Below are positions 1-46,277 of a stretch of 46,277 bases of DNA, one piece after another; the first letter of the stretch is position 1; every line of letters begins with the position of its first letter. The translations under genes were made by a program, and so were the position numbers. Under the pieces are notes generated by a model. That model was given only the letters and a program-made list of their open reading frames with translations, was not told where the DNA came from and made no database searches. The DNA is taken from positions 1 to 46,277 of the forward strand of contig JBHHUW010000003.1 in assembly GCA_046753945.1 (NCBI GenBank). The letters run 5' to 3'. The DNA comes from Thermodesulfobacteriota bacterium (GTDB lineage Bacteria > Desulfobacterota > GWC2-55-46 > JADFVP01).

Positions 1-542
1 AGTATGGGGTGCACCCTTACGTGGTCCTCGCCCTCGGACTCGGATTTATACTGGTCCCAGAGCTCTGCGGGCTGGTCCTCGTAATTCCATTTAAAATCCT
101 CGTCACGGGGGGAAAAGACCCTCTCCTTTGCGCGAATGCCGTGCTCGTCCCGTCTTATTCCCAGAAGCAGGGCCTTGAAACCGTGCTCTGCGATGGTCTG
201 CTTCAGGGCATTGGTCTTGAGCTCGTTGCAGCAATCGAGCTTGCTGCCCTTGCCGGGCCCCATGCCGCCTGCAATGGACTCTTCGTTTCGCCCAATGATG
301 AGGTCGAGACCATATTCCTTGGCGTAGTGGTCACGAAACTCATACATCTTCTTAAATTTGTATCCCGTATCAATATGTATGACAGGAAAGGGAATCTTGC
401 CAAAAAAGGCCTTCTGGCATAACCACAAGAGGGTGGTGGAGTCCTTTCCCACAGACCAGAGAAGCGCTATGTCCTTGTACTTGGCATAGGCCTCCCTGAT
501 GATAAAAATACTCTTGTTCTCAAGCATTGTGAGCTGGTCCAT
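1..542 (-). CDS. cysD: Sulfate adenylyltransferase subunit 2 (PAPS-reductase/PP-loop family), runs off the window edge
   Basis: Not in the ORF track. Manual minus-strand translation from ATG at 542 gives MDQLTMLENKSIFIIREAY...LLWSVGKDST...PFPVIHIDTG...GIRRDEHGIRAKERVFSPRD...DQPAELW...HVRVHPIL, all CysD hallmarks. AAGGAG RBS precedes the start. Confidence 0.93.
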   Translation of the reverse strand, partial: MDQLTMLENKSIFIIREAYAKYKDIALLWSVGKDSTTLLWLCQKAFFGKIPFPVIHIDTGYKFKKMYEFRDHYAKEYGLDLIIGRNEESIAGGMGPGKGSKLDCCNELKTNALKQTIAEHGFKALLLGIRRDEHGIRAKERVFSPRDEDFKWNYEDQPAELWDQYKSESEGEDHVRVHPI

Positions 543-566
543 AACTTCTCCTTAGTATTGGGTAAA

Positions 567-1919
567 TTAAGACGAAAAATAATCAAGTATGATGGCGGCA
601 AGTGACTCTATATGAAGTCGCTTGTCCGGGGCCGCCCGGTTGGGGAGGATAGAATGCGCGTCGTGCCTCGTATGCATGCCCGTGAACCTGCCGTTACCAA
701 AGACCTCCTCTTTCTTAAATGTGCTCTTAAGATCAAAGCCGTCGTTGGCAAGGCAGACCAGGTCAGGCCCCTTATCAGCCTCCTGGCCGCTGTATAGCTC
801 GTTATTTTCATATATCCGCTTTATGACATTCTCGCCCTCAAATGTAAGCGAAGCAAGGACCCGCTTTACCGCCTGAGTGACCCCTGCAACATCATCGGAG
901 CTAACCGCGCCCTCGGGGTACTTTCCCTCATGGTTCAGGTATATCCTTGCCGGCTCCATGGCAAAGGCCTTTGTGGGAGCCTTTATCTGCTCAAAATAAT
1001 CCCTGGACTCATCAAGATGGAGGAGGCCTTCTTTCTGAAAGAGGGTGTTTATGTAGACCTCTTTTTTTAGCTCCGTAAAGCCATGGTCCGACATGGTCAT
1101 AAAGAACCCCTCGCCGCCTGTAAGGTCATGAAAGCGGGCGAAGAGTGTGCCAATTATATCGTCAAGCTTCTTGTAAAAGTTAATAAAGCGGCCATGATAT
1201 TTATGTGTCTCGTCAAAGGCCGCGTCAAAGAAAAAGTGATGGAGCCGGTCTGTCTCCGTAATAACTGCGATAAAGAGAGCCCAGGGGTCCTCCACCATGA
1301 AGTGCTCGAAGGCCTCCACCCTGCGGTCAAGGACAAAGTCCACCTCCTCAAAAAAACCATCCGGGTCGGAGACGGCCTTTGTAGAGTCCACATCGGACCT
1401 GTAACCAATGGACTTCAGATAATCATAAGCCGAGGCAGGATAAGTGCCCTTTTCAAGGTCTATGCAGACAAAACCCGCCGTCAATATGCCGTTCATGGGC
1501 GCGGCCGGGTAGGTCTCCGGTACATTCATCACTACAGAGCGCAGGGGGTCAGGAAAGCGGTCTCCGTACCGGTTGGCAAGTGTGGATTTTTTCCCGCCGG
1601 CCGTGCCTCCGAGAATATCCCAGATAGAAGGAGCGCTTATATGTGAATAAGAAGGAAAGTACATGGAGTAGGCCCCGGGTTTCAGGTCCATGAAGCCGTA
1701 TATGCCATGCTCTCCCGGATTAGTGCCAGTCAAAAATGAAGCCCACGACGTTGATGATACGTCGGGTATGGAGGCGTCCATCTCGTGTAAGGTAAAACCG
1801 CCGGATAGTATCTCTTTTACGCGCGGCATAAGGCCCATATCCATATACTCTGAGACAAGGCCGCGGGAGACCCCGTCAAGCCCTACGGCAAGGCATCTTT
1901 TCTCTCTCTTTTCCGGCAA
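567..1919 (-). CDS. Alkaline phosphatase superfamily protein (type I phosphodiesterase/NPP-like, COG3379-like), short form without LGY tail
   Basis: Motifs GLDG, SIPDVSSTSWASFLTG.NPG.HGIYGF, ETDRLHH, MSDHGF, GMH; no signal peptide; TTG start after a G-rich RBS. Confidence 0.88.
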   Translation of the reverse strand: MPEKREKRCLAVGLDGVSRGLVSEYMDMGLMPRVKEILSGGFTLHEMDASIPDVSSTSWASFLTGTNPGEHGIYGFMDLKPGAYSMYFPSYSHISAPSIWDILGGTAGGKKSTLANRYGDRFPDPLRSVVMNVPETYPAAPMNGILTAGFVCIDLEKGTYPASAYDYLKSIGYRSDVDSTKAVSDPDGFFEEVDFVLDRRVEAFEHFMVEDPWALFIAVITETDRLHHFFFDAAFDETHKYHGRFINFYKKLDDIIGTLFARFHDLTGGEGFFMTMSDHGFTELKKEVYINTLFQKEGLLHLDESRDYFEQIKAPTKAFAMEPARIYLNHEGKYPEGAVSSDDVAGVTQAVKRVLASLTFEGENVIKRIYENNELYSGQEADKGPDLVCLANDGFDLKSTFKKEEVFGNGRFTGMHTRHDAHSILPNRAAPDKRLHIESLAAIILDYFSS

Positions 1920-2048
1920 AGGTTACCCCCTGTTTTAATAAAGAATTTGACCCGGCAGAGCGGGCATGCTGAGAAATGGTTTAAGATTCACATGATGAGA
2001 TAAGAGACGATGATTGAGGCCGGGCAAATACATCAACCTCATGAGAGG

Positions 2049-2081
2049 TCCGGGGCCCTACGGCATTAAGCCGGCCCCGGA
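2049..2081 (-). terminator. GC-rich hairpin downstream of the repeat-protein gene (possible weak terminator or mRNA stabiliser)
   Basis: TCCGGGGC...GCCCCGGA outer stem plus inner CGGC/GCCG stem; no clear U-tract on the minus strand. Confidence 0.35.
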
Positions 2082-2109
2082 ACGTTGCTAAAAACAAAAA
2101 ACAAGGCTA

Positions 2110-2895
2110 TTATGGCTGCATCCTCTTTTTCGCCGCGCCGGGATTGCTTCGCGCGCGTCTTACCTTGTCTGGATTATTCTTTATAGTCCCTCTGTTTCTA
2201 TAGGCCTTCTTCGATGCTTTTGGGTGCTTTGTCAGGGTACCTTTGTTCTTATAGGCTTTCTTGGAGGCCTTGGGATGTTTAGCGGCCCACTCCTTGTGCT
2301 TGTCAAGCTTCTTGGCCACCTTTGGGTTCTTCTTCAAATACTCCTTGTTCTGATAGGCCGCATCGAGCACCCTGGGGTTTTCTCTCAGAAACTTGTTGTT
2401 ATTATAAAGCTCCTTTGCCACCCTGGGATTCTTGTTAAGGTACTCCTTGTTCTTATATACCTCTACGGCCACATCGGGGTGATTGTTGAGCCATTTTCTA
2501 TCCGAGTAGGCCACCTTGGCCACTTCAGGGTGTTTGTTAAGCCACGACCTGTGCGAATATGCCCTTTTAGCCACATCGGGGTGGCTGTTTAGGTATTGGC
2601 GGTTTCCGTAAAAGGCCTTTGCGCTCTTCGGGTGCTTCTCAAGCCATACCCTATTCTTCAGCATGGAGTCAACCACCCTGGGATGGGCGTCAAGCCAGGC
2701 CGCGTTGGCAAATGCGGCATCAGCGGCAGCGGGATTATCAGCGAGCCACCTTGCGGTGGACTGATCATCTGGCATACCTGCTATCTCGGCAAGGACGGCA
2801 GGGTCGTCCACGGCAATGGCCGTAACGGGTGCAGTTAATCCGGCAAATACAACGGTCAGCAATACGACAAACAACCCTACAAGATGCTTTCTCAT
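2110..2895 (-). CDS. Secreted basic tandem-repeat protein of unknown function
   Basis: Sec-type signal peptide (MRKHLVGLFVVLLTVVFAGLTAPVTAIA), GGAGG RBS, then 12 consecutive 17-aa repeats. Confidence 0.85.
   Translation of the reverse strand: MRKHLVGLFVVLLTVVFAGLTAPVTAIAVDDPAVLAEIAGMPDDQSTARWLADNPAAADAAFANAAWLDAHPRVVDSMLKNRVWLEKHPKSAKAFYGNRQYLNSHPDVAKRAYSHRSWLNKHPEVAKVAYSDRKWLNNHPDVAVEVYKNKEYLNKNPRVAKELYNNNKFLRENPRVLDAAYQNKEYLKKNPKVAKKLDKHKEWAAKHPKASKKAYKNKGTLTKHPKASKKAYRNRGTIKNNPDKVRRARSNPGAAKKRMQP
2137..2748 (-). repeat. 12 x 51-bp (17-aa) coding tandem repeat, consensus approx. [WYF]Lxx[HN]Px[VA]AxxxYxNxx
   Basis: Residues 50-253 split exactly into 17-mers, e.g. WLEKHPKSAKAFYGNRQ / YLNSHPDVAKRAYSHRS / WLNKHPEVAKVAYSDRK / WLNNHPDVAVEVYKNKE. 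Confidence 0.9.
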
Positions 2896-2937
2896 TTGTT
2901 GTAACCTCCGTAGTTTAGATTAACACTTAATATCATA

Positions 2938-3726
2938 TTATACCTTTTTCAAGGTCCTTTTCAAAGAATAAAAGTTATGGAAGGCGCCCTTAATGGCCGT
3001 CCTGTAAGCAAGCCCTGTTGTAAGGTGAGCGCTCCCCACCCTCTTTAAAGAAAGAGGGCACTCCCTTGCCGGATGACCGGCAAAGGCCGCCTTAAAGCCC
3101 TGCCTCTTAAGCTCTGCCATGACCCGTTCGTCAAATTCTCCGTATGGATAACAAAAGATAGGAGCACTCACCCCGAGCCTCTCCTCAATGGCGCTGCGGC
3201 TCTGATTCAGTTCTCTCTCAAGGTCCTTATCAGAGAGTCTCGTAAGATGGGGGTGAGAGACTGAATGGGACTGGAAATCAATGCCATATCTCTCCATTTC
3301 CTTAATCTTATCCCATGTTAGGAGCGGCAAGACAGGTATGCCGGGATCTCTTTCCCACGTAGAGGCCCTGGCCGTGAAGCCGGTAACAAGGAAGATGGTA
3401 GCCGTGAAGCCGAACTCTTTTAAGAGAGGATAGGCTACCTCGTAATTATTCCATAAGCCATCGTCAAATGTCAAGACAACGGCCTTCTCTGGCAGCGGCG
3501 TCCCGCCTTCAAGGGCATCCACCATACGCGCCGCCGTAACAGTCTCGTAACCGAGCCCCTTGATAATCGTAAGATGCCGCCTGAATATGCCTGGCGCTAT
3601 GGATACGGGGGACCCGCTCTCATCAAAGGAGTGGTATGTAATAACGGCCGGCCGGCGTGAGGGCCGTAAGGCCCCAAGGCCGTAGAGGCCGAGCATGATG
3701 CATTGTTTGAATAGAGGTTTTAACAC
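2938..3726 (-). CDS. Polysaccharide deacetylase (CE4, IcaB/PgaB-like)
   Basis: ITYH, LTFDDG, QSHSVSHPHL and FCYPYG motifs. Confidence 0.92.
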   Translation of the reverse strand: MLKPLFKQCIMLGLYGLGALRPSRRPAVITYHSFDESGSPVSIAPGIFRRHLTIIKGLGYETVTAARMVDALEGGTPLPEKAVVLTFDDGLWNNYEVAYPLLKEFGFTATIFLVTGFTARASTWERDPGIPVLPLLTWDKIKEMERYGIDFQSHSVSHPHLTRLSDKDLERELNQSRSAIEERLGVSAPIFCYPYGEFDERVMAELKRQGFKAAFAGHPARECPLSLKRVGSAHLTTGLAYRTAIKGAFHNFYSLKRTLKKV

Positions 3727-4514
3727 TTTTTTCTGATAAGGGCCCGGTGCTTACGGTAGAAGAGTACGTATGACTTCGTATGCAGGTAGGCCATCTTGTT
3801 AAAAGGATTTTTTCGCGTAATCCCCTGCAGGAGATGCCTTACCACAAAACCCGGGTAAGCCACTACTTTCCACCCGCCCTTCTCCATGCGTGCGCAGTAA
3901 TCGGCGTCCTCGAAACCGTAAAACATGTTCTCGTCAAGGAGCCCCACCTTCTTTACGGCCTCTTTTCTTAATAACTGAAAGGCCCCTTCCACAAAATCCA
4001 CGACTCTCGGCCCGGTCCGTTGCCAGCTCTCAAGATGGTGTTCCCTTAATATTTTGCTATCGCGCACAATGCCGGCCATATTCAGTCTTCGAAGGAACAC
4101 ATGTATGGGCCTCGGATATGTCCTTGTAGAGGAGTGGATTACATTATCCTCCGATACGAGTGTGCAACCCAACAGGCCAACGTCCTCGTTGGAGTCCATG
4201 TAGGAGATAAGGTCGCCGAAATTCTTTGAGACTACCTCCGTATCGGCGTCGAGGATGAGGATATAACGGCCCGCGGCCTTCTCTAATAACTGATTGCGCG
4301 CCGGGGCCACGCCTCTATTCTCAGTATTATGAAAGAGTTTCACACCGGGATAGGCCTTTTCAACAGCCTCGGGGGTTCCATCCGTGGAGGCGTTGTCCAG
4401 GACCAGGACCTCGAAGTCAATATCATCACCTAAGCATTCATATAGAGACTTCAGACAGTTAAGGAGCAGGTCTCTACAGTCCTTAACTATAATTGTCACG
4501 GAAAGTTCCGGCAT
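3720..4514 (-). CDS. Glycosyltransferase family 2
   Basis: VLDNASTDGT, LILDAD, GLLDENMFYGFEDADYC; ATG at 4514 preferred over TTG at 4520. Confidence 0.92.
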   Translation of the reverse strand: MPELSVTIIVKDCRDLLLNCLKSLYECLGDDIDFEVLVLDNASTDGTPEAVEKAYPGVKLFHNTENRGVAPARNQLLEKAAGRYILILDADTEVVSKNFGDLISYMDSNEDVGLLGCTLVSEDNVIHSSTRTYPRPIHVFLRRLNMAGIVRDSKILREHHLESWQRTGPRVVDFVEGAFQLLRKEAVKKVGLLDENMFYGFEDADYCARMEKGGWKVVAYPGFVVRHLLQGITRKNPFNKMAYLHTKSYVLFYRKHRALIRKKC

Positions 4515-4538
4515 ATTCAACCTGATCTATTGAAAATG

Positions 4539-4578
4539 AAAAAACTTCCCGGACGGCCTGTTGTGGCCGCCCGGGAAG
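4539..4578 (-). terminator. Rho-independent terminator after the S8 peptidase gene
   Basis: Minus strand CTTCCCGGGCGGCC-ACAACA-GGCCGTCCGGGAAG-TTTTTT: 14-bp stem with one G-U pair, then U6. Confidence 0.85.
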
Positions 4579-4586
4579 GAGATATA

Positions 4587-6200
4587 CTAAGGAGTGATAG
4601 TGTAGGGGGCTATGTCCTCGTCATAGCTTGTGCCCGTAACCTCGGCCCTGCCGACAATTTTATATGCGCCAGTGGGAATAGTGTGCGGGACGGTCTTTAT
4701 GAAGGGGGCGCTCACCAAGGTGAGTGCGCCTACATTTAATGTCTTCGAATTCAGTGTCACCTCGTGACCATCAGGGAAAACTGCAACTACGCTGGCATTG
4801 ACAGTATGTGTCGTGGAGTCGAGATTATCGATGGTAACGGTGTATGAGAGACTCCCGCCGCGAGCTACCGTCGTAGGACCTGTGGGTGTAATGGCCATGG
4901 TCACCACTGGCGGAGGAAGAAGGAAGGTGTTGTTGATGTTAAGACGGCCGCCAGTTCCAACGGTGAGTCCGGCTGGGTCCACACCGGCAAGCAGCATCCA
5001 CTTTACCTCGTTTACGGTGAGCGTCGGGTCTTTGGCCAACAGAAGGCTGGCCGCTCCCGCAACATGGGGCGTGGCCATGGAGGTTCCGTTATAACTGGCG
5101 TATGTGTTACCGGGAAGGGTAGAGAGAATGTTTACGCCGGGTGCGCCAAGGTCCACGGAAGTAAGGCCGTAGTTCGAAAACCAGGCCATGGAGTCATTAT
5201 GGTCCGTGGCTGCAACAGATATGATATTGGGAAGATCATATGCCGACGGGTACTGTGGGCTAAAATCCGTGTTGACATTGTCATTACCCGCGGCAGCGGC
5301 AAAGACGCTGTTCGAGGCCTCTATGGCGTCTTTTTCCGCCTGCGTGAAAGAGGTGCTCCCGTATGAGTTGTTTGATACCCTAACACCCATGTCCGCGTAG
5401 TAATTAACGGCGGCCACTATATCCGAGGAGGTTGCGGAACAGAAGGCACCGTAGAATACCTTGAAGACCTTAAGAGGCATTATCTTCACATTCCAGTTTA
5501 CGCCTGTGACGCCTATGCCGTTATTACCCACGGCCCCTATGGTGCCTGCCGTATGTGTGCCGTGCCCGTCGCAGAGGCCCTCGTCGTCAGAGGGGTCGTT
5601 GTCGTTACGGGCAAAGTCCCAGCCATGAACATCATCTACATAACCATTACCGTCATCGTCTATGCCATTACCGGCTATCTCGCCGGGGTTTGTGTATACG
5701 TTGGCGGCAATATCCGGGTGGTTCATATCCAGACCTGTGTCTATATCGGCTACTACCATGTTGGGGTTCCCCGTGGTGACGTTCCAGGCCTCAACGGCGT
5801 CGATATCGGCGTCAAAGGCGCCGCCTGTCTGGCCTGTGTTGTGAAGGCCCCAGAGGCTGCTGAACTGAGTATCGTTGGGCGTGTTATCCAGATACCTCAA
5901 GGCGTTGGGCTCGGCGTATTTAACGGCATTGAGGCCCTTCAGGATTCTTACCGCCCGCTTTACCGTACCCTCAGGCACCCTTACATGGAGGGCCTGTATG
6001 CGGGCGAACCGCTTGATCAGTTTACCCTTTACGCTCGAGAGCGCCCTATCCACCGCAGCCTGATCAACGCTGTCATTAAAACGTATAATCAGCTCTCCGG
6101 GAACATAGGCCGGACGATTCTGGCCGGAGCCCGCAAGAGCGGCCCCGCTTACAGCCATTATCATAATAATAATTAATAACACGTATCTCTTCCGTAACAT
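4587..6200 (-). CDS. Secreted subtilisin-like serine protease (S8) with prodomain and C-terminal beta-sandwich-like domain
   Basis: Catalytic triad VADIDTG / DGHGTHTAG / GTSMATPHVAG. Start reassigned to ATG 6200 (AAGGAGG RBS, signal peptide MLRKRYVLLIII...); the longer ORF overlaps the upstream gene. Confidence 0.95.
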   Translation of the reverse strand: MLRKRYVLLIIIMIMAVSGAALAGSGQNRPAYVPGELIIRFNDSVDQAAVDRALSSVKGKLIKRFARIQALHVRVPEGTVKRAVRILKGLNAVKYAEPNALRYLDNTPNDTQFSSLWGLHNTGQTGGAFDADIDAVEAWNVTTGNPNMVVADIDTGLDMNHPDIAANVYTNPGEIAGNGIDDDGNGYVDDVHGWDFARNDNDPSDDEGLCDGHGTHTAGTIGAVGNNGIGVTGVNWNVKIMPLKVFKVFYGAFCSATSSDIVAAVNYYADMGVRVSNNSYGSTSFTQAEKDAIEASNSVFAAAAGNDNVNTDFSPQYPSAYDLPNIISVAATDHNDSMAWFSNYGLTSVDLGAPGVNILSTLPGNTYASYNGTSMATPHVAGAASLLLAKDPTLTVNEVKWMLLAGVDPAGLTVGTGGRLNINNTFLLPPPVVTMAITPTGPTTVARGGSLSYTVTIDNLDSTTHTVNASVVAVFPDGHEVTLNSKTLNVGALTLVSAPFIKTVPHTIPTGAYKIVGRAEVTGTSYDEDIAPYTITP

Positions 6201-6223
6201 TTTATTCTCCTCCTTTCTTGATG

Positions 6224-7669
6224 TTAAAAGAGTTTCTTCATCATGGAGCGTGATGCGTAATAAAACTCCTTTGGATGTACCACGCGCCATAGATTGCGAG
6301 CTATAAACCGCGGTCTCAGATAAAAACTGAAGTTGGCATGGCGGACAAGGCCCTCGAGATCATCTGTGGAAAGATTGGGATAGCTGTGAATCGCCTCCTT
6401 TCTCACGTCCCTGGGCACATAATCGCCGTGAACAAACCAACCTTCTTTCTTTGCTATCTCGTAAAAATCCGTCCCCGGAAAAGGGCTTGCCAGGCTATAC
6501 ATTACGCCATCGGGATCGAGTTTTTTTACTATCTCTATATTTCTTAATATTGATTCCTTTGTCTCAAGGGGGCTTGAGCCGAGGAGCATATTGAGCTTTA
6601 CGATGATACCGTTTTCCTTGAGAAGCCTTATGGCCTCCTCTATCTTCTCTATCTCTATCTCTTTTTTAACGTACTCGAGGACAGGTTCCTCAAAGCTCTC
6701 TGCGCCTATGTCCACGAACATGCAATTGGCCTTTTTCATGGCCTTGATAATATTCTCGTTAAGATAATCAGCGCGGGCAAGACAACCCCAGCTCATACCA
6801 AGAGGGCCAATCCTCTCGCAGATCTCAACGGTCCTCTTCTCACCCCATGGAAACTGGTCGTCAAGGATATTGACGGCGCGAAACCCCTCGTCACGAAGTA
6901 TTTTAAACTCACGCTCTATGTTCTCCGGAGAGCGCTGTCTTACGGCGGGCTTGCTTCCACCGGAACCCTTCTTATACTCCAGCTCTCTGGCGAAAGAGAG
7001 AGAGTTGGGCACGCAGTATATGCACTTGTGGGGGCATCCTCTTGAGGTGAGGGCCGCTGTTACGGGCCTCACACCGAACTTGGGGTTATAGTACTTGCTC
7101 CTGTCTATAAGATGGCGCGCTGGAAATGGCAGCGAGTCAAGGTCATGAAGCAAGGGCCGTGAGTTATTGTGGACGGCCACACCTCCCTTCATATAAGATA
7201 GCCCCTCTATAGAGGCCATTTCGCTGCCCTTGAAAATGGCCTCGGCAAGCTCCGTTAGCGTCAGATCCATCTCTCCGCGTATGGCAAAGGAAGACTCATC
7301 GAGAAGGAATACATCCGTTGTATAGGTAGGCGCTGGCCCCACGAAGGCCACGGGCACATTGCCCCGGAGCTCCCTTATCAGGCCGTGGGCAATCCTGTCC
7401 GTCTCCACGGCGAGGTTTACCGTGTAAAAGCAGTACATATCACTATCATCGCCGGATAGAAAGCGGGTAAAATCCTCCTTCTGCCAGCCCTCTACCGGGC
7501 CGTCTATATAGCGAACCTCATATCCTGCCTCCTCAAGTACGGCGGCAGATGTAAGGGCGAATATATTGGGTATGGGGTATATGCCGTAATTACAGCCAAA
7601 GACCCTCTCAACGGGCTGATTGCCGTCAAGGGGCGGGGGCATTATGAATGTGATCTTCTTTCCACTCAT
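6224..7669 (-). CDS. Cobalamin-binding-domain radical SAM protein
   Basis: N-terminal B12-binding-like domain (VGPAPT, IRGEMD), TSRGCPHKCIYC cluster motif, PFPGT motif. Confidence 0.9.
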   Translation of the reverse strand: MSGKKITFIMPPPLDGNQPVERVFGCNYGIYPIPNIFALTSAAVLEEAGYEVRYIDGPVEGWQKEDFTRFLSGDDSDMYCFYTVNLAVETDRIAHGLIRELRGNVPVAFVGPAPTYTTDVFLLDESSFAIRGEMDLTLTELAEAIFKGSEMASIEGLSYMKGGVAVHNNSRPLLHDLDSLPFPARHLIDRSKYYNPKFGVRPVTAALTSRGCPHKCIYCVPNSLSFARELEYKKGSGGSKPAVRQRSPENIEREFKILRDEGFRAVNILDDQFPWGEKRTVEICERIGPLGMSWGCLARADYLNENIIKAMKKANCMFVDIGAESFEEPVLEYVKKEIEIEKIEEAIRLLKENGIIVKLNMLLGSSPLETKESILRNIEIVKKLDPDGVMYSLASPFPGTDFYEIAKKEGWFVHGDYVPRDVRKEAIHSYPNLSTDDLEGLVRHANFSFYLRPRFIARNLWRVVHPKEFYYASRSMMKKLF

Positions 7670-7688
7670 TCCAGAATCTCTCCTGCTA

Positions 7689-8831
7689 TTAAAACGCAGC
7701 GTATATATCCTTAAGCTCCGTAGCGGCCCTGTCCCAGTTAAGCTCTTCTTTTATCAGGGCCAGCCCCTTCTTCGAGGCCCCCCGCCTGAACCTGTCATCC
7801 GTTATGAACTTATTCATAGCCGAGACAATGGAGCCCATATCATTCTCATCAACTACAATACCGCAACCCTTCTCTCTTATTACAGCACCGAGCCCGCCTA
7901 TGTCCGTCATTACAACCGGAACGCCGTTTGCCAGCGTATCGTAAAACTTCGTGGGCGTAATATTAGTAAACCAGTCGTTCCTTCTGTAAAGGAGAAGCGA
8001 GACATCTATCTTCTCATAAAGGGCCTTCATCTCCTGCGCCCCGTAGGGTCCGTAATACTCCACCAGCGGCCCCATCTCTCTTAATACCCTCTCGAACTCG
8101 GGCCTGTATGCCTCCACCACCCGTCCGGCCAGAAACAATCTTGTATCCGGGTATTCTCGAACTACCTCCCGCATGGCACCAAGGGCCTCCTCAAGGCCTA
8201 TGTCCGGGTATATGGTGCCTATTCTCCCAAAAACAAGCCCCCGCCCTTTTTTCCTGTGGGGAGCATCAACTATTATCTCACTTACCGGCCAGTTACCTAT
8301 CTCCTTTACAGAACTTATGCCCCTTGCGAGAAACTTCTCCACCTGAAAAGTATTGGCTACTATGACGGCATCGGCGCGTCTTGCCAGAAAAAATTCCAGG
8401 CCGTTGACAAAAAAAAGCAGAAAATTCCAACGTTTCGGCCACAGGGCATAGTAATTTGGCTCGTGTGCGTCATATACGAGTTTACAGCTCCGTGTTAATT
8501 GTATCATAAAACCCAGCGGCATAACATCTAAATTATGACAATGTACTATATCGATGTCCTCTCTCATGAGCCTGAGGAAGGCCTTAATCCAGAAAGCCAG
8601 AAGGAAAAAGGCCTGAACCGGGCCGCGCATCTCCCCTGACCGCACCCTCACCCGTCTTATCTCAATACCACCGCAGCTCTCCTCAAGGGGCGCCTCGCAC
8701 TTTCTATCCCACCCCATAATAAGAACCCGGTGCCCCTCCTCAAGAAGGGTCCGGGCCTCGCTCGTAATCCGGGGATACCGCCCCTGAGTGGGCAGATAAC
8801 TCTGCGATAATATTTTTACGATCTTGGCCAT
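7689..8831 (-). CDS. Glycosyltransferase family 4
   Basis: DIVHCHN, VYDAHE, PTKFYDTLANGVPVVMTD GT-B motifs. Confidence 0.9.
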   Translation of the reverse strand: MAKIVKILSQSYLPTQGRYPRITSEARTLLEEGHRVLIMGWDRKCEAPLEESCGGIEIRRVRVRSGEMRGPVQAFFLLAFWIKAFLRLMREDIDIVHCHNLDVMPLGFMIQLTRSCKLVYDAHEPNYYALWPKRWNFLLFFVNGLEFFLARRADAVIVANTFQVEKFLARGISSVKEIGNWPVSEIIVDAPHRKKGRGLVFGRIGTIYPDIGLEEALGAMREVVREYPDTRLFLAGRVVEAYRPEFERVLREMGPLVEYYGPYGAQEMKALYEKIDVSLLLYRRNDWFTNITPTKFYDTLANGVPVVMTDIGGLGAVIREKGCGIVVDENDMGSIVSAMNKFITDDRFRRGASKKGLALIKEELNWDRAATELKDIYAAF

Positions 8832-8875
8832 ATCCTCAAATACCCAAACTCCTCTTAATAAAGCTCACCAATAGC

Positions 8876-10513
8876 CTACTCCACATAACCAAGGTCACGG
8901 AGCCTCTTTCGCACCGCCTCTTCCTCCTCGGGCTCGTATCCGGCCGGGGCACTCTTACCATCGCTTGCGGAAGGTGCGGATTTGACGACATTTTTTTGCC
9001 CTTTCAGCGCCTTCAGAAGGACACTTCCATCCATGTCCGAGGGGACGCTGTAACCCATCAAATGGAGTATGGTGGGGGCCAGGTCCATGATGGAGGCACC
9101 TTTAATCTCACCGCCGCGCACCTCGGGGCCGCTTAAAAAGAGGACGCCGCTCTCACGGTGGTCTCCGCTTATGGTCCTGTGTTCCTCAGTAAGAAAACAG
9201 GGCGCAACCTCCTGGCCATTACCGGCGGTAAGGCCGCCGATGGCCGCATCAGGCCGCCACCTTACTATAAGGTCCGGGCTCATCTCCGTCATATCACCTT
9301 CGTAGACATCTTCTCTCTTTAAGACCCTCTCCACTACGGGCTCTCCGCTTTGCGGGTCCCTCGTCTCCATAAGCCCGCGTATAATCTCTTCCCTCAGGGC
9401 CTCGTACTCGCCGGGTTCCACGACCCCCTCGGGTTCCCTACCCTTCAGGTTTATATATATCCCTTCCCTTATACCGTCGGCAAATGCCCTGGTCTTGGCC
9501 CAGTCTATACTTGAAAAAAATACCCCCGACTGCACGCGGTCTCTTAACCCGGGAAAGAGGCGCAGAAGCCTCTCCTTTGTCTTGCGCTTGAACCTCTTCT
9601 CCACCTGCCGGTAAAGCCGCCCTGTAAGGGCCCTTTTATCACCTTCCATGAAACTCAGGTACCCGCTTTCCTCAAGCCAGCCGTTAAGGCAGAGGTTGGC
9701 ATATTGCCTGAACCCAAAACCATGGTCAGAGAGGACTATTACCGTAACATCTTCGGGCAGGGCAGCCATGATCTCGGCCATGGCTGTGTCTATCCTTCTG
9801 TATACCTCAGGTATGACCCGGCCATAGGGTGAGTCCTCATAATCAGGGGAACCTTTATCATAGAACTTCCAGAAGCAGTGCTGCGCCGGATCCGTATCCC
9901 TGAAGACAACGTTAAAAAAGTCCCAGGGATATTTTTTCATCAAGTAGAGCGTGGATGCCTTCCTGTTCTCTATGGACTCGTAAAGCAGCTCCTCTGCCCT
10001 GGCAAGGTCCCCGGCCATGACATGGCTCGTAATACCGGGCTCCATGATGTAACGGCCAAGGGCTCCCTTAAGCTCTTCGTAAAGCCCGGCGGGGTAAGTA
10101 AACCCCTTTGCCTCAGGCCCGGGGGACTCAAGCCCGGCCATAAGAAAGCCGTTGACCTTCTCTGCCGGGTAGGTCATGGGCACGTTGACAACTCCCACCC
10201 TGGCCCCCTTACCTGAGAGGATAGACCAGAGCGAGGCGGCCTTTCTGTCCGAGGCGTTTATGAAGCGTACGCCGTAGCAATCCCTCTTTTTTTCGTAAAA
10301 CTCGAATATTCCGTGCTTGCCGGGATTAACGCCTGTTAAAAAAGACGTCCACGCCGAGGGACTTATGAGGTTTGGCGTTGAGAGTAGCTCTCCAAAGGCC
10401 CCCTGGTCCATGAGCCGGGCGAAGGCGGGCAGCTCCCCTGCCTTGACCATGGGGGTGATGACATCAAAGGTGGCGCCGTCAACGCCTATAATAAACACTC
10501 TACGCTTCATCAC
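8876..10513 (-). CDS. Alkaline phosphatase superfamily protein (COG3379-like) with C-terminal LRDLGY tail
   Basis: GVDGAT, STPNLISPSAWTSFLTG, DTDPAQH, LSDHGF, SGDHR; ends YEPEEEEAVRKRLRDLGYVE. Confidence 0.9.
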   Translation of the reverse strand: MMKRRVFIIGVDGATFDVITPMVKAGELPAFARLMDQGAFGELLSTPNLISPSAWTSFLTGVNPGKHGIFEFYEKKRDCYGVRFINASDRKAASLWSILSGKGARVGVVNVPMTYPAEKVNGFLMAGLESPGPEAKGFTYPAGLYEELKGALGRYIMEPGITSHVMAGDLARAEELLYESIENRKASTLYLMKKYPWDFFNVVFRDTDPAQHCFWKFYDKGSPDYEDSPYGRVIPEVYRRIDTAMAEIMAALPEDVTVIVLSDHGFGFRQYANLCLNGWLEESGYLSFMEGDKRALTGRLYRQVEKRFKRKTKERLLRLFPGLRDRVQSGVFFSSIDWAKTRAFADGIREGIYINLKGREPEGVVEPGEYEALREEIIRGLMETRDPQSGEPVVERVLKREDVYEGDMTEMSPDLIVRWRPDAAIGGLTAGNGQEVAPCFLTEEHRTISGDHRESGVLFLSGPEVRGGEIKGASIMDLAPTILHLMGYSVPSDMDGSVLLKALKGQKNVVKSAPSASDGKSAPAGYEPEEEEAVRKRLRDLGYVE

Positions 10514-11382
10514 AAAAACCTATTTTTTTTAGCCGCAGCTAATATCTCAAACTCCCTGTGGGTTATCTGCTCCAGAGATGTCAGGCCTCTTACAAGCAGC
10601 TTCTCTATCTTGTTACCTCTGGCCTTTACCACCGGAATAGTCTTTTTTCTGAATTCTACTATTTGAAATCCAGCCTTATTGAAGAGCAAATTCAAGGTCT
10701 GCTGAGAATAATAAAAAAGGTGGAACTCGTGGTAGAGCTTTTTTACAGGGTACTTAAATATGCCGGCTGTCGACTTATAGCACACATGCGCCATGAGCCT
10801 CATAAACGATTGTTCGTTCGGTGTATCAAAAAGCAATATCCCATCATCAGCGAGTATTCGTCTTATCTCCTTCAACTCATCTAAAGGGTCTTCAAAATGC
10901 TCTATTACATCCCATAAGGTAATGACATCAAAGTAGGCGTCTGGAAAATCAGCGCTCTTTATCGAACCCGCATAACATTTAAATCCGAACTGTTCGCTTA
11001 CGAATTTGGCGGCGAACTCAGAGACATCAACACCGACGACATCCCACCCCCGTTTCTCTGCAAGAGCGAGAAATACCCCGGTTGCGCATCCTACATCGAG
11101 GAGCCTCCCGGGACTCCTATACGACTCTATGAGGTCAAGCCCCTTTTTAAAGTCCGTAATGTTCTGGTTCTCGATTCCATCAAGAGGACTGACAATCGAG
11201 TTTCTGAAAAAATATTCTTCACGCTCCTTAAAATATTCAGAAGAGTATACTTGCGAAGCATCTTTGCCGGAAGACTTTATGTCCAATGCCACTAACCCAC
11301 ATGAAAGACACTTCAGGACATTGAACTCTTTAATTTTATATTTTATCTCAAAGTTAGTTGATTTGCAGAGCTTACAATGCAT
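10510..11382 (-). CDS. Class I SAM-dependent methyltransferase with N-terminal CxxC...CxxC zinc ribbon
   Basis: CKLC...CLSC, LLDVGCATG, FDVITLWDVIEH, TPN motifs. Confidence 0.9.
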   Translation of the reverse strand: MHCKLCKSTNFEIKYKIKEFNVLKCLSCGLVALDIKSSGKDASQVYSSEYFKEREEYFFRNSIVSPLDGIENQNITDFKKGLDLIESYRSPGRLLDVGCATGVFLALAEKRGWDVVGVDVSEFAAKFVSEQFGFKCYAGSIKSADFPDAYFDVITLWDVIEHFEDPLDELKEIRRILADDGILLFDTPNEQSFMRLMAHVCYKSTAGIFKYPVKKLYHEFHLFYYSQQTLNLLFNKAGFQIVEFRKKTIPVVKARGNKIEKLLVRGLTSLEQITHREFEILAAAKKNRFL

Positions 11383-12766
11383 TTATGATACCTTCTTGGG
11401 CCTTAAGGGACTTCTTGTGAACGTTCAAGATGACAACGCTGAATGCAAAGATTATCCAGTAAGCCTCGGTCTCCAATACGTTCGAAGTCATAGCGAAAAA
11501 GCCTAACCCTGCAAGTATAGCCAGAAAACTTATCCCAATACTCCTCATATATATATCCTCGCTACTTCGAAACACATAACAAAAATTCTTTGCCGAAAGC
11601 AAATATAGACTCAAATATATAAGGAATGAAAAAATACCATTTTCAATCCATGACTGCATAAAGCTGTTCTCAGGGAGTTCGGGTTTACGCGGCACACCTG
11701 CGACCCTGTACCTGCTGTAATCCTCCAGGAAGTGGCCCGTACCATGACCTAATATCGGGTTATCCGCAATCATGTCTATCCCCATCTTGAGCCAGCCGAC
11801 CCTGTACTCCAGAGTCTTTGTGCCAGTCTCGCCGGTATATCTTCCGAACGGTGTCTTCGGCAAAACCACTGACAATGTAGCTGCGGTTAATATCATGGCG
11901 AAGACTGCACCAAATCCTATGGCCCATTTCCACCTGATTTTGCTTAGCAAGAAGAACACCCCAAGAGTAAAGAGAAAACCTATTAATCCCCCCCTGGAGC
12001 CGGTGCCAAAGATATTAACCAGGAAAATTAATATCGCTAAAACATAGAACGTCCGTTGCAACTTAGTTTTGGACAAATATGCTAAAGTAAGAGCCAGACC
12101 TGTGGGCAAGATCATAAATGCCGCATGAAAATCGGGATTGCTGGAGGTACCGCTTATCCTGACTTCGCCCGTTTCAAGCACCCAGGGCACTGCATCCATG
12201 CCAACAAGGCTCAAAACCGGCACCCCGGTAGTCAACTCAAAAATCCCGGCGGCGGCAGTGATCAGCAGGCCGCCAATAAAAAGTACATACACCGCCTTCT
12301 TAAATATTTCCTTATCCTGGATCATATTTATTATGAGAATCATCATCAGGAAGAGGTTGATTCTCCTGAGTAGTTGCCCAAACCATAGATCCTTAGCCGT
12401 GGCATTTACTACGGAAGTGAATGAAAAAACCAAATATAAAATACAAAGGACGATAATAGGGTTTTGGGTAACAACACCTATGAGCCGGGAATCTTTCGTT
12501 ACGATGGCTTTAAAGAAGTACGTAATGAGAACAAGTAGTATAACGACCTTTGCCAGCGTCAGCCCACCATCCGGCGTAATTTTGCCAAGCGCATCTAAGG
12601 GAATGACAAAGAGGGCAAAGAGGATCCCGACACTGGGCCTTATGTAAAAAAGAGCGGCCATGCCTACTCCAATCGACAGCGCAAAGCCGATAGTTACAGA
12701 ATAACCATAAACCACTCCAACAAAAAGGAAGAGAAAAAAAAGCGCAGCTCTAACGAGGAGTTTCAC
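11372..12766 (-). CDS. O-antigen ligase/Wzy-type polymerase family membrane protein
   Basis: Many TM helices; RISGTSSNPD, TGSRGG and NPILGHGTGHF motifs; probable EPS polymerase by context. Confidence 0.85.
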   Translation of the reverse strand: MKLLVRAALFFLFLFVGVVYGYSVTIGFALSIGVGMAALFYIRPSVGILFALFVIPLDALGKITPDGGLTLAKVVILLVLITYFFKAIVTKDSRLIGVVTQNPIIVLCILYLVFSFTSVVNATAKDLWFGQLLRRINLFLMMILIINMIQDKEIFKKAVYVLFIGGLLITAAAGIFELTTGVPVLSLVGMDAVPWVLETGEVRISGTSSNPDFHAAFMILPTGLALTLAYLSKTKLQRTFYVLAILIFLVNIFGTGSRGGLIGFLFTLGVFFLLSKIRWKWAIGFGAVFAMILTAATLSVVLPKTPFGRYTGETGTKTLEYRVGWLKMGIDMIADNPILGHGTGHFLEDYSRYRVAGVPRKPELPENSFMQSWIENGIFSFLIYLSLYLLSAKNFCYVFRSSEDIYMRSIGISFLAILAGLGFFAMTSNVLETEAYWIIFAFSVVILNVHKKSLKAQEGIINAL

Positions 12767-13060
12767 TTCAGAACAACTCCTCGTTATTTACCGGCTTGAT
12801 ATCATTTTGCATGAAATAATGCCTCATATCACCGCCAGCTATTTTCACGGATGACCCGGCCCTCTTCTTGCGAGTAAGAACGGGGCTTCAATATTCCCCA
12901 ACCTCTTGCCACAAAAAAGTGTAACTGTGAAGGCAACATCAGCGCCCAGGGCCAGCCTGATTTTCCGATCTATCGACTAAAAAACGTACTTCCTGCAAGA
13001 CCGCCAAGCCCCACCGGAAAGCTCCGCCGCCCTAACCTGAACAGTGACACATTGTTCGGT

Positions 13061-13199
13061 TAACGACTACCTGTCGGAAGAAGCGCCACCCTGGCCTTGA
13101 ACACAGAATCGTGATTCTTCTTCTCGCATGCCTCTCTTGCAGATTTTAGCAGATTATCAGACACAAAATATCTCTGTCTAAAATTCGGGGAGCATTATT
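13061..13199 (-). mobile_element. Degenerate IS3-family left end with frameshifted start of transposase OrfA
   Basis: Minus strand TAATGCTCCCCGAATTTTAGACAG (IS3-like terminus), GAGAGG RBS, ATG, then after a 1-nt shift KKNHDSVFKARVAL, resembling the IS3 OrfA start RxHxxxFKAKVAL. Confidence 0.55.
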
Positions 13200-13295
13200 A
13201 ACGTAGTATTTTTAATGCCGTGTATGTGAACATTGATGTAAAGAAAAACCATACAAGCCCAATACCGCACCAAATCAAATATTTGGCACGTCCCC

Positions 13296-14957
13296 TCAGA
13301 TATATCCAAGCCCTTTCAACTTTTCCCATATCTGTTTTTTATCCTCCTCTGAGTAAGACGACACCCCTTCACCATTGCCGCCTGAAGGGCCGGCATTCTC
13401 CCCTTTCCTTGGTATATTCTTCTTGATAAACTCATCCTCGAAGATCTCCTTTAAGATATTTCCGTCCATTTCTTCAGGGATTGGCAGTCCCATGGCATAA
13501 AGAATCGTAGGTGTGATATCCGCAAGGGTCGCATGTTCTATCGTTGCGCCTCTTCTTATTACACCGGGCCCATTTGCCAAAAGTATTCCATTCAGGCGGT
13601 GTGTACCGCTGTGTTCAAAGTCTGAGGAGTCTATATAGAGCTTGTCTGCGAACACATCGCCATCACCGCGCTTCAGATTGCCCTGGGTATAATAGGCATA
13701 GTCTTTCCATTGAACAAGGATATCAGGCGCCCTGTCGGTGTAGTTCCCCGTGAAGATATCCTCCTTCATATGAACCTTTTCGACTATCATTGATGCAGAT
13801 TGCGGGTCTTCAAGCTTCAACAAACGCGCCTTAATCTCATTGCAGACTTCCCCGTACGCCTCTGGACTGACAAGGCCATCACGCTCTCTACCCTTGAGAT
13901 TCAGCGAAATATTCCCATACATCCCCCAGGAATAAGCTTTTGTCTGCAACCAGTCTATCTCTGCAAAGTAGGACATGGACTCCGTTCTGTTTTTAATGCC
14001 CGGGAACCTCGATTTTATCCAGTCTCTCTGGGTTCTCGGGAGATACTTCTTTGCCACGGTCTTGCCACCGTCGACGAAGTACTTTTTAAGCGGCTTTTTC
14101 TTGTAAACAAGGTAACCGTTCTTTTCGAGCCAGTTGTTAAGATTAACAACCCGCTTGAGTCTGCCTCCTCCGTGGTCTGACATTATCATTACGATGGTAT
14201 CCTCGCCGCAGTTTTCGAGCAGCGTACCAACTGCCTTGTCCGCCATTATATAGGTATCATGGATTATATTGCCGAACATCTCGGTCTCTTCATTTACTAT
14301 CCCCTGCGCCTTCTCTTCCATCTGCCTCCAGAACATGTGTTGCACATGGTCCGTAGAACCGTATACCACTACAAAGAGATCCCACTCTCTGGAATTCATC
14401 AAATATGTGCATGCGTCCGTACGATTGTTCACTACATGCTCGACGTGTTCAACCCTGTAGGCCGACATCTTCTTACCAATAGGAAACGTACCTCTCAGCT
14501 CATAAGCACCAATCTCTTTTACAAGCTCGTCGTAAAGTCCCTCCGGATAAGTAAAATTCGTATCAACGCTTGGGGAGTCAAAGCCGGAAATCATTACACC
14601 ATTGACCTCTTCCGGCGGATACGTGAACGGCACGTTGACAACCCCGACCTTTTTACCATAAGTGCTCAGCAACCCCCAAAGAGACCTTACCTTTTTGAAA
14701 CTGCCGTTTACAAAAGCCACTTCGTATTTGTCCGGAATCCTCTCTATAAAATCATAGATACCGTGCTTCCCGGCACCGCAACCGGTCATGAAGGTCGTCC
14801 AGGCTTGAGGTGTAGTAGGATGGAGCGTAGAGGTGAGTTCTCCGCATGCGCCTTCATCCATAAGTCTCGAAAGATTAGGAAGTTTCCCACTCTCTGCAAG
14901 AGGCCTTATAATGTCCAGCGTAGCCCCGTCAAGTCCGATCACTATTACTTTTGACAT
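13296..14957 (-). CDS. Alkaline phosphatase superfamily protein (COG3379-like) with C-terminal LKGLGY tail
   Basis: GLDGAT, STLHPTTPQAWTTFMTG, STDHVQH, MSDHG, SGTHR; ends YSEEDKKQIWEKLKGLGYI. Confidence 0.9.
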   Translation of the reverse strand: MSKVIVIGLDGATLDIIRPLAESGKLPNLSRLMDEGACGELTSTLHPTTPQAWTTFMTGCGAGKHGIYDFIERIPDKYEVAFVNGSFKKVRSLWGLLSTYGKKVGVVNVPFTYPPEEVNGVMISGFDSPSVDTNFTYPEGLYDELVKEIGAYELRGTFPIGKKMSAYRVEHVEHVVNNRTDACTYLMNSREWDLFVVVYGSTDHVQHMFWRQMEEKAQGIVNEETEMFGNIIHDTYIMADKAVGTLLENCGEDTIVMIMSDHGGGRLKRVVNLNNWLEKNGYLVYKKKPLKKYFVDGGKTVAKKYLPRTQRDWIKSRFPGIKNRTESMSYFAEIDWLQTKAYSWGMYGNISLNLKGRERDGLVSPEAYGEVCNEIKARLLKLEDPQSASMIVEKVHMKEDIFTGNYTDRAPDILVQWKDYAYYTQGNLKRGDGDVFADKLYIDSSDFEHSGTHRLNGILLANGPGVIRRGATIEHATLADITPTILYAMGLPIPEEMDGNILKEIFEDEFIKKNIPRKGENAGPSGGNGEGVSSYSEEDKKQIWEKLKGLGYI

Positions 14958-14976
14958 CTATCTACCACCATTTCAC

Positions 14977-16116
14977 TCAACACTCTTCCAGCACTTTACC
15001 GTAGAGTGCCTGTGTCTCCTCGGCCATGGTCTCAACCGAAAACTTCTCTTCAAGATGCGACCTGCCCCTCTCACCCATTTTGTATAAAAGCGCTGAATCC
15101 TTGAGGATAGTGACGATCTTTTCTGCAAGCATCCTATTGTCGCCTTCCGGTACCATGAACCCTGTCTCACCATCAACCACTATCTCTCCAAGACCACCAA
15201 CGTCAGTTGCAACAACCGGCTTAGAGCAGGCCATTGACTCCAGCACAGCTATTCCGAACCCTTCTTTTTGCGAAGGCATCACAAAAACATCCATAGCCAT
15301 TATAAACGAATATATGTCCTCCTGCCAACCGGTGAATATCACCTTACTGCTTATACCGAGTTTTGCGGCCTCTCCTACAAAATCTTCTTTCAGGTTACCG
15401 TCACCAACTATTAAAAAATAAGCATCGGGAAACTCTTGAAGAACTGCCGGGGCAGCGTGTATTAACAGGACCTGATTCTTGGATTTTGTAAGCCTTCCTG
15501 CCGTCCCTATGAGCGGTGAAGTGAGGGGTATATCGTACTTCTTCCTTATAATCTCTGAAGAAACCACCCCGGACATGTCGTTACAGACTATGCCGTTATG
15601 AATAACACTTATCTTTTCGTCCTTTACACCCCTCTCCTTGATGTTCTTACGGGTTGCCTCCGAATTCGCGATAAGAAGGGTTGAATACCTCGCCATGAAA
15701 GTATCCACAAGATACCATATTTTGCTCTTGATCCATGAGCCGGTCGCATCTTGTATTTCGCTGGAGACATCCGCATGAACAGTGGTGACCAGCTTAACAT
15801 TTTTGTTTAAAATGGAAGAACGTCCGTAGAAGTTACTAACAATGCTGTGGGTATGTATGATGTCAAATCCTTCTTTACTTATAAAAGCGCTGATTTTTTT
15901 TATGAGTGAGATATCTATAGAGGACCTTCTTTGCAGCAGGTGTGTTCTGAGCCCAAGATCCCTTGCCATTTCAAGCATTGGACCATCAGAAAGAAACAAC
16001 GTTGTCACAACACATCTATTACCATTAAGGCTCGTCAGGAGCGGCAGAACGACCCTTGCTATACCTCCGACCTCCTTGCCGCTAAACATGTTTAAGACTT
16101 TAAATGTCCTCAGCAT
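14977..16116 (-). CDS. Glycosyltransferase family 4
   Basis: DIIHTH, GRLTKSKN, DVFVMPSQKEGFGIAVLESMA. Confidence 0.93.
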   Translation of the reverse strand: MLRTFKVLNMFSGKEVGGIARVVLPLLTSLNGNRCVVTTLFLSDGPMLEMARDLGLRTHLLQRRSSIDISLIKKISAFISKEGFDIIHTHSIVSNFYGRSSILNKNVKLVTTVHADVSSEIQDATGSWIKSKIWYLVDTFMARYSTLLIANSEATRKNIKERGVKDEKISVIHNGIVCNDMSGVVSSEIIRKKYDIPLTSPLIGTAGRLTKSKNQVLLIHAAPAVLQEFPDAYFLIVGDGNLKEDFVGEAAKLGISSKVIFTGWQEDIYSFIMAMDVFVMPSQKEGFGIAVLESMACSKPVVATDVGGLGEIVVDGETGFMVPEGDNRMLAEKIVTILKDSALLYKMGERGRSHLEEKFSVETMAEETQALYGKVLEEC

Positions 16117-16157
16117 GGACTTCGACCGGATTATCGGGCCAGCACATCAGTGTCATA

Positions 16158-17495
16158 TTAAAGTTCTTCAACTATAACCGGTATTCCACTCAACTTGATC
16201 TTTACCACCCCGTCTCCGACGGTATATAACTTTTCTTTCAGGCTTACCGAGTCCATACTCTTTATCCTTGCCGCCTTTACAGGCAGCTCTACCTCCTGCC
16301 CATCTTCGGACCATAGCACGTAAATATTTTTCTCATCTTTTTTTATCCTAAAGGCATAAACATCCCCGCCGAGTTCAAATCTCTTGAACTCATCATAACC
16401 ATCAATCGCTGATCTTAATTTTTTATATGTAAAAAAGGCTGGTTTTTTTCTTCCGTTCCTATCAACGAGACTTAACCTCAAATAGTTTTCTCCCCATCCG
16501 ATGGTTGACCACAGTGAACTCCAGAACATCTTATCTATACCGCTGGAAAGTGAGAGCATGTATCTCTTAACGACCTCTTCGGCATGCTTATCTTCAGAAT
16601 ACCCATAGAAAGGACCGGAATTTTCAAGGCTCCAGATAGGTTTCGTATAGCCCCTCTTCTTCATGCTTGACTTTACCCATTGGACTACAGGGGGGATGGC
16701 GTATGCGTCTCTGGAATATATGTGTACATCTATGATGTCAAAATATTCATGTGCTTCACTCAGAAAGAACTCTGCCTTATCCTTGTGGAGTCTGTATCTT
16801 TTGTTGTGCAGGAGCTGTTGGCGCTTCACCCTCTTGGGGTTATCCGTGCGGTCGCCCCTCTCAAAGTAATCTTTATCCGAAAGACCTTCTTCCAGGGCAA
16901 ACATATGTACAGCGGTGAGGGCCCCTGCGATTACAGATGCCCCGGGATCCGCCTCTTTTATAGTCTCATATGTTATCTTTAAAAACTTTACGTAGTTCTC
17001 CTTTGTATCCTTCCACTGCCACATCCATTCGCCCTCGACCTGCCAGTATTTTACCGGGGTCGTCAGGCCAGGCATGTCATCTTTACCATCCCCGTCATAC
17101 CTCTCGACGATAACACGAATAAATTTCTTCCAGGCTTCTATATCAGAAGGAAAGCCGCTCTTCGCTGTGATAGGGTCTGAACGCTTATAGCCCTTCTGAG
17201 AAGTCTCGTTTCCACCCCATGGGCTTATTGCCCTTAATGTTGCCACTATAAGTTCTGTGTCCGTGTTTTGAAGCATTTTCAGGCGCTTATCCAGACTGGT
17301 AAAATCATATTTATTTTTTACAGGCTCTATAAGGCCCCAGGCAAGTCCTGATGCCCTCACCTGCGATACGCCAAGTTCTTTTATATACTTCATCTCAAAG
17401 CCGAGTCCATGAAGCCCAAATGGATGTTTTTCGGCATGAGCCCGCACCGGGCCAAGCAGGGTGATGACAAAAAAGATAAGTAGAAGTTTCTTCAT
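16158..17495 (-). CDS. Secreted glycoside hydrolase-like protein (clan GH-A TIM barrel, GH39/GH5-like)
   Basis: Signal peptide; WGLIEP, VERYDGDG, YWQVEGE (acid/base position), DIIDVHIY, IWSLEN (nucleophile position), KKPAF. Confidence 0.75.
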   Translation of the reverse strand: MKKLLLIFFVITLLGPVRAHAEKHPFGLHGLGFEMKYIKELGVSQVRASGLAWGLIEPVKNKYDFTSLDKRLKMLQNTDTELIVATLRAISPWGGNETSQKGYKRSDPITAKSGFPSDIEAWKKFIRVIVERYDGDGKDDMPGLTTPVKYWQVEGEWMWQWKDTKENYVKFLKITYETIKEADPGASVIAGALTAVHMFALEEGLSDKDYFERGDRTDNPKRVKRQQLLHNKRYRLHKDKAEFFLSEAHEYFDIIDVHIYSRDAYAIPPVVQWVKSSMKKRGYTKPIWSLENSGPFYGYSEDKHAEEVVKRYMLSLSSGIDKMFWSSLWSTIGWGENYLRLSLVDRNGRKKPAFFTYKKLRSAIDGYDEFKRFELGGDVYAFRIKKDEKNIYVLWSEDGQEVELPVKAARIKSMDSVSLKEKLYTVGDGVVKIKLSGIPVIVEEL

Positions 17496-17624
17496 ATTAT
17501 TGGCCTTTTTCTGGATTCGTATTCAATTAGCAGCTTTCAGCTTAACAATTCAAACCACCCGAGGCAAGGTCTATTAGAGATTTCCATTGTATTTACATAA
17601 AGGGGACGCGCCAGGCGTACCAGC

Positions 17625-19670
17625 CTATGGCAGCGACACTGGAATTAACATGCCGGCCAGCTGGAAATCCTTTGTAAAGGAACCCGTGTAGATTACCCAT
17701 GCCCCGCTTCTGTTGCTTTGCCACGTGAGCTTTAATTCGTTGTTCAGGATGGCCATATCGGGACTGAGAGAATAGCTTATATCCTGAACAAGTGTCTTGG
17801 GAACAGACCAGGTGACGCCCCCGTCCACACTTTTCATGCCCTGGATATCACTGTTACCGGAGCCATAGTTTTCCCATGCAAGGAAGAGCTCTCCGCCACT
17901 GGACAATACAGACGGGTTACTCGAGCCAATTCCGTTATCGACGATAATCCTCTCCGGAGTAAAATTGATCCCGTCCGTACTCCTTGTGTAGAATATCTGG
18001 GGATACCCGTTCCTGTAATCGGTCCAAAAAAGATGTATGCCGTTTTGATCGACAACAGCTTGGGGGTTATAGGCATAACCACTGAGCGACGAGACAGGCA
18101 CCGGTATATCCCATGTCCTCCCTCTGTCGTGGCTTGTAGCTTTAAATATTCTCCACGAACCATTATTGAACATGTTGGCAAAGATCTGAATGTCTTTGCC
18201 TATGGGAAGGAATGTTAAAGACTGAACAAGGTATGTGTATGCATCGCTCTCGCCTACACTATTAACTCTAAGCTTCATTGTTGATATGGAGTGTATCTTT
18301 GTTTTCCCGAGCATGTCTCCGGGGAGCATGCGGCCTCTACGCGCCAGAAATAATTTCTGAGACTTTGCCACAAGATGGGGCTTTCCAGGATTATCCATAA
18401 CAATGTCCTGTCTCGTTGTCTCTACAACCGGCAAGGCTGTTGGCCGATCGGCAGACCATGTAATGCCATCGTCATCGCTTTTTTTAAGAAAAATACTCCA
18501 GTTATTATTTCTGTAGTCCTTCCACCCAAGGTAAAGATGGTTGCCATGGCCGGCAAATGCCTGGGAAGTAGCTCCGAAATTGTCCTTGGTCAACTGAACG
18601 CTTCCACTCCATGTCAGGCCGGCATCAGTGCTCCTCTTATAAAGTATCCTCCCGCCTCCAAGTCCATCGTCTTCCCAGACCAGATGGAGATTCAAAAGAG
18701 ATGGGACGATCTTCGGGTTCTTCGCTTCAGGGCCTATCGGTGGCGTGAGCGGGTTCACAAACATCGAGGAAAGGACCCTTCCATCTGCAAATGGCGTGCT
18801 AAAACCAAGAAACTCGCCTACAGTCGGGGCTATGTCAATAAGCCTTCCTCGCGTAGCAACTACGGCATTCTTTTTGATGTCAGGGCCAATGGCAAGCAAG
18901 AAAACTTGCTTGTCACCTTCACATATACCGCCGTGGTCATGGAAACCGCCATGCTGAGCGTCGTGCCTGCCATGGTCGGTTGTTACCAGCAGCGTAGTCT
19001 GATCCTTATAAAAAGGATCACTCTGAATCTTCTGCCATAGCTGATAGACCAAATCATCGGCCTTTTGAATTTTCAAAAGGTATGTGTCCCAATCCCCCTG
19101 GTGTCCGGCATAGTCCACATTACCGAAATTTGCAAATACCAGGGAGGGGTGATTTGTGTCCATTACATTAGCCAGTTGATCGTAAACCAGCTGGTCCTTA
19201 TCTCCTGGCGCGAAGAGTGAGGCTTTGTACGCAAGGCCATATCCTGGAAAGAAACTGTGGTCAAGATATCTCAAAAAGGTAATCTTGCCGCCTATCACCA
19301 CAGCTGTTTTTGTTTCAGGAATGTTCTTCTCCTTCCTGTAGTATTCAAAGAAGCTTGGGACGATGGGGCGGATGAAGTTATCTTTTACATTCGGCACCAC
19401 CTGATTCTTGCCTGTAAAGATTGATATATGGCCCGGGAGTGTAACCGTTTGACCTAAATTATAAAAATTTGTATATAATGTCCCCTGGGGTTTTAATATG
19501 TTGCCCATATTGGGGATATTATTGTACGTAGAATCGCCAAATGCTTCTGAGTATCTTAATCCGTCTATGACAACGACAAAGACATTTTTTGTCTGATAAC
19601 AGAAAGCCTTCGCAGGAATGAGGAATAGAATTAACGCAAAGAGCATGTATGAGAATATTTTCATAGCCAT
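17625..19670 (-). CDS. Secreted AlkP-superfamily domain fused to an Asp-box (BNR) beta-propeller
   Basis: Signal peptide; VIDGLR, QTVTLPGH, VDYAGH, TTDHGRH; C-terminal Asp boxes STDAGLTW, SDDDGITW, SHDRGRTW, SVDGGVTW. Confidence 0.82.
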   Translation of the reverse strand: MAMKIFSYMLFALILFLIPAKAFCYQTKNVFVVVIDGLRYSEAFGDSTYNNIPNMGNILKPQGTLYTNFYNLGQTVTLPGHISIFTGKNQVVPNVKDNFIRPIVPSFFEYYRKEKNIPETKTAVVIGGKITFLRYLDHSFFPGYGLAYKASLFAPGDKDQLVYDQLANVMDTNHPSLVFANFGNVDYAGHQGDWDTYLLKIQKADDLVYQLWQKIQSDPFYKDQTTLLVTTDHGRHDAQHGGFHDHGGICEGDKQVFLLAIGPDIKKNAVVATRGRLIDIAPTVGEFLGFSTPFADGRVLSSMFVNPLTPPIGPEAKNPKIVPSLLNLHLVWEDDGLGGGRILYKRSTDAGLTWSGSVQLTKDNFGATSQAFAGHGNHLYLGWKDYRNNNWSIFLKKSDDDGITWSADRPTALPVVETTRQDIVMDNPGKPHLVAKSQKLFLARRGRMLPGDMLGKTKIHSISTMKLRVNSVGESDAYTYLVQSLTFLPIGKDIQIFANMFNNGSWRIFKATSHDRGRTWDIPVPVSSLSGYAYNPQAVVDQNGIHLFWTDYRNGYPQIFYTRSTDGINFTPERIIVDNGIGSSNPSVLSSGGELFLAWENYGSGNSDIQGMKSVDGGVTWSVPKTLVQDISYSLSPDMAILNNELKLTWQSNRSGAWVIYTGSFTKDFQLAGMLIPVSLP

Positions 19671-19671
19671 T

Positions 19672-20388
19672 TTATAGCCTCCTGAGAATCATAAGCGATG
19701 CAAAATCAGCAAGAATAATACCTCTGTTTACGACCTCGATTCCAAGAGGGATCCCAGATGTTTTATAGTCTCCCGCCAGGCTAACTGCAGATGGGTCAGT
19801 CACATCAAAAAGCAACAGGTGCTCGCTGTTGGTTACATACAGGATATTGCCGTCTAAAACACCTTCGCGATTGATGCCATTAAGTGGTATTTGCAAGACC
19901 AAGACCGGTAAAGAAGGATCCGTAATATCATAGACATGCAGCCCGAAGTATTTATCTGTAACGTATGCCCGTTTATTTTTAATGGCTACAGAAGTTGAAA
20001 ATTTGAGTCCAGGGAGATTAGAGACCGGCGCAGGGCTTTTCGGGTCAGTTATATCAACTATCTTAAGGCCGGCCTCTCGGTCAGCTACATAGGCGTAATT
20101 ACCCTGCAGATCAACGGCCCATCCCCTTCCCCCTTCAAGGTAAAGCCGGCCGGTCAGTACCGGTGCGGCCGGGTTAGAGACCTCAAGTACACCAAACCCG
20201 TTCCAAAATGCTGTATATGCGGTGTTGCCCACAACCTTTACATCCGCAACGCCAGTCCATAACGCGCTTTGGAAATAAGAGACGGATTGCGATGTCTTTG
20301 ACCATGACAACGACGGCATGAGCAAGATGAGTAACAAGACAAGGGGCGCCGCTCTGCTCTTCGAAGACGCCTTAATCAATCTATTCAC
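19672..20388 (-). CDS. Secreted LVIVD-repeat protein (short)
   Basis: Signal peptide; about five repeats such as GNYAYVADREAGLKIVDITDP. Confidence 0.85.
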   Translation of the reverse strand: MNRLIKASSKSRAAPLVLLLILLMPSLSWSKTSQSVSYFQSALWTGVADVKVVGNTAYTAFWNGFGVLEVSNPAAPVLTGRLYLEGGRGWAVDLQGNYAYVADREAGLKIVDITDPKSPAPVSNLPGLKFSTSVAIKNKRAYVTDKYFGLHVYDITDPSLPVLVLQIPLNGINREGVLDGNILYVTNSEHLLLFDVTDPSAVSLAGDYKTSGIPLGIEVVNRGIILADFASLMILRRL

Positions 20389-20397
20389 ATCCTTTCC

Positions 20398-22294
20398 TTA
20401 TTTGAAATTAAGCAATATTACCGAAGAAAAATCCGCGATGACAATATCCTTTTTTTTGTTTACGACTACCCTGTGGCTTGGCCCCAGGGGTGTTATAATC
20501 CGCCACGTAGGCCGGCGACGCGGCATCTGAGACATCGAGTACGTAGAGACCTTTCTTGTCGGCAGTCACAAAGACACGAAGGCCCTTGACAAAAACTCTG
20601 AGAGCGTCTTTTAAAGGATATGATCCGACTTTTACCGGGCTGGATGGCAGAGAAATATCTATTACTTCCAGACCATTCAGATAGTCGGCAAGGTATGCGT
20701 AAGAGCCCGAGACGGAAAGGCTTGCCACATAACCGGTTGCGTTGTAGGAGCCTACATGACGAGGCCTGAGGGGGTCCGTAGCATCAAGGATCTCCAATGA
20801 CGTAAAACCACTTGATATATAAATATACTGCCCCTGGATAGCAATCTCTGTTGAGTAGCCAGATGTATTATACGTGCCTGCCAGAACCGGATTTGCAGGG
20901 TCGCTTACATCGACAATCTCGATGCCCTTAAAACCCTCTGCCACCACCGCGTAGTGGTTCCTCACCTGCACATCGATTGCAGCTCCGGCCGTAGCAAATG
21001 AGCCCAGGAGCAGCGGGTTTGCCGGGTCGCTTACGTCTATGATCTTCAGGCCGGAACCGCCATCGGCTGCGTAAGCTATTGTGCCATTTACGTCAACACC
21101 CAACATCGCCCTGCCGATGGTTTTCCCTTTCTTCAGTATTATGGCCTCGGGACCGGGCATGGCATAATTTCCAACATATCGGGGCACCGCAGCATTGGAT
21201 ATGTCCACGATGTGCAGCCCGCTTCTTCCTGCCATAGCATAAAGATAATCACCGCTTATATCCACATCGTAAAGCTCGTCTGAAACAAAATATTGAGATA
21301 CGTACATTGGAAGCGCAGGGTCTTGAACATCCAGCACAAGAAGTCCACCGGTCCAGCCGTCTGCAACGTAACAGTACTGCCCGTCAACGTATAAGTTGTA
21401 TGACCAATCAGCGGAATCATAAACACCGAGCTGAACGAGATTCATGGGGTCGGTAATGTCCAGGGTCCTTAGCCCTCGCTTGAGGTCCATCAGGTATCCG
21501 ATATTGCCAATTACGGAAATATCAAAGTAATCCGAGCCTGCTTCGTAATAATTATTTACAAGCTTAATATCCCTTTGATTTGAGATATCCAGGATATATA
21601 GGCCTAAATTCCTGTCAGTGACATAGAGGTACGGTGCTTGGACCGTTATGCCCGAATATCTGCCCTTGACTTTATAGGAATTGATAAGCGATGGATTTGC
21701 CGGCGAAGAAACATCTATAACGATCAAACCAACCAAATCGTCTGTAACAAAAGCAACGCCGTTATGTATATAGACATGAGTGGCCTTTTTAAACTTCAGG
21801 GACTTGACCAAAGCAGGGGCGGAGGGGACAGATACATCCAGTATTTCAAGAGACTGCTCTGCGGCCACATAGGCATAGGAGCCGTCAATAAAGATATCCT
21901 TAGCCGCCTCGGCCGTCTTATAACTACCTGCCAGGATAAGGTTGGCCCTGTTTGATATATCTACGATTACCAGCCCCGCGTCTCCGCTGGCCAGATAAGC
22001 GAAGTTACCTGCTACTTTAATAGCCTCCACCGTGCCCTGGATATAGACCTCGCCGATGGGGGTTGGCGTGTTAATGTCCGTCATCTCGAAAACCCTCATA
22101 CCATTCCAATAGGCTGTATAAGCGTAGTTTCCCCGCACCTCAATGTCAACAGGTCCGGCCCATAAAGCACTGCCTGTATATCCAAGCGTAACTGCACGGG
22201 CAGAGACCGGTGCATTCACGTAAATGAATACGCTCATACATGCAATAAAAAACATTATTGCTTTTCTACCTACATGGCCTGTGATCTTCTTCAT
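20398..22294 (-). CDS. Secreted LVIVD-repeat protein (long, probably double beta-propeller) with an apparent frameshift near the 3' end
   Basis: About 14 repeats of type GxYAYVAxxxxGLxIxDVSxPxxP; likely ATG at 22294. The in-frame stop is at 20408, but the homologous C-terminus (DIVIADFSSVILLNFK) is in another frame ending at 20398. Confidence 0.82.
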
Positions 22295-22358
22295 CAACCT
22301 ATAACCTATAACTCCTAAATTATTATGGTGAACGAGCTTGATGAAAAACACTCATACA

Positions 22359-23414
22359 CTAAAAGTAATCACTATCCCCCATGGTGAAGTACCAGTTCTC
22401 CGGATTTGCCAGCTGGTCGTACGAAATGTTGTCATCGTAGGAGCAAACGACAATATCATGCGGTGTCTCTAAAACCTTAAAACCTCCCTTGGTAAATAAC
22501 TGCGCAATCCAACTCTTCTCAGGCACCCATGCTACTGCAACAGAACAGCCGTCATTGTAACAATACTCTATCGCCTTGTTTATAAGGGCGCCTACTGCAG
22601 CGACATTGTCTTTTTCCACAAAAATATCTACTATCCGGCCTTTTCTTGTCCCATCCTTTGCATCACTTGATAAGACCACAAAGCCATTGATGACATTATC
22701 TGTACATGCTGCGAACACCTTATAATCCGCCAGAGAACTATCTATATAACGCCAGTTCAGATAGATGCTTCTGCGAACCGTGGTTATCTCGTAATTTCTG
22801 GATTCTCTTTCCCACAACTCATCAAACCTCTCGTCAAATCTTGTTATTTCCTTTGTAGCTATCAGCTTTGATTCCTTAAGGTGTCCGTAATGTGACATCT
22901 TCATTGCCACCTTACCAGCCCCGCCTATGACGGTACCTAAGGCACCCATCTTTGTTTTGAGATACGGAGACGGATCGATGACCTTAACGAACCTTTTAAT
23001 TGGTGTAAGCCCCTTGAACCCAAGCAATCTTGTGCTTATCTTATAGGTCTTTTTTATTGTTACTGCGTAACTGAAGGAGACGGACTTCCTGATAAGGTCC
23101 TCTCTTGTCAGCTTTACGAGGTCAAAAAAGGGGCCTCCTTTCTGATAGTCCCGACGAATGACTATATCCACAATCTGGCCTGCAAGCCTTTCCTCAGCAC
23201 CGACCTTACACCTGCAAAGTATGGCGCCAACCTCCCCTACTATCCTGCCGCCATCCAGCGCAACATGCATACTATGCTCACCCAGAGGATTTTCATAGTA
23301 CTTCCACCTCCAGTAATCTACACCGAGTTCTACATTAAAGACATCGCGGTATATATCCACGAGCCCCTCTTCATCGCCCCTTACGAGCTTTCTTAACTTC
23401 AGCTCTTTTTTCAT
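22359..23414 (-). CDS. GNAT-family acyltransferase (tandem GNAT fold)
   Basis: YWRWKYYENP, DIVIRRDYQKGGPF, RRSIYLNWRY and C-terminal WYFTMGDSD; a type common in polysaccharide loci. Confidence 0.82.
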   Translation of the reverse strand: MKKELKLRKLVRGDEEGLVDIYRDVFNVELGVDYWRWKYYENPLGEHSMHVALDGGRIVGEVGAILCRCKVGAEERLAGQIVDIVIRRDYQKGGPFFDLVKLTREDLIRKSVSFSYAVTIKKTYKISTRLLGFKGLTPIKRFVKVIDPSPYLKTKMGALGTVIGGAGKVAMKMSHYGHLKESKLIATKEITRFDERFDELWERESRNYEITTVRRSIYLNWRYIDSSLADYKVFAACTDNVINGFVVLSSDAKDGTRKGRIVDIFVEKDNVAAVGALINKAIEYCYNDGCSVAVAWVPEKSWIAQLFTKGGFKVLETPHDIVVCSYDDNISYDQLANPENWYFTMGDSDYF

Positions 23415-23415
23415 A

Positions 23416-24426
23416 TCAATAACCTAACGCATGCGCCTTGTTGTATATGTCCTCTCGCATCCGGGACATCATCTCCAAATAATTTTTGTTAGTGCCATCG
23501 CATGACGCACATGTTGGGTATTCACGAAAGTCTTTTGAGAGATGCGCCTTTCTTAATTTCGAAAAGTCATCGTTACGCCAAAGCTCCACTACCTTGCTCT
23601 CGAGTGCGGACCCGACCTTGAGGTCCCCGTTAATATCCGCGCAGCAGACAGTTGCGACACCGTCCCAGAAAATCATAAGCCTGTCAAAGGGCTGATGACA
23701 TGGCCTCTTCTCCTGCCTGGCCTTATCGATGGGCGCATGGTTGTCAACGTTTCCGTACTGGGCAACAGGCAGCACGTTTATCCTGTGTACGTGCTTTCCC
23801 CACTGGTCGAAGACCTGCAGCACCTCATCCTTTGTTTCTTCCATATATACGGTATTTATAACGACATGCGGTTTTTCCTGCCCAGCCGCATTTCTCATTT
23901 CTATGAACCTGCCAATATTCTCCGTGACCTCCTTGAACTTGGCGTTTATCCTGATTTTTTCGTAGGTCTCAGCCGTGGAACCGTCCACTGAAAATGTCAG
24001 CGAGTCCAGCCCAGAATGTATGAGGGCCTCACACTTCTTCTCATCAAGCAATGTGGCGTTTGAAGTGAAATATACCCTCGGTATCCCTTTGTCTTTTGCG
24101 TAACGTATCATCTCTATAAGATCCGGGTGTATCATGGGCTCGCCGAACCTGTTGAGTTTTACCTCCGGCACCCCGATCTCGGCCGCCTCGTCAATTACCT
24201 TCCTGAAAAGGTCCATGCTCATGAGGCCGCTCCCCCTGGACATGGAGGCCCTGTCGCACATTATGCAATCGAGATTGCATATATCCGTGAGCTCTATGTA
24301 CACGGTTGGAGGCACCTCGGGCAGGATATGGAACTTTTTCTTAAACCTCCTCATGGCCACTGCGCCGCTCTCGGCCAGGCCAAGCTTCCTGGCCTTGTTG
24401 ATTTTTCTTAAAATTCCACCGGACAT
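23416..24426 (-). CDS. Radical SAM protein with SPASM/Twitch auxiliary Fe-S domain
   Basis: IELTDICNLDCIMC, FGEPMIHP, C-terminal CHQPF...VCCAD...CASC. Confidence 0.92.
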   Translation of the reverse strand: MSGGILRKINKARKLGLAESGAVAMRRFKKKFHILPEVPPTVYIELTDICNLDCIMCDRASMSRGSGLMSMDLFRKVIDEAAEIGVPEVKLNRFGEPMIHPDLIEMIRYAKDKGIPRVYFTSNATLLDEKKCEALIHSGLDSLTFSVDGSTAETYEKIRINAKFKEVTENIGRFIEMRNAAGQEKPHVVINTVYMEETKDEVLQVFDQWGKHVHRINVLPVAQYGNVDNHAPIDKARQEKRPCHQPFDRLMIFWDGVATVCCADINGDLKVGSALESKVVELWRNDDFSKLRKAHLSKDFREYPTCASCDGTNKNYLEMMSRMREDIYNKAHALGY

Positions 24427-24435
24427 CACAAACCC

Positions 24436-26088
24436 CTATAGATAGCCAAGGCCTTTAAGCCTTTCTTCCAGTTCAGCTTCCTCTTCTTCTGAGTACGAAA
24501 CAGCCTGGCCTTTTCTTTCATCCAGGGCCTTTTCGTAAACCGCTTTTTTCTTTTTCGAAAAATCATCCTTGAAAATTCCCGTCAGGACTTTTCCATCCAG
24601 GTCATCAGGAATGGGTATATCCAGCAGATAGAGAATCGTTGGTAAAATATCGGCAATGCCCGCGCCTTCTATTGATTCGCCGCTGCGGATATCCCGGCCG
24701 TAGGCCAGGAGAATGCCCTCGGTCCTATGTGTACCCGAACCAGTCCTCCAGCTACGAGGCTCAAAAACAGATTCAGACGGCTGGACATCCGACAAGTATT
24801 CTCCGTTTTTCAGAAAGAAGATGATATCCGGGGCAGAATCAACGCAGGACCCCTCGTATACCTCTTCACGTTTAAAGACATGGCTTACCATCTTTTCCCC
24901 GGTCTCCGGGTGTACGATACCTTTAAGGACTTTGATCACTTCATCTCTACGGGCGTCATATTCCTCGGGTTCGACAATACCGCCCGGGTTTCTACCCTTG
25001 AGGTTAATGTAGATGCCCTGCTCAGTGTTAGAGGCCGCATAAGCCGCCGTCTTTGACCAGTCTATACACTTGAGAAAATCATAGGCGCTCATCCTCTTGA
25101 CCTTCTTCATAACGGCCGGCCCTATCTTTCCCCATAACTTGAACACATCAACACTCTTGATGACCTTCTTTATGCCGGATCTTCCCTTACCCCGTCTTTT
25201 CAAATTAGCGAGGGCCTCAAGGTCGAACTTGAGATATCCCAACTCCGAGAGAAGCGTATTTATGAATACCTTTCCGGTTAGGGGACCAAACCCGTGATCA
25301 GACATTATTAACAATGACGTATCCGCCTCCAAGCCGTCAAACATTTCGCCTATGAAGCCGTCAACCATCATGTAATATTTCTTTATCAACTCCGTTACGC
25401 GCTTTTTTTTAGCGGTGGCGTCTTGATCAGGAAAAATATACTCCCAGAGACAATGCTGTATCCTGTCCGTACCTATGAACACCGTAACAAAAAAATCCCA
25501 GTTACAACGACCGCAGAGGTAGCGGTTGGTCTTTATTCTCTCCTCGGTGCAACGGATGAGGTTTTTAAGAAAATCTTCTATCTCGCTCTCATCGTACCTT
25601 TGCCACCAGACATCCTGCACATAATTAATGCCCTTGTCACGGAGCTCTGCCGCCAGACTCTCGGGCTTCATGAAGTCGTCAACACTCTTTGGCGTGAGCA
25701 TGCCTGATATCATGTAGCCGTTTACATCGGGAACGGGATAGGTTAGCGGCAGGTTTACGGCACATATTTTTTTATCGTGCCTGGTGAGAAGAGAGAAAAC
25801 TGTTTCGGAGGCGATAGTATCGTAGCTTACGATCTTCATGCCTTCACCTCCGGGGTCAGGCCTTACAAAATCGTACACCCCGTGCTTACCCGGCAGCTTA
25901 CCGGTCATGAATGTTGTCCATGCCGGCCCGGTTACAGGTGGAATCGTTGACTGCAACTCCCCAGTTACGCCATCATCTGCCAGCCTCTTGAGGTTTGGCA
26001 GCAACCCCTCATCCATCCACGGCCTTAAAACGGTAAAGCTGGCGCCATCAAGCCCTATAATCATTACCTTTTTTATTTTTTTGGCCAT
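24436..26088 (-). CDS. Alkaline phosphatase superfamily protein (COG3379-like) with C-terminal LKGLGY tail
   Basis: GLDGAS, STIPPVTGPAWTTFMTG, GTDRIQH, MSDHGF, SGTHR; ends YSEEEEAELEERLKGLGYL. Confidence 0.9.
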   Translation of the reverse strand: MAKKIKKVMIIGLDGASFTVLRPWMDEGLLPNLKRLADDGVTGELQSTIPPVTGPAWTTFMTGKLPGKHGVYDFVRPDPGGEGMKIVSYDTIASETVFSLLTRHDKKICAVNLPLTYPVPDVNGYMISGMLTPKSVDDFMKPESLAAELRDKGINYVQDVWWQRYDESEIEDFLKNLIRCTEERIKTNRYLCGRCNWDFFVTVFIGTDRIQHCLWEYIFPDQDATAKKKRVTELIKKYYMMVDGFIGEMFDGLEADTSLLIMSDHGFGPLTGKVFINTLLSELGYLKFDLEALANLKRRGKGRSGIKKVIKSVDVFKLWGKIGPAVMKKVKRMSAYDFLKCIDWSKTAAYAASNTEQGIYINLKGRNPGGIVEPEEYDARRDEVIKVLKGIVHPETGEKMVSHVFKREEVYEGSCVDSAPDIIFFLKNGEYLSDVQPSESVFEPRSWRTGSGTHRTEGILLAYGRDIRSGESIEGAGIADILPTILYLLDIPIPDDLDGKVLTGIFKDDFSKKKKAVYEKALDERKGQAVSYSEEEEAELEERLKGLGYL

Positions 26089-26104
26089 AGCAGCTCCACT
26101 TGCA

Positions 26105-27667
26105 TTATATCCTTTGAAAACGCAGCCTTAACATACCGGCAATATCACTTAACTCCTGCACCCTTAGCACCTTACATGAAAACAAGTATGTAACCAGTCC
26201 GATGAAGATTAACAAGACAAGGCCAAAGAGCTGTCCGTAGGCCGGAAATTGTGAGAAAGCAAGGGCTGTGTAATCCTTCACGCCCCACATAACCGCCACC
26301 ATCACCAAGGTGCCTGTACCGACCCTCATGAGTGTATTGAGTAAGTGCCGTGCACCTAATGATCCTATCTTTTTAGTGAGCAACCGGTGCAGAACCAGGC
26401 TTTTTACAAAGGCGATTATGGATGTTGCCAGTGCAAGACCTGCATAAGAAAAAACCCTTATCAGTAAGATGTCCAGAATAATGTTGAGCACCGAGCCCAG
26501 CACGTTAGCCTTGATAGGTGTTAAGGTGTCCTGCATACTGTAAAAGACCCCGTTGATCAAAATATTAAATGAGAAGGCCATAAGCCCAATGGAATAAAAG
26601 ATAATGGCCGTGCTTGTAATGGCCGAGGCATTGTCATCGAATGCGCCCCTCTTAAACAAGATATCCACAATCGGTTCACACAGAACAATCAGTCCTCCGG
26701 TAACGGGTAAGAAGAAGAAGGCCAGCATCCCCATCGACTTATTGAAGAGCCTCTTTATCTCTGCAAAATTACCGGTTGCGCTTAGCCTCGACATAATCGG
26801 CATCATCGATTTGCCCAAAGCCAGTGGTAAAAGCCCGCAAAACAACATGACCAGCTTGTCCGCATACGCAAGGGCGGATATATAGCCCATACCGATTGTC
26901 GAGGCGAACAACCTGTCGACCATCACATCGAACCTGTTTAGCGAAAGCCCCATGAAGCGCGGGCCCATAAGCTTGGCGGTCTTTCGAACGCTCTTATCCT
27001 TAAGGTCGATTGAAAAGCTAAAGCGCCTATTGTTCCTGTATAGGATAGCATGTAGAATGATGCACTGCAGCAATAGGCCTGCAAGCACGCCGATAGCGGC
27101 GGAGATGATTCCCAGCCCATCAGATAGCGCCAAGATAAAGACTAATACACTCGACCCGAATACAAGAGAAACCAGGGCCGGCACTGTGAAGTTTTGGTAG
27201 GAATTAAATATAGTCGCGGGTAGAGAAGCAGACGCGCTCAGCAGAATAACAGGCGACATAATACGCAACATAAGCGTTGCAAGGACTCTGCCCTCCGGTG
27301 ACATGCCTGGCGCCAGCAAATATGTAATCTGGGCGGCAAAGACGAAAACAAGCACGGTGAGACAGAAGAGCAGTAGCGTCAGAATCGTAAAAAACTTGTT
27401 TGCGAAATTCCATGCATCTTCCTCGCCCCTCTTTTCCATCTGTTCCACAAAAATCGGCAAGAACGACCATGAGAGAACGGTCTCACCCATTATCACAAAA
27501 AGTAGCGGCAGGGTCTGGGCGATAAGCAGCGCATCGATCTCTGTTCCAAGGCCGAATATCTTTGCTAAAACTATCAACTGGGCAAACCCCAGCACGCTTA
27601 CAAGGAGCCTCGCAATGGAGTTGACTCCGGCGGCCTTCACTATCCCCTGCTTAGATAATCCCTTCAT
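26105..27667 (-). CDS. MurJ/MviN-like lipid-linked oligosaccharide flippase (MOP family)
   Basis: Multi-TM protein with SFLPIF, ISALAYADKL, LFKRGAFD, FYSMQDTLTP and GLALATSI motifs. Confidence 0.88.
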   Translation of the reverse strand: MKGLSKQGIVKAAGVNSIARLLVSVLGFAQLIVLAKIFGLGTEIDALLIAQTLPLLFVIMGETVLSWSFLPIFVEQMEKRGEEDAWNFANKFFTILTLLLFCLTVLVFVFAAQITYLLAPGMSPEGRVLATLMLRIMSPVILLSASASLPATIFNSYQNFTVPALVSLVFGSSVLVFILALSDGLGIISAAIGVLAGLLLQCIILHAILYRNNRRFSFSIDLKDKSVRKTAKLMGPRFMGLSLNRFDVMVDRLFASTIGMGYISALAYADKLVMLFCGLLPLALGKSMMPIMSRLSATGNFAEIKRLFNKSMGMLAFFFLPVTGGLIVLCEPIVDILFKRGAFDDNASAITSTAIIFYSIGLMAFSFNILINGVFYSMQDTLTPIKANVLGSVLNIILDILLIRVFSYAGLALATSIIAFVKSLVLHRLLTKKIGSLGARHLLNTLMRVGTGTLVMVAVMWGVKDYTALAFSQFPAYGQLFGLVLLIFIGLVTYLFSCKVLRVQELSDIAGMLRLRFQRI

Positions 27668-27674
27668 CTTTTCC

Positions 27675-29897
27675 CTATATCCTGAACTGCTCTTTAACCT
27701 GGCATGGTATAGGATCCCTTACCTTATTTAAAACGAATCCGGCCATCGTGGCCCCTGCGTTCTCGAACTTTCTCAAAGGTCTTTTAAGGTCATCGATACT
27801 ATCTCTCTCGAATTCAACTGTAACAACAACCCGGTCCACTGCGGCAGAGAGTGATATTGTGTCCTGCGACGACGCTACAGGCGCGTCTATTATCACCAGG
27901 TCGAATTCAGTCCTGATATCATTCAAAAACTGCCGCATCCTATCATTCAACAGAATGTACTCATCTGTGTTGCTCTTCTTACCGGAGATAAGAAGATGCA
28001 GGTTCTGATTGTATTCCATGACGACATCCTCGGCCTTCATCCCGCCAAGTAACTCGGCCAGCCCATAGCCATCGTGAACCCCCACCCTTTCGGCAAGCGT
28101 CGGTTTGTTAAAGTCTGCTTCTATCAGCATCACCTTCTTGTTAAACCTGGCTGCCTTCTCTGCCACCTTTTGCGCAACTGTGCTCGTGCCGCAGTTAGGT
28201 TTAACCCCGGTCACCAGAAAGACCTTTGATTTCTCTGCTTCAGAATAGGCCAGGAGGCCCCTTGCAACCCTGTTCACCGAATCATCGAATCGTTCCATAG
28301 TCGCGGCCGTCTTAAGAAATCTCACTATGCAACGCTCGTCATCCGTTGCGTAAGGGATATGGCCAAAGACGTTGCTGCCGGTTTTGTTCTCTAACTCATC
28401 GGCGGTCCTGAATGATTCATTCCAATACTCCAGGAAAAACGCGAGCCCCAGAGCCCAGGCACTTGAAAGTATCATACCTACAATGATGTTTAGAATCCAA
28501 AGAGGCCAGCTCTGGTCGGCATCATCAAATAAAAATGCCGAATCAATTATCTGGACCCCCTTCTCATTTATGACCGTATTCTTAAGCACCCTTAGCTCTT
28601 CAATCTTTTTTTTGAGATTCCCGTATATGCCCTCGTGTACCTCCAAGTCCCTGGTTAAATTACCCAGTTCGACCTCTCGCATCGGATAATCTGCAAGCAT
28701 CCTGTTCAGACCGGAGACAACATGATTTATTCCCTCTTCCTTGGCATTCAAGGCGAAGTCATCTATCTCAAGACTGACGAGCCTGCTCGCAAGGTCCATA
28801 TATATGGGATTTCTCTCCTCCTTCTTGTTTTGAAGCGTCAACTCTGCCTCTTGCTTCAGACGCTTCGTCGCGGCTGCTATCTGGTTCTTTAACGTTACAA
28901 CTTCCGGGTGCTCCTCAGTCTTTTCCGCCAAAAGGGCCGCGAGTTTTAGCTCTTGGTCTTTGATATCGGTCTTAAGTTCATTGGCCAGAGGATTCATGAC
29001 AATCAAGCTGGAGGCGGTCTCCACCTCCTTCTGATTGTCTATCTGTCTTTTAACCTCTTTAATTCTCTCCTCCGTCTCCTTTCTCGTTATCCTTGTGGCG
29101 GAGAGATTGGACTGCAGGTCCGCCACCCTCTCTATGTCAAACTTGATTTGCTCATCAATACTTACCAACAAATTCTCTTCCCTGAACTTCCTCAGGTTTG
29201 CTTCTGCCCTGTCGAGATTCTCCTTAGCCTTTGCAGCCTGGCTATTGATAAAGTCATATGCCTTTGTAGCTTCCTGCTTCGTAAGGTTAAGTGTCTTGAT
29301 CTGCAGCTTCTCAGCCAAACGGTTTGCAATGTCCATAGAAAGCTGAGGCGTCTCGCCCCATATGGAAATGTTTATTATCGAGGTATCCTCCTCAACCGCT
29401 ACATCCAGTGCATCATTCTGAAAATCATCTATCGCCTCAGCAAGAAAATTCTTCTCTCCAGGAGAGAGTATTCCAAGCCAGACGATAAAGTCCATAGGGT
29501 AACCGATCGTCACGTTAGCCATCACCCCTTTGATCCTGTCCCTAAGTGACTTGGGGTGCTTTCTTTTCTCCTTCAGACGTTTATCGAGCTGAAACTCCTT
29601 GACTATCTCCTCAGACATCGACCTGCTTGTCAGGATATCCACAAGATTCTGTGCAGGATGCACCGTATGGATCTCGCCGGAAGGTTTTGCCATCTCATCA
29701 AAAAGGACTATCTGCTGTCTTGGATTTGGCTCCATCAAGACAAGCGCCGTGGCTTTCCATACGGGTGAAACCAAAAATGTCCCAAACAAAAAGGCAAAAT
29801 AAGTAATGACAAATATAGCAATTATCAAAAACTTTCTTTTGAAAATCGTATATAATATATTAAAAATAACTTCTCTTTTTGATAATTGGTCTTCCAA
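27675..29897 (-). CDS. Wzc/GumC-like polysaccharide co-polymerase with degenerate BY-kinase domain
   Basis: N-terminal TM plus P.W.A.A motif, long coiled coil with HPEV, second TM, C-terminal P-loop domain (GVKPNCGTST, LIEADF, IIDAP). Confidence 0.9.
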   Translation of the reverse strand: MEDQLSKREVIFNILYTIFKRKFLIIAIFVITYFAFLFGTFLVSPVWKATALVLMEPNPRQQIVLFDEMAKPSGEIHTVHPAQNLVDILTSRSMSEEIVKEFQLDKRLKEKRKHPKSLRDRIKGVMANVTIGYPMDFIVWLGILSPGEKNFLAEAIDDFQNDALDVAVEEDTSIINISIWGETPQLSMDIANRLAEKLQIKTLNLTKQEATKAYDFINSQAAKAKENLDRAEANLRKFREENLLVSIDEQIKFDIERVADLQSNLSATRITRKETEERIKEVKRQIDNQKEVETASSLIVMNPLANELKTDIKDQELKLAALLAEKTEEHPEVVTLKNQIAAATKRLKQEAELTLQNKKEERNPIYMDLASRLVSLEIDDFALNAKEEGINHVVSGLNRMLADYPMREVELGNLTRDLEVHEGIYGNLKKKIEELRVLKNTVINEKGVQIIDSAFLFDDADQSWPLWILNIIVGMILSSAWALGLAFFLEYWNESFRTADELENKTGSNVFGHIPYATDDERCIVRFLKTAATMERFDDSVNRVARGLLAYSEAEKSKVFLVTGVKPNCGTSTVAQKVAEKAARFNKKVMLIEADFNKPTLAERVGVHDGYGLAELLGGMKAEDVVMEYNQNLHLLISGKKSNTDEYILLNDRMRQFLNDIRTEFDLVIIDAPVASSQDTISLSAAVDRVVVTVEFERDSIDDLKRPLRKFENAGATMAGFVLNKVRDPIPCQVKEQFRI

Positions 29898-29979
29898 AAA
29901 CGTTCCTATAGATTGAATGTTACTAAAAATTGCGCCTGGTTAGGCGGCACAAATTCTCAAGAACCTACGCCTTTTAAGC

Positions 29980-30744
29980 TCAACGGGAGGGCACTGTAAC
30001 ACTTGTGCTACTCCCGGATTCGATCCTCTGCCCGATAAAATAACCGGACTCCATGGAGACAATGGGCGATATGATTGTGGAAAGGTGCCCGAAAAACCTA
30101 TCGACATTGGCAATGAATGTCCTTGGGACATAAACTATATCGCCGCGCTGAAGTAAAAAGTTGTCCTTGAGGTCTCCATCCGACAAGGCGCTTTCAAGAT
30201 CCAACTTCTTGAGCGTGGGGTCTTTCATCCCGCCCCGGATAAGCAACACACTGCGCTGTTTGGCGTCAAGCGTAAACCCCCCTGCATTTGAGATGACGTC
30301 AAGTACGGTCATTACACCGTCAGCCTGGAAAAAACCGGGTCTTCTAACCTCGCCAAGAATGGTCACCTTCTGGCTCTGCGTGGAGAGAAACCCTATGGTT
30401 ACCTGCGGATCTCTTATATATCGGGCGAGGCGGCCGGTAATATTATCTCTCAGTTCATAGATGCTTACACCGGCAGCCTGTATGTCACCTATCAAAGGAA
30501 AGCTTATCCGTCCTCCGGGACTTACCACCACCGTTCTCTTAAGATCGTCGTTACGATAGACCATTATCTCCAGTTTGTCACCGGGGCCTATGATAAACTC
30601 AGAAACCCTCGCAGCTCCTTCAAAGGCGCGGGAATCTACATTCTCTCCGGCATCGATAACACCATGCTCGTGGTTTCCGATAGCGCATCCCTGTACAACA
30701 AGAAGCATTACCAGGATCAAGGCTGGCAAATATTTTGTTTTCAT
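29980..30744 (-). CDS. Wza-like polysaccharide export lipoprotein
   Basis: Lipobox VQGC; IGPGDKL, GRISFPLIG, GEVRRPG and LQRGDIVYVP (Poly_export + SLBB); ATG 30744 with GGAG RBS. Confidence 0.92.
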   Translation of the reverse strand: MKTKYLPALILVMLLVVQGCAIGNHEHGVIDAGENVDSRAFEGAARVSEFIIGPGDKLEIMVYRNDDLKRTVVVSPGGRISFPLIGDIQAAGVSIYELRDNITGRLARYIRDPQVTIGFLSTQSQKVTILGEVRRPGFFQADGVMTVLDVISNAGGFTLDAKQRSVLLIRGGMKDPTLKKLDLESALSDGDLKDNFLLQRGDIVYVPRTFIANVDRFFGHLSTIISPIVSMESGYFIGQRIESGSSTSVTVPSR

Positions 30745-31027
30745 GGCTCCGTCTGAGAGGGTCTTTTTCATAAAGTCCAATAGTTTTTCAGGTTCGCAGA
30801 TAAAAAGTTCGTCTTTTTATGAGCCAGTTCTGCTGAACTCGCATACAGCCTTGTAAGCCTGGAGAGTGCCCCCGAGGATGCCCGGTGACAAGTAAGACAC
30901 AGACCATATTCTTTCAAGAATACACAAGATGATTTTTGGCAAACGCTTTGTCCAACCGATGCTAATAATCCCGGCGACGAGCTACTGGAATTTTCCAGAT
31001 TATTGGCCAATCACGGCATTAATAATA

Positions 31028-31320
31028 TCACAAAACGCAAAACTCATCAATAAGCGCCCGTCTTTTAAGCACCCACGGGATAGTCATAAGGAAGGTCTTG
31101 AAATCGAGCCAGAGGGGGTGGTTTCTGGCGCAGATTACGTCGCAGCAGACCCAATCGTGAAACGAGGATGCGCCCATGCCCTGTATCTGCCGCATGCCGG
31201 TAAGACCGGGCCCTACCTTCAGCATAGTATTGAGCCAGCCGGGGCTGAACTTCATCCCGTCCATCACCAGCGGCCTTGAATCGCGCTCTTCAAGACGTTA
31301 AATGAGCTACGGGGTCAGGC
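31028..31320 (-). pseudogene. Decayed 3' fragment of a priming sugar-phosphate transferase (Bac_transf)
   Basis: RPLVMDGMKFSPGWLNTMLKVGPGLTGMRQIQG..SSFHDW..CDV aligns with RPLVMGEMKFSQSWRDIRLKVKPGVTGLWQVEG..PYFHDW..YDV of the 34862-36616 protein; the upstream part has stops and deletions. Confidence 0.8.
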
Positions 31321-31475
31321 GATTGCTCTGCCCGCCGGCCAGTACGGTAGCCTTGTTCACCTTCGCCCTTGAGATTACGAACATCATTCGCTAAACCGCC
31401 GCTCTACTTCACTGACAGATCCCGCCTCATAGGAGACCAGGCCGTAATCAACCTACAATAAGTAACATCCACAAA

Positions 31476-31740
31476 GGGTTCTGTCAATATTTTTATATTA
31501 AGATCAAAGGGTTCACTTCACGGGTTTATATAGTCCCTTTTATGCCGCCAGCAGTTCCTTTTCCGCCCTAACCCTGTTGAGTACCTCACTAACCTCTTTC
31601 ATCATCCCCACGCCGAGCCACCTCTTCCGGCAATTCTCAAGGCCTGTAAGAAGGCATTCGACGGCAGACGAATACTTGCGCCACATCTTCCCGAAGAGCC
31701 TCCTGCCTCGTAGTTTTAGGACCTCACAAAGCCTTGAGGG
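31476..31740 (-). mobile_element. Probable IS256-family 3' remnant with right terminal repeat
   Basis: Minus frame RKYSSAVECLLTGLE...RKRWLGVGM...EKELLAA* resembles deleted IS256 transposase segments; followed by AAAAATATTGACAGAACCC, an IS256-like end. Confidence 0.45.
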
Positions 31741-31857
31741 TTATATCCCTTGCTTAATTTACAAAACATACTTTACAATACCAATCTTCATCCCCCAAAG
31801 TAAGCCGCCATCAGATTTACTTGACTATTTAGAATAATTTAAATTGTAATGGAAATA

Positions 31858-31878
31858 AATCCCCCGAAAGGAGGGATT
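31858..31878. promoter_or_regulatory. Imperfect palindrome AATCCCCCGAAAGGAGGGATT (candidate regulator site or GAAA-loop hairpin)
   Basis: AATCCC/GGGATT arms plus CC/GG inner pair; partial copies at 31790-31800 and near 31924-31934. Confidence 0.3.
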
Positions 31879-31934
31879 AATCGAAGAACGTAAGCTGTAA
31901 ACTCCACAATAAACAGGGGAAGTGTCCCTCCTTT

Positions 31935-32250
31935 TTCCCTAGTGTGCAGTGGCTAAAACCTTCTCCTGCTTCTATGCGAAGTCCGCTCTCCAAAACATAT
32001 CCAGGTGGAGAAGACTCTTATGCCAGACTCTTAACGCAAAGCTAACAAAGCGGAGAGCGCCTGGCTTAATCCGCTGGTATGCCATGCCGCCACATGCTTC
32101 TGCCGGTAAGATGCCTTCTCCTCTCTTGTAAACCTTGCTGTATTGATGCCCATCTACTGCCTCCCTGTCTGTAGTGTAGTAGTAAGGGACAAGCACGACA
32201 TATCCCTACATACAGTGAAAGATGGTGGTATGTGGAATTTAGATGCCTAC
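31935..32250 (-). mobile_element. IS66-family left end with decayed tnpA
   Basis: Minus strand GTAGGCATCTAAAT terminus at 32250, GGGAGG RBS, ORF 32153-32031 with KHVAAWHTSGLSQA, and downstream GLRIEAGEGFSHCTL; both resemble IS66 TnpA. Confidence 0.7.
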
Positions 32251-32441
32251 AGATAGTAAACGCATGACGCCTTCACGCAACACCCCGGTCAAGACATCCT
32301 TAACTTCTTCTGACTTGTCAAACTCTACTACGGTATTATTACTCACAGCGCATCTCCTTTTTTAAAGGGGTATGAGTGGCTCCTGGAGGAACTATTCATG
32401 ATACGCCGCTTAATCTGCCATCCAGAACTTTTAAGTATCTC
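32251..32441 (-). mobile_element. IS256-family 5' remnant interrupted by the IS66 end
   Basis: AAGGAG RBS, GTG at 32346, MSNNTVVEFDKSEEVKDVLTGVLREGVMRLLS resembling IS256 N-termini (D.LTE.LRxGAxxLL); similarity stops at the IS66 terminus. Outer boundary approximate. Confidence 0.65.
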
Positions 32442-32864
32442 TTGGTGTCGTATCTGTACTATGTTTATTTAATGCAACACCCGTGCCGGGTATACTAAAA
32501 AACAAAAAAACTTATTTGATAGATCTTCGGCAAAAGATGTGACTTTACTCATATCTTCTTTATCTTTATAAATATTATTATATGTTTAAAATAACCTTGC
32601 CCTTTAACGGCAAAACTTGTAAGGGGTGCGGTCTGCGCAGGAGTTGATTGCCGTGCATCGCGGCAAGACTTACAGAGAGGACCGCCGGAGCTCTTTAAGA
32701 GAACCACTAAAGACCAATCAAGAATCGTTACAGACCGCAATAATCAAGAAGCCCTCAGTGTTCCCATCAAAAAGAGTGCATTTTTTTTTAAAATGTTCTC
32801 TCAGTTTCCCCAAAAAAACACATCATCCATAAGCCGGACCATCATAAGAAAGGATAACCTCATC

Positions 32865-34205
32865 ATGAAAATTTTGACTGCGATTACAGTGCTTTTGCTA
32901 TTATTTGTTTCTTCTTCTATCTCTTTCGCGGCCAACTACCCTTTTGGACTCCACAACGTTGCCCGTGACTTAAATTCGGTCAAGGGACTGGGTGTACACC
33001 AAGTCAGAATCGCCGCCATAACCTGGGACTCAATTGAGCCGCAAAAGGGGACATATAACTTCACTACCACCGACCAGGCCATTTTGAAGCATCAGGAAGG
33101 AAATGTGCGTTCAATCGTGGCCACGATGCGTGACATAAACATGTGGGGGGGTAATCTGGTGGCCCAGACCGGGTATGATCCCAAGGACCCCTTAACCGCG
33201 AATAGCGGTTTCCCCAGTGATATAGAGGCATGGAAGGCCTTCATAAATGCAGTTGTTGAGAGATACGACGGTGACGGCGTTAACGACATGCCCGGCCTCG
33301 TCTTCCCAGTTAAATACTGGCAGATAGAGGGCGAGTGGCAGTGGCAGTGGAAAGACACCACCGAGAATTATCTCAACTTCCTTGATATCAGCTACCAGGA
33401 GATTAAAAAAGCCGACCCTACGGCCACTGTTATAGCCGGGGCCGTTACAGGAGCCACAGCCTTTGCCGTTGGAGAGGGCTTTGACCCGGGTGGCTACTTT
33501 GAGAGAGATGACGGCACCGGAGGAAGTATCCTGGTGAGCCAGAGTCAGTTAGTTAATAGCCCGATTTACCAGAAGAACCTCCGAAAGGCTAACAATCTTC
33601 TCAAATACGGCCAGAACTCATTTGATATCCTGGACATTCATCTTTACTCAAGTACGGCCTCCACTATTACACCGGCCATGAACTGGCTTAAAAGCACAAT
33701 GGCAACTTACGGGTACGTGAAGCCTGTATGGAGCCTTGAAAACGCAGGGCCTCTGTACAATTATCGTGAGGACATTCATGCGAGAGAAGTGGTTAAGAGA
33801 TATCTCTTCTCCGCCACCTCCGGTATTGAAAAGACCTTCTGGAGTTCGCTTCACGTGACAGAGGGCTGGCCTGACAAATTTCTGTTTCTCAGTCTCATTG
33901 ATGAGTTTAACAGGAAAAAACAGGCCTTCTATACCTACAAACTCCTCGTCTCGAAGATTGACGGCTATGACACGATAGAGATTCTGAATATCGGAGCAGG
34001 CGTAAACTGTTTTAAGGTGATGCGGCAGAACGCCGCAACCTACATAATGTGGTCTGACCAGGGAGCAACGGGGACCCTTACGCTTCCTAACTCTATTTTA
34101 AGGGTTACAAACTCTGCAACCTTTAGAAGTAAGACCTTCAGGTACGGCGGCGGCGACCTGAGCTTAAAGCTCTGGGACGACCCGTTAATCCTTGAGGTCC
34201 AATAA
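32865..34205 (+). CDS. Secreted glycoside hydrolase-like protein (clan GH-A), paralog of 16158-17495
   Basis: Start reassigned to ATG 32865 (signal peptide MKILTAITVLLLL...SFA); shares SGFPSDIEAWK, VERYDGDG..DMPGL..PVKYWQ.EGEW.WQWKDT.ENY and WSLEN.GP with the paralog. Confidence 0.8.
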   Translation: MKILTAITVLLLLFVSSSISFAANYPFGLHNVARDLNSVKGLGVHQVRIAAITWDSIEPQKGTYNFTTTDQAILKHQEGNVRSIVATMRDINMWGGNLVAQTGYDPKDPLTANSGFPSDIEAWKAFINAVVERYDGDGVNDMPGLVFPVKYWQIEGEWQWQWKDTTENYLNFLDISYQEIKKADPTATVIAGAVTGATAFAVGEGFDPGGYFERDDGTGGSILVSQSQLVNSPIYQKNLRKANNLLKYGQNSFDILDIHLYSSTASTITPAMNWLKSTMATYGYVKPVWSLENAGPLYNYREDIHAREVVKRYLFSATSGIEKTFWSSLHVTEGWPDKFLFLSLIDEFNRKKQAFYTYKLLVSKIDGYDTIEILNIGAGVNCFKVMRQNAATYIMWSDQGATGTLTLPNSILRVTNSATFRSKTFRYGGGDLSLKLWDDPLILEVQ

Positions 34206-34599
34206 TGCCCCAAGCTCTCTTAAGACGGCACTCTTTAAAGTTCCTTCAGTCCATCACTCCGTGGACATGTATTAGTCTTCTCACTCCTTAATAAATTAAG
34301 CCTCACATCCTCTCCACCCCCTATGCTAAGCTATGACCTCATCCAGGGTGTTTTGAAAAGATGGCCAACGCCTTATGGGGCTTATGTGGCTTAGCGCTGA
34401 ATATCCGAAGCTGTGGACGAGCAAACCCTTGCAGTATCATAAGAAGTATCTCTATCTGCTGTGGGATATCGTCATAGAGGCCTGGTCAGGAGTTCTGTAT
34501 AAGGGTGGCTGTAAAGGCTCTTGGGCTATCAACCGAGGAAAGGAAGACTTAAGGCAACTTCAGCAACTAAACCAGGGCAGGCTCCTCTACACCAAGTAC

Positions 34600-34845
34600 A
34601 ACCCTCTTTTCTGTCTTGACAATGGGGAGGGGGGGCTTAGGGCCAGGGCAAACGCTGCTATCTACAGCCTTATGGAGAGGGCCATGGCAAAAAGCCTGGA
34701 GCCTTGCCAATATCTAAGATATCTATTTGAAAACTTACCGCGGGCAAAGACAACGGCTGATCTTAAGGCGCTACTGTAATGAACATTGACCGGGGTACTT
34801 TTAACATCCTTGACCCTTAAGAGATGGGGTTATTTAGACGCTTAC
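34600..34845 (+). mobile_element. IS66-family 3' remnant (tnpC C-terminus and right terminal repeat)
   Basis: ARANAAIYSLMERAMAKSLEPCQYLRYLFENLP...LKALL matches the IS66 TnpC C-terminus; ends GATGGGGTTATTTAGACGCTTAC (reverse complement begins GTAAGCGTC). Confidence 0.8.
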
Positions 34846-34861
34846 ATTTAAAATCATCAAA

Positions 34862-36616
34862 TCACCTGGCGCCTATTTTTTTCAGCACAACCTTGATGGT
34901 CTTCAAAATTATCTTCAGGTCGCCGGTGAGGGACTGCTCCTTCACATAAGCTACGTCGTAGCGTATCCAGTCATGAAAATACGGGGTGTTTCTTCCCTCC
35001 ACCTGCCAGAGTCCCGTCACCCCGGGCTTTACCTTGAGCCTTATATCCCGCCAGCTCTGGCTGAACTTCATCTCGCCCATTACAAGGGGCCTTGGACCCA
35101 CCAGGCTCATATCACCCCTTATGACGTTCATGAGCTGGGGCAGTTCATCAAGGCTTGTCTTTCTCAAAAAACCGCCTATGCGCGTAATCCTGGGGTCCTC
35201 ATCCAGTTTAAAGACCGGGCCGTCCACGTTCTTGCTCTCCATGTATTTTTTCTGCAGTTTATGGGCGTCCTTTATCATGGTCCTGAACTTGAACATGCAG
35301 AACTCCCGCCCGCCCTTACCGCATCTTTTCTGCCGGTAGAGGATCGCACCAGGCGAATCCAGCTTGATGATAATGGCAATAGCCAACATGAGAGGCGATA
35401 AGAGCAGAAGGGCCGTAGTGGAGAGAAGCAGGTCCATCACCCTCTTGGTCATGAGGTAGGCCCTTGACCTCACGGCCTCCATCCTGGCCATGGTAACGCC
35501 GCTTACGCTCTCCGTCCTGTCCCTTGAGGTAACTATGTTAGCATCCCCGTGCGTGATGTCGCCCACAAGGGTCTTGTTGTTATATGACTGGCCTGCCTTT
35601 ATATCTGTATTAGAGGCGGCCACACAGTAAAAGAGGCTTGCCCCGCCGCGCACCTCAGTACTCTTCCAGAGGATACTCTCGCGCACGATGGCTCCCTCGT
35701 CAATGAAGCAATCGCTTCCCAGTATTACAGGCCCTATTACCTGTGCATGGTCCCTCACCACACAATTATCACCTATCACTGCAGGGCCAAGGAGGTATGA
35801 CCGAGGAGATATGGCCACGTCTCTACCAACCCATACATTGGCGCCCACCTCCTTGAACCCACTGGGCACGTGTCCCTCGAGAATACGCGACCTGTGGAAG
35901 TTATAATAATCGTCAACGCTCTCTATAGTCCTTATTAAACCATCGAGCCTATGCATATAAACAGGCAGTGCGGCCTTCTTCATGGCCGGGACGAGTTGTT
36001 CCTTAATATCAAAATACCCCTCACCCTCTACGAGAGAGAGCGCCCTGGTATTTACAACATAGATACCCTCTGACTTTACGGCAGCCCTTCTGTCCCTTGA
36101 TGCGTGTATGATGGTGATATCCTCCACGAGACCGTCTTTTCCGGCGGTAAGGGTCTCAAGAGAGCCGCTGTTAAGGCGCGAGACGCCGATGGTAAGGGCC
36201 GAGCCTCTGCTGAGATGAAACCTTACAAGTTCCTCTACGGCGCTGTACTCGACAAAGGTATTGCCCTGCAGGACAAGAAAATCCTCATCCCCTAAAAAAA
36301 ACTGCAGTTCCCGCAAGACACCGGCCGTGCCGCAGGGCACGTCGGGCTCAAAGTATTCTATCTTTAAGGGCGGGCCTTTATCACCAAAGGTCTCTGCCGG
36401 TATCTCCACGCCGCCGCCTTTCCTGCCCACTATAATTACGCTGGTGATGCCGTTATGGGCAAGGCATTGCATGGTGTGCTCTATAATGGGCCTGTTAAAG
36501 ACAGGCAGGTTCAGGATGGACATGTGTTTTACCAGCGGTGTAAGGAGCACGTTCTCCTCACCGGCAAGTATGACAGCCCTCTTTAGATTTCCCCTGGTCT
36601 CAGCGCTATTAAGCAT
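34862..36616 (-). CDS. Fusion: NDP-sugar pyrophosphorylase-like domain + left-handed beta-helix + priming phosphoglycosyl transferase (Bac_transf)
   Basis: AVILAG, GTAG, FLVLQG N-domain; hexapeptide repeats; KRVMD..TM..KFRTM, DPRIT..G.FLRKTSLDELPQL.NV..GDMSLVGPRP, KPGVTGLWQV. Confidence 0.92.
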   Translation of the reverse strand: MLNSAETRGNLKRAVILAGEENVLLTPLVKHMSILNLPVFNRPIIEHTMQCLAHNGITSVIIVGRKGGGVEIPAETFGDKGPPLKIEYFEPDVPCGTAGVLRELQFFLGDEDFLVLQGNTFVEYSAVEELVRFHLSRGSALTIGVSRLNSGSLETLTAGKDGLVEDITIIHASRDRRAAVKSEGIYVVNTRALSLVEGEGYFDIKEQLVPAMKKAALPVYMHRLDGLIRTIESVDDYYNFHRSRILEGHVPSGFKEVGANVWVGRDVAISPRSYLLGPAVIGDNCVVRDHAQVIGPVILGSDCFIDEGAIVRESILWKSTEVRGGASLFYCVAASNTDIKAGQSYNNKTLVGDITHGDANIVTSRDRTESVSGVTMARMEAVRSRAYLMTKRVMDLLLSTTALLLLSPLMLAIAIIIKLDSPGAILYRQKRCGKGGREFCMFKFRTMIKDAHKLQKKYMESKNVDGPVFKLDEDPRITRIGGFLRKTSLDELPQLMNVIRGDMSLVGPRPLVMGEMKFSQSWRDIRLKVKPGVTGLWQVEGRNTPYFHDWIRYDVAYVKEQSLTGDLKIILKTIKVVLKKIGAR

Positions 36617-36796
36617 GAAGTGATTTCTTGTTTGCGGCCTATGTGAGGTGTGGGACGCCGGTTACATGGATTATCGAGTGTATCGGCGCGACGAGTGTCT
36701 TAAACCGAAAGGCCCTCTCAAGAGCCCTTTAACTGCGCAGAGTTTACACCGGAAAGCCTTAAGATAAAGACCCTTCTCCGGTGCGGCAACCCTCTT

Positions 36797-36826
36797 AGAT
36801 TAAACCATTTTGCCCCGCATTGTCAA
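36797..36826 (-). promoter_or_regulatory. Candidate sigma70 promoter for the priming transferase fusion
   Basis: Minus strand TTGACA-N18-TAATCT, about 180 bp upstream of the start. Confidence 0.4.
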
Positions 36827-36927
36827 CCTCCCATATACGGGTTTTCCCCTCGCCCACTTAAAAAAACAGTGAAGGGGATTCAAGACCAAGACCAGACCTT
36901 AATATAGAGATAAAAGTGTGTAGCAGA

Positions 36928-37530
36928 CTACTGATTAGACTCAAAAATCCTGCAGATGAGATGAGAACGGTTATTAACACCCATCTTGTGCATGATATTC
37001 CGCACGTGGTCCTTCACCGTATGCTCACTTATGAAGAGAACCCTGGATACATCCCTGTTGGACATACCTCTTGCCACCCCTTTCAAGACCTGCGTCTCTC
37101 TCTTCGTAAGTTCGAACCTTGTGCCTACCTTCTTAATGTCCGCCGTAAGCCTTGTTGAGAACCTCTCTACGGTAACCATTATATGAGGAGCGGCTTCCAC
37201 CCCGGATATCCTGTGTATGGGAATGGCTCGCAGAAAGTAATCTTCTTCATTATTTACGATATTCTTATAAATAAAGTGCTGCTTATCCTCCTTGCACTCC
37301 ACCTTCTGGTTCTCAACATGGGTCATCAACTCGTCGCAGATAGAGAGTATATCCTCAGGAACGCATACAAAGGAACCCTCACTGCGGGAATTGTCAGCCT
37401 CATCTACCTCCATTAATTTCTGAAGAATTTTTTTAGCCTCTTCATTAACGTATATGAGCTCTTTACAGGCATTTAAGATCATGACGCCGGCAAGAGCCCT
37501 CTTCTTTATTATATCGCTGTATGAGTCCAT
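36928..37530 (-). CDS. LuxR-family HTH transcriptional regulator with PAS-like N-terminal region
   Basis: LTKRETQVLKGVARGMSNRDVSRVLFISEHTVKDHVRNIMHKMGVNNR; N-terminal GVMILNACKELIYVNEEA; no receiver domain. Confidence 0.92.
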   Translation of the reverse strand: MDSYSDIIKKRALAGVMILNACKELIYVNEEAKKILQKLMEVDEADNSRSEGSFVCVPEDILSICDELMTHVENQKVECKEDKQHFIYKNIVNNEEDYFLRAIPIHRISGVEAAPHIMVTVERFSTRLTADIKKVGTRFELTKRETQVLKGVARGMSNRDVSRVLFISEHTVKDHVRNIMHKMGVNNRSHLICRIFESNQ

Positions 37531-37604
37531 GCTTTTTTAGATATCACCCTTACTCGTTACGCTAGAACCAAAATGTCCTGCAAGGAAAGCAGAGTCTAAA
37601 AAGT

Positions 37605-37634
37605 ATTGTATGCCCTCTAACGGCACCTTGTCAA
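37605..37634 (-). promoter_or_regulatory. Sigma70-type promoter for the LuxR gene
   Basis: Minus strand TTGACA-N18-TACAAT, about 75 bp upstream of the ATG. Confidence 0.6.
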
Positions 37635-37686
37635 GAAGTTACAATAGTATAGGGGGCTTTGCCGTGAGGTTAATATCTTTTTTCCC

Positions 37687-37716
37687 TTGCCAAGATGAGC
37701 CTACCTCTTATATTAT
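37687..37716 (+). promoter_or_regulatory. Candidate sigma70 promoter for the rightward ABC-glycan operon
   Basis: TTGCCA-N18-TATTAT, back-to-back with the LuxR promoter. Confidence 0.4.
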
Positions 37717-37904
37717 GTTTGTACCCTGCCGGGTTTTTTTTAAAGGCAATGCCCGGACCGGGGGGCATCACGGGCCCGTGACCGCTGCGGGAGGGACAAC
37801 CATCTCAAAGCGCATAGTATAAAGAGACCCATGAGCCCTTTGCGTCCATGGCGCCGGAAAGGCCGACGCAGGGTCCTAACCCTCTCATTGGCATACGTAA
37901 AAAT

Positions 37905-38651
37905 ATGAGCCTCTCCGAGACTAACAAAAGGATATGGGATGACTTTGTCCCGGACTATGTAGACGAGAGAGTAGAGAAGGTGCTGAGCCTTCTCCCCTTA
38001 ACAACACGCAACCCTGAGTATCTGGATATAGGCTGCTCAACAGGAAGCGCCACCATGCTCGTAGCCCGACGTATCAAGGCAAAGACCGTAAAGGGAGTGG
38101 ACTTTGTACATACCGGAGAGGCGAAAAAAAAAGGCGTAGACGCCATTGACTGTGACCTTAACAGCGGAAAACCCCTTCCCTACGAAGATAAGACCTTTCA
38201 CCTCGTTACCTGCATGGAGACCCTGGAGCACGTTCACGACACTGACTACCTGCTCTCGGAAATATACCGCGTCTTGAGAGATGACGGCACGGCCATTATC
38301 GATATCCCCCGCCTTGACTCCATGATGAACACCCTCCTTCTCTTATTCGGCTTCCAGCCCCCGGGGGTGGAATGCTCTACAAGAGAGAGATACGGGGCTA
38401 TTAACCAGGGAAGCATCCTTACTGGCCATATCTCATATTTTACAAAGAGGGCCTTTCGCGATATCTTGAGGAGTAATGGTTTTATAATACTCAAATTTGA
38501 ACAGTCAGGACAAAAAAGCGACTGGGAGGCCGTGCAGGCCAAGCTTGGCCGCAGACCCGGAACCATGGCGAGGCTCCTCTGGGGCCTCTATGACATCTTT
38601 CCCTTCAAGAAAGACTACATGATAATGAAGGTGCGAAAAGAGGCTCGATGA
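37905..38651 (+). CDS. Class I SAM-dependent methyltransferase
   Basis: YLDIGCSTG, LPYEDKTFHLVTCMETLEHV; start uncertain (37848 or 37905). Confidence 0.88.
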   Translation: MSLSETNKRIWDDFVPDYVDERVEKVLSLLPLTTRNPEYLDIGCSTGSATMLVARRIKAKTVKGVDFVHTGEAKKKGVDAIDCDLNSGKPLPYEDKTFHLVTCMETLEHVHDTDYLLSEIYRVLRDDGTAIIDIPRLDSMMNTLLLLFGFQPPGVECSTRERYGAINQGSILTGHISYFTKRAFRDILRSNGFIILKFEQSGQKSDWEAVQAKLGRRPGTMARLLWGLYDIFPFKKDYMIMKVRKEAR

Positions 38652-41600
38652 AAAACGCCTTCAAGGCCCTTTCTTCATGCGGTACGGGCATTGCCGTCTT
38701 TATCATTGCCACAGCCCTCTACCTGCCCCTTGCTTTTAATGACATATCCATGCTTGATGAAGGCGCCCTCCTGTACGTGGCCGAGAGGCTCACAAAGGGT
38801 GATGTCCTCTATAGAGACATAGTAACGGGAATCATGCCCGGCGTCTATTACCTGCAGGCGCTGTTTTTTTTAATCCTTGGGTACTCTGTCCTCGTTGGCA
38901 GGGTACTGGCATGGGCCACACTGGCCGCAACCGGTGTACTCCTCTACTACATATCCACACATTTCATAAAAAAAAGAACCGCCCTCTTTATTACCCTCTT
39001 TTTTATCTCCATAGCCCTGCCGGCCTACAGGTGGCCGGGGTACTCGCAGATGTCCATAACCTTCGTCCTCATCTGCCTGCTCTTTTTCTTAAGGTACCTC
39101 GGGTCATCTTCGCTCACCGCGCTTCTCATATCTGGAGCCGGCGCAGGCCTTGCCCTGCTCTTTAAGCAGAATTTTGGGGTCTTTATAGCCGCGGCAATTG
39201 GTTTTGTACTGCTCGCCAGGTTAATCTCTAAAAAAGAACTTAGACCTGTCCTTGTTTTTTCCATCTCATTCGCAGTCCCAATACTATTGACAATACTCTA
39301 CTTCTACTCCATGGGGGCTTTGGCCCAGATGACCCAATATACCTTTATCTCCCTCTTCCAGGAGGCGGCAAACGCCTACTACAAACCATATCCACTGCTC
39401 TCAAGAGCAGACCCGTTTTTTTACTACAACGAGCTAAATGACTTCATACCCTTTAGAGACCTGGCCATATGGATACTGAAAGAAGGCATCACAGGTGAGA
39501 CCTGGATAAAGGCCCTTGTGGGCATTATCTATCTTCTACCGCCTATCATCATAGTCGTGGCCGGCATCTACACTCTCCTCTGCATACTCCGCAGCAAGAG
39601 CGTGCCGTGGAAACCGGCAACCCTTGCGCTTACCTCCTTCTTTATCTTTTTAGGCGTCTTCCCAAGGAGCGATATCCACCACCTCGTCTTTATCCTTCCC
39701 ACCATTCTGGTTACAGGGGCCCTTCTAACAGAGAGGCTGCCGCTCTCGGGCCGCACCCTCTCTGTCTCAAGAGGCGCAGCCTTTGGACTTACAGGCCTCT
39801 TCGCCATCATATGCCTCTTCTCCACATACATGCCCCTTGTCTATCCCCCACCGGGAGAAGAGAAGAGGGCCCTTCAAATACCGAGAGCCTACAGCATACA
39901 GGCGGAGACCAAGAGCACAGCCGTAATAAGGGCAATAACAAGTCATATTAAAGCGAATACCACTCCAGAGGAACCCGTACTTGTAGTGCCCACAGGGGCC
40001 ATGTACTATTTTCTAACGGGGAGAAAGAGCGCCGTGCCCTATCCCCTCATAATGCCCGGGGCCATGGACGAGGCAGAGGTAATCGAGACCATTGAGAGTA
40101 AAGAGCTAAAGTATATCATCTACTCTGATATGAGCTTTGACGAAGAGACGCTGAGTACTCATATGCCCCGCATACACCGGTACATTACAAAGAACTACCG
40201 CATTGACGAGACCTACCCCATGGCAGAGACGGGAGGGGACACATATGTTCTGAAAAGAGGTGCGGTAAAGGAAGATATTATTCCCGTCAATGATGAGGCA
40301 AGTGCGGCCCTTAATGAGGGTAGCGGCAATGAGGCCCTATACTATGACTTCGTCAAAGAACTTCCTGAGGCCAGGAGCGGGGTAATACTGGGCAACGGCC
40401 GTGGTATACCCCCTTTCAGGGCCAACCAGATTACCAGAAACGCCTGGCTCTTGAAGGACGCCATACTGCAGATTCCCGGGAGGCGCTGGTCCAAGGTATA
40501 CACGGCATTTTCCGTCCATGTGCCCCCGGACTCCGCTCTGAGGTTCTCCATAGGCCAGTCCCCTCTGGTCTGGCACCGGGAGCTTGGAGACGGCGCGCTC
40601 TTTGAGGTATATGTTTACGATACGGGCACAGGGAGCCTGGAAAAACTCTTTTCCCGCTACATAGACCCCAAGAACAATATGTTTGATAGAAGGTGGTTTA
40701 CCTACATGGCAGGTTTGAAAAAATATTGGGGACGTGATTTAATAATCGCATTCGTCACATCAGGGGGCCCGAGGTTTAACCTTACCACGGGAGAGATGAA
40801 CAGGTGGAGACAAATTGACAAGGCCGGGTGGGGCGGGGCCGCGCTCATGTCCTTTAAGGAGAGGGCTGCCGGGGCCGGGCGCATAGTCCCCGGAAAAATT
40901 CCCGGAACGGGCCTTCCCGTTGATGCCATAGCAGAGATGGCGCGCTTTGACGATATCTCCTTTTTCTTAGAGGAAAAGGAAAAATACCCCGGCGACTATG
41001 ACGTGCGTCTGGCACTTGGCAGAGTATATGATAGGAACGGTGAGAGTGATAAGGCGGTAGAAGAGTTCCGCGCCGCCCTTAAGGCATACCCCGCCGGAAG
41101 CGAGGCGAGAAACCTCCTTGCAAGGTACTATATCAAGGCAAAAAAAATAGAAAAGGCAGAGGGACTTCTCAGAGAAGGGCTGACGCTGACCCCCGGGGAC
41201 CCCAGGCTTAATATGACCATGGCAGATATATACAGAGGCCGAAGTGAATATGATAAGGCAATGGCCGGCTACAGCCGCGTCCTGCGGGCCCGGCCAAAGC
41301 ACGAGTGGGCGCGCATCGGGCTGGGGCGCAGTTACCTCGCCACAGGAAAGGCAGGGAAGGCAATGGCCGAGGCCGAAAAGGCACTTCGCGCCCGCCCGGG
41401 CAGCAGCGGAGCCCTTGTTCTCCTTGGCGACTCTTACAGATTCAAGAAAGAGTGGAAAAGGGCCGAGGAGAGATACAGAGAGGCGCTGGAGTCTGCCCCG
41501 GGAAGCTTTACCGCCGCCTACAGGCTGGGCCAGAGCCTCATGGCCGGGGGCCGGCCAGATGATGCCCTTCGGACCTTTCAAAGCATACTCTCAGGTAAAG

Positions 41601-41677
41601 GCGCCACAGAGGCTGAAAAACAACTGGCAGAGAAAAAAATCGCCGCTATCCTCCGGCACAAAAAGGAAAAAGACTAA
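38648..41677 (+). CDS. GT-C-fold (ArnT/PMT-like) membrane glycosyltransferase with periplasmic jelly-roll-like domain and C-terminal TPR repeats
   Basis: DEG after TM1, LYRDI...PG, FKQNFG, multiple TMs; GDGALFEV...FSRYIDP...DRRW domain; several TPR units (LALGRVY...AVEEFRAALKAYP). Confidence 0.8.
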   Translation: MKNAFKALSSCGTGIAVFIIATALYLPLAFNDISMLDEGALLYVAERLTKGDVLYRDIVTGIMPGVYYLQALFFLILGYSVLVGRVLAWATLAATGVLLYYISTHFIKKRTALFITLFFISIALPAYRWPGYSQMSITFVLICLLFFLRYLGSSSLTALLISGAGAGLALLFKQNFGVFIAAAIGFVLLARLISKKELRPVLVFSISFAVPILLTILYFYSMGALAQMTQYTFISLFQEAANAYYKPYPLLSRADPFFYYNELNDFIPFRDLAIWILKEGITGETWIKALVGIIYLLPPIIIVVAGIYTLLCILRSKSVPWKPATLALTSFFIFLGVFPRSDIHHLVFILPTILVTGALLTERLPLSGRTLSVSRGAAFGLTGLFAIICLFSTYMPLVYPPPGEEKRALQIPRAYSIQAETKSTAVIRAITSHIKANTTPEEPVLVVPTGAMYYFLTGRKSAVPYPLIMPGAMDEAEVIETIESKELKYIIYSDMSFDEETLSTHMPRIHRYITKNYRIDETYPMAETGGDTYVLKRGAVKEDIIPVNDEASAALNEGSGNEALYYDFVKELPEARSGVILGNGRGIPPFRANQITRNAWLLKDAILQIPGRRWSKVYTAFSVHVPPDSALRFSIGQSPLVWHRELGDGALFEVYVYDTGTGSLEKLFSRYIDPKNNMFDRRWFTYMAGLKKYWGRDLIIAFVTSGGPRFNLTTGEMNRWRQIDKAGWGGAALMSFKERAAGAGRIVPGKIPGTGLPVDAIAEMARFDDISFFLEEKEKYPGDYDVRLALGRVYDRNGESDKAVEEFRAALKAYPAGSEARNLLARYYIKAKKIEKAEGLLREGLTLTPGDPRLNMTMADIYRGRSEYDKAMAGYSRVLRARPKHEWARIGLGRSYLATGKAGKAMAEAEKALRARPGSSGALVLLGDSYRFKKEWKRAEERYREALESAPGSFTAAYRLGQSLMAGGRPDDALRTFQSILSGKGATEAEKQLAEKKIAAILRHKKEKD

Positions 41678-42480
41678 TGGTATTGGCCCTGGGAAAAAGC
41701 CTTAAGCGCTCCGTTGAGTTCAAGGACCTTGTAGCCGAGTTCGTAAAGAGCGACCTCAAGGCGCGCTATGTGGGCTCTACACTGGGTCTGTACTGGTCCG
41801 TTATCAACCCCATACTCCTGCTCATTATTTATACACTGGTCTTCTCCGTCATACTGGGCGTTAGGTTCACCAAGGCCGAGAGCATCCAGAACTACTCGCT
41901 CTACCTCTTCTGCGGCATGCTCCCGTGGATAGCCTTTCAGGAATCCATAACCACCTCCGTAAGCACGTTGACGAAGAACGCCAACCTCGTAAGGAACGTG
42001 GTATTCCCGCTAAAGACGCTCCACACATCGCTGGTCATCTCAGCGCTCATAAGTGAGCTTATAGGCATAGTCATACTCCTTATCTTCAGGTTAGCCATTA
42101 CAGGGACCCTTGGTTATCTCATTCCACTGCTTATCATTATTATTTTCTTCCAGTTTCTCTTTACCATGGGCTTTGCCCTCCTGCTATCGGCGCTGAATGT
42201 ATTTTTCAGGGATGTAAACCCCCTTATGAGACCGCTTATAAGGATGTGGATGTACCTCACGCCTGTATTCTATCCCCTTACAATCGTTCCTGAGAAGGTG
42301 AGGATATTTATATACATTAACCCCATGACATCTCTGGTGACGGCCTACAGGGACATCCTTCTTAATGACCGTCTCCCGGGCGTGGAATTTCTCTACTTCG
42401 TAGTATTCTCCATAGCCATATTCGTATTGGGATACAGATTTTTCACTAAAAACCACATGAAACTCGTGGACCTTCTTTAG
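41677..42480 (+). CDS. wzm: Polysaccharide ABC exporter permease
   Basis: DLKARYVGSTLGLYWSVINP, GMLPW, YLTPVFYP, NPM motifs. Confidence 0.93.
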   Translation: MVLALGKSLKRSVEFKDLVAEFVKSDLKARYVGSTLGLYWSVINPILLLIIYTLVFSVILGVRFTKAESIQNYSLYLFCGMLPWIAFQESITTSVSTLTKNANLVRNVVFPLKTLHTSLVISALISELIGIVILLIFRLAITGTLGYLIPLLIIIIFFQFLFTMGFALLLSALNVFFRDVNPLMRPLIRMWMYLTPVFYPLTIVPEKVRIFIYINPMTSLVTAYRDILLNDRLPGVEFLYFVVFSIAIFVLGYRFFTKNHMKLVDLL

Positions 42481-42483
42481 GCT

Positions 42484-43746
42484 ATGATAGCGATAAAGGC
42501 CGAGAACCTCGGAAAAAAATACGAGATATTCAGCAAACCCTCGCAGAGGCTTGCCGAGATGATATTTCCCCGCGGCAGGAAACGACACAGGGACATGTGG
42601 GCCCTGAAGGATCTCAACTTCGAGGTAACAAAGGGCACTACCTGCGGCATCATCGGCCATAACGGCGCGGGCAAGAGCACACTGCTGCGGCTTCTCTCAA
42701 GGCTAAGCCAGCCCACAACGGGCAGAGTAACCGTCAATGGCAAGGTCACCTCAGTGCTTCAGCTTGGCGCGGGTTTCAAGGTGGACTTTACGGGAAGGGC
42801 CAATCTATTCATGAACTGCTCTCTGCTGGGGCTCTCAAAGGAGGAGGCCGAGGAAAAATTTACCGAGATTGTAGACTTTGCCGAGTTATGGGATTTTATT
42901 GACATGCCCGTAAAGACATACTCATCGGGCATGAAGATGCGCCTTACGTTCTCCATCATGATAGCCATGGACCCGGAGGTCCTGCTAATAGACGAGGTCA
43001 TCGCCGTTGGTGACGAGTATTTTCGCGGAAAATGCTTTAACAAAATAAACGAGCTGAAGCGGTCTGGAAAGACCCTTGTGCTGGTCACGCACAGCCTATA
43101 TAATCTACGCTCCATCTGCGACCGCGTCTTGCTCCTTGAGAGGGGCAGGCTTGTGGCAAACGGCACGGCCGATGAGGTCGTTGACAGGTACCTTAACATG
43201 GTACACGCGCAGAGAGAGGCCAAGATCGGGGCCTTGAATAACAGGATGGAAGAAGAGGCCGGGCCGCCAAGATGGGGCGACGGCGCCATACAGATAGAAA
43301 AAGTCAGGCTCCTTGACTCTGAAGGCACGGAGCGCTACGTCTACAGGCCCAATGAAAATGTGGTCATAGATGCCGCCTACAGGGTAAAGAGCACCATAAA
43401 AAAACCAGTCTTCGGCATAGGTATATTCAGGAATGACGGCACATATATATCAGGCCTGAATCACCTCTGGCACAGGGACTCCATGGAGATTGAAGAACTC
43501 ATGGAAGGCAGCAGCGGCCGCGTTACCTGCACGGTGGAAAACCTGCCGCTCCTCAAGGGTTCTTATTATATCTCCTATTACTGCTATGACCACAGCGACG
43601 CGGCTCCCACCCCAGTTGACCACATGGAAAAGGCCCTTGTATTCGAGGTCATGGAGGGTAATGTAATAGAGCATGGTCTTGTCTCCATAGCCACGTCCTG
43701 GGAGATAAAGGAAGGAACCGATGAACTCGATTCAACTGCCATTTGA
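42484..43746 (+). CDS. wzt: Polysaccharide ABC exporter ATPase with C-terminal carbohydrate-binding domain
   Basis: GHNGAGKST, YSSGM, LLIDE, VTH, followed by RWGDG and a Wzt_C-like domain. Confidence 0.95.
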   Translation: MIAIKAENLGKKYEIFSKPSQRLAEMIFPRGRKRHRDMWALKDLNFEVTKGTTCGIIGHNGAGKSTLLRLLSRLSQPTTGRVTVNGKVTSVLQLGAGFKVDFTGRANLFMNCSLLGLSKEEAEEKFTEIVDFAELWDFIDMPVKTYSSGMKMRLTFSIMIAMDPEVLLIDEVIAVGDEYFRGKCFNKINELKRSGKTLVLVTHSLYNLRSICDRVLLLERGRLVANGTADEVVDRYLNMVHAQREAKIGALNNRMEEEAGPPRWGDGAIQIEKVRLLDSEGTERYVYRPNENVVIDAAYRVKSTIKKPVFGIGIFRNDGTYISGLNHLWHRDSMEIEELMEGSSGRVTCTVENLPLLKGSYYISYYCYDHSDAAPTPVDHMEKALVFEVMEGNVIEHGLVSIATSWEIKEGTDELDSTAI

Positions 43747-44773
43747 CCAGTACCAGAGGTACCGGGTCGTAACGGACGCCATTGAGGCGGTGAGGGACGG
43801 CAAGAAACCGTTAAAGGTTCTTGACGTAGGCGGCAGCCCGGGACTCCTCCTTGATTTTCTGCCCAAAGACGATATCTACATACTTGACTATGTATGCTCA
43901 CCTGCGGGGCGCTTCATCCGCGGCAGCGGCGCGGCCCTGCCCTTTAGAGACGAGGCCTTTGATATAGCCATAAGCGTCGATGTGCTTGAACACGTCGCGC
44001 CAGAGGTAAGGGAGGCCTTTATAGTGGAGCTTAAGAGGGTGAGCAGGGGTTATGTCTTTTTAGCGGCGCCCTTCAAGACAGGGGCCGTTCTGGAGGCAGA
44101 GCGTATACTATTTGACGTCATAAAGGCCGCAAAGGGAGAAGAGCACACCTTCTTACAGGAACACCTTGAGCACGGCCTCCCCGAAGAGGCCGCAGTAAGA
44201 GAGGCGCTGGAGGCAGGGGGCTGGCAGACCATGTCCGTACCAAACGGGGCGTTGAAGCGCTGGCTCCCCATGATGGCGCTATCCATCTATGTTACGGGAG
44301 ATAAATTTCTTACGGAGCTTGCAGGGCGGATTAACAGCTTTTATAACAGCAACTATTACGAGAATGACAATATGGAACCCGCGTACCGCCACCTTCTGGC
44401 CTCCTGCAGAGGCGGGTTCAAGAGTGAGTCCATCCAGAAGATAGAGGGGCTTGCCAGAGGATCGGGGCAGGAAAAAGACCTTGATCTATCATGGCTCTCA
44501 CTGCTTCTCAGCCTCATTGGACACAATGAGATGAAAAAGACCATGGACTCGGAGAGGGAAGAGTTCCAAAATGTCCTGGAGGAAAGAGACAGGCACATAA
44601 GAAGCCTGAAAAATACAGTAGATAAAAAAGACAGACGTATCGAGAGGCAGAAGAAGACAATAGAGGGCTCTCAGGGTGTTATTGATGAGCTTAACAAGAG
44701 GCTGGACTCGCTGGAAAGTTCCAACGGTGTAAAGGCGCTGAAAGGCATGGGGATAATAAAAAAACCGCGCTAA
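43721..44773 (+). CDS. Methyltransferase with C-terminal coiled coil (WbdD-like chain terminator candidate)
   Basis: VLDVGG, LPFRDEAFD..VDVLEH; heptad-rich C-terminal ~70 aa; directly after wzt. Confidence 0.78.
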   Translation: MNSIQLPFDQYQRYRVVTDAIEAVRDGKKPLKVLDVGGSPGLLLDFLPKDDIYILDYVCSPAGRFIRGSGAALPFRDEAFDIAISVDVLEHVAPEVREAFIVELKRVSRGYVFLAAPFKTGAVLEAERILFDVIKAAKGEEHTFLQEHLEHGLPEEAAVREALEAGGWQTMSVPNGALKRWLPMMALSIYVTGDKFLTELAGRINSFYNSNYYENDNMEPAYRHLLASCRGGFKSESIQKIEGLARGSGQEKDLDLSWLSLLLSLIGHNEMKKTMDSEREEFQNVLEERDRHIRSLKNTVDKKDRRIERQKKTIEGSQGVIDELNKRLDSLESSNGVKALKGMGIIKKPR

Positions 44774-44788
44774 GACGAAAAAAATATT

Positions 44789-46207
44789 ATGAAGATACTC
44801 GAGGTTGTCCACGACTTTCTGCCCCGCCACACAGCGGGCTCCGAGGTCTATACATACAAGCTCTCCAAGGAGCTAGTAAAAAAGGGCAATGAGGTAAGCC
44901 TTTTTTTTACCGAGGCAGAGCGCGGCACCCCCCAGTACACGCTCCGGCAGGGAGTCTACGATGAACTGCCTTACTTTGAGGCCATAGTGAACCGCAGCTA
45001 CAGCGGCTTTACCGAGACCTACGACAACCCCGAAATGGAGAGATTATTCGCCGAGGTCCTCGATCAGGCCAACCCCGATGTAATCCATCTTCAGCACCTT
45101 ATCAACCATTCCATGGGTTATATAGATATAGCCAGAAAAAGGTCCATACCCGTTGTCTTTACCCTTCACGACTACTGGCTTACCTGTCCGCTGGGGGGTC
45201 AGAGAATAAGGCCGGACCTCACCATATGCCATGACGTAGACCCGGTGATATGTGGGAGATGCGTATCAAGGTACTCAAAAAATTCCTTCCGGTTGAAAAA
45301 ACTCTTTGAGAAGGTCACGGGCAGGCTCAAGGCCCCGTCCCGCAAGACCTCGCCAGGGGGAGGCCTTGCGGCAAAGTCCTTTCTCAGGTTCAACGGAGTC
45401 TTCGAGACCATGGCCGCTAAAGAACTCGCCTCATCGGTAGTTCAAAGACGGCTTCGTATACTTGAGGCCTCTGAGGGCGTGGACCTCTTCATAGCGCCCT
45501 CACAGTTTCTGAGAGACCGCTTCAAAGAGTTCGGCATACCTGAAGAAAAGATACTCTACTCTGATTACGGTTTTGACACAGCAGTCTTCAGCGGAAAAAA
45601 GGGGGAAAGAGGCAGCAGGAAAAAACTTCGCTTTGGCTACACAGGGAGCCTTGTCCCCCACAAGGGGGTACACGTCCTTATAGAGGCTTTCAGGGGTATT
45701 GAGCGGGCAAAGGCCGAGCTCAAGATATACGGCAACCTTACGTGGTTCCCCGATTATGTAAAAAAACTCCAGGAGAACGCCGGCAATAGCGGAACCCGTT
45801 TCATGGGCGCTTTTGATAACCGCGACGTGCCAGAGGTGCTCGCCGGCATAGACGTCCTCGTCGTACCCTCCATATGGTTCGAGAACTCACCGCTAACCAT
45901 TCATGAGGCCTATATCTCAGGAACTCCCGTAATAGTGAGCGACCTTGGCGGCATGGCCGAGCTTGTAGAGGACGGCGTATCGGGTTTTGTCTTTGAGACG
46001 GGTAACGCCCATGCGCTGCGCGAAAAAATTGAGATGATTGTAAATGACGGATCGCTTCTTGCCCGTCTCAGAAAGGGACTGCCCGGGGTAAAGACCATCG
46101 CCGAAGATGCCGATGACATGGAGAGGATTTTTAAAGGGCTTATCCGCGGTGAGAGCCCCGCTCCAGAGGCTATGAGCAGGGGTCTCCGCTGGCCCTCGCC
46201 AATATGA
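44789..46207 (+). CDS. Glycosyltransferase family 4
   Basis: AGSEVY, TLHDYWLTCP, HKG, VVPSIWFENSPLTIHEA. Confidence 0.93.
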   Translation: MKILEVVHDFLPRHTAGSEVYTYKLSKELVKKGNEVSLFFTEAERGTPQYTLRQGVYDELPYFEAIVNRSYSGFTETYDNPEMERLFAEVLDQANPDVIHLQHLINHSMGYIDIARKRSIPVVFTLHDYWLTCPLGGQRIRPDLTICHDVDPVICGRCVSRYSKNSFRLKKLFEKVTGRLKAPSRKTSPGGGLAAKSFLRFNGVFETMAAKELASSVVQRRLRILEASEGVDLFIAPSQFLRDRFKEFGIPEEKILYSDYGFDTAVFSGKKGERGSRKKLRFGYTGSLVPHKGVHVLIEAFRGIERAKAELKIYGNLTWFPDYVKKLQENAGNSGTRFMGAFDNRDVPEVLAGIDVLVVPSIWFENSPLTIHEAYISGTPVIVSDLGGMAELVEDGVSGFVFETGNAHALREKIEMIVNDGSLLARLRKGLPGVKTIAEDADDMERIFKGLIRGESPAPEAMSRGLRWPSPI

Positions 46208-46277
46208 AGAAAATCCGCATCTCCATAGTCATACCCTCCTTTAACGGGGGGGCATTATTAGACGAGTGCCTTGAGGC
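46204..46277 (+). CDS. Glycosyltransferase family 2, 5' end only
   Basis: ATGA overlap with the upstream stop; MKKIRISIVIPSFNGGALLDECLE is a typical GT2 N-terminus. Confidence 0.8.
   Translation, partial: MKKIRISIVIPSFNGGALLDECLE

What the first reader, a model, noticed from the sequence alone, without database searches (positions are those of the whole stretch)
1..30744. Candidate sulfated-EPS pathway using AlkP-fold transferases instead of classical sulfotransferases
Seen: one co-oriented Wza/Wzc/flippase/Wzy locus contains four cytoplasmic COG3379-like AlkP proteins interleaved with the glycosyltransferases. It ends in cysD, 24 bp after the fourth paralog, and I recognise no PAPS-dependent sulfotransferase in the window. 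All four keep the metal ligands (GxDG, DxxxH, SDHG, GxH) and a Ser/Thr at the nucleophile position, and lack the C/SxPxR formylglycine motif. Known: CysD(N) makes APS, and AlkP-fold enzymes such as LtaS and EptA act as transferases through Ser/Thr intermediates. Inference: these paralogs move sulfate (or another anionic group) from APS/PAPS onto different positions of the repeat unit.
Basis: partly seen in the sequence, partly recalled or inferred. Interest (0 to 1): 0.85.

Follow-up and report, generated by a model that had tools for sequence, protein, structure and literature searches.

The report
Phosphatase-fold enzymes tied to sulfate activation
A polysaccharide-export operon carries four cytoplasmic alkaline-phosphatase-fold enzymes and ends in the genes that activate sulfate, and relatives of these enzymes sit next to or are fused to sulfate-activating enzymes in many bacteria, which makes them good candidates for an unrecognised kind of sugar-sulfating enzyme.

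Summary
A minus-strand Wza/Wzc/MurJ/Wzy operon (30780 to 1) contains four soluble PF01663 paralogs with intact metal ligands and a Ser/Thr nucleophile. It ends in cysD 24 bp after the fourth paralog.

The window is a whole contig. Its left end overlaps contig C18 by 55 bp. C18 carries the rest of cysD, then a cysN without a kinase domain, then type II secretion genes. It carries no cysC and no sulfotransferase.

The link to sulfate activation is general:
- The short paralog type is next to CysD or a CysD-like protein in 46 of 54 assessable metagenome loci.
- In a 201-genome phylum sample, 28 of 50 genomes with the family have a copy within 5 kb of CysD, Sat or APS kinase.
- 107 of the 120 best homologs of one clade are APS-kinase fusions, including one in Desulfomonile tiedjei DSM 6799.

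Seven of nine genomes with the CysD-linked module show no APS kinase, and eight of nine show no Sulfotransfer_3.

Most likely (about 0.5) these enzymes transfer sulfate from APS or PAPS to glycans. No activity was tested. Classical sulfotransferases sit beside long paralogs in three genomes, and the active site looks like a phosphodiesterase.

Sulfatase-like AlkP-superfamily sulfotransferases (Agl30/Agl31) are already known in Halobacterium, so this would be a new variant of a known kind.

The parts
29980..30780 (-). Wza-type polysaccharide export protein (Poly_export + SLBB)
   Evidence: Pfam
27675..29897 (-). Wzc-type chain-length determinant / tyrosine autokinase (Wzz, GNVR, AAA_31)
   Evidence: Pfam
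26105..27667 (-). MurJ/MATE-type flippase
   Evidence: Pfam, PF03023 E 1.5e-76
24436..26088 (-). AlkP1: long (clade L) PF01663 paralog, cytoplasmic, Thr nucleophile, C-terminal ...RLKGLGYL tail
23416..24429 (-). radical SAM/SPASM protein; not conserved in the syntenic loci L001 and L002
22359..23414 (-). GNAT acetyltransferase
17625..19670 (-). exported AlkP-superfamily protein (Metalloenzyme/Phosphodiest/Sulfatase N-terminal part + BNR), signal peptide
14977..16116 (-). GT4 glycosyltransferase
13296..14957 (-). AlkP2: long (clade L) PF01663 paralog; AlphaFold model pLDDT 90; tail ...KLKGLGYI
11372..12766 (-). Wzy-type polymerase (Wzy_C)
10510..11382 (-). SAM-dependent methyltransferase
8876..10513 (-). 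AlkP3: long (clade L) PF01663 paralog, Ser nucleophile; aligns end to end with the AlkP part of the D. tiedjei APS-kinase fusion (29% identity, E 2e-58)
7689..8831 (-). GT4 glycosyltransferase
6224..7669 (-). B12-binding radical SAM enzyme
3720..4520 (-). GT2 glycosyltransferase
2938..3726 (-). polysaccharide deacetylase
567..1919 (-). AlkP4: short (clade S) PF01663 paralog, Ser nucleophile, no C-terminal tail; AlphaFold model pLDDT 96; nearest solved folds are PhnA and NPP
3..542 (-). cysD, first 180 codons; continues on contig C18 (55-bp exact overlap), followed there by cysN (408 aa, no APS-kinase domain)
34862..36616 (-). candidate priming enzyme: NTP_transferase-hexapeptide-Bac_transf fusion, upstream of the operon

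Best explanation
The locus makes a Wzx/Wzy-type exopolysaccharide. Its repeat unit is probably decorated with sulfate, besides methyl and acetyl groups.

CysD and CysN at the end of the operon make APS. The four cytoplasmic AlkP-fold paralogs are the enzymes that use it. Inferred mechanism: the Ser/Thr at the two-metal site attacks the sulfur of APS (PAPS in lineages where the enzyme is fused to or adjacent to APS kinase). AMP or PAP leaves, and the sulfuryl group passes to a sugar hydroxyl of the lipid-linked repeat unit.

The family splits into three clades:
- Clade S (AlkP4): short, almost always beside CysD.
- Clade K: beside Sat or APS kinase, often fused to the kinase.
- Clade L (AlkP1-3): in glycan loci among glycosyltransferases.

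Clades L and K carry a C-terminal tail like that of CysD.

Shown here: gene content, operon continuity, conserved linkage and fusions, fold, and active-site residues. Inferred: the donor, the attack at sulfur, the acceptor, and that the polymer is sulfated.
For: 1. Operon continuity. C3 and C18 overlap by 55 identical bases, and cysD-cysN follow AlkP4. The order AlkP3-GT4-rSAM-S8-GT2-deacetylase-(repeat protein)-AlkP4-cysD-cysN is kept in G001 and G002.

2. Linkage to CysD. Of 80 metagenome loci found with the short type, 54 have a CysD of 60% identity or more adjacent, 7 have a CysD-like protein and 19 have none. Among the 54 loci with at least 500 bp on both sides the figures are 39, 7 and 8. 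The usual operon is [Pst-like ABC importer or TauE]-AlkP-CysD-CysN.

3. Non-homologous partners. Sat is directly upstream of an AlkP in G035, G012 and G089, and nearby in G137.
   - APS kinase is adjacent in G012, G089, G153, G026, G099, G064, G024, G161, G045, G058, G157, G187 and G137.
   - It is fused in G175, G144 and G080 (kinase first) and in G094 and G017 (AlkP first).
   - By my hand comparison of the place tables, 28 of 50 genomes with the family, in 13 families, have a copy within 5 kb of CysD, Sat or APS kinase.

4. Fusions. 107 of the 120 best homologs of the AlkP part of one fusion carry PF01583 + PF01663. An atlas cluster of 61 proteins of about 881 aa carries ATP-sulfurylase + PF01663 (a lead only).

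5. No other known APS user in the CysD-linked type. Among the 9 sampled genomes with this module, APS kinase was not found in 7 (G000, G046, G047, G083, G116, G147, G008). PF13469 was not found in 8.

6. An operon in G137 reads CysC-Sat-DASS transporter-AlkP-PHP. Every step of a sulfation module is there except a transferase.

7. Several diverged paralogs interleaved with glycosyltransferases fit acceptor-specific modifying enzymes.

8. Tail motif. L..LGY[LIMVF] at the C-terminus occurs in 66 of 66 long AlkPs and 32 of 32 short-type CysDs. In G000 the stricter form is found in only 4 of 4,996 ORFs: AlkP1-3 and CysD.

9. Precedent. Agl30 and Agl31 are AlkP-superfamily proteins required and sufficient for N-glycan sulfation in haloarchaea (PMC11980604; abstract, passages and Discussion read).
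Against: - No activity, intermediate or polymer chemistry was or could be tested.
- The fold and the complete two-metal ligand set are those of NPP/PhnA enzymes, which attack phosphorus. On APS that would release sulfate.
- Classical sulfotransferases coexist. 30 of 50 genomes with the family have PF13469, against 44 of 151 without it (hand count). In G024, G064 and G099 a Sulfotransfer_3 gene lies between two long paralogs.
- At genome level CysD is not enriched: 13 of 50 with the family against 33 of 151 without.
- 22 of 50 genomes have no activation gene within 5 kb of any copy.
- 8 of 54 assessable metagenome loci have no CysD.
- The Pst-like importer could mean phosphate rather than sulfate. 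Its permease passes the PstA cut-off and its binding protein is far below the PstS cut-off.
- G000 is 57% complete, so absences in it are weak.
- G002 has a marginal PF00685 hit on another contig (20.6 bits).
- G059, in the same family as G000, has an APS kinase in another glycan locus.
Confidence: 0.5

Rival explanations
1. Accessory hydrolase of sulfate activation. The short and kinase-linked AlkPs hydrolyse a product or by-product of the pathway and so pull or tidy the unfavourable ATP-sulfurylase reaction. Candidates are PPi, PAP, or excess APS/PAPS. The long paralogs in the EPS operon would then be unrelated phosphodiesterases.
For: - The fold and metal site are typical of nucleotide pyrophosphatases/phosphodiesterases.
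- Linkage to all three activation enzymes (CysD, Sat, APS kinase) is what a pathway helper would show.
- Classical sulfotransferases sit beside long paralogs in three genomes.
- From recall, not from a call: fusions of ATP sulfurylase with pyrophosphatase are known in some eukaryotes.
Against: - A PAP phosphatase role cannot hold where no APS kinase is found: 7 of 9 genomes with the CysD-linked module, five of them 97-100% complete and one (G008) 91%.
- A PHP-family protein, a family that from recall includes PAP phosphatases, follows the AlkP in G035 and G137.
- Two different AlkP clades flank one kinase gene in six genomes, and four paralogs lie in one EPS operon. A housekeeping hydrolase needs one copy.
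- AlkP4-type proteins are 40-60% identical where the neighbouring CysD is 73-85% identical.
- CysN already drives APS formation with GTP.
Confidence: 0.25
2. Phospho-group or other anionic-group transferases unrelated to sulfate. The paralogs would cleave nucleotide-activated donors (CDP-glycerol, CDP-ethanolamine, UDP-sugar and the like) and put phosphodiester-linked substituents on the repeat unit. In this reading cysDN is in the operon only for sulfur supply or by chance.
For: - NPP-like chemistry is attack at phosphorus.
- LtaS/EptA-type AlkP transferases work this way (recalled).
- The operon has other decorating enzymes: methyltransferase, GNAT and radical SAM.
- The importer beside many AlkP-CysDN modules is Pst-like.
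Against: - It does not explain adjacency to CysD in 46 of 54 assessable loci, to Sat, or the fusions to APS kinase in 107 of 120 homologs.
- It does not explain the CysD-like tail on the long paralogs.
- No gene for making a CDP-alcohol donor was seen in the operon.
- In other loci TauE takes the place of the Pst-like importer.
Confidence: 0.1
3. Chance or purely regulatory neighbourhood in this window. The four paralogs have no shared role with cysDN and are cytoplasmic phosphatases of a stress or phosphate regulon.
For: Genome-level co-occurrence with CysD is not enriched: 13 of 50 against 33 of 151.
Against: - Physical linkage is seen in 13 families of one phylum and in dozens of metagenome loci.
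- There are two independent fusion orders with APS kinase.
- 47 of 50 genomes with the family have Sat or CysD, against 99 of 151 without it (hand count).
Confidence: 0.03

Closest known systems
Agl30 (VNG1056C) and Agl31 (VNG1057C), N-glycan sulfotransferases of Halobacterium salinarum (PMC11980604)
   Same: - They are AlkP-like core superfamily proteins encoded in a glycan-assembly gene cluster.
- One is soluble and cytoplasmic.
- Several paralogs each serve a different sugar position.
- They have no resemblance to PAPS-type sulfotransferases.
- Their donor and mechanism are unknown.
   Different: - The paper describes them as sulfatase-like (nearest structures are S1 sulfatases; IPR017850).
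- The proteins here are NPP/PhnA-like PF01663 with a Ser/Thr nucleophile and two-metal ligands. They have no C/SxPxR motif and no PF00884 match above threshold.
- I could not fetch the archaeal sequences, so direct homology beyond the superfamily was not tested.
- Their role rests on deletions and heterologous expression. Nothing has been tested here.
Nucleotide pyrophosphatase/phosphodiesterases (Xac NPP, ENPP1-7) and phosphonoacetate hydrolase PhnA
   Same: - Same Pfam family, and the best solved folds for the AlkP4 model (Foldseek E 2e-15 to 1e-10, TM 0.5-0.7).
- Same metal ligands, and the nucleophile is at the same position.
   Different: - Only 12-16% identity.
- The proteins here are cytoplasmic.
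- They have extra inserts and, in the long forms, a CysD-like C-terminal tail.
- They are linked or fused to CysD, Sat and APS kinase, which is not described for NPP or PhnA.
NodPQ/NodH-type and synechan (xss) sulfation modules (recalled; the synechan paper was seen only as a citation)
   Same: A dedicated copy of sulfate-activation genes is placed with glycan-building genes to feed sulfation of a secreted glycan.
   Different: Those systems make PAPS (CysC domain or gene) and use classical P-loop-like sulfotransferases. The window's module has no kinase and no such transferase.
LtaS / EptA / OpgB AlkP-fold transferases (recalled)
   Same: They are AlkP-fold enzymes that act as transferases through a covalent Ser/Thr intermediate.
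   Different: They are membrane-anchored with an extracytoplasmic catalytic domain, and they use lipid donors and transfer phospho-alcohols. The paralogs here have no transmembrane segment.

Membership tests
PF01663 type I phosphodiesterase / NPP / PhnA branch of the alkaline phosphatase superfamily | Profile match above the curated cut-off | tested here: met
   123-135 bits against a cut-off of 23 for all four paralogs
PF01663 type I phosphodiesterase / NPP / PhnA branch of the alkaline phosphatase superfamily | Six two-metal ligands (Asp, Asp/His, Asp/His, His) and a Ser/Thr nucleophile | tested here: met
   D14, D208, H212, D264, H265 and H454 are invariant. T/T/S/S align with the PhnA nucleophile position, which is Thr in 3szy and Ala in the variant chain 3t02
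PF01663 type I phosphodiesterase / NPP / PhnA branch of the alkaline phosphatase superfamily | Fold | tested here: met
   AlkP4 model pLDDT 96.3. Top Foldseek hits are 1ei6, 3szy, 7n1s, 2gsn and ENPP1/4/5. The AlkP2 model (pLDDT 90) was not searched
PF01663 type I phosphodiesterase / NPP / PhnA branch of the alkaline phosphatase superfamily | Phosphodiester or pyrophosphate hydrolysis | not testable with these tools
   Needs an enzyme assay
Classical PAPS-dependent sulfotransferases (PF00685, PF13469, PF03567, PF17784) | Profile match / P-loop-like PAPS-binding fold | tested here: not met
   No such family among the Pfam hits of the four paralogs or of any scanned window ORF. No six-frame hit in G000
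Type I (formylglycine) sulfatases, PF00884 | C/SxPxR maturation motif and a PF00884 match | tested here: not met
   No [CS]x[PA]xR motif. Only sub-threshold C-terminal hits to SGSH_C or arylsulfatase models
LtaS/EptA-type membrane AlkP transferases | N-terminal multi-pass membrane domain with an extracytoplasmic catalytic domain | tested here: not met
   The metal-ligand motif starts at residues 10-16. The maximum 19-residue hydropathy is 1.07-1.49
CysD/CysN sulfate adenylyltransferase | CysD profile above cut-off; CysN GTPase partner | tested here: inconclusive
   - CysD: NF003587 scores 241 bits (fragment) and 356 bits (G001 full length) against a cut-off of 195, but it is below the TIGR02039 cut-off.
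- CysN of G001 and G002 scores 329-331 bits against the TIGR02034 cut-off of 336.
- The G000 CysN has GTP_EFTU domains and no PF01583.
- This is a short, divergent CysDN clade.
Wzx/Wzy-dependent exopolysaccharide pathway | Wza, Wzc, flippase, Wzy polymerase, priming transferase and glycosyltransferases in one locus | tested here: met
   The flippase is MurJ/MATE-type. The Bac_transf priming enzyme lies 4 kb upstream at 34862-36616
AlkP-superfamily glycan sulfotransferases (Agl30/Agl31 type) | Loss of the gene lowers glycan sulfation; expression confers sulfation | not testable with these tools
   The only evidence here is genomic context.

The most novel reading that the evidence does not exclude
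A PAPS-independent sulfation system built wholly from AlkP-fold enzymes. The short clade-S enzyme takes the sulfuryl group from APS at the CysD(N) complex as a sulfo-Ser intermediate or hands it on. The tailed clade-L enzymes dock on the same activation machinery through a C-terminal peptide that mimics the CysD tail, and each sulfates one position of the lipid-linked repeat unit. Clade K does the same with PAPS where it is fused to APS kinase. That would make a family of thousands of proteins now labelled 'alkaline phosphatase family protein' a second major class of bacterial carbohydrate sulfotransferases.
Probability: 0.2. Interest if true: 0.92.

Novelty: new variant of a known kind. Interest (0 to 1): 0.8.

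Why it matters
Bacterial sulfated polysaccharides are thought to be rare. One reason is that they are looked for through PAPS-type sulfotransferase genes.

If this NPP-like family transfers sulfate, sulfated glycans are far more widespread in anaerobic bacteria than annotation suggests. The family is present in 50 of 201 sampled genomes of this phylum, and searches showed thousands of homologs.

It would also provide:
- enzymes that may sulfate with APS rather than costly PAPS;
- a natural case of a phosphodiesterase active site turned to sulfuryl transfer;
- a candidate mechanism for the haloarchaeal Agl30/Agl31 enzymes.

Even if the enzymes prove to be hydrolases, a conserved, often fused partner of CysDN, Sat and APS kinase would be a missing piece of sulfate activation. 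A cultured carrier, Desulfomonile tiedjei DSM 6799, makes the question directly testable.

Tried and rejected
- **APS-kinase replacement.** I considered that AlkP4 replaces APS kinase, for example as a PPi-dependent 3'-phosphotransferase. I rejected this as a general reading because clade-S and clade-K AlkPs sit beside or are fused to a canonical APS kinase in 18 genomes.
- **Kinase fused to CysN in AlkP-free genomes.** I considered that short CysD in genomes without the AlkP is followed by a CysN-CysC fusion. Pfam showed the long ORFs are only N-terminally over-called GTPases with no PF01583.
- **Sulfatase-maturase role for the radical SAM/SPASM gene.** This gene lies beside AlkP1. There is no C/SxPxR motif, its best NCBIfam hits are far below cut-off, and it is absent from the syntenic loci L001 and L002.
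- **Complex prediction.** Complex prediction of CysN (A8) with AlkP2 (A5), meant to test the tail idea, scored 0.02 against a mark of 0.32. The tool's verdict was 'no answer', so it counts neither way.
- **Longer-protein search.** The search for homologous proteins with 'longer' for AlkP4 found one unrelated-architecture protein only. The Sat-AlkP fusion therefore rests on the atlas lead alone.
- **RNA families.** Rfam gathering search of the window gave 0 matches.
- **Literature.** Searches for COG3379, PAPS-independent sulfotransferases, AlkP-family with sulfate adenylyltransferase, and APS kinase with pyrophosphatase fusions found nothing on this family apart from the Agl30/Agl31 paper. What I read:
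  - PMC13390465: passages only. It uses classical sulfotransferases.
  - PMC5770160: passages only. It gave nothing on the CysD tail.
  - Supplementary files: none opened. Those of PMC11980604 may hold sequence or structure details that bear on homology.
- **Tree.** The careful tree did not finish in the time allowed, so I used the quick tree.
- **Hand counts.** The counts 28 of 50, 47 of 50, 99 of 151, 30 of 50 and 44 of 151 are my own comparisons of the printed place tables, not script output. One search left 75 matches unlisted, which does not affect the genome-level counts.

Full report
**What is in the window**

The 46,277-base window is a whole contig (C3) of a 1.40-Mb assembly that is 57% complete. 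Its nearest public loci are MAGs labelled Thermodesulfobacteriota.

From 30780 down to base 1 a single co-oriented minus-strand operon encodes, in order:
- Wza, Wzc and a MurJ-type flippase
- AlkP1
- a radical SAM/SPASM protein and a GNAT
- two LVIVD proteins
- an exported Metalloenzyme+BNR protein
- a GH42-like protein
- GT4
- AlkP2
- Wzy and a methyltransferase
- AlkP3
- GT4, a B12-radical SAM enzyme and an S8 protease
- GT2, a deacetylase and a secreted repeat protein
- AlkP4
- the first 180 codons of cysD

A Bac_transf priming enzyme and a LuxR regulator lie upstream. The right-hand third of the window is a separate Wzm/Wzt ABC-type glycan locus.

**The four paralogs**

All four match PF01663 at 123-135 bits, and the other three are 29-37% identical to AlkP1. 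They keep every two-metal ligand. At the position that aligns with the nucleophile of phosphonoacetate hydrolase (Thr in 3szy, Ala in the variant chain 3t02) they carry Thr, Thr, Ser and Ser.

None has a formylglycine motif, a signal peptide or a membrane segment. The AlkP4-cysD gap is 24 bp.

**What lies left of the window**

The reverse complement of the first 55 bases of C3 is identical to the first 55 bases of contig C18. C18 begins with the rest of cysD. It goes on with a 408-residue cysN that has EF-Tu-type domains and no APS-kinase domain, and then with a type II secretion cluster, gspG to gspD.

So the operon ends AlkP4-cysD-cysN. No cysC and no sulfotransferase follows. The same order, from AlkP3 to cysN, is kept in two other MAGs, G001 and G002.

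**Is the link to sulfate activation more than local?**

*Metagenome loci.* A scan with a profile of the short (AlkP4-like) type gave 80 loci.
- 54 have a CysD of 60% identity or more directly beside the AlkP gene, usually 13-285 bp downstream.
- 7 have a more distant CysD-like gene just upstream.
- 19 have neither, and 11 of those end within 500 bp of the AlkP gene.
- Among the 54 loci with at least 500 bp on both sides, 46 have CysD or CysD-like.

*Typical operon.* The usual layout is a Pst-like ABC importer, or in its place a TauE permease, followed by AlkP, CysD and CysN. It often converges on a glycan-modifying operon with a DUF2304 protein, a PpgS/AglJ-like GT2, a deacetylase, a hexapeptide transferase and a long AlkP. 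A long AlkP lies within the fetched flanks in 17 of the 80 loci.

*Phylum sample.* In an even sample of 201 genomes of the phylum, 50 have the family at E 1e-30 or better. I compared the printed places of that search with those for CysD, Sat and APS kinase. By that comparison, 28 of the 50 genomes, from 13 families, have a copy within 5 kb of one of these three genes. This is a hand count.
- Sat, which is unrelated to CysD, lies directly upstream of an AlkP in G035, G012 and G089.
- APS kinase is flanked by two AlkP genes in six genomes.
- It is in one reading frame with an AlkP in five genomes, in both domain orders.

*Fusions.* Of the 120 best database homologs of the AlkP part of one such fusion, 107 carry PF01583 together with PF01663. 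They include the protein annotated ApsK of Desulfomonile tiedjei DSM 6799. AlkP3 of the window aligns with the AlkP part of that protein over its whole length (29% identity, E 2e-58). A protein-atlas cluster of about 881-residue proteins combining ATP-sulfurylase and PF01663 is a further lead that I could not confirm.

**Three clades**

A quick maximum-likelihood tree of 55 members (midpoint drawing, SH-aLRT only, careful search unfinished) gives three groups.
- *Clade S* (support 99) holds AlkP4, all CysD-linked and CysD-like-linked proteins, and one member of each kinase sandwich.
- *Clade K* (support 89) holds the Sat-linked proteins, the kinase-first fusions and the other sandwich member.
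- *Clade L* (support 92) holds AlkP1-3 and the long forms of glycan loci.

The two AlkP-first fusions sit on a long separate branch.

**What else could use the APS?**

Nine sampled genomes have the CysD-linked module: G000, G059, G046, G047, G083, G116, G147, G008 and G140.
- APS kinase was not found in seven of them.
- Sulfotransfer_3 was not found in eight.
- Sulfotransfer_1 was not found in the seven searched for it (G000, G059, G046, G047, G083, G116, G008), was found in G140, and was not searched in G147.
- Apart from G000 (57%) and G008 (91%), these genomes are 97-100% complete.

In those genomes a PAP phosphatase has no substrate, and no known enzyme in the locus consumes APS.

In G137 the operon reads CysC-Sat-DASS transporter-AlkP-PHP protein. 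That is a full sulfation module lacking only a transferase, if the PHP protein is a PAP phosphatase as some members of that family are (recalled).

**Fold**

The AlkP4 model is confident (pLDDT 96.3). Its nearest solved structures are phosphonoacetate hydrolase and bacterial and animal NPPs, with TM 0.5-0.7 and 12-16% identity. The AlkP2 model has pLDDT 90, a helical insert and a poorly ordered linker before a terminal helix.

**An unexplained tail**

The long AlkPs end in an acidic run followed by ...[KR]L[KR]xLGY[IVLM].
- The short-type CysD ends ...QKLRSLGYM.
- Canonical CysD (1zun_A) ends ...KKRQGY plus one residue.
- The loose pattern occurs in 66 of 66 long AlkPs, 119 of 120 fusion-clade hits, 115 of 120 AlkP2 homologs and 32 of 32 short CysDs.
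- It occurs in 0 of 65 clade-S AlkPs and 0 of 29 CysNs.
- In G000 the strict pattern occurs in 4 of 4,996 ORFs, and all four lie in this operon.
- CysD-like proteins without a CysN neighbour keep it.

This suggests a shared docking site. I could not identify the partner.

**Interpretation**

The linkage to three non-homologous enzymes whose only common feature is APS/PAPS chemistry is strong evidence that the family works in sulfation or sulfate activation. So are the two fusion orders and the CysD-like tail. I put that at about 0.85.

The specific reading as sulfuryl transferases rests on four points:
- elimination, since many genomes with the module show no other APS user or transferase;
- paralog multiplicity, and interleaving with glycosyltransferases;
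- the G137-type module;
- the precedent of Agl30/Agl31, AlkP-superfamily proteins whose deletion abolishes, and whose expression confers, N-glycan sulfation in haloarchaea (PMC11980604).

Against this reading:
- the active site is that of a phosphodiesterase;
- classical sulfotransferases coexist in 30 of 50 genomes with the family, and lie between long paralogs in three genomes;
- 22 of 50 genomes show no close linkage;
- nothing biochemical is known.

I give the transferase reading 0.5, an accessory hydrolase 0.25, an unrelated phospho-group transferase 0.1 and mere neighbourhood 0.03. The remainder is unassigned.

**Novelty**

My five literature searches found no paper on this PF01663 family in sulfation. 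Because AlkP-superfamily sulfotransferases of the sulfatase-like branch are already published, I class this as a new variant of a known kind. It concerns a different branch of the superfamily, in bacteria, with explicit coupling to CysDN, Sat and APS kinase and possibly APS as donor.

Noticed in passing
window 24436-24500, 13296-13360, 8876-8940 (C-termini of AlkP1-3) and G000 C18:3-317 (C-terminus of CysD): The long AlkPs and CysD share a C-terminal tail, ...[KR]L[KR]xLGY[IVLM]. In this genome it occurs in 4 of 4,996 ORFs. It is universal in clades L and K and in short-type CysD, and absent from clade S and from CysN. The partner is unknown.
   Followed up: partly
window 37848-46207 (+ strand): A second glycan locus of the ABC-transporter type: methyltransferase, a PMT_2+TPR protein of 1009 aa, Wzm, Wzt with a Wzt_C domain, another methyltransferase and a GT4. 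It runs off the contig end. In the relative G059 the only APS kinase lies between rml-type genes and the Wzm/Wzt homologs.
   Followed up: partly
window 17625-22351 (- strand): Three exported proteins lie inside the EPS operon: an AlkP-superfamily Metalloenzyme domain fused to BNR repeats, and two LVIVD beta-propeller proteins. They are absent from the syntenic loci L001 and L002. They may be periplasmic polymer-processing enzymes.
   Followed up: no
window 2110-2895 (- strand): A secreted 261-residue protein made of lysine- and asparagine-rich repeats of about 11-13 residues (...NPxVAK...). It has no real family match. It is conserved beside AlkP4 in G001 and missing in G002.
   Followed up: no
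window 34375-34779 (+ strand): A fragment with an IS66 C-terminal element match lies between the EPS operon and its likely priming transferase. A GH42/GH39-like paralog of the operon's GH42-like gene is at 32793-34205.
   Followed up: no
L048:4288-5292, L105:3710-4558, L045:650-1498 and like genes in 16-28 metagenome loci: A Pst-like ABC importer stands upstream of AlkP-CysD-CysN. Its binding protein scores far below the PstS cut-offs (88.6 against 206.6 bits). In other loci a TauE permease takes its place. It may be an unrecognised sulfate importer.
   Followed up: partly
L022:9109-9939, L023:3652-4389, L077:7155-7979 and others: CysD-like proteins (35-51% identity to CysD in alignment A9) lack a 23-residue insert and have no CysN neighbour. 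They keep the PP-loop, the ERxGRxQDKE motif and the tail, and are always paired with a clade-S AlkP. They may be a GTPase-independent ATP sulfurylase.
   Followed up: partly
G000 C3 left end; G002 C8 and C170: Assemblies of two different MAGs break inside cysD, and a third breaks just after cysN. This hints at strain variation or a repeat at this point.
   Followed up: no

Follow-up and report, generated by a model that had tools for sequence, protein, structure and literature searches.

An exported protein of twelve exact 17-residue repeats with a basic C-terminal end, encoded within a polysaccharide locus of a Thermodesulfobacteriota bacterium

An open reading frame on the minus strand of the 46,277-nt stretch of DNA analysed here (the window) encodes a protein of 261 aa, P0001, in which twelve contiguous 17-residue units (residues 48-251, 204 residues) follow one another with zero indels. 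Judged by sequence comparison, P0001 is a derivative of a rare, uncharacterised family whose members usually carry an N-terminal EF-hand pair. The reading favoured here, at a probability of roughly 40%, is that the protein acts as a polycationic rod of the envelope or the matrix that would bind an anionic polymer. An earlier note on this DNA had described the repeat protein and proposed what it might do. The observation is confirmed, and the interpretation is supported in part, the proposals of a recent expansion of the repeats and of a sulfated ligand finding no support.

The gene and its repeat array

The gene is laid out as follows; the earlier note had not given its strand, which is the minus strand.

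2110..2895, minus strand: whole open reading frame, protein P0001; 261 codons plus a stop codon at 2110-2112
2818..2895, minus strand: Sec-type signal peptide, residues 1-26 (MRKH, a 16-residue hydrophobic core, then VTA), read from the sequence by eye
2755..2817, minus strand: acidic N-terminal cap with DDPAVLAEIAGMPDDQST, residues 27-47; five Asp/Glu and no Lys/Arg
2296..2754, minus strand: repeat units 1-9, residues 48-200; confidently predicted solenoid core (block pLDDT 87-98 over residues 41-210)
2143..2295, minus strand: repeat units 10-12, residues 201-251; Lys/Arg-rich, net charge +5, +6 and +5; pLDDT 52-79
2113..2142, minus strand: basic C-terminal tail PGAAKKRMQP, residues 252-261, from the sequence
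2905..2909, minus strand: Shine-Dalgarno-like GGAGG, 9 nt 5′ of the ATG, read from the sequence
2937..2964, minus strand: sigma-70-like promoter match (TTGAAA, 16 nt, TATAAT; 11/12) at the extreme end of the upstream deacetylase gene; a match to the consensus only, 7 such sites being found in a 2.2-kb scan against 2.2 expected

The N-terminus agrees with the export that had been claimed. Its first 26 residues read as a Sec-type signal, AlphaFold2 models the region as a helix (residues 3-20), and a similar hydrophobic N-terminus starts every homolog read; there is no lipobox because the signal peptide lacks Cys. With the signal peptide removed, the mature protein has a mass of ~27 kDa and a pI of 10.14. 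The short acidic segment that had been noticed ahead of the repeats is also present, and it is modelled as a helix at residues 32-39 within a block of pLDDT 87-98. The 18-residue core of this cap has the same sequence in the ortholog of a same-genus genome, G280, and a part of it, MPDNQNT, recurs in an EF-hand-less homolog from G049.

Self-comparison of the protein confirmed the twelve gap-free repeats. The mean BLOSUM62 self-score was 2.44 at an offset of 17 residues, 2.11 at 34 and 1.82 at 51, against -0.3 or lower at all the offsets between 1 and 69 that are not multiples of 17. The period-17 self-similarity corresponds to z = 33.6 relative to 2000 shuffles, whose best scores at offsets from 5 to 39 had a mean of -0.36 (sd 0.083) and never exceeded 0.076. 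The composition of the columns agrees with the consensus given in the earlier note: Trp, Tyr or Phe occupies position 3 in 10 of the 12 units and Leu position 4 in 10; position 7 is His in 8 units and Asn in 4; Pro stands at position 8 in all twelve, Tyr or Phe at position 15 in 10 and Asn at position 17 in 9. Because a gap-free array of 17-residue units must align residues that stand at fixed repeat positions, the aromatic and basic residues found at such positions form ladders, as had been proposed.

The net charge of units 1 to 12 is -1, 0, +3, +2, +1, +1, +2, +1, +5, +5, +6 and +5, and that of the tail +3. These values match the description of the first unit, ARWLADNPAAADAAFAN, as Ala/Asp-rich and of the last ones as Lys/Arg-rich. 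The acidic-to-basic gradient that had been described holds in that the net charge rises from -1 and 0 to +5 or +6 in the last four units, but the rise is a step after unit 8 and not a smooth one. Residues 184-261 have a pI of 10.96, with 28 Lys/Arg per 78 residues, and units 10-12 together with the tail hold 21 Lys/Arg in 61 residues.

Units 10 and 11 are nearly identical at the protein level, as had been observed, with 13 of 15 residues in common in the register of the earlier note and 12 of 17 in the unit register. This likeness had been taken as a sign of recent expansion, an explanation that was rejected on comparison of the DNA: 33 of 45 nucleotides are equal, only 4 of the 13 identical residues share the same codon, so that the synonymous sites are randomised, and the G280 ortholog carries both units. 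Tandem Repeats Finder detected no DNA-level tandem repeat in the gene, and the mean nucleotide identity between units is 48%. The contigs from X1, X3 and X4 show SNP-level variants of the gene only, with no repeat-number polymorphism. One low-depth contig (2.8x) contains a joint that skips 178 nt, from 2229 to 2408, and this joint, whose length is a multiple of neither 3 nor 51, was treated as an assembly artefact or as coming from another organism. No Rfam match was found in the 46,277-nt window.

The gene is real and is under purifying selection. Across 232 codons aligned without gaps it shares 69% identity with its ortholog in G280 (L017, 3812-4528); dN/dS between the two is 0.16 for the whole alignment, 0.14 for the repeats and 0.11 for residues 201-232 of the basic part, and dS is ~1.2. 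The repeat units of the two proteins correspond one to one, and this, together with the low dN/dS, indicates that selection constrains every unit by itself, which is what a folded rod would lead one to expect. That the frame is a chance one or a decaying repeat would fit the lack of a DNA-level repeat in the gene and the finding that no RNA run was listed among those containing the locus, and is a negligible prospect: the conservation already contradicts it, 148 database relatives were found at E <= 1e-3, a ribosome-binding site lies 5′ of the gene, and the overlapping plus-strand frames, of 122 aa or less, are shorter and opposite to the conserved frame.

Predicted fold and the haemophore motif

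For P0001, AlphaFold2 with an alignment of 36 sequences produced a model of pLDDT 84.7 and pTM 0.66. Each unit is modelled as a 6-residue helix, the His or Asn, a helix of 8-9 residues started by the Pro, and an Asn, and the units are predicted to stack into an alpha-solenoid; units 10-12 are modelled as longer helices of 16 residues. The same helix pattern was predicted for a canonical relative, P0004 (pLDDT 79.9), and the two models agree with the short-helix solenoid suggested in the earlier note. The ESM Atlas model of P0001 was poor (pLDDT 0.53), and the fold therefore rests on AlphaFold2 with a shallow alignment; the best ESM Atlas feature match, 0.77, lies under the level at which the tool takes a match for more than a lead. 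The comparison by AlphaFold and Foldseek that had been recommended gives a solenoid model with no convincing solved counterpart, Foldseek returning 0 matches in the PDB at E <= 1e-3 and TM values of at most 0.32. Among 48,161 representatives, VIA-align found only HEAT/ARM-like matches with Z <= 8.4, scores of a size that the tool describes as unspecific among helical repeats. Like the HEAT/ARM alpha-solenoids (AP-1 beta1, 4p6z_B; beta-catenin, 2gl7_A; TOG domains), P0001 is predicted to be a superhelical rod of right-angled helix pairs; the best structural alignment, to 4p6z_B, has Z 8.4 and an rmsd of 4.3 A over 149 residues, and the other HEAT/ARM-type alignments have Z 6-8. A HEAT/ARM unit is longer, however, with roughly 37-47 residues, whereas that of P0001 has 17 (helices of 6 and 9 residues), and no HEAT, ARM or TPR family of Pfam was found in P0001 at E <= 10. 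A homodimer prediction on two copies of residues 27-261 scored 0.00 against a mark of 0.42; it was made without controls and carries no weight either way on self-association. The conserved aromatic residues are probably part of the core and not platforms for sugar stacking. If the predicted fold is true, it is a natural helical-repeat architecture of great compactness with a period of exactly 17 residues, which would be of interest to structural biologists and to designers of repeat proteins, and it would explain in structural terms the widespread [FWY]LxxHP motif behind the "haemophore" annotations outside mycobacteria.

By the thresholds of Pfam and NCBIfam, P0001 would itself be called "haemophore-related". 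It scores 31.6 bits on PF16525 (MHB) against a cut-off of 27.4 (E 1.9e-7) and 32.1 on TIGR04529 against a cut-off of 32, and hhalign related it, over 166 columns and with a probability of 98.8% (E 5.4e-17), to proteins of several repeats whose own MHB scores are 40-65 bits. Members of PF16525/TIGR04529, of which the type is Rv0203 of M. tuberculosis (PDB 3MAY), are like P0001 exported and all-helical and have the helix-break motif [FWY]-L-x-x-H-P-x-[VI]. P0001 could on these grounds be imagined as a multi-site binder of haem (or a metal) akin to this mycobacterial haemophore, with one aromatic/His pair per unit. The haem ligands of Rv0203 named in a 2026 review are Tyr59, His63 and His89 (PMC13764973), and the spacing between the aromatic residue at position 3 and the His at position 7 is that of Tyr59 and His63; His occupies position 7 in 85% of 195 family units, collected with a search pattern that allowed only His or Asn there. 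Other results make such a function very improbable, and haem binding gets little support here. MHB is a single domain of ~77 residues, unlike the array of exact 17-mers in P0001, and the PF16525 score adds up three partial stretches, which lie between positions 17 and 63 of the 77-position profile. The pass is moreover marginal, because a six-frame search of this genome with the same model found no match at E <= 0.01. On TIGR04530, the equivalog model of Rv0203, P0001 reaches 19 bits against a cut-off of 120. Rv0203 (3MAY) was absent at E <= 10 from the PDB sequence searches made with P0001, the family profile A1, P0080, P0035 and the profile A4; it was also outside the best 50 matches listed by Foldseek and by VIA-align, an absence that does not exclude the fold. 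Tyr at position 3 combined with His at position 7 (Tyr-x3-His; i, i+4) occurs in unit 4 only (1/12), position 3 being Trp in six units, and both helix breaks carry His in some units and Asn in others, a pattern expected of capping residues.

The 17-mer family and its gene neighbourhoods

The family to which P0001 is assigned is rare: of 400 further genomes sampled from the phylum, 3 contain a representative, and a scan of metagenomes yielded only 3 short loci. Comparison of P0001 with ten relatives by phmmer gave E values from 8e-33 to 9e-14. In the analysis of the database matches, 53 that exceeded 650 aa were left out and 52 of 102 shorter ones were scanned with Pfam. P0020, one of the matches longer than 650 aa, was read by eye; it has 1194 aa and 34-residue AWLDAHGE repeats. 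The exact 17-residue spacing, with [WFY]LxxHP at a fixed phase, was seen in 40 proteins, P0001 included, and their 195 units give the consensus (R/K)x[WFY]LxxHPxVAKxLYxN. An HMM search, as advised in the earlier note, fits its remark that the family was not recognised, in that no curated family describes or covers the 17-mer array, with the reservation that the MHB cut-offs are marginally passed. The five queries named above matched nothing significant in the PDB; a match to the C-terminal part of RecA was rejected, as it consisted of a single WLKDNPETAKEI motif only. A literature search found no published description of this 17-mer family, an absence that is not proof.

Pfam matches to EF-hands were obtained for 20 of the 52 scanned relatives, and in others a DxDGDG loop can be recognised on reading the sequence; in P0001, no EF-hand family was found at E <= 10. 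The relatives that combine EF-hands and 17-mers (e.g. P0002-P0011, L001, L002, L018, L030-L032 and L038) share with P0001 the 17-residue unit, a signal peptide, basic tail units of the KHPxxxKKxY type and the same predicted fold. They differ from it in their EF-hand-type head of ~100 residues, replaced in P0001 by the 21-residue acidic cap, and in the number of units, which is 12 in P0001 and from 3 to 7 in the remaining 39 of the 40 proteins, long forms existing in L001 and L038. P0001 and the proteins of G280 and G049 are the three EF-hand-less members. A highly charged C-terminal extension, made of KHPxxxKKxY units and/or DRREDVRD repeats, is a feature of the family and is present in P0001. 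The tail is Lys/Arg-rich in P0002-P0004, P0007, P0008, P0010, P0011, P0013, L001, L030-L032 and L038. Because mixed-charge DRREDVRD repeats stand in for the basic tail in some relatives, membership of the family does not require a polycationic tail.

In the window, the gene is co-directional with its neighbours and lies between those of a polysaccharide deacetylase and a PF01663 enzyme, within a string of minus-strand genes that also includes Wza-like, Wzc-like, flippase, Wzy-like and glycosyltransferase genes. The flanking gene order is retained in G280, in the same polysaccharide locus. The examination of homolog neighbourhoods that had been proposed therefore has a mixed outcome: the EPS context recurs at the same-genus locus, but homologs outside the genus do not lie in EPS export loci, and 7 of the 15 homolog loci with flanks (L002, L004, L009, L018, L030, L031 and L032) have a gene for an ECF sigma factor, a zf-HC2 anti-sigma factor or both at a distance of no more than three genes. 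A DUF3106 gene is present at 5 of the 15, in a fixed co-directional order. The count of 15 omits L039 and L040 (G820; EF-hands but 2 motif matches) and the short loci L008 and L010. At least three lineages are represented among the ECF-linked loci (Omnitrophota MAGs, a Goldiibacteriota MAG and one genome from the class to which the window belongs), and since only 7 of 15 relatives show it, this adjacency is frequent in the family and not defining. The family may reveal an operon, so far unstudied, that several uncultured phyla would share and that would be made up of genes for an ECF sigma factor, a zinc-finger anti-sigma factor, a small acidic protein, DUF3106 and the EF-hand/17-mer protein. 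DUF3106 (PF11304) resembles P0001 in being exported and basic, with proline-punctuated helical repeats and conserved Trp and Leu, and differs in its repeat period, ~20-22 residues by eye versus 17. Kinship between the two was rejected, with an hhalign probability of 1.7% and no PF11304 match in P0001.

These neighbourhoods raise a second explanation, unlikely on balance and yet to be taken seriously, in which P0001 would be a periplasmic part of an envelope-stress or ion-sensing circuit, as its EF-hand relatives probably are, for instance as partner of a membrane anti-sigma factor or as a chaperone-like effector, and its position in the EPS locus would be incidental or regulatory. The recurrence of ECF sigma, zf-HC2 anti-sigma and DUF3106 genes in several lineages speaks for it. 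So does a Caulobacter protein, CaBP, which is reported to be a periplasmic protein of 133 aa with three EF-hands, in a circuit with the ECF sigma factor SigV, and whose loss is reported to have raised matrix production (PMC13171946). For the canonical relatives, CaBP is a functional precedent, as a Sec-exported EF-hand protein that is genetically coupled to an ECF sigma factor and influences the extracellular matrix; compared with it by description only, P0001 has no EF-hand, and the published abstract describes no 17-mer array for CaBP (PMC13171946). However, the seven ECF-linked members all carry, or are cut before, an EF-hand-type head, and the EF-hand-less P0001, G280 and G049 proteins have no ECF gene nearby. 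The 46-kb window contains no ECF sigma, anti-sigma or DUF3106 genes, DUF3106 was found neither in this genome (G000, 57% complete) nor in the complete G280, and ECF linkage is lacking at the four Planctomycetota loci. That a copy devoid of EF-hands lies in an EPS island hints that the module may have been re-used for envelope or matrix structure.

A putative polycationic rod

In the favoured reading, P0001 would be a Sec-exported, non-enzymatic structural or adaptor protein. The acidic cap helix would be followed by nine 17-residue helix-turn-helix units stacked as a narrow alpha-solenoid rod, with a core formed by W/Y3, L4, P8, V10, A11, A14 and Y15 and with H/N7 and N17 at the two helix breaks of each unit, and the rod would terminate in ~60 residues, one-third of them Lys/Arg. 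This version of the family protein would have lost the EF-hand head, and in this genus its gene would have been placed within a Wzx/Wzy-type polysaccharide locus, possibly with its own promoter. Its most likely action would be an electrostatic one, in which the ladders of basic residues at positions 1 and 12, together with the basic C-terminal third, may bind an anionic polymer of the envelope or matrix, the first candidate being the product of the surrounding polysaccharide locus, and the rigid rod may serve as spacer or cross-linker.

The putative polyanion binding and the putative role as matrix scaffold are deduced from the charge, from the signal for export and from the genes nearby. A Sec signal alone means delivery to the periplasm of a diderm and not to the matrix, which counts against the matrix role. 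Against an anionic polymer as ligand stands the finding that the EPS context repeats only at the same-genus locus, and any effect of the CE4-type deacetylase encoded alongside would be to make the polysaccharide more positive. The idea that the polysaccharide might be sulfated found no backing: sulfotransferases of PF13469 and PF00685 were found neither in G000 nor in G280 (given as 100% complete), and the APS-kinase family PF01583 gave only P-loop-sized matches (33-44 of 152 positions), in G280 only. The absence from G000 is weak, because this genome is 57% complete.

The same composition, that of a Lys-rich, Cys-free, exported rod, would also suit an adhesin of the surface, or a polycation interacting with minerals, by which cells or matrix would be attached to mineral surfaces of negative charge and not to polysaccharide. 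DNA of the locus occurs in the runs X3 and X4, which are labelled hydrothermal vent metagenome and belong to one study; the window itself may derive from the runs X1 and X2. Relatives are also found in groundwater-type MAGs, there is no specific evidence for such an adhesin, and no signal for outer-membrane secretion or for anchoring came to light; the chance of this is slim indeed. A bolder form of the polycationic rod, which we consider doubtful, takes the 17-mer as an unrecognised natural alpha-solenoid unit of unusual shortness, with one helix of 6 and one of 9 residues per turn: in this lineage an envelope-signalling protein would have discarded its Ca2+-sensing head, and the polycationic rod would have been recruited to the polysaccharide cluster as a molecular ruler or cross-linker, its basic residues, which recur once in every 17-residue unit, registering with the repeating anionic groups of the polymer or with a vent mineral surface. 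If this were true, one reusable rod module would tie ECF-type envelope signalling to the architecture of the matrix.

Architecture, conservation and predicted fold of the repeat protein

The repeat protein (P0001) is encoded on the minus strand of the window, and the following elements were read from the sequence.

Elements of the P0001 gene and its product
2110..2895, minus: ORF of P0001, 261 residues
2905-2909, minus: GGAGG, 9 nt ahead of the ATG
2964-2937, minus: promoter-like TTGAAA-16-TATAAT, a consensus match only (11/12), in the final stretch of the upstream gene
Residues 1-26: Sec-type signal peptide, n/h/c layout, Cys-free
Residues 27-47: acidic segment, 5 D/E and 0 K/R

From residue 48 onwards, the protein consists of twelve 17-residue units with zero indels. 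The BLOSUM62 self-score peaks solely at multiples of 17 (2.44, 2.11, 1.82 and 1.90) and is at or below -0.3 at all other offsets in the range 1-69, the offset-17 score lying 33.6 sd over the best offset of shuffled sequences (n=2000). Together with the Sec-type signal, this confirms the description in the earlier note of a secreted protein made of twelve gap-free 17-aa repeats. Position 8 is invariably Pro (12/12), position 7 is His in 8/12 units and Asn in the remaining four, and further conserved columns are L4, W/Y/F3 and Y/F15 (10/12 each) and N17 (9/12). The gap-free units hold aromatic and basic residues at fixed positions, in agreement with the ladders proposed for the array. The net charge of units 1 to 12 is -1, 0, +3, +2, +1, +1, +2, +1, +5, +5, +6 and +5, and the pI is 10.1 for the mature protein and 11.0 for residues 184-261. 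The acidic-to-basic rise stands, but its course is a step upward past unit 8 and not the gradient originally described. Tandem Repeats Finder detected no DNA-level repeat in the gene, and the mean nucleotide identity between units is 48%.

A complete genome of the same genus (G280) carries an ortholog in identical gene order: PF01663 enzyme, repeat protein, polysaccharide deacetylase, GT2, S8 subtilase, B12-radical-SAM, GT4 and PF01663. The two repeat proteins align without gaps over 232 codons with 69% identity, each unit pairing with its counterpart of the same number, and dN/dS is 0.16 (dS ~1.2), with values of 0.14 for units 1-9 and 0.11 for the basic part. The gene is real and constrained. 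Units 10 and 11, whose likeness had been attributed to recent expansion, share 13/15 residues in the register of that proposal, yet the codons agree at just 4 of those 13 positions, and both units are already present in the G280 ortholog. Their likeness is therefore old and kept up at the protein level, and no product of recent expansion.

An AlphaFold2 model built from a 36-sequence alignment (mean pLDDT 84.7, pTM 0.66; blocks of 87-98 across residues 41-210) predicts that each unit has a first helix of 6 residues (positions 1-6), interrupted by the single residue H/N7, and a second helix of 8-9 residues that begins with Pro (8-16) and is broken at N17. For units 10-12 the model shows longer helices, of 16 residues, at lower confidence (52-79). 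The model of a canonical relative, P0004 (pLDDT 79.9), has the same helix pattern after its EF-hand domain, so that the short-helix solenoid anticipated earlier is recovered in both predictions. His and Asn alternate at both helix breaks, and helix capping would fit this alternation better than ligand binding. Foldseek returned no PDB match at E <= 1e-3, its best matches being designed helical repeats (TM <= 0.32), and exhaustive structural alignment against 48,161 representative chains gave solely HEAT/ARM/TOG-type solenoids; the top alignment (4p6z_B, Z 8.4, rmsd 4.3 A, 149 residues) falls in a range that the tool rates as generic for helical repeats. The ESM Atlas model of the sequence was poor (pLDDT 0.53). 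P0001 is predicted to form a narrow alpha-solenoid rod that is capped by an acidic segment and ends in a flexible polycationic stretch, resembling alpha-solenoid repeat proteins but with an unusually short unit.

A rare family and its relation to haemophore-like repeats

When 1.84 billion representatives were scanned in full, 148 proteins matched at E <= 1e-3, 44 of them at E <= 1e-10. The consensus of 195 units, taken from 40 proteins no longer than 650 aa with at least three motifs exactly 17 apart, is (R/K)x[W58 F22 Y16]L89 xx H85 P98 x V53 A67 K47 x L45 Y51 x N57, in which the search pattern allowed only H/N at position 7. P0001 has the most units of this set (12 versus 3-7), and long forms also occur outside it, at loci L001 and L038. 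A typical member comprises a signal peptide, an EF-hand-type head of ~100 residues (Pfam EF-hand match in 20/52 scanned relatives; DxDGDG loop seen by eye in others) and a charged tail of KHPxxxKKxY 14-mers, DRREDVRD repeats or both. The head is absent in P0001, its G280 ortholog and a 167-aa homologue from genome G049, all of which start with a short acidic segment including MPD(D/N)Q(S/N)T. At L030 (8707-10350) and L031 (3380-4912), homologues of 510-547 aa contain ~twenty mixed-charge DRREDVRD repeats, preceded by a Pro/Gly linker and placed between six 17-mers and ~eight HPxAAKKxYRAA 14-mers; DRRED repeats alone form the end of the relatives L018, L009, L010, P0019 and P0024. Long proteins of 800-2000 aa (53 such matches) match P0001 via 34-residue repeats. 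Those of P0020 are of the type FVYRAWLDAHGEVALVQEKLLAWVKQHGETQEAR, and each resembles a pair of 17-mer-like halves.

The family is rare and patchy. It was found in 3/400 other genomes sampled from its own phylum, in 7/401 genomes of the phylum of an Omnitrophota MAG (E <= 1e-8; four strong), in 4/401 of that of a Planctomycetota MAG (E <= 1e-20) and at six loci in a species-representative genome collection (Hydrogenedentota, Goldiibacteriota, Planctomycetota, Omnitrophota and an unclassified MAG). The gene is single-copy in every genome checked. DNA near-identical to window positions 1500-4500 occurs in four sequencing runs (X1-X4) labelled hydrothermal vent metagenome. The window may derive from X1 and X2; in X3 and X4, from one study, 59% of sampled words are present, with scattered single-base changes.

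The earlier note recognised no family, and this holds: the haemophore-related Pfam model MHB passes marginally (31.6 versus a cut-off of 27.4 bits), in three partial stretches covering profile positions 17-63 of 77, and TIGR04529 scores 32.1 against 32. Profile-profile comparison linked the 17-mer family to multi-repeat proteins scoring 40-65 bits on MHB (98.8%, E 5.4e-17, 166 columns), which makes a distant kinship with MHB-like repeats likely. A haem- or metal-binding role is very improbable. The Rv0203 ligands Tyr59 and His63 share the spacing of Tyr3/His7 (PMC13764973), a combination found only in unit 4 of P0001. The Rv0203 equivalog model fails (19 versus 120 bits), which argues against P0001 as a haemophore; Rv0203 was not returned at E <= 10 by PDB sequence searches, nor was it among the fold matches shown, and a six-frame PF16525 search of the source genome (G000) gave nothing at E <= 0.01. 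RecA_C and BRK matches were single-motif matches. P0001 is best described as an alpha-solenoid repeat protein, by prediction, with a probable distant tie to MHB-like repeats and without described function.

The polysaccharide locus

The gene belongs to an unbroken string of minus-strand genes that spans bases 30780 to 3 and encodes Poly_export (Wza-like), Wzz/GNVR/AAA_31 (Wzc-like), a MurJ/MatE-type flippase, Wzy_C, several glycosyltransferases, methyltransferases, two radical-SAM enzymes, two LVIVD proteins, an S8 subtilase, a CE4 deacetylase, five PF01663 enzymes and a terminal CysD fragment. The sister-genus genome G060 has no 17-mer repeat gene and a deacetylase only 34% identical; the EPS locus with the repeat gene is genus-specific.

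Other features of the locus and its edge
567-1919, 8876-10513, 13296-14957, 24436-26088, minus: four paralogous PF01663 (type I phosphodiesterase/nucleotide pyrophosphatase), 450-553 aa
17625-19670, same locus: AlkP-superfamily/BNR fusion
3-542, minus: CysD-like PAPS_reduct fragment at the window edge, directly downstream of the EPS string
22359-24429, minus: radical-SAM/SPASM enzyme adjoining a GNAT-like protein, in the string
19672-22351, minus: two LVIVD-repeat beta-propeller proteins, after that pair
4587-6290 and 6224-7669, minus: S8 subtilase (fervidolysin-like prodomain), longest ORF, and B12-binding radical-SAM gene
34375-34779, plus: IS66 C-terminal fragment, in the switch region where the string meets plus-strand genes
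31010-32793: ~1.8 kb in the switch region with short ORFs only, no Pfam match

A sulfated local polymer, suggested previously, is unsupported, since sulfotransferases PF13469 and PF00685 were not found in G000 (57% complete) or G280 (100%) and APS kinase PF01583 gave nothing there beyond P-loop-sized matches. In G280, a CysN-like EF-Tu-type GTPase (L017, 148-1542) lies at the place matching the CysD-like fragment, likewise just downstream of the EPS genes. A search of the entire window for Rfam families gave no match. The four PF01663 paralogues and the AlkP-superfamily/BNR fusion in a single polysaccharide locus are an unusual dosage of one enzyme family, and two of them are also kept in L017. 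The radical-SAM/SPASM, GNAT-like and LVIVD-repeat genes may be a module for peptide maturation or sugar modification. The longest ORF of the S8 subtilase shares 67 nt with the end of the B12-binding radical-SAM gene, and its true start is probably further downstream; the pair is kept in G280.

Gene context of relatives and possible function

Fifteen other loci have both a clear member of the family and flanks that can be read (L001, L002, L003, L004, L005, L006/L034, L009, L017, L018, L019, L030, L031, L032, L038 and L041). The EPS linkage implied for homologues is present at the window and repeated in the same-genus L017 only. Scattered glycosyltransferases occur in L001, L003, L006, L038 and L041, a gene type too common to serve as evidence. 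Instead, an ECF sigma and/or zf-HC2 anti-sigma gene lies no more than three genes away in 7/15 loci (L002, L004, L009, L018, L030, L031 and L032), five of which also have DUF3106. These seven are not independent, as L004, L030, L031 and L032 belong to one phylum, and they represent at least three lineages. At the four Planctomycetota loci and at L001, L005 and L019, ECF genes and an EPS export context are both lacking.

P0001 is exported (by sequence), conserved and strongly basic, with a perfect 17-residue periodicity, and belongs to a rare family. It may bind an anionic envelope or matrix polymer (probability about 0.4), the polymer made by its own locus being the most plausible one, and the rod would serve as a spacer or cross-linker. 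The main rival, in which P0001 would act in envelope-stress or ion signalling as its ECF-linked relatives may do, is unlikely; it is weakened because P0001 has lost the EF-hand head and its gene has no ECF or DUF3106 gene nearby. Adhesion to minerals is very improbable too, marginally more so than haem or metal binding, and functions other than those named take roughly a fifth of the probability. The value of P0001 lies mainly in its predicted fold, in the caution that it provides against "haemophore" annotation and in the ECF/DUF3106/EF-hand operon, so far unstudied, to which its family leads. Literature searches found no paper on this operon, which is recurrent in uncultured phyla and typically ordered as sigma, anti-sigma, small acidic secreted ORF, DUF3106 and EF-hand/17-mer protein.

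Operon ECF sigma/zf-HC2 anti-sigma/small acidic secreted ORF/DUF3106/EF-hand-17-mer, by locus
L030: 8707-12552
L031: 1281-4912
L004: 151-3229
L032: 8746-11066
L018: 9745-12660

DUF3106 itself, a frequent neighbour, was rejected as kin of the 17-mer family (1.7% profile probability). The small acidic secreted ORF of the operon carries an EFLESLEFLEE motif.
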